Part shown: positions 1 through 28,916 of the stretch, in pieces | Layout of the letters: each line of letters begins with the position of its first letter | Numbering within the stretch: the first letter of the stretch is position 1 | IMG/VR virus record: IMGVR_UViG_3300040807_003060 | Coordinates: 1-28,916 of that record | DNA: 28,916 nt | DNA from: a virus | Taxonomy: Duplodnaviria; Caudoviricetes | Strand: one strand, 5' to 3' | Program-made: the position numbers and the translations under genes | The notes under the pieces: generated by a model | Databases searched by the model: none | Told to the model about the DNA's origin: nothing | Seen by the model: only the letters and a program-made list of their open reading frames with translations

Positions 1-271
1 GATATACTTTGCTGATACATTGTTTTTCACAGGTGGTAACTTTGTGGGTCCACAAATGAGAACTCATGCATTGACTAGAGAATCATTTTTTCAAACAGTT
101 CCAAATCAGAAAGAATCAATTCAAAGAGAGATTGATGAAAATTCAGAACATAGTGCAGAAAAAATCCAAGAACTAAATGATTATATCACATGGTTAGAGG
201 GTTTAGAAGCAAAATATGCCGATGTGGCACACTGGAAAATACCTTTCAAATCTTATCCAGATCTAACTTAA
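1..271 (+). CDS. 5'-truncated hypothetical protein, possibly tail-fibre assembly chaperone-like
   Basis: The frame is open from nt 2 (IYFADTLFFTGG...), so the TTG at 20 is probably not the start. The C-terminus LNDYITWLEGL...HWKIPFKSYP loosely resembles the Y..aLrdlP...fP.p tail of phage tail assembly chaperones. Confidence 0.5.
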   Translation, partial: IYFADTLFFTGGNFVGPQMRTHALTRESFFQTVPNQKESIQREIDENSEHSAEKIQELNDYITWLEGLEAKYADVAHWKIPFKSYPDLT

Positions 272-285
272 GATCCAAGAATCAA

Positions 286-324
286 TCATGTAACTGTGTG
301 TTATCGATACATACAGTTACATGA
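286..324 (+). promoter_or_regulatory. Inverted repeat/hairpin covering the ATG at 321, with a late-promoter-like GATACATA (306-313) inside
   Basis: TCATGTAACTGT (286-297) is the exact reverse complement of ACAGTTACATGA (313-324). The stem extends inward with G-U and Watson-Crick pairs (298-301 with 312-309). Confidence 0.65.
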
Positions 325-1280
325 ATACAAATAATCAAACTAAACGTTCCAAAGCAATATTTTTAAATGGTGGTATAGGTAGAATCCTATGTGCCATTCC
401 AGCAATCGAGAAATACCAAGAAGAATCAGGCGATGAAGATTTTATCGTTGTGATCGAAGGTAAGTGTAATATATTAGATGGTCATCCTACATTAGATGGC
501 AAAACATATGATATCATGCACAAAAATTTATTTCACACACATGTAAAAAATAGAGAAATTATTTCACCCGAACCTTACAGAGTATGGGAATATTTCAATC
601 AAAAGTGCAATCTATCGCAGGCATTTGATATTATTTTGAATGACAAAGGTGTTAGAGAATTACCTAAACCAAGAATTTTTCTTTCAAAAGAAGAAAAGAT
701 ATCTGCAGAAAAAGTTTTACAAGAATGTAAAGACAAAATTAAAGCAGACAAATATATTGTGTTTCAACCCTTTGGAAGAGCCATACAACAGATTGATCAA
801 AGTTTCGTGGACAAAAGTAACAGAAGCATAGACTTTAAAAATTTTAAAAATATCATTAGAAAATTACAAAAAGAAAATTACGGCGTGATTGTGATGAGTG
901 AGTTTGGCATCGAACTTAAAGATGAAAATTATGAAATGGAAGTTGCTCAACCAGAAAAAATAGATTTAAGAATTTGGGCATCCATAATTCAACAAGTAGA
1001 TCATTTTTTAGGTTGTGATTCAGTAGGACAACACTTTGCACACACACTTGATACACCATGCACAGTAATAACTGGAGCAACATTTCCAGAAAACACCACG
1101 TACCCAAATCAAAAAGGAGTTAGTGTTGTTGATTTAGGAATGAACGATAGACAGTACGATCCAATAAGAATAACATTTGACGAAAGAATTAGTAGAGTCA
1201 ATGAAAACGTAATGTTGATGACAGATGAAATAGAAAATTATGTTGTTGACACAATAATGGGAAGGCAAGAAGATGAATAA
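321..1280 (+). CDS. GT9-like (ADP-heptose heptosyltransferase-like) glycosyltransferase, paralog 1
   Basis: N-terminal GGIGRILCAIPAI (cf. GIGD..l..Pal), central VFQPFG, C-terminal WASIIQQVDHFLGCDSVGQHFAHTLDTPCTVITGAT (cf. GT9 aali..adl.ignDSgpmHlAaalg.p.v.lfGpT). Confidence 0.75.
   Translation: MNTNNQTKRSKAIFLNGGIGRILCAIPAIEKYQEESGDEDFIVVIEGKCNILDGHPTLDGKTYDIMHKNLFHTHVKNREIISPEPYRVWEYFNQKCNLSQAFDIILNDKGVRELPKPRIFLSKEEKISAEKVLQECKDKIKADKYIVFQPFGRAIQQIDQSFVDKSNRSIDFKNFKNIIRKLQKENYGVIVMSEFGIELKDENYEMEVAQPEKIDLRIWASIIQQVDHFLGCDSVGQHFAHTLDTPCTVITGATFPENTTYPNQKGVSVVDLGMNDRQYDPIRITFDERISRVNENVMLMTDEIENYVVDTIMGRQEDE
562..589 (+). repeat. 28-bp direct repeat, copy 1 (identical to 3303-3330)
   Basis: TTTCACCCGAACCTTACAGAGTATGGGA, encoding SPEPYRVWE in both GT9 paralogs. 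Confidence 0.9.
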
Positions 1281-3087
1281 TAAGACAGGTTATATCGCGG
1301 CTATTGCCAGAGGACACAATTCTGGCGTATGTTTGCTTAAAGATGGAAAAATAGTTTTTTCTATAGAAGAAGAAAGATTAAGTCGTGTAAAATACGATGG
1401 GGGACCATATGCATCAATGGTTAAAATTTTAGAATACACAGACAAGATTGACTATCTTGTAATTGCTCACACACAATCATTAAAAGACAGAAGTACAGGC
1501 AGAGTTGACTATAACGGCGACGATGTTTACACTGGACTTGCTAGAAAGTTAGGATTGATTGATAAACACGGAACTAAAAAAGGACCAGAACATCCACAAG
1601 TTATTGATTTATCTCATATTCATCACAAATTACACGCCGCATGTGCTTTTTACAGATCAGGCTGGGACGATGCCGCGGCATTAATTGTAGACGGTGCAGG
1701 AACTTTTATTCCAGCAACTCATAGTGCAGGTCATCAAATGACTGTGTTTGAAACAGAAACAATTTTTGATTGTTCATATCCTAATGATTTTACAACAATG
1801 TACAAACACTATGGTACAAGTGAAAACTGTCAGTGTGCATATATTCCAAATTATCCTTCAGATTCAATGGGAGAGCCAGGCAGTACACACGAAGCAGTGT
1901 TCTCGGACAGAGCAGGTATTGTTAAAGTGTATGAAGCAGTTACACAGTACTGTGGATTTTCAGCCATTGAAGCAGGAAAAACTATGGGACTGTTTCCATA
2001 TGGAAAACCAAATGATCAAATACCACCATTGTTTGTCCACAACGGAAAAGGAACATTGAGTGATAGAAATGTAATAATTCCTACATACCCAAATGCCGCT
2101 CTTGTGAACTATGACAACTATTACAGTTTAGAAGAAAAACTTGAAGTAAATCAAAACGACTTAACAGAATTACAAAGTCGCAGAGATCTTGCTTACTCTT
2201 GTCAAACATCGACCCAAGAAGAAGTTTTAAAATTAATCTATAAAGCAGTAGAAAAAACTGGCAAGAAGAAAGTTGTAATATCAGGCGGTTATGGTCTTAA
2301 TTGTGTGGCAAATTATTACTACCTTGATAGTTTACGCAAAGACGGTATAGAAATATACGTAGAACCAGTGTCTAACGATGCAGGTACAGCCATGGGCGCC
2401 GCTCTATTGTATTACTATTCATTAAAACAAACCACTGAAAAAGGAACAACAAAAAGTTTATACTTAGGACCAACATATAAACTAACCAACGAAGATATTA
2501 CAAAATACAATGACCTAGATGGTGTAGAAGTTGTTGACGCAAAAGATGAAGACATTGTTAAGTTGATGACTGAAAAAAACATTGTGGCATTGTGGCAAGG
2601 TCAATCAGAAAACGGTCCAAGAGCACTGGGAAACAGAAGTTTATTGTTTGATCCAAGGTTTAAAGATGGAAAAGACTTCGTAAATGGAGTAAAACATAGA
2701 GAATACTTTAGACCATTTGCAGGATCTATATTGCACGAATACACACATGATTGGTTTGATTTGAGAGGAATGGAAGAAACTCCTCACATGATGTATGCTG
2801 TAAATTGCAAACCTGGTGTTGAAGAAAAAATACCTAGTATTATACACGTTGATGGCACATGCAGAATACAAAGTGTTAAGCCAGAAGATAATAAACTGTA
2901 TCATAGACTAATCAGTAAATTCAATGAAATCACAAAATGTCCTATAGTGTTCAATACTTCATTTAATTTAGGAGGGGAACCATTAGTGGAAACTGTGGAT
3001 GATGCTGTAAGAACATTGCAAAATTCTGAAATAGAATATCTATATTTGATTGAATATGGAAAACTAATAAAGGTGACCAATGACTAG
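1273..3087 (+). CDS. O-carbamoyltransferase, NodU/CmcH/TobZ family
   Basis: HNSGVCLLKDG, EEERLSRVKYD, HHKLHA, IVDGAG, GKTMGL..YG, SGGYGLNCVAN, NDAGTAMGAA, ENGPRALGNRSLL, VKHREYFRPFA, HVDGTCRIQSV, NTSFNLGGEPLVET. Overlaps both neighbours by 8 nt. Confidence 0.95.
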   Translation: MNNKTGYIAAIARGHNSGVCLLKDGKIVFSIEEERLSRVKYDGGPYASMVKILEYTDKIDYLVIAHTQSLKDRSTGRVDYNGDDVYTGLARKLGLIDKHGTKKGPEHPQVIDLSHIHHKLHAACAFYRSGWDDAAALIVDGAGTFIPATHSAGHQMTVFETETIFDCSYPNDFTTMYKHYGTSENCQCAYIPNYPSDSMGEPGSTHEAVFSDRAGIVKVYEAVTQYCGFSAIEAGKTMGLFPYGKPNDQIPPLFVHNGKGTLSDRNVIIPTYPNAALVNYDNYYSLEEKLEVNQNDLTELQSRRDLAYSCQTSTQEEVLKLIYKAVEKTGKKKVVISGGYGLNCVANYYYLDSLRKDGIEIYVEPVSNDAGTAMGAALLYYYSLKQTTEKGTTKSLYLGPTYKLTNEDITKYNDLDGVEVVDAKDEDIVKLMTEKNIVALWQGQSENGPRALGNRSLLFDPRFKDGKDFVNGVKHREYFRPFAGSILHEYTHDWFDLRGMEETPHMMYAVNCKPGVEEKIPSIIHVDGTCRIQSVKPEDNKLYHRLISKFNEITKCPIVFNTSFNLGGEPLVETVDDAVRTLQNSEIEYLYLIEYGKLIKVTND

Positions 3088-4036
3088 ACATAGTGCGTTC
3101 TTTATGAACGGAGGAGCAGGAAGACATATCAGTTCTATACCTGCACTAGAATTATATGCAAAAGAAAATCCAGAAGATGATTTTATTGTAGTTTGTGAAG
3201 GTGGCACAGATGCATACAAAGGACATCCGTTATTGCATTTTAGAGCATATGATAATTGGCATAAAAATCTATTTCAAGATTTATTAAAAAATAGAAATCT
3301 TGTTTCACCCGAACCTTACAGAGTATGGGAGTACTATAATCAAAAATGTAGTCTAGCAGAAGCATATGACATCGCTATAAACAAAAAAGGTCTACGTAAA
3401 TTGCCTAAACCCAACTTATACATTTCAAAAGAAGAACTTCTAACAGCAAGGTCAATGTTGGCTGAAGTTAAAGAAAAAACAGGAAAAAATAAATTGGTTT
3501 TGATACAACCTTTTGGCAGAGGTGCTGAAAAGAAATCAGAAAGTGAAGTGGTAGATTTAACAGGAAGAAGTATAGAACTTAAAAATTTATGGTCAATTAT
3601 TAAAAAATTAAGCAAAGATTACGGTGTTATAGTGATGAGTGAATTTGGTTTAGAATTTAAAACACACGGTGGTATAAACAAACCAGTGGCACTGCCTCTT
3701 AATACACACATTAGAATATGGGCCGCTATGATTAAGCAGGTTGATCATTTTGTAGGGTGTGATTCAGTGGGTCAACACCTTGCTTATGCATTTGACAAAA
3801 CAATGACTGTGCTTATTGGAAGTACATTTCCTATTAACACGTCCTTTCCAAACGATGATAAAGTAGATATTATTGATTTAGGCGAAAAAAGCAGGATATA
3901 CAGTCCAATCAGAATTACAAGTGATGAATATTCTGATCGATTAAACGAAGGTATTATGGAAATGGACGACAATCAAGAGCAGAAAGTAGTAAATTCTATC
4001 AACTTCATGCTCAAAAACAAACATAAAAAAAAGTAG
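3080..4036 (+). CDS. GT9-like glycosyltransferase, paralog 2
   Basis: GGAGRHISSIPAL, IQPFGRG, WAAMIKQVDHFVGCDSVGQHLAYAF; colinear with 321-1280 along its full length. Confidence 0.75.
   Translation: MTRHSAFFMNGGAGRHISSIPALELYAKENPEDDFIVVCEGGTDAYKGHPLLHFRAYDNWHKNLFQDLLKNRNLVSPEPYRVWEYYNQKCSLAEAYDIAINKKGLRKLPKPNLYISKEELLTARSMLAEVKEKTGKNKLVLIQPFGRGAEKKSESEVVDLTGRSIELKNLWSIIKKLSKDYGVIVMSEFGLEFKTHGGINKPVALPLNTHIRIWAAMIKQVDHFVGCDSVGQHLAYAFDKTMTVLIGSTFPINTSFPNDDKVDIIDLGEKSRIYSPIRITSDEYSDRLNEGIMEMDDNQEQKVVNSINFMLKNKHKKK
3303..3330 (+). repeat. 28-bp direct repeat, copy 2
   Basis: Identical to 562-589. Confidence 0.9.
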
Positions 4037-4058
4037 TTTTTCAATTTCATAAAAGTTA

Positions 4059-4066
4059 GGTAAATA
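4059..4066 (+). promoter_or_regulatory. Putative T4-type late promoter (GGTAAATA)
   Basis: TAAATA core in the intergenic gap ahead of the virion-protein operon that starts at 4089. Confidence 0.55.
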
Positions 4067-4088
4067 CACTTAAAAAGTATATTACACT

Positions 4089-4586
4089 ATGTTTGACGTA
4101 TCACGACTATTTGGAAAAGGAATTAGAAATACCTTACTGCTTAAAAACGGTTTACAACTGTCCTACAATGGGCCTTATGTAGTTGTTAGACCAGACACAG
4201 TAATGGATCAATTCCACGTTAATACCTTTTGTACAGCCGAGTACACTGTGTCTGTTGATTATGACACAAACAACAAAGAACTAATAAAAATTTTAGTAAG
4301 TGCAACACCATCTAACAGTTCTGTTACAATTTATGGCAGAAGCAACATGGGCAACGAACTAGTTACAGTTTCTAGTACTGTTAATAATTCATACGTAAGA
4401 ATTGTGCTAAATCCAGCAATAAAATCACCCACAGAAACTTATGCAGGAGCAAAAGTAATTTTTAGTGCAACGTATTTTCAAACTCAAAATGCTTTACAAG
4501 GTGGAGCATCTGAACTGATAAATGCTGGAAACGACTATGATCGATCAAATGTTAACCAAGATAATAACGGAGGCAGTGGATACTAA
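4089..4586 (+). CDS. Putative virion structural protein (single beta-rich domain)
   Basis: DQF....F.TAEYTVSV....NKELIKILV......S.VTIYGRSN.G.EL.TV.......VRI.LNP resembles a beta domain repeated in large T4-like virion proteins. First gene of the operon with the two fibre-like proteins. Confidence 0.55.
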   Translation: MFDVSRLFGKGIRNTLLLKNGLQLSYNGPYVVVRPDTVMDQFHVNTFCTAEYTVSVDYDTNNKELIKILVSATPSNSSVTIYGRSNMGNELVTVSSTVNNSYVRIVLNPAIKSPTETYAGAKVIFSATYFQTQNALQGGASELINAGNDYDRSNVNQDNNGGSGY

Positions 4587-4588
4587 TA

Positions 4589-6466
4589 ATGCCAATTAAT
4601 TACAAACAATTTGAAGCACAATCAGGTTTTAAGAGTCCGGGATTCACAGTTGATGATAAAGGTAATGTTGTAGTAAGAACTATAACTGAAACTTTCATTC
4701 CAACTCCAGTTATTGCCGCTCCAGATTATAGTGTAACTGAATCAGAAGGAGCATTCAATATTACTGGACTAGTTGGCAATAATCCTACTATCACTTTGGT
4801 AAGAGGTGAAACAAAAACAATTGGATTAAATTTAGAAAATTTAGGATTTAATATATTTTCCCCTAGTGATGCAGACCCCAATTTACCTGGTACACTTTTC
4901 AATGAAGGATTAAAACATGCCAATGTTGTTACAGGCAATATTATTGCAACTGGAGAATGGACTTTCACACAAACTTGGTTACAAGAAACCGATTTTGAAA
5001 GAAAAGTAAAAATTACAGTGCCTGATTTAGAAATTGAAACTCAGTTGGTAGGAAAAAAACTGCCTGTGGTTATTGCACTACATGATGTATCAGGTTCAAT
5101 GACTGAAGTTTCTAATAACGTAAATTTTATCACAGACAAAGTTGTTATAGCACCACAAGGTTACAAAAATACTTGGAATATTGGTTACAGTATCAGTAAA
5201 TCAGATGATGTTGCTTTGATAGACAGCATATTAACGCAATTAGAATCTTATGACAATGTAGATACTAAAGAAATTACATTGATAGGTTATGGTGTGGGTG
5301 GCCAACTAGCACAACAATATGCAATTCAAACACAAAATAATAATATTAAAAATTTAGTTCTTATTTCAAGTCTATTACACTTTGATCAACATAAATTAAC
5401 CTTTACTGATCAAAATGAAAGAATAGACACTTTTTATTCAATTGGATTGAATCCACAGGTAGAGGATGATTCAACAGAAATAATATGGACACCAACAACA
5501 CCATTAGTTGGAAGAAACATTTTAATGTTCCATGGAACAAACAATTTAAATTGGCCATACGCTGGAGGAACAGCAAATGGTTTAGATTTAACAGGTGCAG
5601 AAAACACAATTTATGCCTGGGCAAGAGCAGAAAATGAAATTGCAGATCAATTGTCAGAAGGTGTAGCACTGCCAACAGGAGAATTACTTTACAATTATAA
5701 AAATGGAGCAATAAAACTTTATGCGTATGAAGGAGTAGGAAGTAATTTTGGAGATTATCAATCTAGCATTCAAACTTATATCACCGACACAATTACTCAG
5801 ACAACTTTTGAAGATGTTCCAGTACCAACAACTTTGACAGGAGCAAATGCTCAAAATCAATCATTGGGTACAATCACAATCACAACACCTGTTGATGCTC
5901 CAGACACATTGTTCTACGGAGACGGAGATTCAGACCCAGTAGGATTGATTAGTGTAGAAGATCCCACATTTACTGGAATTGGAAGTTTCAGTGCCATACT
6001 TAACACTGGCGATTTGATTAACAATGGTCAGGATGCAGAAATTTCACTTGCACCAACAGGCAGTTACAGTTCGGTAGTTATCAATCCAGCGGGTGGAGGG
6101 TTTATATCAAACCTAGATATCAATGCAAAATCTTTTAGAACACTGGGACAAACTACTTTAACTCCGGTTAATGCCGATGTAGTTGTTTCTCCTCAAGGAT
6201 CAGGTGTACTGACTGTGTCACCTACTAATTTAGGCACCGTAGACAACGTAGATATAGGACAAACCACAGCAAGAAAAGGTACCTTTTCACAATTAGAAAC
6301 CAGTCAAGGAACGTTAAATAACACTACAATAGGAGCAACTGTTCCGGCATCTGGAGCATTTTCTAGTGCCACAGTGACCAGTGCGCCTACGGAAGCAAAC
6401 GATGTTACAACAAAAACTTATGTGGACAACACGTCAACAGTGTTGGCAATTGCATTAGGAGTATAA
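4589..6466 (+). CDS. Fibre-like virion protein with an inserted degenerate alpha/beta-hydrolase (PHB-depolymerase/LpqC-like) domain
   Basis: aa ~120-403 carry LPVVIALH, APQG...WN, DDVALI, GYGVGG, HGTN..WPYAGG. The C-terminus has two G...N..IG.T....G.FS repeats, a DVTTKTYVD neck-type motif and a terminal AIALGV, all typical of phage fibre proteins. Confidence 0.75.
   Translation: MPINYKQFEAQSGFKSPGFTVDDKGNVVVRTITETFIPTPVIAAPDYSVTESEGAFNITGLVGNNPTITLVRGETKTIGLNLENLGFNIFSPSDADPNLPGTLFNEGLKHANVVTGNIIATGEWTFTQTWLQETDFERKVKITVPDLEIETQLVGKKLPVVIALHDVSGSMTEVSNNVNFITDKVVIAPQGYKNTWNIGYSISKSDDVALIDSILTQLESYDNVDTKEITLIGYGVGGQLAQQYAIQTQNNNIKNLVLISSLLHFDQHKLTFTDQNERIDTFYSIGLNPQVEDDSTEIIWTPTTPLVGRNILMFHGTNNLNWPYAGGTANGLDLTGAENTIYAWARAENEIADQLSEGVALPTGELLYNYKNGAIKLYAYEGVGSNFGDYQSSIQTYITDTITQTTFEDVPVPTTLTGANAQNQSLGTITITTPVDAPDTLFYGDGDSDPVGLISVEDPTFTGIGSFSAILNTGDLINNGQDAEISLAPTGSYSSVVINPAGGGFISNLDINAKSFRTLGQTTLTPVNADVVVSPQGSGVLTVSPTNLGTVDNVDIGQTTARKGTFSQLETSQGTLNNTTIGATVPASGAFSSATVTSAPTEANDVTTKTYVDNTSTVLAIALGV
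6457..6461 (+). promoter_or_regulatory. Shine-Dalgarno (AGGAG) for the 2327-aa gene
   Basis: 9 nt upstream of ATG 6471, supplied by the LGV codons of the upstream gene. Confidence 0.6.
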
Positions 6467-6470
6467 AAGA

Positions 6471-9400
6471 ATGGCTAAACGTAAAGTAACAAATTATATA
6501 TTTCAACCAGGGATACCTAAATCAGGAAATCTATATCCTAATGCTTATGATTTAATTCAAAACAATTTAGAATTTTTAAAAGATGAGTCAGTAGGATATG
6601 TTGCTGAAAGAGTAGCAACTGATTCAGCGGCAAATGAATTTCCAAACGCAGTAAACAAACTTACAAACAATATAGAATACATCAAAGATGAAATAGCGGC
6701 ATACGTTGCACAACAAAAAGCATCCAGTGTTCCACCTTTTGCAGGTTATACATATGACGCTTTACAATTAGAGACAACTATTGATACTTGGTTAACTGGA
6801 CTTAATAAAGATTTAAGATATGGTGGAAATGAAAACACAAATTTATTTGTACAAACTTACTTCCAAGATGGATCATTATTAATTAATGGAGATGGTGAAC
6901 CAGAAGTTGCTTATTTTGAATATGCTAGAAATTTAATTATAAACTACATTTTACCTGGCTCAGCATTCAGTAGTCTTCAAGGAATTACATCACAAGACAC
7001 TTCAGGAGCATCAGCAGAAGCAAACGGAGTAACAACATTTACTACACTAGCAAATGGTTTTATCAATACACTAGATAATGGAATTATAAATTTACCAACC
7101 TTGGTCAGCAGTTCTTATATATTTGCAGGTTACACATATGATTCAGCAAAATGTGAAAGAGACATGGCTTATAATATTAATGGATTTTTAAATGATTTAA
7201 GATATGGTGGTAATCAAGAATCGAGATTCAATGCATCAAAGTATTGGATTGGATCTACTCCACAAATTGACGGCGACAGACAACCAGAAGTATTAGTAAA
7301 AAATTATATTAGAGATGTAATCAATAATTACATTTTAACAAGAACGCAAGTTGTATCCAAACAATCACCAATTGTTACCACACAATACTTGGGAACAACA
7401 CCAGGTGAAGCAGGAACATCTGCACGTATCACTGCATTGACTTTTATTATCACAGATGTAATCGCAAATGGATTAGACAATCTTCCAGATTTAGAAAGAA
7501 ATCAGATCAGTTCAATCAAAGCACCAGGAAAAATAAGTTTAGATGATGTGTTGTTGATCACAAACACAACAAGAAACAAAGTGTTGTACAACTTTGCAGA
7601 TGCAACTCTTGGAGCAGAGATCTCATACGAAACAGAACAAGATCCAGATTATCCAACTTTTTTACAAAACACCGACACAGTTAGCACTGTGTTCTTAAAC
7701 TTTGATACCAGTACGTTTCTTGAATCAGATTCTATTCAAATGTTCGTGGAAGACGGAGTGATTAGAACCAGACCTTACGACTTTGGAACAGATGCAATTG
7801 AAAGAATGAGAGTTGCACCTGCTCAATCAATGCTTGACGCTGACTTTGAATATGGACTTCAGCCAACCAAGTGGCAAGCAATTGGAACTCAAAGAGGTTA
7901 TCCATCAATTTATGAAATACCAGGCACGGATATAGATGTAGACACAGTTTTAACTGATGCTTCTGCAGGAACAGAAGGAATTGGTTCGTCACTTATCACC
8001 GTGAATACAGTTGGACCGCATGCTTTCGAACCTGGTGATGCATTTACAATTATCGGGTTTACTAATGGAATACCAGGCACAGGTAGAGCACAAGGTTCAT
8101 TTGTTGTGAACACAATTCCTACAACAAGACAGTTTACATATTACGCAAAAGCAAAAGTAGGATCAGTTAATGGATCAGAAATACACACAACCTTTACACA
8201 ATTGCGTAAAGCAGGATTTTATTCTGGAGCAACAATTGGAAGACCATCATTTAGTGTTGCATCTAATGGTGCAAATGGAGATTTTATAACTCCAATTGGA
8301 GCACAATCAGGAACAACAATTATTCCATTCCAAGATGCAGATTTACCAGAGATTGGATCACCTTTAACAGGAACAGGTGTAGCAACTGGTACACAGATCA
8401 CAGCAGTCACAGGAACAGGAAGCACATTGGCAACTCCTGAAGTTGAAGGCGATTACACTGCGGGTACAACTGAAATCAACGTGGTTGATTCTGCAGGCAT
8501 TTTACAGAACAGTGTGATAGACAGAGGTGATGGATTTGGAATTGCAATCACAAATGTTTCAGGAAACACTTTAACACTGAGCTCAGGATTATCACAAACC
8601 TTGATAGGAGATAGAACAATCTATTCAAATGTAGGAGGATTCAATGTCAATCCTGCTGGTCAGAATTTTGTGTGTGATGTTTTTAACAACGGGGGAATAT
8701 ACAGTATTACAATTACCAACTCTGGTGAAAACTATGAAGTTGGTGATGCTATTTTGATCACGGGAGATTTAATAGGCGGAGCAACACCTGCCAATGATTT
8801 AACAATATCGGTTGAATCTGTAGATACAGGTGGAGAAGTTTTGACAACATCATTAGATGGTGAAGCATTTACAGGTTCAGGAACACAAACAAACCTTTCT
8901 GGAACATACAACAACGGAGCAGGAGTAGGTGGAACTTTTGATGTGACAAAAACAAACAATGCCTACAGTGCTACTCTGCTTGATCCAAGTTTTACAGCAG
9001 TAGAAGGCACAGTGACTGGTGGATCAGGAGCAGGTTTAGTAATTGATGTGACTTTAACAAATAATGTTTATTCAGTGACACTTTCGGGTGACGATGCAAG
9101 TACAGGATATCTAGCAAACGATGTTGTTGAATTTACAGGTGGTAACTTTGCTGGTAACACAGATAATAATCTTTATTTGAGAGTAACAGGTGTAGACGGG
9201 AGTGGTGCAATTACAACCTTTACAACTTCTGGAACAGGTCCAGATGCACTAGAAAGTTATGTTGTAGGAATAAACGACTACACAACAAATTCGGTTGCAG
9301 GATCAGGTGCTACATTCTCAGTAACCAGACAAGGCACAACATACACAGCAACAGTTACCGGATTGGGTTCAGATTTTGCACAGAATGAAACAATTACTGT

Positions 9401-12400
9401 GCTTGGAAGTTTTTTAGGTGGTGTTGATTCCACCAACGATCTCACAATCACTATAGATTCTGTAGACGGTGGTGGTGGTGTTTTAACAATCACTCCAACT
9501 GGTACAGCGGCAAACACAAAATCATTTCTTGCTGTAAACACAGGTTCAAACTTACTTGGTAATGGGGCTAGTTTTAATGTGGAATTATCAGGTGCAACAT
9601 ACAACACAATAACAGTAAACAATGCTGGACAAAATTATGGTATTGGTCAAAATCTTGTTATTCCAGGAACTTCACTGGGTGGTGCAACACCGACAAATGA
9701 TTTAACACTTCAAATTACAGCAATCACAGGCACAAGAGGTATAAGCACATTCACAGCAAGCGGATCAGCGGCTACAGGCGGTACATCGGGCTTTGTAGTT
9801 GGTGATCAAATCAAGGCTGAAGGTTCTAACCTAGGTGGTGTAACAGGAACCAATGATGCTATAATAAAAGTTACAGCAGTAAACGGAGATTCTTCAATAA
9901 ACACAGTGACTGTCTCAGGCACTGCCACAGATGCTGTGGTAGTAATCGAAAATCCTACCTACACAGGCGGATCGGGTGCAGGTGCTAATTTTGAAATCAC
10001 TAGAACAGGCACAGTGTACAGTGCAGTGGTGGCTCCAGCAGGAACAGGATACAACGTTACAGATCAGTTTGTAATTGCAGGAACAGAACTAGGTGGATTA
10101 TCTCCTGCAAACGATTGTACAATTGATGTTGATTCTATAGATGGCAGTGGTGGTGTAGCAACTTTCACAGTTACAGGTACAGCAGTCAATACACAAACAT
10201 TTACAAATGCAACAGTAAGCAATCTGTCTGGACAGAATGCATCATTTGATATAACTTTGAATGCAGGAGTTTACAGTATTGTTGTGAACAATCCTGGACA
10301 AGATTACGGATCAGATCAAACATTTACCGTGCTGGGTACAGAATTATTTGGCATATCACCAGACAACGATGCAACAATCACTGTAACAAGTATAAATGCA
10401 ACAGGCGGCATCACAGGAGCATCTATTTCTGGCACAGCCAACTCAGGTAGTGCAAGTACTTTGGGTGCTACAGGTTCAAACAGACAACCACAAGGTGTTG
10501 GAGCAACATTCAGCGTAACAAGATCCACAACAGACGATTCGTCAACCAGTTACACAGAAGTAGTAATATCAACAAGCGGTTCAAATTATGCTGTTGGAGA
10601 TAGAATGACTCTACAAGGACAAAGTTTAGGCGGATCATCTCCGGCAAATGATGTCACAGTTAGAGTACAATCTATTGGTACAAATGGTGACGTGTTAGCA
10701 AATACACACACGGGTACAGCGGCTTCGGGAACAGGAATATCAGTTTACTCAAGTATAACAGTTTCTGAACCAACCAACAACAGTATTCCAAGTGCTACAA
10801 CATTGACATATGCCGCATTGGCAACTATGCAAGTTGACTTTGAAACTCCACACGGACTTGTGCCTGGAGATTCGTTCTTAGTTACAATTCAATCAGATGA
10901 TGGTAGTAACAATCACTTGTTAGCATCAGGACCGTTTTTAGCAACATCAATTCCAAGTCAATCTCAATTAAGATACCAAGTGAGAGCTCCAGGCACAATT
11001 ACAGATACAGCATGGCAAGGATTTATTTACGTAAGACCAGATTCATTCTTTGTTCACAGACCATTTGATGGTGGTGTACAATTGGGTACTGGAGGTCCAC
11101 AACACGGATCACAAGCAATACGTCAAAGTAAAAAATACATTAGATATCAATCAGGTAAAGGTATCATGTACACAACTGGTGCCTTGTTTGCACCAAGTTA
11201 TGACTTATTAAATGTTACAGCAGATGGTACTGCTGTGGGTTCAACAATTACAGTGACAACCGATGACACAGACCATGGTTTACAAGTAGGTGCTAGAGTG
11301 AGATTGATCGGTATTCAAACTTCTGGATACAACAATTATTACACTGTGGCAAGTGTAATAGGTGAAAGACAATTTACAGTTTTAGCAGTTCAATCTTTGG
11401 GAGGTACATTAGCAGAGTTTGGTGATCAACCTCAAGTATCATTGTCCAATTGGAATGGAGCAACTGTGCGTTCAGGAACATTTGATGATCAAAACGGTAT
11501 TTTCTGGCAGTATGATGGAACAAATTTATCATTCGTACAAAGAACATCAACAAGACAGATGACAGGAACTGTGACAGTGACTCCAGATTCAAACACAGTA
11601 ACAGGTGTCGATTCGAGATTTAGAGAACAAGTAAAAGCAGGTGACAGAATTGTTATCAGAGGTATGACACACGTGGTAAACCAAGTTACATCCAACACAG
11701 AAATGTATGTGACTCCGGATTACAGAGGTGTTAATAGATCAGAAGGAGTCAAGGCTTGTTTGGTATTAGACAAAGTAGCGAAACAATCAGAGTTCAATTT
11801 AGACAAACTTGATGGCACAGGCCCAAGCGGATACAATTTTGATCCAGGCAAGATGCAGATGATTGGGATACAATTTTCATGGTATGGTGCAGGTTTCATT
11901 GATTTTATGACCAGAGGAGCAAATGGTAATTTCGTTTTCGCACACAGAATGCGTAATTCAAACGTTAACACAGAAGCATTCATGAGAACAGGTAACCAAC
12001 CTGTGCGTTATGAAGTGGCCAACGAAGGACCTAGTGGAAAACTAGAATCTAATGTTAATGCTACTGCAACTGAACTGCCTTTAATTGATGCTTCTTTCTT
12101 TCCACCAACAGGTGGTACTGTGTACGTTGACAACGAAATTATCACATTCACAGGAGTTGAAAACGATAAATTGACAGGTTGTACTCGTGGAGCACAATTA
12201 ACAAACTTTGCTTCAGGAGCCACCAGAAACTACACGGCTGGTATTGCTTCAGAACACTTTAGAAACACCGGAGTGGTATTGATATCCAATACGTCATCAC
12301 CAATTATATCACACTGGGGATCAGCATTTATTACAGATGGTAACTTTGATGAAGACAGAGGATACTTGTTCAGTTACTCTGCAACAGGGTTAGACATCAC

Positions 12401-13454
12401 AACTACTAGACAGACAGTGTTCCTATTGAGATTGGCTCCTTCAGTGTCCAACGCATTAACTGGTGATTTGGGTGATAGAGACTTGTTGAACAGAGCCCAA
12501 TTGTTATTGGATGGATTAGAAATTACCACAGAGGATCCAGTAGCGGGTCAAGCCGCAGGTCAGATTGTAATCAACGGAATTCTAAATCCACAAAACTATC
12601 CAGTTGATCCAAGTGATATTGGTTGGACAGATTTAACAGGAGTTGCACAAGGTGGTCAACCATCATTTGCTCAAATTGCTCCAGGTGGTTCAGTTGTATG
12701 GAACTCAGGTACAGTTTCGACCACAGCCAATGCATTAACCACAAACGCAATGACATCCACATCAAATCACTGGTTTAACTTGGGAGGTAACAGAAACTAT
12801 GCATACTTCCTACAAGCAGATTGGGAGAACAAAGGTCACGTAGTTGGTATGGAAGTTACTTCTTCACAGTTCCCAGCAGGTACAACTGTAACACAGATTC
12901 AGGACAGAGGAAACTACTACTTGGTGTACTTCTCTCAGAGACACACAGGTATAAATGGTGGTCAAGCAGTAGACTTCAGTTATGGTGGAAATATTGCAAA
13001 CTCCAACTACCTATTCTTCCAAGAAGCATCTTGGTTAGCACTGGGTGCCACAACTGGTACTGAAGTTGATGTAGACACCAGCACAGAATTTCCAGCAGGT
13101 TCTTCTATTGTTTCGATTGCACCGGTAACAACATTTGGTACTACAAACTACTATCGTGTTACATTTAACCAATCATTCAGTGGCACAATATCAGGTGGTT
13201 CTGCTGTTTCATTTAAATTTGGTCAACCTCCATATGCACAACCGGGTCAAAGTATTTTCTCATTTGTTGCACAGCCTGGAGAAAGATCAACACTTGCATT
13301 GAACACAATCCAAGAATTGACCAACACCACACTGGGTGGCAGAGGTACGTTCCCTAATGGTCCTGACGTGTTAGCAATTAACATTTTCAGAACTGGTGGT
13401 ACAGGTGGTGTTAATGCAACAGTTACACTGCGTTGGTCTGAAGCACAAGCGTAA
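6471..13454 (+). CDS. Giant (2327 aa) Gly/Thr/Ser-rich virion structural protein, tail-fibre or baseplate associated
   Basis: Two helical YTYD...DLRYGGN repeats, DADFEYGLQPTKW, about eight ~85-aa beta repeats (G.GA.F.V.....Y......G.Y...D.....G..LGG.P.ND..I.V....G.....GTA), HGL..GD/HAF..GD small beta domains, C-terminal LRWSEAQA. Confidence 0.8.
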   Translation: MAKRKVTNYIFQPGIPKSGNLYPNAYDLIQNNLEFLKDESVGYVAERVATDSAANEFPNAVNKLTNNIEYIKDEIAAYVAQQKASSVPPFAGYTYDALQLETTIDTWLTGLNKDLRYGGNENTNLFVQTYFQDGSLLINGDGEPEVAYFEYARNLIINYILPGSAFSSLQGITSQDTSGASAEANGVTTFTTLANGFINTLDNGIINLPTLVSSSYIFAGYTYDSAKCERDMAYNINGFLNDLRYGGNQESRFNASKYWIGSTPQIDGDRQPEVLVKNYIRDVINNYILTRTQVVSKQSPIVTTQYLGTTPGEAGTSARITALTFIITDVIANGLDNLPDLERNQISSIKAPGKISLDDVLLITNTTRNKVLYNFADATLGAEISYETEQDPDYPTFLQNTDTVSTVFLNFDTSTFLESDSIQMFVEDGVIRTRPYDFGTDAIERMRVAPAQSMLDADFEYGLQPTKWQAIGTQRGYPSIYEIPGTDIDVDTVLTDASAGTEGIGSSLITVNTVGPHAFEPGDAFTIIGFTNGIPGTGRAQGSFVVNTIPTTRQFTYYAKAKVGSVNGSEIHTTFTQLRKAGFYSGATIGRPSFSVASNGANGDFITPIGAQSGTTIIPFQDADLPEIGSPLTGTGVATGTQITAVTGTGSTLATPEVEGDYTAGTTEINVVDSAGILQNSVIDRGDGFGIAITNVSGNTLTLSSGLSQTLIGDRTIYSNVGGFNVNPAGQNFVCDVFNNGGIYSITITNSGENYEVGDAILITGDLIGGATPANDLTISVESVDTGGEVLTTSLDGEAFTGSGTQTNLSGTYNNGAGVGGTFDVTKTNNAYSATLLDPSFTAVEGTVTGGSGAGLVIDVTLTNNVYSVTLSGDDASTGYLANDVVEFTGGNFAGNTDNNLYLRVTGVDGSGAITTFTTSGTGPDALESYVVGINDYTTNSVAGSGATFSVTRQGTTYTATVTGLGSDFAQNETITVLGSFLGGVDSTNDLTITIDSVDGGGGVLTITPTGTAANTKSFLAVNTGSNLLGNGASFNVELSGATYNTITVNNAGQNYGIGQNLVIPGTSLGGATPTNDLTLQITAITGTRGISTFTASGSAATGGTSGFVVGDQIKAEGSNLGGVTGTNDAIIKVTAVNGDSSINTVTVSGTATDAVVVIENPTYTGGSGAGANFEITRTGTVYSAVVAPAGTGYNVTDQFVIAGTELGGLSPANDCTIDVDSIDGSGGVATFTVTGTAVNTQTFTNATVSNLSGQNASFDITLNAGVYSIVVNNPGQDYGSDQTFTVLGTELFGISPDNDATITVTSINATGGITGASISGTANSGSASTLGATGSNRQPQGVGATFSVTRSTTDDSSTSYTEVVISTSGSNYAVGDRMTLQGQSLGGSSPANDVTVRVQSIGTNGDVLANTHTGTAASGTGISVYSSITVSEPTNNSIPSATTLTYAALATMQVDFETPHGLVPGDSFLVTIQSDDGSNNHLLASGPFLATSIPSQSQLRYQVRAPGTITDTAWQGFIYVRPDSFFVHRPFDGGVQLGTGGPQHGSQAIRQSKKYIRYQSGKGIMYTTGALFAPSYDLLNVTADGTAVGSTITVTTDDTDHGLQVGARVRLIGIQTSGYNNYYTVASVIGERQFTVLAVQSLGGTLAEFGDQPQVSLSNWNGATVRSGTFDDQNGIFWQYDGTNLSFVQRTSTRQMTGTVTVTPDSNTVTGVDSRFREQVKAGDRIVIRGMTHVVNQVTSNTEMYVTPDYRGVNRSEGVKACLVLDKVAKQSEFNLDKLDGTGPSGYNFDPGKMQMIGIQFSWYGAGFIDFMTRGANGNFVFAHRMRNSNVNTEAFMRTGNQPVRYEVANEGPSGKLESNVNATATELPLIDASFFPPTGGTVYVDNEIITFTGVENDKLTGCTRGAQLTNFASGATRNYTAGIASEHFRNTGVVLISNTSSPIISHWGSAFITDGNFDEDRGYLFSYSATGLDITTTRQTVFLLRLAPSVSNALTGDLGDRDLLNRAQLLLDGLEITTEDPVAGQAAGQIVINGILNPQNYPVDPSDIGWTDLTGVAQGGQPSFAQIAPGGSVVWNSGTVSTTANALTTNAMTSTSNHWFNLGGNRNYAYFLQADWENKGHVVGMEVTSSQFPAGTTVTQIQDRGNYYLVYFSQRHTGINGGQAVDFSYGGNIANSNYLFFQEASWLALGATTGTEVDVDTSTEFPAGSSIVSIAPVTTFGTTNYYRVTFNQSFSGTISGGSAVSFKFGQPPYAQPGQSIFSFVAQPGERSTLALNTIQELTNTTLGGRGTFPNGPDVLAINIFRTGGTGGVNATVTLRWSEAQA
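8621..10730 (+). repeat. Array of about eight degenerate ~85-aa repeats within the giant protein
   Basis: Recurrent signature: IGGATPAND, FAGNTDNN, LGGVDSTND, LGGATPTND, LGGVTGTND, LGGLSPAND, LFGISPDND, LGGSSPAND. Confidence 0.85.
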
Positions 13455-13579
13455 TGGATTTGTCTTTTATTACAGCAGACTTATTGAATGAAATATCATG
13501 GTTTGATGGTAGTGTGTATATTTTGTTAGGATTGGCAGTATACGTTGCCGTGCGTTATATCAATAAAAAAATTAGATAA
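13454..13579 (+). CDS. 41-aa single-pass membrane microprotein (not in ORF track)
   Basis: TAATG coupling to the giant gene. MDLSFITADLLNEISWFDGSVYILLGLAVYVAVRYINKKIR* has a hydrophobic stretch followed by a basic C-terminus and fills the gap. Confidence 0.7.
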   Translation: MDLSFITADLLNEISWFDGSVYILLGLAVYVAVRYINKKIR

Positions 13580-13589
13580 TTTTAATCTT

Positions 13590-14009
13590 TTACAATAATT
13601 TTTTTGCTATATTCTGCTGATCAGCAGGATTAACAGGAGCCTTTTGTCCATCGCCAGGAATAACTCTGTAGTTGTCATCCGGATCATCCATTGTACTAAC
13701 TTCTGTTACACTGCCTGTATCAGTTGTACAAATTAATTGGTGTGGCAATAATGGAGGATTGTGCCATGTGTCACCGGTCTTTAAAGGTTTTTCGTAAAGT
13801 GTTGCAGTTTTTGTATCTATGTACCTTAATTTGAATTCACCGTCGTTAACAAACCAAGTTTCGTCTTTGTTTTTATGAAAGTGCATAGAAAATTTTGCAT
13901 CTTTTTTTGTAAAGACTAAGAATTTTCCACAATAATGTTCATTAGAAGCCCATATAACTTCGTAGCCCCAGCCTTTTGTTATTTTACCATTCTTATTGTG
14001 CGTTGACAT
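13590..14009 (-). CDS. Cupin-fold putative sugar(-phosphate) isomerase (type II PMI C-terminal/D-lyxose isomerase-like)
   Basis: KGWGYE, FSMHFHKNKDETWFV..G, PPLLPHQL, EVST...DDNYR: cupin H-x-H-x4-E...H metal site. Confidence 0.75.
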   Translation of the reverse strand: MSTHNKNGKITKGWGYEVIWASNEHYCGKFLVFTKKDAKFSMHFHKNKDETWFVNDGEFKLRYIDTKTATLYEKPLKTGDTWHNPPLLPHQLICTTDTGSVTEVSTMDDPDDNYRVIPGDGQKAPVNPADQQNIAKKLL

Positions 14010-14805
14010 ATTGTTCTACAGTGCTCCAATCTATTTTTACTAATCTATTTACTTTAGAATTGTCTGCCTTGGTGTAACTTTGATAATGCTGTTTTACACT
14101 GTCAGGCATGGGTATTTCTTCTATGTTAGCATTGTGTTTTTTGGCAATTATTTCTGCCACACGTTTAAAACTGGTGCAAGAACCGGTTCCAACATTGTAA
14201 ATTCCTGATTTATCTACATCAAGCATTTGTTTGTGTACCTCACAAACATCATGCACCGAAACAAAATCTCTTTGATAATGCTCGCTATTTTTAAAAATTT
14301 TTATTGTGTTATTGTCTTTTGCTTGTTGAACAAATTTACTCACCGGACTCATTTGATTTCCTTTGTGTTCTTCATGAGGACCATACACATTAAAGTATCT
14401 AAAACCTTGCACCAACACATTGAATTCGCCTGCTAGTTTAACAAATCTATCAAAAAGATATTTACTCCATGCATAGGGAGATTGAGGATGACAGTCGCTT
14501 TCTTCGTTGAACTCGTGTGTGTTTCCATAAACTCCTGCTGAACTGGCATATTGAAAGTTTGTTCCCATCTGTTCACACATCTGCAACAATCTCATGCTGT
14601 ACTCGTAATTTTGTGTTAAAATTTTATCAACATTTGTTTCTGTGGTTGAACTAATTGCACCTAAATGGATAATCCAATCGTATTTAGAAGCATCTGGATA
14701 AACATTGGGAGTATATTCAAATCCTTCAACTGTGTGATTTTTACTCAAATGATTAATAAGGTTTTTTCCTATAAATCCGTCACTGCCTGTAACTAAAATT
14801 TTCAT
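13993..14805 (-). CDS. hldD: ADP-L-glycero-D-manno-heptose 6-epimerase
   Basis: TGSDGFIG, HLGAISSTTE, YASSAGVYG, YAWSK (YxxxK), RYFNVYGPHEEHKG, RDFVSV.DV, YNVGTG, YQSYTKAD. Confidence 0.92.
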   Translation of the reverse strand: MKILVTGSDGFIGKNLINHLSKNHTVEGFEYTPNVYPDASKYDWIIHLGAISSTTETNVDKILTQNYEYSMRLLQMCEQMGTNFQYASSAGVYGNTHEFNEESDCHPQSPYAWSKYLFDRFVKLAGEFNVLVQGFRYFNVYGPHEEHKGNQMSPVSKFVQQAKDNNTIKIFKNSEHYQRDFVSVHDVCEVHKQMLDVDKSGIYNVGTGSCTSFKRVAEIIAKKHNANIEEIPMPDSVKQHYQSYTKADNSKVNRLVKIDWSTVEQYVNAQ

Positions 14806-15591
14806 TTAATATCCAAAATATTGATACTTGCCTGCCCATTTAAATTTTGTGTAGTACAAGTTTGTTTTATCTATCATATTAACATCGATCTCGTCATTTG
14901 TCAAATAGTGATTTAAAAATTCATTGTTTTTGATATCTAAATCAAGTTTTGGTGCCAAGTATTTTTTCACCCAACGGGCATAGGTATTAATAGATGGATG
15001 CCTGTCTTGATCTATTTTTTGTTTTTTAGTAAACAAACTTATGGAGTCTGCGTCTTTGTATTTCACATTAACTACTGGACTATTTGATTCATCTGCATGA
15101 AGTTGGATTGGTTTTATCCAATTACTATAAATGTTTTTATTATGAACAAATTCCTTATCTGACAATATTTGTGGTAAATCCACACTGCTGGTTACTGCCC
15201 ATTTACAAGGTAGGTTTTTTAAAAAATTTATCGTCATACTGATATAGTTGTGATTCATGTAGGCATAACTGTCTTCATTCCATGTGTCTCTAATCCAAGG
15301 TTCTTCACTGGGTTTCATCCAAATGTTTCCTCCTGCACGCCAATTTCCGAAAGGCAATATACCAATGCTATGCATATCAATTCTATTCAAATCTGTAAAC
15401 TGCACAACCACAACATCATCTTTATTCAGTGCGTTAGATGTTACGGCTTCGTTCAGTCTTTGCATGATTGCATTGTTACCCAAACCACTGATAGCCCAAT
15501 TTTGATAATCGTCAAACTGATGTCCTAAAAGATCACTCCACGTGGGCCAATAGTAGTTGGTATAACTGCATCCAAAAGTTAACAATTTCAT
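14806..15591 (-). CDS. SGNH-like hydrolase/acyltransferase-fold protein
   Basis: FGCSYT (block I Ser), SGLGN (block II), VVVQFT...R.D, DRHP (block V). Confidence 0.6.
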   Translation of the reverse strand: MKLLTFGCSYTNYYWPTWSDLLGHQFDDYQNWAISGLGNNAIMQRLNEAVTSNALNKDDVVVVQFTDLNRIDMHSIGILPFGNWRAGGNIWMKPSEEPWIRDTWNEDSYAYMNHNYISMTINFLKNLPCKWAVTSSVDLPQILSDKEFVHNKNIYSNWIKPIQLHADESNSPVVNVKYKDADSISLFTKKQKIDQDRHPSINTYARWVKKYLAPKLDLDIKNNEFLNHYLTNDEIDVNMIDKTNLYYTKFKWAGKYQYFGY

Positions 15592-16205
15592 TCTGCTTTA
15601 TCACACCATTTTTCAATTTGATTCCACACTTCAACATCTATTATATCTTTGTACATAGAGTCTTCCACATATCTGGGAATAAAATTTATATTGATTGCAA
15701 CACGTGAATTAACATCTGTGCATGTGGATCCAGAGTGTTTCATGTTGCTTGGAAACAAAACTAATCTGTTTTGTACACTTTCAATTTGGTCTCCATCTTC
15801 AAATGCTGTGTAGCCATTATTGGTGTTGCAGTAATAAATTCCTGTGATGCTAAAAGGAACCATACAATCAACATGGAATCCGTGCACCACTACTTTGTCT
15901 GCTCTGGGCACAAGATTGGCTTTTATCCTAACAAAAGTATTAGGGTGTATTCTGTTGAAAATTGGAAACAGTGCTTGCCAATTATTTTGTTCAGTGACTA
16001 TATTTCCATCTTCTCTTAACAAATGATGTGTAAATTGATATTGATAATTTTCTGTGCCGTCTTTTATCATGGTTTCGTCCACAACATAGTTTTTAAAATA
16101 CCATGGAAAATGCTCTCCAACATATATTTCATTGATAGCATCTGCTTCTGGTTTAGGACACAGATTATCTATTATGATTTTATTATTTTTTATTGTTTTC
16201 TGCAT
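15588..16205 (-). CDS. 2OG-Fe(II) oxygenase (prolyl-hydroxylase-like phage family)
   Basis: HGFHVD (HxD), IYYCNTNNGYT.F, NRLVLFPSNMKHSG (distal His), RVAININF (2OG-binding Arg). Confidence 0.88.
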   Translation of the reverse strand: MQKTIKNNKIIIDNLCPKPEADAINEIYVGEHFPWYFKNYVVDETMIKDGTENYQYQFTHHLLREDGNIVTEQNNWQALFPIFNRIHPNTFVRIKANLVPRADKVVVHGFHVDCMVPFSITGIYYCNTNNGYTAFEDGDQIESVQNRLVLFPSNMKHSGSTCTDVNSRVAININFIPRYVEDSMYKDIIDVEVWNQIEKWCDKAE

Positions 16206-17451
16206 TACGTTTAACCTTTTCCGTTAAGTTTGTAGTAGAAAAACCTTTGACAGTGGGAAATATAACAACTTCAGCCATCTCATTTCCCACAGTTGTTTCC
16301 ACTGTGTAATCTCCGCCTTTTACAATAACATCTGGCGATATATTCTTTATTGCTTGTTTAGGAGTGTCCTCGTCAAACACAACAACATCATCTACCCATG
16401 GTAGTTGTTTCAGTTGATTCTGTCTTTCATCAACATTATTGTAAGGTCTAGATTCGCCCTTTAATCTTTTCACGCTGTCATCGGAATTAATACCTACTAT
16501 CAATATGTCTCCTTGAGCCTTGGCAAATTTAAGTAATTCTAAATGTCCAACATGTAGTAAATCAAAAACGCCATTTGTCCAAACAATTCTATCTTCAATG
16601 TCATTTTTTTCAACCACAGTTACTCCTCTGTGTTGTACCACTTTATTGGCTCCTTTAAGTGCTTTAGCACAAGATTCTTCCATGCTGATTCCTTGTTCGT
16701 GATAATGTATAATAATTGCTAACACAGTGTCACCTGCTCCACTTACATCTGCTAGTTCTACTTTGTTTCCTTTTATGTGTTTATAAAAATTTTCTCCTAT
16801 CACATGAATCCCATTTGCTCCATCGGTTACTATAAGCCATTTCCAATCATTTTCTAATCTATGTTTGTTGGCATCAGCAGGCACAAAATTACCAAACCAT
16901 TTTTGGTATTCACTCATGTTGGGTTTACACAGGTAAACACCTTTGTACACATCAGCAGTTTGTTTTGGATCAACATATACACGCTTTGCTGTCGTCATTA
17001 ATTTTGATACTAGGTCTTTTTTGATCACACCTTTGTTGTAATCACTGACAATCACGACATCTGTTGACTGTAAACTATCCAGTAGAATGTCTGTGGAAGT
17101 TTTTGCTGTGTACATTTGTTCTTTGTCTAATCTTAATAAATGAGTTCCATCAGCGCCTATCATTCTAGTTTTGGTAGTTGTTACATCTGCATCTTGATCA
17201 ATGTGTGTTTTTATGTTTTTTTGAAGCAGTATTTCTCTGATTTTGTTTCCTGGAGTGTCTTGACCCACTGAACTGTAAAGATGCGTGTCTGCGCCGAGAT
17301 TTGACAGGTTTAAAGCGAGGTTTCCTGCTCCGCCTATGTTGTAATCTCGACTGTGTTCATGTAACACAAGGGCGGATGCTTCAGGAGATACTTTAGTACA
17401 TTCTCCCTGTACCCAAACATCCAACATTATGTCTCCTATAATCTTAATCAT
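16183..17451 (-). CDS. hldE: Bifunctional heptose 7-phosphate kinase / heptose 1-phosphate adenylyltransferase
   Basis: PfkB domain: GDIMLD, VSPEA, GGAGN, TTTKTR, SDYNKG, VDPK, KPN..E, DVSGAGDT. Nucleotidyltransferase domain: TNGVFDLLHVGH, NSDDSVKRLKG..RP, FDEDTP, KGGDY, GFSTT. Confidence 0.95.
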   Translation of the reverse strand: MIKIIGDIMLDVWVQGECTKVSPEASALVLHEHSRDYNIGGAGNLALNLSNLGADTHLYSSVGQDTPGNKIREILLQKNIKTHIDQDADVTTTKTRMIGADGTHLLRLDKEQMYTAKTSTDILLDSLQSTDVVIVSDYNKGVIKKDLVSKLMTTAKRVYVDPKQTADVYKGVYLCKPNMSEYQKWFGNFVPADANKHRLENDWKWLIVTDGANGIHVIGENFYKHIKGNKVELADVSGAGDTVLAIIIHYHEQGISMEESCAKALKGANKVVQHRGVTVVEKNDIEDRIVWTNGVFDLLHVGHLELLKFAKAQGDILIVGINSDDSVKRLKGESRPYNNVDERQNQLKQLPWVDDVVVFDEDTPKQAIKNISPDVIVKGGDYTVETTVGNEMAEVVIFPTVKGFSTTNLTEKVKRNAENNKK

Positions 17452-17878
17452 CTAAAAATTTGATAATTTTGAACACAGTTTCCAATTTAGTTTGATTGGT
17501 TTTAGATTGCAAAGTTTTTCTGAGTCCTTGATGTAAAGGTTTAGGCCAATGATTAAAACTACACCATGCATATCCATTGTGTTCTTTGTTTAATTTTGGT
17601 AAAAATTCTGGACCAACAATACACAAATATGTGTGATATAAAAATGCTTCGTCATTACTAATAAAAGTTTCCATTGGAATAGTTTTTAATATTTTAACAT
17701 CACCAACTTCTTCTTTAATCTCACGTTGAAGTCCTTCCCATGGACGTTCATTAGTGGTCATGCCTCCAACTAATCCCCACACTCTGTTCTGTTTGCTTTG
17801 AGTCCTGTGTAGCAATAAAAAACGATTAGTTTCTTTGCTGTAGAATAATGCACCGCACCCAATAATCTTCTTGGTCAT
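17444..17878 (-). CDS. Nudix hydrolase
   Basis: Canonical Nudix box G-GMTTN-E-RPWEGLQ-REIKEEVG (Gx5Ex7REUxEExG); EH.GYAW downstream. Confidence 0.9.
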   Translation of the reverse strand: MTKKIIGCGALFYSKETNRFLLLHRTQSKQNRVWGLVGGMTTNERPWEGLQREIKEEVGDVKILKTIPMETFISNDEAFLYHTYLCIVGPEFLPKLNKEHNGYAWCSFNHWPKPLHQGLRKTLQSKTNQTKLETVFKIIKFLDD

Positions 17879-17890
17879 ACAGTTAATTAT

Positions 17891-19336
17891 TTAGAGTTGA
17901 ATCTGCCAGGTTCCTTTACGATATTCGCCTTCAAATGATAATAGCCATTGTTCACCAGTCCATTTGTATTGAATTCCGGTATTTAGATTTGTGATAAATT
18001 TGGTACTAAAGTTATCACTGCTGATCGTGTTTGCACTTGCATCAAACAGCACAGTCCACTCTGAACCGTTCCATTCAATAATATCATTTTCACCTGCTGT
18101 GGAACCGTCCCATGCTTGAGCACTAGGATCATTGGAACTTGTATCAATTATATCAGCCAGTAATAAAAATCTTGTCCCTGTTTTTTTCACTGTTGATGGA
18201 TTGAATTTTGTAGGATCAATTATGTAGTCCACTGTGCCTCTTGAAGTTGCTCCAACAAACACTGTGTCTGTAGGAATGGTGTCTTCATCCCAATTTATTA
18301 TAAGTTGAGTTTCATTAAGTTCGTTGATAGCAAAAGTTCCTCCTACTCTTTGATTTATATCTTGTCTATTAAGTAGCAATTTACTCAAACCAGCATTGTA
18401 ACTACCTGGCAAAGATTCTATCAAACCTTTCCAACTAACTTGTCCTGCTATACCTTTGTCTATAATTTGTGCTATGTTGTTCATCACAAGAATATCATAT
18501 TGGATGGCTGTTGTAGCCAACACAGAATCTGCATCTTGTTTTGTGGTAACACTGGTGTCAATATTACCTTGGGCGTCTTTCGTGACAGTTGACTTAACAC
18601 TTTTAGAATAATCATCTGAGTATGCTTGTAATTCAGGCATGCTTTGTCCAAGATCAATATTGCCTGTTTTTTCATTGTATATGCTGGCAATAATTTGTGT
18701 AACCACACCTAGTTTTTTAACTTTGGTAGGTGGAGATATGTAAATGGGTGTTGTAAAATTAAGTGTCGCCACATCAATTTCAGAATCTGTTCCCATTGGT
18801 ATTGTTCTACTACTAAAATTAATGTTGGCAATTTCAACCACACTCAAACTGGTCCAGTCCACATAATTATCTGTGGTCTGTATTTCTAAACTAGGATTAA
18901 ACAACATCAATACTTGTTCCATGATCTGTAATTTTTGATCTGTGTTGGTTGACCATAAATCTACTGCCACACTCAAAGTGTAAGGCGTAGGCATTAATCT
19001 TTCCACAGTGTGATTTTTTCCTTGTGTGTTGATATATTCATTATTATTTTCATCATAAGCACGTTCTCTTATGTGTACTTTTGAAATGTACGTTGCATCA
19101 GCCAACCTGTTTCTGTCTAATTCTAAATTTGTGATATAAACACCCATTCTTGGAGCACTCATAATCTTGTTTTCAGAATTATCACGAATTATGTGTCCAA
19201 CCTGCCTTGTGATGTCGCCATACATAACAGGAATAGTACGTAGAGTGCCATCTCCGTCTTTGAATTTAAAATTGCTCATCAATCTTACTATCTGAGTAAT
19301 ATATCTTCTAATTTGACCGTCGTAGAAAAATTGCAT
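17891..19336 (-). CDS. gp15: Tail sheath stabiliser / tail terminator (T4 gp15-like) with C-terminal extension
   Basis: FFY...IRRY......SNF, IPVMYG, APRM, PTPYTL...LW..N.DQ.LQI.EQ.L..F.P; lies downstream of gp14. Confidence 0.8.
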   Translation of the reverse strand: MQFFYDGQIRRYITQIVRLMSNFKFKDGDGTLRTIPVMYGDITRQVGHIIRDNSENKIMSAPRMGVYITNLELDRNRLADATYISKVHIRERAYDENNNEYINTQGKNHTVERLMPTPYTLSVAVDLWSTNTDQKLQIMEQVLMLFNPSLEIQTTDNYVDWTSLSVVEIANINFSSRTIPMGTDSEIDVATLNFTTPIYISPPTKVKKLGVVTQIIASIYNEKTGNIDLGQSMPELQAYSDDYSKSVKSTVTKDAQGNIDTSVTTKQDADSVLATTAIQYDILVMNNIAQIIDKGIAGQVSWKGLIESLPGSYNAGLSKLLLNRQDINQRVGGTFAINELNETQLIINWDEDTIPTDTVFVGATSRGTVDYIIDPTKFNPSTVKKTGTRFLLLADIIDTSSNDPSAQAWDGSTAGENDIIEWNGSEWTVLFDASANTISSDNFSTKFITNLNTGIQYKWTGEQWLLSFEGEYRKGTWQIQL

Positions 19337-19503
19337 TAATCTTTATCCTTTGTTTTTTCTTTTTCGTTAAATTTTTTGCTGATTGGTTCGTAGTATGTTC
19401 TTGTTTTTCCCATGTAAGATTTCGTAACTTTCTTTAATCCTTGTGGCTTGGCAGTGTGTGCCATAGGTATTCCTGCAAATCCAAATAATTCTCTTATTTT
19501 CAT
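19336..19503 (-). CDS. 55-aa Lys-rich microprotein (not in ORF track)
   Basis: MKIRELFGFAGIPMAHTAKPQGLKKVTKSYMGKTRTYYEPISKKFNEKEKTKDKD*. It has TAATG overlaps with both the gp14 stop and the gp15 start and fills the gap exactly. Confidence 0.8.
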   Translation of the reverse strand: MKIRELFGFAGIPMAHTAKPQGLKKVTKSYMGKTRTYYEPISKKFNEKEKTKDKD

Positions 19504-20903
19504 TAATTATCCGCCTGTGGTCGTAATGCTTTTGAAAGACTCTGTCTTTCTTCTTGTCTATTAGTGTAAAATTCCACACTCCATTTACCATCAAACGGTA
19601 TCTTTTGTTGGACATCAGTTATGACAGGCAATGTGATATAAACTTTGTTGTTAGATGATGTAATCAAGTTCTCATGATCAGCAATCACGTAATTTATTTC
19701 TCTAGTATCTAGTTTTAGCATCAAATATTTTGCTGTAATAGGATAATTTATTTCTGTTGCAATTGTTGTTGCATCTTTTGATAGTGTAACAATATCTGTG
19801 GCAACTTTTCCTGAATATACATAATTGTTATTGTTAATAAATTTAGTTTTCATAGTGTTTCTTGTGTCGGTATTGGTTAATGTCATTCTTAAAGAATCTT
19901 CCATTTTTACCCAACGTTGTCCATCAAATCTAAACAATCTGTTTGGCATAAAGTCTGTTCTTAAAAAATAATCTCCTTTTGCCGAACCAGTTGGAAATGA
20001 AATACCATGTCCAAAAACTTCTCCGTTAGGTGCTAATCCATCTCCTAACAAATAGCCATCATATCCAGTTCTTTCTGGCGTTTGATTAATTCGGTCAGCC
20101 ATTTCATTCTGGGTACTTGCATCTAAATCTGTTATATCGGTGGTTACAAGTTCAGGCTTGCCTTCATCATCCACTTGAAGTGTGTACAAATGACTGGTAT
20201 CATAACCAGACTTAGAAGCATCTGCTTCTGCCTGTTGTACCACTGCATTATTGATCTGCATTTCTTGTTCATATGTTGAAAGAACATCTTTCAAAGTTTT
20301 ACTACTGCCTTCTTCTGCAGGTAATTTCAAAATGTCTTTAAATTCTTGTGAGTCGTATATTTGTTTCAACTTAACTCTGTAAAGATGTGGCCACCAAGTT
20401 TGTGAAAACCCTTCACTTGCTCTGTTGACATCCTCAACAACATAAAATCTTTTTAATGCAACTTGAAAATCATTCAATGCATATTCATCTTTCAAATGTG
20501 GTAATTCAAAAACATCACCTGGCATCACTTTTCTGCCCAAAGTTTTAACACTGTATGAAATAGGTATGGTCATAAACAGTGTATCGTTCTGTAAAAATAG
20601 TCCAAATTGACTCATGTCAAAGTCAACATCTTGCACATTGTAGATGCCTCTTAGACGATAGATGTTTTCATCATATTTTCTGTCTCTGTTTTCTAAAAAT
20701 AAAAGGTCTTGAATGTTGGTTTCTTTTACAGCATCATACCTAGGCTGATCTGCTGTGGCATCTGATTGATCAGGATTCTTAGGTCCTAGATATTTGTGTA
20801 CAAAAACATCTGTTCCACCCACTGTGAACATTTCGTTGATATTCTTGTCTAAAAAAGTGTAATCTGGACCTTTTTCTGGTTTATATAAACTGATTCGTGG
20901 CAT
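19503..20903 (-). CDS. gp14: Neck / head closure protein (T4 gp14-like), extended
   Basis: EMFTVGG.DV.VHKY, DLLFLENRDRKY, SQFGLFLQND.LF, PGDVFELP; context between gp13 and gp15. Confidence 0.75.
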   Translation of the reverse strand: MPRISLYKPEKGPDYTFLDKNINEMFTVGGTDVFVHKYLGPKNPDQSDATADQPRYDAVKETNIQDLLFLENRDRKYDENIYRLRGIYNVQDVDFDMSQFGLFLQNDTLFMTIPISYSVKTLGRKVMPGDVFELPHLKDEYALNDFQVALKRFYVVEDVNRASEGFSQTWWPHLYRVKLKQIYDSQEFKDILKLPAEEGSSKTLKDVLSTYEQEMQINNAVVQQAEADASKSGYDTSHLYTLQVDDEGKPELVTTDITDLDASTQNEMADRINQTPERTGYDGYLLGDGLAPNGEVFGHGISFPTGSAKGDYFLRTDFMPNRLFRFDGQRWVKMEDSLRMTLTNTDTRNTMKTKFINNNNYVYSGKVATDIVTLSKDATTIATEINYPITAKYLMLKLDTREINYVIADHENLITSSNNKVYITLPVITDVQQKIPFDGKWSVEFYTNRQEERQSLSKALRPQADN

Positions 20904-20909
20904 ACATCA

Positions 20910-20917
20910 TATTTATT
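20910..20917 (-). promoter_or_regulatory. Late promoter (AATAAATA) for the gp14-gp15-heptose operon
   Basis: One mismatch to TATAAATA; 6 nt from ATG 20903. Confidence 0.65.
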
Positions 20918-20931
20918 AATACCTAGATGCT

Positions 20932-20939
20932 TATAAATA
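20932..20939 (+). promoter_or_regulatory. T4-type late promoter TATAAATA for gp13
   Basis: Exact consensus; 6 nt from ATG 20946. Confidence 0.8.
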
Positions 20940-20945
20940 TAATAA

Positions 20946-21707
20946 ATGAGTTCAGATTTTAATACACAGAAACAGGAAATATTCGACTACGTATACCGTA
21001 TGCTGGGCGGTGGCATGATTGATGTAGAGCTGGATCCAGAGCACTACGAAACAGCCATCAAGGACGCATTTGACAGATATCGTCAGAGATCTGATCATTC
21101 TGTGGAAGAATCTTATCTTTTCATGCCAACTGTGTTGGATCAAAACACATACACATTGCCAAACGAAGTGATGGAAGTGAGAAAAATTTTTAGAAGATCA
21201 ATAGGGTCAAGAACTGGTGGCGGAGACGGTGGTACACTGTTTGAACCATTCAACATGGCCTACACAAATTCATATCTTTTAGCCAGCACCAATATGGGCG
21301 GACTGGCAACTTACAATGCTTTTGCACAATATCAAGAATTGGTAGGTAGAATGTTTGGTTCTTTTATCGAATTCAAATGGAACAACACCACAAAAGAATT
21401 AACACTGCTTCAAAGACCTAGAGCAGAAGAAAATTTATTGTTGTATGCTTACAATTACAGACCAGACACAGAATTGCTTAAAGATTATCTTGCCAACAAG
21501 TGGATTAAAAGTTACACGCTGGCAATTTCAAAATACATGCTGGGAGAAGCCAGAAGTAAATTCAACACAATAGCAGGTCCACAAGGTGGATCATCTTTGA
21601 ATGGCGATGCACTGAAACAAGAAGCATCTGCTGAATTGGAAAAACTAGACCAAGAATTGGCACTTCAAATTCCAGGTGGTGTTGGTTATTCGTTCACAAT
21701 TGGTTAA
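20946..21707 (+). CDS. gp13: Neck / head-tail adaptor protein (T4 gp13-like)
   Basis: LGGGMIDVELDPEHY..AI..A, WIK.YTLA..K.MLG..RSKF...GP.GG.SLNG..L..EA..ELEKL. Confidence 0.85.
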   Translation: MSSDFNTQKQEIFDYVYRMLGGGMIDVELDPEHYETAIKDAFDRYRQRSDHSVEESYLFMPTVLDQNTYTLPNEVMEVRKIFRRSIGSRTGGGDGGTLFEPFNMAYTNSYLLASTNMGGLATYNAFAQYQELVGRMFGSFIEFKWNNTTKELTLLQRPRAEENLLLYAYNYRPDTELLKDYLANKWIKSYTLAISKYMLGEARSKFNTIAGPQGGSSLNGDALKQEASAELEKLDQELALQIPGGVGYSFTIG

Positions 21708-21714
21708 TTTGCAC

Positions 21715-21743
21715 TTGACACTTTCATAAATTTCTAGTATTAT
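21715..21743 (+). promoter_or_regulatory. Sigma70-type (early) promoter
   Basis: TTGACA (21715-21720), 17-nt spacer, TATTAT (21738-21743); ATG follows 6 nt later. Confidence 0.8.
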
Positions 21744-21749
21744 TAGGTT

Positions 21750-22394
21750 ATGTCTTTTCAACTAACGCCCATGTTTTCTGTGCCTTTGTACAGAACTAAA
21801 ATAATTTTGGATCCAATTGTAAAAACTTTTTTACTCAATTTAGAATTTCCTTACGCAAGAGTTGGTCACGATAACACTGATGATCATCTACCAATAAGCG
21901 ATAGAGGAATGCATATTTTGGACAAGCCACAGTGCAAGACTTTAAAAATACAGATACAAGATAAAATAAATCATTTTGCTAACGAAGTTTTGGGTGTGAT
22001 AGACCAAATAAAGTTTGATATTACAAGCAGTTGGATCAATAGACACCAAGGAAGTGAATTTATAGAAAAACACAGACACCCAAATTCATTAATAAGTGGT
22101 GTATTCTATGTTGATGTAAGCACCGACACAGCACCAATTTATTTTGACAAAAATTACATGTATAACAATCTTTGGGCAGAATCAATTAAAACTCCTTTCA
22201 AAGACAACAATAATCAATATAACACTGAAACGTTTGCCATACAACCAAAGACAGGAGATTTGTTGATGTTTCCTTCTCATGTAGAACACACAGTTCCAAC
22301 AACCACATCTGACAAATATAGATACAGTTTAGCATTCAACACTTTTGCAAAAGGAAAAATAGGAACAGGAACAGGACAGGTTAAGATATCATGA
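21750..22394 (+). CDS. Putative 2OG-Fe(II) oxygenase, TIGR02466-like (HxH type)
   Basis: SWIN......KHRHPNSLISGVFYV, PKTGDLLMFPSHVEHTV, RYSLAFN. Confidence 0.85.
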   Translation: MSFQLTPMFSVPLYRTKIILDPIVKTFLLNLEFPYARVGHDNTDDHLPISDRGMHILDKPQCKTLKIQIQDKINHFANEVLGVIDQIKFDITSSWINRHQGSEFIEKHRHPNSLISGVFYVDVSTDTAPIYFDKNYMYNNLWAESIKTPFKDNNNQYNTETFAIQPKTGDLLMFPSHVEHTVPTTTSDKYRYSLAFNTFAKGKIGTGTGQVKIS

Positions 22395-23017
22395 TAGTAG
22401 GAATTTGCGGATTAATAGGTTCAGGCAAAGACACAATTGCTGATCAACTGGTACAAAATTATTCATTTAAGAAATTATCTTTTGCAGACAAACTAAAAGA
22501 CAGTGTGGCAAGTATGTTTGATTGGGACAGAGAATTATTGGATGGTAAAACTAAGGAATCAAGGGATTGGCGTGAGCAAGAAGACAAGTTCTGGAGCAAA
22601 GAGATGGGACAATCGATTACTCCAAGATTTGTTCTACAAAAATTTGGCACAGAATGTATGAGAGAAGGTTTTTATGATGGTATCTGGGTGAGCTTAACTA
22701 AGAAAAAGATCCTGGACAATCCTGCCGTTAAGTGGGTTATTCCAGATGTGCGGTTCGAAAACGAAGCAAAAATGATTAAAGAAATTGGTGGTGAAGTATG
22801 GTGGGTAAAAAGAGGTCAATTACCTATGTGGTTTAGAATGTATCAAGACATAGGACAAACACCCAAAGACATTCATCCATCGGAATGGGCATGGGCCAAT
22901 GTAAGTTTCAACAAAGTTTTTGAAAATAACAGCACAATAGATGCTCTTAGAAATCAGGTACAAGGTCACCTTGCTTCCAAGTTACCCCTTCAAGATGCAA
23001 TATCCTTTGACAGTTAG
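22391..23017 (+). CDS. gp1: Deoxynucleoside monophosphate kinase (T4 gp1-like)
   Basis: P-loop GLIGSGKDT, SFADKLK, TPR.VLQ..GTE, DVRFENE, HPSE. Confidence 0.92.
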   Translation: MIVGICGLIGSGKDTIADQLVQNYSFKKLSFADKLKDSVASMFDWDRELLDGKTKESRDWREQEDKFWSKEMGQSITPRFVLQKFGTECMREGFYDGIWVSLTKKKILDNPAVKWVIPDVRFENEAKMIKEIGGEVWWVKRGQLPMWFRMYQDIGQTPKDIHPSEWAWANVSFNKVFENNSTIDALRNQVQGHLASKLPLQDAISFDS

Positions 23018-23288
23018 CACACACTGTTTTTAAATTTTTAAACGAGCAATTGTTAAGATTTCCATCAATATGATATACATTAAATTGTTCAATGTTTTTA
23101 CTGGTGTGTCCGCATTTATCACAATTTTTTTTAGTTCTGTATCCTGCTAACCACCATTTTGGCCACCCTTTAGCACCTGCTTTTTGTTTAGTACACACAC
23201 CACATTTTTGTCTGTAGAAAACTTTTCCTGCTTTGTGATAATTAATAGCACAGGGCTTTTGTTTACAAACAATACAAAGTGGTCTCAT
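22947..23288 (-). CDS. Zn-binding protein with degenerate HNH-like domain
   Basis: Four CxxC pairs and YHIDGNLNN....NLKTVCANCQ. I moved the start from GTG 23294 to ATG 23288, which lies 6 nt after the late-promoter motif. Confidence 0.75.
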   Translation of the reverse strand: MRPLCIVCKQKPCAINYHKAGKVFYRQKCGVCTKQKAGAKGWPKWWLAGYRTKKNCDKCGHTSKNIEQFNVYHIDGNLNNCSFKNLKTVCANCQRILHLEGVTWKQGDLVPDF

Positions 23289-23294
23289 ATACAC

Positions 23295-23302
23295 TATTTA
23301 CC
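23295..23302 (-). promoter_or_regulatory. Late promoter (GGTAAATA) for the HNH-like gene
   Basis: TAAATA core, then GTGTAT, then ATG. Confidence 0.6.
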
Positions 23303-23357
23303 TAGCCTTTTTGAGACCTTTTAAAAGCACTAAAGAGCCTGTGATTTAGGTTTTCTT

Positions 23358-23387
23358 TATAAATACACAAGACAAAGAAATTAGGAG
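23358..23387 (+). promoter_or_regulatory. Late promoter TATAAATA (23358-23365) and SD AGGAG (23383-23387) for the tail sheath
   Basis: Exact consensus matches upstream of ATG 23396. Confidence 0.85.
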
Positions 23388-23395
23388 ATTTTAAA

Positions 23396-26300
23396 ATGGC
23401 ATTAGTTTCACCAGGAGTACAAGTTAGCGTAATAGACGAAAGTTTCTACACGCCAGCAGAACCGGGCACAGTCCCAATGATATTTGTTGCTTCGGCACAA
23501 GACAAAACAAACAGTTCCGGCACAGGAACAGCACAAGGTACAACAGCCGCTAACGCAGGCAAAGTGTACTTGATGACTTCACAAAGAGAATTAGCAGAAA
23601 CATTTGGTGATCCTACTTTTTACACAGATAGCAACAACAATCCATTGCATGGTAACGAATTAAACGAATATGGTTTACAAGCGGCTTACTCATATTTAGG
23701 CGTAGCCAACAGAGCATATGTTGTTAGAGCAGATGTTGACCTAGGAGAACTACAAGCCTCATCAACAGTTCCAAGTGCTAATCCACCAGCAGGTACATAT
23801 TGGTTAGACACATCAATCACTTCTTGGGGAGTTTTACAATGGAACGGACAAGGCAAAACAAACGGTGGACAAATTTTTATATCGAAAACACCTTTAGTAG
23901 TCACAAGTTCAACTGATATTTCCAACAACAAGCCTAAAGGCAGTGTTGGTCAAATTGGTGATTATGCCATTGACGCTACAACAACATCAAACGAATTATT
24001 CTATAAAGATTCGGATGGTACATGGCAGTTAGTTGGTTCGACAGCATGGACAGGATCAGTTGCAACAGCAGTTGGTACAGTTTCAAACCCAACAACATCT
24101 GGCTTAACAATGGACATTAATGGCACACCAGCAACTGGCGGTTTGGATCTTAATGCCACAGTGACTGCAATTAATGGATTAGGCATTGCAGGAGTCACTG
24201 CAAAAAATCAAAACAATTTTTTAGTGCTTTACAATGATGGCAGTTCAACAGATGGAATCACAATTGCAGAAGGCAGTGGACTTGCGGCGGCAGTTGGTTT
24301 AGGCATTGTGAAATACAATATACCTAAAGTTTCAACCGGCCCACACACATCAGTTCCTCAATGGAAAGGTGTTCAAGGCACAGATGCTTCAGCACAACAC
24401 AGTGGTTCAGTTTGGATCAAAACAACAGAACCAAATGCGGGTGCAAGAATTAGAGTTAAAAAATTCAATGGCGCTACAAACTTGTGGGAAGAAATTTCTG
24501 CACCAGTTTATGCAAAATCAGACACTGAATCAGGTGCAACATTGGCATTATACGGATTAGACAGAGCAGGTGGTGGAATAAATCTTGCTGTTGGTGATTT
24601 GTATGTAAATGCATCAAATGGTACAAATCAAGTAGACTACAAAATTTTCAGAAGAGAAAATTCAGGCTCATCAAAAGCAACAGGTGGTATTATTGGAGCA
24701 AGTGGTGTTGCCGCTTCAACTTACAGTATTTCAGTAACACAAACTGAAAAAGGAAAAAACACAACCACAACTGCAACTGTTTCAATCACAACAACAGGTG
24801 CTAATACTGATGCAGATGCAATTGCTAATGCAATCAATTCCCAAGGGCTTTTAACAAATATTAAAGCAACTGTTGATAGTTTAAACAGAGTGGTAATTGA
24901 ACACACAGAAGGTGGAGATATCAACATTACTGACACCAATGGCATTATGCCATTAGCAGGTTTCAGTACTACCTCAACTGCTAACTTCTATTTTGAAGCA
25001 GGCACAACAGGTGCAACAAATCCACCACAATACACAATTTCAAACTGGAAAGTGTTATCATACACAGCCAGCGATGATGCAGTGACTTCATTGGCATCAG
25101 ATGGACAAATGTGGTACTCATCAACAATTGATGAAGTGGACATTATGGCTCATAATGGTTCAACTTGGGTGGGTTATAAAACTGCTTATCCATCAACAGA
25201 TGCATTAGGACCAACAGTTTCAGCAACTGCACCAAAGTTACAACAAGATGGTACAAGTGCTTTGGTTGATAATGACATTTGGATTTCTACAGCAGATTTA
25301 GAAAACTATCCTAAGATTTACAAGTATGACACAACTATTCAAGGTCCAGTGGACACAAGATGGGTAGCAGTGGACACAACTGACCAAACAACTGAAGAAG
25401 GTATTTTATTTGCAGACGCAAGATACGGAACTTCAGGTGCAACAGGTGGCACAGAAGCAACCATCGAAGCATTACTTACAAGCGGTTACTTAGACCCAGA
25501 CGCTCCAGATCCAGCACTGTATCCACAAAACATGTTGTTATGGAACTTGAGACGTTCAGGTTTCAATGTTAGAAAATTTGTAAGAAACTACATTGACACA
25601 ACTGCTGACAACAAGAGAGCAAGCGATGAAGCAATGACAAATTACTATCCACACAGATGGGTAACTGAATCAGGCAACCAAGCAGACGGTTCAGGTTCGT
25701 TTGGAAGAAAAGCTCAACGTAAAGTTGTGGTACAAGCATTACAAGCCACTCTAAATTCTAATCAAGAAATCAGAGATGATGAATCTAGATTATTCAACGT
25801 GATGGCAACACCGGGTTATGCAGAACTGATTGGTGAAATGGTTTCATTAAATTACGACAGAGGATTAAGTGCTTTTGTGGTAGGTGATACTCCATTTAGA
25901 TTAACACCAGATGCAACAACAATTGGTGATTATGTAAACAATGTTAACCTTGCATTAGAAGACAATGACTTAGGTTTAGTTACTAGTGACGAATATTTGG
26001 GTGTATTTTATCCATCAGGATTCACAAGTGACAACTTTGGAAACAATGTTGTTGTTCCACCAAGTCACATGATGTTGAGAACTATTGCATTGAGTGATCA
26101 AGTTTCTTTCCCATGGTTTGCTCCAGCAGGGACAAGAAGAGGCGGAATCACAAATGCAACGTCAACAGGTTACGTAAACAGCGAAGGCGAGTTTGTGTCA
26201 GTATCTTTAAACGAAGGTCAAAGAGACACACTTTATGCTGGTAATGTAAACCCAATCACGTTCATAACAGGTGCTGGTTTAGTCAACTACGGACAAAAAA

Positions 26301-26644
26301 CTAGAGCGGCGGCGGCAAGTTCATTAGATAGAATCAATGTTGCAAGACTTGTGATTTACCTAAGAAGTCAGTTAAACAAATTGGCGAGACCTTATGTTTT
26401 TGAACCAAATGATAAAACTACTAGAGATGAAATTAAAGCTCAAGCAGAAAGTTTAATGTTAGAATTGGTTGGTAACAGAGCAATTTATGACTTCCTAGTT
26501 GTGTGTGACGAAACAAACAACACACCTGCTAGAATAGACAGAAATGAATTGTATTTAGATATTGCAATTGAGCCAGTCAAAGCAGTGGAATTCATTTATG
26601 TTCCATTAAGACTTAAAAACACTGGTGAAATATCAGGGTTATAA
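23396..26644 (+). CDS. gp18: Contractile tail sheath protein (gp18-like), 1082 aa
   Basis: LVSPGVQVSVIDES, FGDP, YVVR at the N-terminus; PPS, WFAPAG..RG, RDTLY...VNPI, GQKT, LDRINVARL, FEPND..TR, VVCDETNNTP..IDRNEL..DI.I.P.KAVEFI at the C-terminus. Confidence 0.96.
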   Translation: MALVSPGVQVSVIDESFYTPAEPGTVPMIFVASAQDKTNSSGTGTAQGTTAANAGKVYLMTSQRELAETFGDPTFYTDSNNNPLHGNELNEYGLQAAYSYLGVANRAYVVRADVDLGELQASSTVPSANPPAGTYWLDTSITSWGVLQWNGQGKTNGGQIFISKTPLVVTSSTDISNNKPKGSVGQIGDYAIDATTTSNELFYKDSDGTWQLVGSTAWTGSVATAVGTVSNPTTSGLTMDINGTPATGGLDLNATVTAINGLGIAGVTAKNQNNFLVLYNDGSSTDGITIAEGSGLAAAVGLGIVKYNIPKVSTGPHTSVPQWKGVQGTDASAQHSGSVWIKTTEPNAGARIRVKKFNGATNLWEEISAPVYAKSDTESGATLALYGLDRAGGGINLAVGDLYVNASNGTNQVDYKIFRRENSGSSKATGGIIGASGVAASTYSISVTQTEKGKNTTTTATVSITTTGANTDADAIANAINSQGLLTNIKATVDSLNRVVIEHTEGGDINITDTNGIMPLAGFSTTSTANFYFEAGTTGATNPPQYTISNWKVLSYTASDDAVTSLASDGQMWYSSTIDEVDIMAHNGSTWVGYKTAYPSTDALGPTVSATAPKLQQDGTSALVDNDIWISTADLENYPKIYKYDTTIQGPVDTRWVAVDTTDQTTEEGILFADARYGTSGATGGTEATIEALLTSGYLDPDAPDPALYPQNMLLWNLRRSGFNVRKFVRNYIDTTADNKRASDEAMTNYYPHRWVTESGNQADGSGSFGRKAQRKVVVQALQATLNSNQEIRDDESRLFNVMATPGYAELIGEMVSLNYDRGLSAFVVGDTPFRLTPDATTIGDYVNNVNLALEDNDLGLVTSDEYLGVFYPSGFTSDNFGNNVVVPPSHMMLRTIALSDQVSFPWFAPAGTRRGGITNATSTGYVNSEGEFVSVSLNEGQRDTLYAGNVNPITFITGAGLVNYGQKTRAAAASSLDRINVARLVIYLRSQLNKLARPYVFEPNDKTTRDEIKAQAESLMLELVGNRAIYDFLVVCDETNNTPARIDRNELYLDIAIEPVKAVEFIYVPLRLKNTGEISGL

Positions 26645-26647
26645 TAG

Positions 26648-26663
26648 GATAAATAATTAGGAG
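26648..26663 (+). promoter_or_regulatory. Late-promoter-like GATAAATA (26648-26655) and SD AGGAG (26659-26663) for the tail tube
   Basis: Both motifs lie in the 27-nt gap before ATG 26672. Confidence 0.65.
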
Positions 26664-26671
26664 AACGAAAA

Positions 26672-27298
26672 ATGAGTATTTCTACACTATCAAAAATCAC
26701 AGTACCTTTAGATAGCAATCAATCTGCATCTAATCAAGGTCTGTTGATGCCTAAATTACAATACCGTTTTAGAGTGTCATTAGAAAACTTTGGAGTTTCT
26801 ACTCCAACAACTGAGTTAACAAAACAAGTGCAAGATGTAACAAGACCTAATCTATCATTTGAAAACACAACAATTGACGTTTACAACAGTAAAGTTTACC
26901 TAGCGGGTAAACACACATGGGAACCAATCACAATTACATTAAGAGAAGACGTAAACAACAACGTACAAAAACTTGTTGGTGAACAGTTACAAAAACAATT
27001 TGATTTCTTTGAACAATCAGCGGCGGCTTCAGGTGCTGACTACAAATTTGTTACTAGAATTGAAATCACTGATGGTGCCAATGGTGCTAACACAGTGGGA
27101 ATTTTAGAAACATTTGAATTGTATGGTTGCTATGTTGAATCAGCAAACTACAACACATTGGCTTACAATTCAAGTGAGCCTGTAACAGTCACATTATCAT
27201 TGAGATATGATAATGCAATACAAACACCACAAGGAACAGGTGTAGGTACTGCTGTTGGAAGAACAGTGAATACTTTAATCACCGGCGGTGGTGCGTAA
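26672..27298 (+). CDS. gp19: Tail tube protein (gp19-like)
   Basis: Directly follows the sheath; PKLQYRFRV, VTRP, LAGKHTWEPITIT.RED, FELYGC, VTL.LRYD. Confidence 0.85.
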   Translation: MSISTLSKITVPLDSNQSASNQGLLMPKLQYRFRVSLENFGVSTPTTELTKQVQDVTRPNLSFENTTIDVYNSKVYLAGKHTWEPITITLREDVNNNVQKLVGEQLQKQFDFFEQSAAASGADYKFVTRIEITDGANGANTVGILETFELYGCYVESANYNTLAYNSSEPVTVTLSLRYDNAIQTPQGTGVGTAVGRTVNTLITGGGA

Positions 27299-27321
27299 TT
27301 TTCGTAAGCATTTATAAATTG

Positions 27322-27352
27322 AAAAGGGGGCTTAGGCCCCTTTTTTGTTTTT
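27322..27352 (+). terminator. Rho-independent terminator after sheath-tube
   Basis: AAAAG-GGGGC-TTAG-GCCCC-TTTTTTGTTTTT. Confidence 0.9.
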
Positions 27353-27373
27353 AACACGTCCTATTTTTCATAG

Positions 27374-27381
27374 TATAAATA
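27374..27381 (+). promoter_or_regulatory. T4-type late promoter TATAAATA
   Basis: Exact consensus just past the terminator; 6 nt from ATG 27388. Confidence 0.8.
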
Positions 27382-27387
27382 CTGTAT

Positions 27388-28611
27388 ATGGCAAACATTT
27401 TAACACCGTTCTTAGACAATTTGAAAAGTGGCGTACTAGAACCAAAAGGTAATCTAGGAGACTTTGGGCATGCGGCAAGACTGTATGTGGATGATAGTTT
27501 TAGATTAGCACCTAAATCAAAATTTTTATATCATTGTGTATTCAATATCAATCAAAACGTACTGGACAGAATGATAGCAAACTCTCCATCACACCCTAAT
27601 GGGTCTAGTATTTTTAAAACTTTGAGTAATTTTAAAAACAAACATCAAAATGAATTAAACATGTTGGTTAAAAATGTTGACTTACCTAAATACTCAATAG
27701 AAACAGTGGTTGCCCAACAATACAACAAAAAAAGAAAATTACACACAAAAATTTCATATGATCCAATAACTATGGTGTTCCATGATGACAACTACGGTGT
27801 GTCCACAGCACTATGGGAAATGTATTATAGATATTATTTTAGAGATGGATGGTATGGACAAGATGAATCGGCCAAAAGATCACCAGAAGCATTTTTAAAT
27901 ACTTCAGGCAGTGTCGACTCACAAGCATCACCATTCAGTAGATCATTAGCCTATAACAGTCCTTTTGATTTTAGAAAATTTAGATTTGGTTTGGACAATG
28001 ATACACACGAAGCATTTTTCGATAGCATTCAAATCTTTCAAATGAGCAGAAAACGATACACCATGTTTCATTTGGTTAATCCAATCATCACGCAATGGCA
28101 ACACGATACTCTGAACAATGAAAGCAGTGAGCCTGTGGCCAACAACATGGTGATAGAATATGAATCTGTTTTTTATGGCAGAGGTGCTGTGTCGGAAGGC
28201 ACACCTAAAGGATTTGCGGAACAACACTATGATCAAACACCATCTCCTAATTCATTAGCAGGTGGAGGAACAACCAGTTTGCTGGGAACAGGCGGTGTGG
28301 GCAGTTTTATCGGCAGTTTCTTTGGAGGACAAGGAGGTCCTAACACAGATATATCTGGTGGAGAAACTGGCAGAAGCAGATTCAATCTTGGGACAATATT
28401 AAGAGGAGCGAACGCCATTAAAAATGCAAAGAACTTATCCAAAGCAGGTTTGGCACAAGAAGGATTTAATATTCTAAAAGGTGCTGTGGGAAGAATTGGC
28501 GGAACTGCAGATTCAAGTTACACACGCAGTGGAGGATTAGGATCCACAGTGATTGGCAGAAGTGCTAGTAAATTTGGAAACACAGTTAAAGCATTTATCA
28601 GAAAGAAATAA
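27388..28611 (+). CDS. Tail-tube-fold paralog (gp54/gp48-like baseplate tube initiator)
   Basis: PK.KF.Y, VK.VDLP, YDPITM.FHDD, L.NP.I, M...YE mirror the tube-fold pattern; Gly-rich C-terminal tail. Confidence 0.65.
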   Translation: MANILTPFLDNLKSGVLEPKGNLGDFGHAARLYVDDSFRLAPKSKFLYHCVFNINQNVLDRMIANSPSHPNGSSIFKTLSNFKNKHQNELNMLVKNVDLPKYSIETVVAQQYNKKRKLHTKISYDPITMVFHDDNYGVSTALWEMYYRYYFRDGWYGQDESAKRSPEAFLNTSGSVDSQASPFSRSLAYNSPFDFRKFRFGLDNDTHEAFFDSIQIFQMSRKRYTMFHLVNPIITQWQHDTLNNESSEPVANNMVIEYESVFYGRGAVSEGTPKGFAEQHYDQTPSPNSLAGGGTTSLLGTGGVGSFIGSFFGGQGGPNTDISGGETGRSRFNLGTILRGANAIKNAKNLSKAGLAQEGFNILKGAVGRIGGTADSSYTRSGGLGSTVIGRSASKFGNTVKAFIRKK

Positions 28612-28614
28612 TAC

Positions 28615-28916
28615 ATGAGCAATTTACCAAAAACAAATACAGTAGAAAAAGACACAAAAAAGTTTTTTGAAAATTCAAACAAACCTGTCTTAACATTTCC
28701 TACAAATGACGTGGATGCAATGATTGGATATTTTCAATCAAGAGGTTTTTCTAAACAAAGCAGTATTTCAACTGCCACAGTTTTACTTACTCAAGCAAAA
28801 ATAGATGGCGTAAATGCTTTTGAGTTAATAGATACTCTTAAAGGAATAGATGATGTAAAATTAAGTGGCATCGTAACAGAAATTTTAAATGCCAACAGAT
28901 CAAAGATATCATCATT
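28615..28916 (+). CDS. 3'-truncated hypothetical protein (not in ORF track)
   Basis: ATG 3 nt after the upstream stop; MSNLPKTNTVEKDTKKFF...DAMIGYFQSRGF...QAKIDG...ILNANRSKISS is open to the window end. Confidence 0.8.
   Translation, partial: MSNLPKTNTVEKDTKKFFENSNKPVLTFPTNDVDAMIGYFQSRGFSKQSSISTATVLLTQAKIDGVNAFELIDTLKGIDDVKLSGIVTEILNANRSKISS

Follow-up and report, generated by a model that had tools for sequence, protein, structure and literature searches.

ADP-heptose is made and epimerised by HldE and HldD, and NodU-type enzymes O-carbamoylate sugars. In the GT9 family, the catalytic Asp is presumably the one after the first N-lobe strand (Asp13 in WaaC), and the nucleotide-sugar motif of the C-lobe is taken here to be D-T/S-G-x-x-H. 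The LPS heptosyltransferases WaaC, WaaF and WaaQ (GT9, PF01075) share with the phage enzyme considered below the GT-B fold, a C-lobe D-S/T-x-x-x-H motif and ADP-heptose genes alongside. However, the phage enzyme has Arg for the N-lobe Asp, is only 10-15% identical to these proteins, scores under all family cut-offs and occurs in a tail-gene context. It is also important to compare it with the BAHT enzymes Aah and TibC, where, according to the available part of PMC4358343, a heptosyltransferase fold is likewise found beside an adhesin-like protein that is its likely substrate. The β-barrel of TibC spans residues 1-97 (same part of PMC4358343). The phage enzyme has no such N-terminal barrel, and its 318-residue model aligns from the first residue to TibC residues 92-391. 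It also lacks the four-cysteine iron finger of Aah and TibC, carries Arg where TibC has its catalytic Asp110, and is found with partner proteins rich in Cys, while theirs are rich in Ser and Thr.

The same genes occur in cyanomyovirus sugar clusters, namely the "LPS genes" of P-SSM2 (PMC1079782) and the second cluster of S-SSM6a (PMC7824862). They correspond to T4-GC 302-308 in P-SSM2 and S-SSM7 and to gp154-148 in S-CAM3. The available text of both sources proposes host-surface or metabolite roles and does not name the GT9-fold gene, its Arg or the Cys-rich fibre genes. For two decades such sugar-pathway clusters in marine phages have been catalogued under host LPS or metabolite synthesis, with the target never shown. 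The present locus differs from these clusters in its fused HldE and its two transferase copies, and it belongs to a larger myophage from another group. In Pseudomonas, whose core LPS contains 7-O-carbamoyl-heptose, heptose and carbamoyltransferase genes likewise share a cluster; the acceptor in that case is LPS, and the available part of PMC8005017 describes WapO (PA5005) as putative. Sugars on cysteine exist in protein S-glycosylation (glycocins, S-GlcNAc); those given in the available part of PMC9877059 are glucose, GlcNAc and hexose, not heptose, and the words phage and virus have no occurrence in that paper. Phage-encoded virion glycans exist in mycobacteriophages, but on capsid and tail tube (cited in PMC12619734, available in part).

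The locus lies in a DNA of 28,916 nucleotides from a large uncultured phage, called the window here in its full length, in which no tRNA genes were found. An earlier note on this DNA described sugar genes in two convergent blocks enclosing virion proteins. The open reading frames and their convergent arrangement were confirmed, and the calls of HldE, HldD, the NodU-type carbamoyltransferase, the cupin, the Nudix hydrolase and the 2OG-type oxygenase are backed by profiles. The plus strand begins with the 3' end of a 217-residue gene (20-271), likely a fibre-assembly chaperone judging from its position; a Pfam search with its product gave zero matches. The complete copy is located at 6539-7192 of a contig (L001), positions 6922-20954 of which are 97.7% identical to window positions 1-14033. 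There it follows three Cys/Gly-rich adhesin-like genes situated directly upstream of the window's counterpart, and this gene family, or a similar one, adjoins Cys-rich genes in most loci. Next on the plus strand are transferase copy a (321-1280), the carbamoyltransferase (1273-3087), transferase copy b (3080-4036), a protein of 165 residues with no family match and no assigned function (4089-4586), a probable virion protein of 625 residues (4589-6466, phrog_2576) with 0 Cys, and a virion structural protein of 2327 residues (6471-13454, phrog_5838) with 5 Cys. The 165-residue gene accompanies the transferase at 54 of 83 loci, being usual in this phage group and absent from others.

Both transferase copies belong to phrog_8954 (E 2.6e-127 for copy a, which carries a GGIGR motif) and are 50% identical to each other. 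Their description as GT9-like was borne out by the fold more than by the profile, since PF01075 scores them at only 21.7 and 18.4 bits (cut-off 22; E 1.4e-4 for copy a), but the model of copy b (pLDDT 91.8) matches GT9 structures with Z-values of 24.4 for 3tov, 22.1 for WaaF, 20.2 for TibC and 19.1 for WaaC. The top five structural matches are all of GT9 type (Z 19.1-24.4, rmsd 3.1-3.8, 252-282 aligned residues), Foldseek agrees, and the next fold class and other glycosyltransferases reach Z 12 or less. Neither the transferase sequence nor its profile retrieved anything useful from the PDB; the fold search succeeded. A chloroplast NDH subunit has the same fold (Z 20.1), so the GT9 fold need not mean transferase activity. 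Arg15 of copy b is aligned with the Asp of the WaaC motif SSMGD; this correspondence is a weak one, drawn from a profile alignment of 4% probability (E 0.01) plus the fold match. Arg occupies this place in 368 of 369 transferase ORFs and in 94 of the 98 distant representatives whose sequences span it; none of these has Asp there. In the C-lobe, D228, S229 and H233 are invariant among 60 sequences, and the D-S-x-x-x-H motif aligns with those of WaaF and WaaQ. In the same 60 sequences one Cys is invariant and a second nearly so; copy b has three Cys in total. A conserved acid, E40 or E78, could act as base for a hydroxyl acceptor. The predicted activity is transfer of heptose from ADP-heptose. 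The family comprises 4145 clusters at 90% identity and 147 at 50% (E up to 1e-30). A search with the Aeromonas enzyme alone returned zero viral loci.

The minus-strand block supplies the heptose genes. Bifunctional HldE (16183-17451; heptose-7-phosphate kinase and adenylyltransferase) matches PRK11316 (E 9e-89) and the models of both domains; its best PDB matches are the heptose kinase 4e84 and the nucleotidyltransferase 5x9q. It scores under the equivalog cut-offs, yet HldE models are ranked top. HldD (13993-14805), the ADP-heptose 6-epimerase, reaches 247 bits with TIGR02197 (cut-off 275) and is best matched in the PDB by E. coli HldD (E 5e-47), with the YxxSK and EHKG motifs aligned. No GmhA (SIS_2 domain) was found in the window or in 10 related records, three of them complete genomes, by a search whose control was positive in 9 of 14. 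The cupin (13590-14009, PF07883) is near hldE in 21 of 22 loci and near hldD in 22 of 23, and may be a stand-in for this absent sedoheptulose-7-phosphate isomerase, a role suggested by gene order only, because the PDB search gave no informative solved relative. The window contains no GmhB-type HAD phosphatase. HAD genes adjoin the cupin in many relatives; a search for them in five close fragmentary records, run with no positive control, matched none.

The NodU/CmcH-type carbamoyltransferase has both its N- and C-terminal domains, over cut-off (PF02543, 102 bits; PF16861, 187 bits), and its PDB matches are GdmN, novobiocin carbamoyltransferase and TobZ (E 1e-43 to 1e-51). Its gene is the transferase's neighbour at 80 of 83 loci, an order which suggests that, as has been proposed for WapO, its acceptor may be a hydroxyl of heptose. 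The SGNH-like protein (14806-15591, minus strand), likely a tailoring enzyme, shows what we take by eye to be block I, II and V-like motifs. The profile match behind this call is weak (PF13472, 13.9 bits, E 0.08), and in many loci a relative is placed between the transferase and carbamoyltransferase genes. Two minus-strand genes counted earlier among the sugar genes were rejected as module members. The 2OG-Fe(II) oxygenase-like gene (15588-16205; PF13640, E 4e-4) is a variable passenger, rarely matched beside the module in relatives. The Nudix hydrolase (17444-17878, PF00293) adjoins a gp15-like gene, with which it goes in 14 of 14 cases, and it is near hldE in 5 of 12.

The sugar enzymes are not independently distributed: they form one conserved unit in the tail-fibre region of two different myophage groups, and a virion target is therefore favoured. 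A Cys-rich ORF is found within 3 kb of the transferase in 82 of 83 well-flanked loci, all found via transferase queries (L086-L227, fetched by adhesin queries, are excluded); such locus counts overstate independence because the loci are related by descent. After clustering at 70% identity, a Cys-rich ORF is near the transferase in 31 of 32 clusters and the 2327-residue family in 16 of 32. Among complete cyanophage genomes, the adhesin family is present in 4 of 4 with the transferase and in 0 of 5 without it. In a set of 3292 ORFs that includes L086-L227, 715 are Cys-rich; 711 belong to the adhesin family, and each of the other four, from other phages, is at most two genes from a transferase. 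The best PDB match of the adhesin model is the fibre of cyanophage Pam3 (E 7e-4). One adhesin searched by tblastn against the phage collection had no match, likely owing to the low-complexity filter; the profile does detect the family in those genomes. Of 462 adhesins, 211 have an even and 251 an odd number of Cys, with no even bias, and 557 of 901 aligned Cys fall outside conserved columns.

Proteins of other folds show the same feature. N4-like Vibrio and Aeromonas phages retain the transferase alone, wedged between tail genes, and the adjoining tail proteins contain 41, 41 and 58 Cys (2.3-7.6%), while three orthologues in phages without the transferase have 0.2-1.2%. At the low identity of these alignments (23-39%), 27 of 39 Cys in one pair (L234 and 1.224.A) lie opposite E, S, N, T, Q, D, R or K. 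More distant transferase copies are preceded by RCC1-like propellers with 28 Cys each and by polyglycine or β-rich proteins with 34-62 Cys. A distant search gave 59 flanked loci. A neighbour's Cys window attains 9% in only 33 of them and not in 26; the latter include 17 loci that reach 6% and 9 that stay below it, and some of the 6% neighbours are probably small metal-binding proteins. In L380 and L388, the transferase lies among other sugar enzymes. The adhesin family was found in none of five records (L380, L388, L409, L412 and L416) that are 14-83% complete.

Since the relatives' genes mostly adjoin Cys-loaded tail proteins of several unrelated folds, the phage may well sugar-coat its fibre cysteines. 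That some virion protein is glycosylated is probable. Our preferred but tentative reading is that ADP-heptose is synthesised, its heptose is transferred to the sulfur of fibre cysteines and the product is then carbamoylated; the S-linkage to cysteine, taken by itself, is held just as tentatively. HldE and HldD would make and epimerise ADP-heptose, with the cupin in GmhA's place and a phosphatase perhaps supplied by the host or from elsewhere in the phage genome. The Arg may steady a thiolate acceptor, for which a general base would be unnecessary. The three Cys/Gly-rich proteins whose genes lie directly before the window could be the acceptors, the NodU-type enzyme would add the carbamoyl group, and the coat may change host recognition or shield the fibre. 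Proposed with slightly more reserve is a widespread viral family of cysteine S-heptosyltransferases, derived from GT9 by an Asp to Arg change, that place (carbamoyl-)heptose on dozens of fibre Cys, with unrelated folds having evolved surface Cys as attachment sites. The Cys link gives a sharp prediction for the cultured phages P-SSM2, S-SSM7, S-CAM1 and SBP1. If true, S-heptose would be a new linkage in proteins, the enzyme a thiol-selective glycosyltransferase of natural origin, and the host-recognition proteins of phages would have an added chemical layer.

O-heptosylation of Ser and Thr in virion proteins such as the 2327- and 625-residue ones, with another residue as base and structural Cys in the adhesins, is unlikely, though the least so of the alternatives. 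An Aah/TibC-like form of it was the main reading of the earlier note, which called these proteins Ser/Thr-rich and bracketed by the sugar genes. TibC is indeed among the closest folds. At 56 of 83 loci the module has a relative of the 2327-residue protein nearby, full-length ones adjoin it in S-CAM1 and S-CAM3, and in L409, L412 and L416 the transferase and heptose genes directly follow a relative with only 6 Cys. However, the base position lacks Asp, while TibC D110A is inactive (PMC4358343, available part), and the two enclosed proteins contain about as much Ser+Thr (19.7% and 21.2%) as the sheath (19.0%) and tube (19.7%) of the tail in the same window. The module is found without a 2327-residue neighbour in P-SSM2, S-SSM7, Sf-FS3 and L061-type loci; conversely, partial relatives of this protein turn up in 109 phage records, among them those of S-PM2 and Syn1, two phages that have no transferase. 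In L061-063, L065, L066 and L076 both blocks are retained, but all three enclosed genes are missing from the space between them. The 2327-residue protein is a linked yet dispensable neighbour. The 625-residue protein, whose relatives range from 164 to 738 residues, is not a plain fibre because of an α/β-hydrolase-like insert (weak hydrolase matches at residues 154-280), and it is probably not the target. The best-correlated partners are instead the Cys-rich fibre proteins just upstream of the window. Thus the virion target of the earlier note is favoured, while Ser/Thr sites in these two proteins are not.

The Arg would suit any anionic acceptor. A phosphate or carboxylate on fibre or glycan, or a non-transferring partner that binds sugar nucleotides, with the Cys in disulfides or metal clusters, is accordingly conceivable but improbable. 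The NDH fold fits this explanation, as do eleven adhesin columns with at least 70% Cys, including the invariant C71-C72. The Pam3 fibre is anchored by disulfides (PMC9942802), and by analogy fibre cysteines can simply form disulfides. This explanation leaves unaccounted for the scattered Cys gained by unrelated folds mainly beside the enzyme. Remodelling of host LPS or capsule with heptose and carbamoyl groups, as in the Pseudomonas core, blocking other phages, is the published reading of phage sugar clusters (PMC1079782, PMC7029224 and PMC7824862, available parts). Carbamoyl-heptose is known in that LPS (WapO; PMC8005017, available part), LPS heptosyltransferases are the nearest folds, and P-TIM68, S-T4 and S-SM2 have heptose genes in multi-transferase clusters away from the Arg-type transferase. 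Yet cyanobacterial LPS has neither heptose nor Kdo (PMC4515613, available part) while cyanophages have the module, the module stays within tail-fibre regions even after inversion, and two distant alignments, used as short patterns of limited sensitivity that give no proof of absence, detected no relative in 185,579 bacterial and archaeal genomes; this role appears quite doubtful. A small secondary metabolite, as proposed by Iyer et al. for the S-SSM6a cluster (PMC7824862, available part), or phage DNA modification would agree with the halogenase, methyltransferase and 2OG oxygenase genes that come and go near the module and with the antibiotic-pathway origin of the closest solved carbamoyltransferases. 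Both are very unlikely, given the lone transferase among N4-like tail genes and the absence of replication genes next to the module in the annotated genomes examined.

Late-type promoters, described for this region in the earlier note, were not found in front of its enzyme genes: the window holds five ATAAATA sequences (9.7 are expected by chance), all before structural genes outside the region and none before its enzyme genes. The looser TAAATA precedes the 165-residue gene, the Nudix gene and the cupin; in relatives it was counted in 42 of 124 distinct upstream regions, without a shuffle control. The sequence upstream of the transferase is similar in L003, L004 and L006 and absent in L005. 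In the window it can form a 16-bp RNA hairpin (286-324, plus strand; -22.6 kcal/mol, z -6.1, equally stable in 0 of 200 shuffles), whose 3' arm contains the start codon of transferase copy a.

The open reading frames and their arrangement are present as the earlier note had given them. Two copies of the Arg-type GT9-fold gene, transferase a (positions 321-1280, + strand) and transferase b (3080-4036, +), are both assigned to phrog_8954. Between them lies a carbamoyltransferase (1273-3087, +), which matches its family and solved structures. Genes for proteins of 165, 625 and 2327 aa follow transferase b on the + strand in that order, and a block on the - strand contains Nudix, hldE, 2OG oxygenase, SGNH-like, hldD and cupin genes. 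HldE and HldD agree with their own families and with solved structures. To the right of this region are found the tail sheath, two tube-like genes, the neck, a gp15-like gene and a dNMP kinase. The 28.9-kb window is a fragment of a large myophage, and since completeness is put at about one half for related records of 169-185 kb, genomes near 360 kb would be expected.

The model of transferase b, built from 60 sequences, has a pLDDT of 91.8. It matches GT9-type structures with Z values of 19-24; the next class reaches 12. In a profile alignment of weak score, Arg15 of the GGxGR motif is placed on the Asp of the WaaC motif SSMGD, a position which we take to be the catalytic base. The equivalent Asp110 is required in TibC (PMC4358343). 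Arg occupies this column in 368 of 369 ORFs from the collected loci and in 94 of 98 distant representatives covering it; Asp occurs in none of the latter. By this defining residue the enzyme falls outside both the LPS heptosyltransferases and the Aah/TibC family, which have Asp where it has Arg. Because the GT9 fold and the C-lobe motif are retained while Arg replaces Asp, its sequence and model look like those of a heptosyltransferase with altered acceptor chemistry.

The window starts inside a 217-aa gene, and the full context was taken from a related viral contig, L001, which is 97.7% identical over 14 kb. There the gene is preceded by three adhesin-like proteins, 321-344 aa long and containing 8-10% Cys and 14-17% Gly, and a long fibre gene lies upstream of these. 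The model of the first adhesin (pLDDT 67) has as its best match the Pam3 tail fibre (E 7e-4), which has been compared with the S16 gp38 adhesin (PMC9942802). Among 166 loci fetched via the transferase, 83 with 5 kb on both flanks were counted; these are related and not independent. A Cys-rich ORF lies within 3 kb of the transferase in 82 of the 83 (31 of 32 at 70% clusters), and a relative of the 2327-aa protein within 6 kb in 56 (16 of 32). The Cys-rich link persists where the enzyme unit is inverted. Among complete cyanophage genomes, the adhesins are found in 4 of 4 that have the transferase and in 0 of 5 that lack it. S-PM2 and Syn1, which have no transferase, encode proteins partially related to the 2327-aa one.

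The transferase also occurs alone, amid tail genes, in the N4-like Vibrio phages D505 and SBP1, contig L234 and Aeromonas phage HJ05, whose neighbouring tail proteins contain 41, 41, 58 and 23 Cys, respectively. The orthologues in three phages lacking the transferase have 0.2-1.2% Cys, and in the alignment of L234 with 1.224.A (23-32% identity) polar or charged residues stand opposite 27 of 39 Cys. A search with distant members found further Cys-rich proteins encoded just upstream of the transferase: RCC1-like propellers that each contain 28 Cys, polyglycine fibres containing 44, and beta-rich proteins containing 34 and 62. Of 33 such distant loci, 12 have a neighbour in which a window reaches 9% Cys; among the others, at least 12 have less than 1.3 kb of upstream sequence. 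The propeller genes stand as a tandem pair directly before a distant transferase copy (L373:4725-6997 and L320), and most of their repeats contain two adjacent Cys. The protein with 62 Cys (522 aa, L426:5407-6975) is from a virus contig that looks unrelated.

The module is real and conserved, and its gene set is already known. Judging from gene content and sequence, it most likely adds heptose and carbamoyl groups to fibre-tip proteins of the phage itself: ADP-heptose would be made, heptose transferred to fibre-tip cysteines and a carbamoyl group added. In thioglycoside chemistry, thiol acceptors need no general base. Because cysteines have been gained, scattered, in unrelated folds and the general base has been lost, the data are consistent with a thiol acceptor. 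A virion protein is the probable target; attachment on cysteine is a tentative prediction, at slightly under even chances. Several results count against it. Of 59 nearer-type loci with flanks from the search with distant members, 26 have no neighbour at the 9% Cys level; in 17 of them the value gets to 6%, and in the other 9 it stays below that. In L409, L412 and L416 the transferase and heptose genes directly follow the gene for an 1882-aa protein that is related to the 2327-aa one and has 6 Cys, and in L380 and L388 the transferase lies among other sugar enzymes; the adhesin family was found in none of five records of this kind (14-83% complete). Some adhesin cysteines are conserved and could form disulfides. 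Distant transferase copies in L380, L388, L398, L420 and L431 sit in dense clusters with other glycosyltransferases, methyltransferases, 2OG oxygenases and a TPR-containing protein, which are possibly larger glycan systems.

Other targets have been proposed for such genes. Sullivan et al. classed 24 genes of P-SSM2 as LPS genes (PMC1079782), and glycosyltransferases of the pelagimyophage host-recognition region were interpreted as O-chain modifiers (PMC7029224). Carbamoyl-heptose is reported in Pseudomonas LPS (PMC8005017); heptose and Kdo are described as absent from cyanobacterial LPS (PMC4515613). For the S-SSM6a cluster, Iyer et al. suggested that it decorates the capsule or makes a metabolite (PMC7824862), and cyanophage glycosyltransferases are treated as cell-wall or DNA modifiers in PMC12801897. 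PMC12619734 cites glycans on mycobacteriophage virions, and glucose and GlcNAc are known in S-linkage (PMC9877059). The open-access literature yielded no report of heptose attached to phage proteins or to cysteine, and nothing to the point on base-free thiol transfer.

The recurring set consists of the transferase, carbamoyltransferase, HldE (fused or split), cupin, HldD and usually a HAD phosphatase, whose gene is absent from the window. It sits after tail-fibre genes in P-SSM2, S-SSM7, S-CAM3 and Sf-FS3, and recurs across 80 IMG/VR loci. Since GmhA was found in none of 10 records, including three complete genomes, and hldE has the cupin gene close by in 21 of 22 loci, we infer that the cupin (13590-14009, -) acts as the isomerase. 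It is a candidate new sedoheptulose-7-phosphate isomerase; its PHROGs label is cysteine dioxygenase. P-TIM68, S-T4 and S-SM2 have heptose genes within other sugar clusters, and neither the transferase nor the adhesins were found in them; the heptose genes are thus not exclusive to this transferase. The cupin, hldE and a HAD gene occur together in phages lacking gmhA, including these three, and in these records the short genes that carry the label phosphoheptose isomerase resemble HAD phosphatases.

In several phages, halogenase-like genes and second carbamoyltransferases are inserted into the module. A tryptophan-halogenase-like gene is located at L083:22511-23998 (annotated in S-SSM7), with a similar-looking gene in L410 and genes of similar size in L253 and L281. 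By eye, heme oxygenase- and bilin reductase-like genes follow the module (L274:4163-5330 and L383:7911-9003). The start codon of transferase a lies within a 16-bp hairpin (z -6.1) at window positions 286-324 (+), which may delay translation or end the upstream transcript. Similar sequence occurs in L003, L004 and L006, and by eye other inverted repeats can be made out upstream in L032, L036 and L037.

Four claims of the earlier note did not hold. The enclosed proteins, proposed as Ser/Thr-rich heptose acceptors, have a Ser+Thr content no higher than sheath and tube. The 625-aa protein (4589-6466, +), described as fibre-like, carries a hydrolase-like insert. The Nudix gene, placed in the sugar module, goes with the gp15-like gene in 14 of 14 loci but with hldE in 5 of 12. 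Late-type promoters had been assigned to the region, and all five ATAAATA sites precede structural genes outside it. In the insert of the 625-aa protein (residues about 150-400), Gly takes the place of the nucleophile Ser of the G-x-S-x-G motif. The insert may be an inactive domain with a binding role in a virion protein; many of the relatives are considerably shorter. At window positions 20910-20939, ATAAATA sites stand back-to-back, with predicted divergent late-type transcription of a 466-aa gene and the neck gene.
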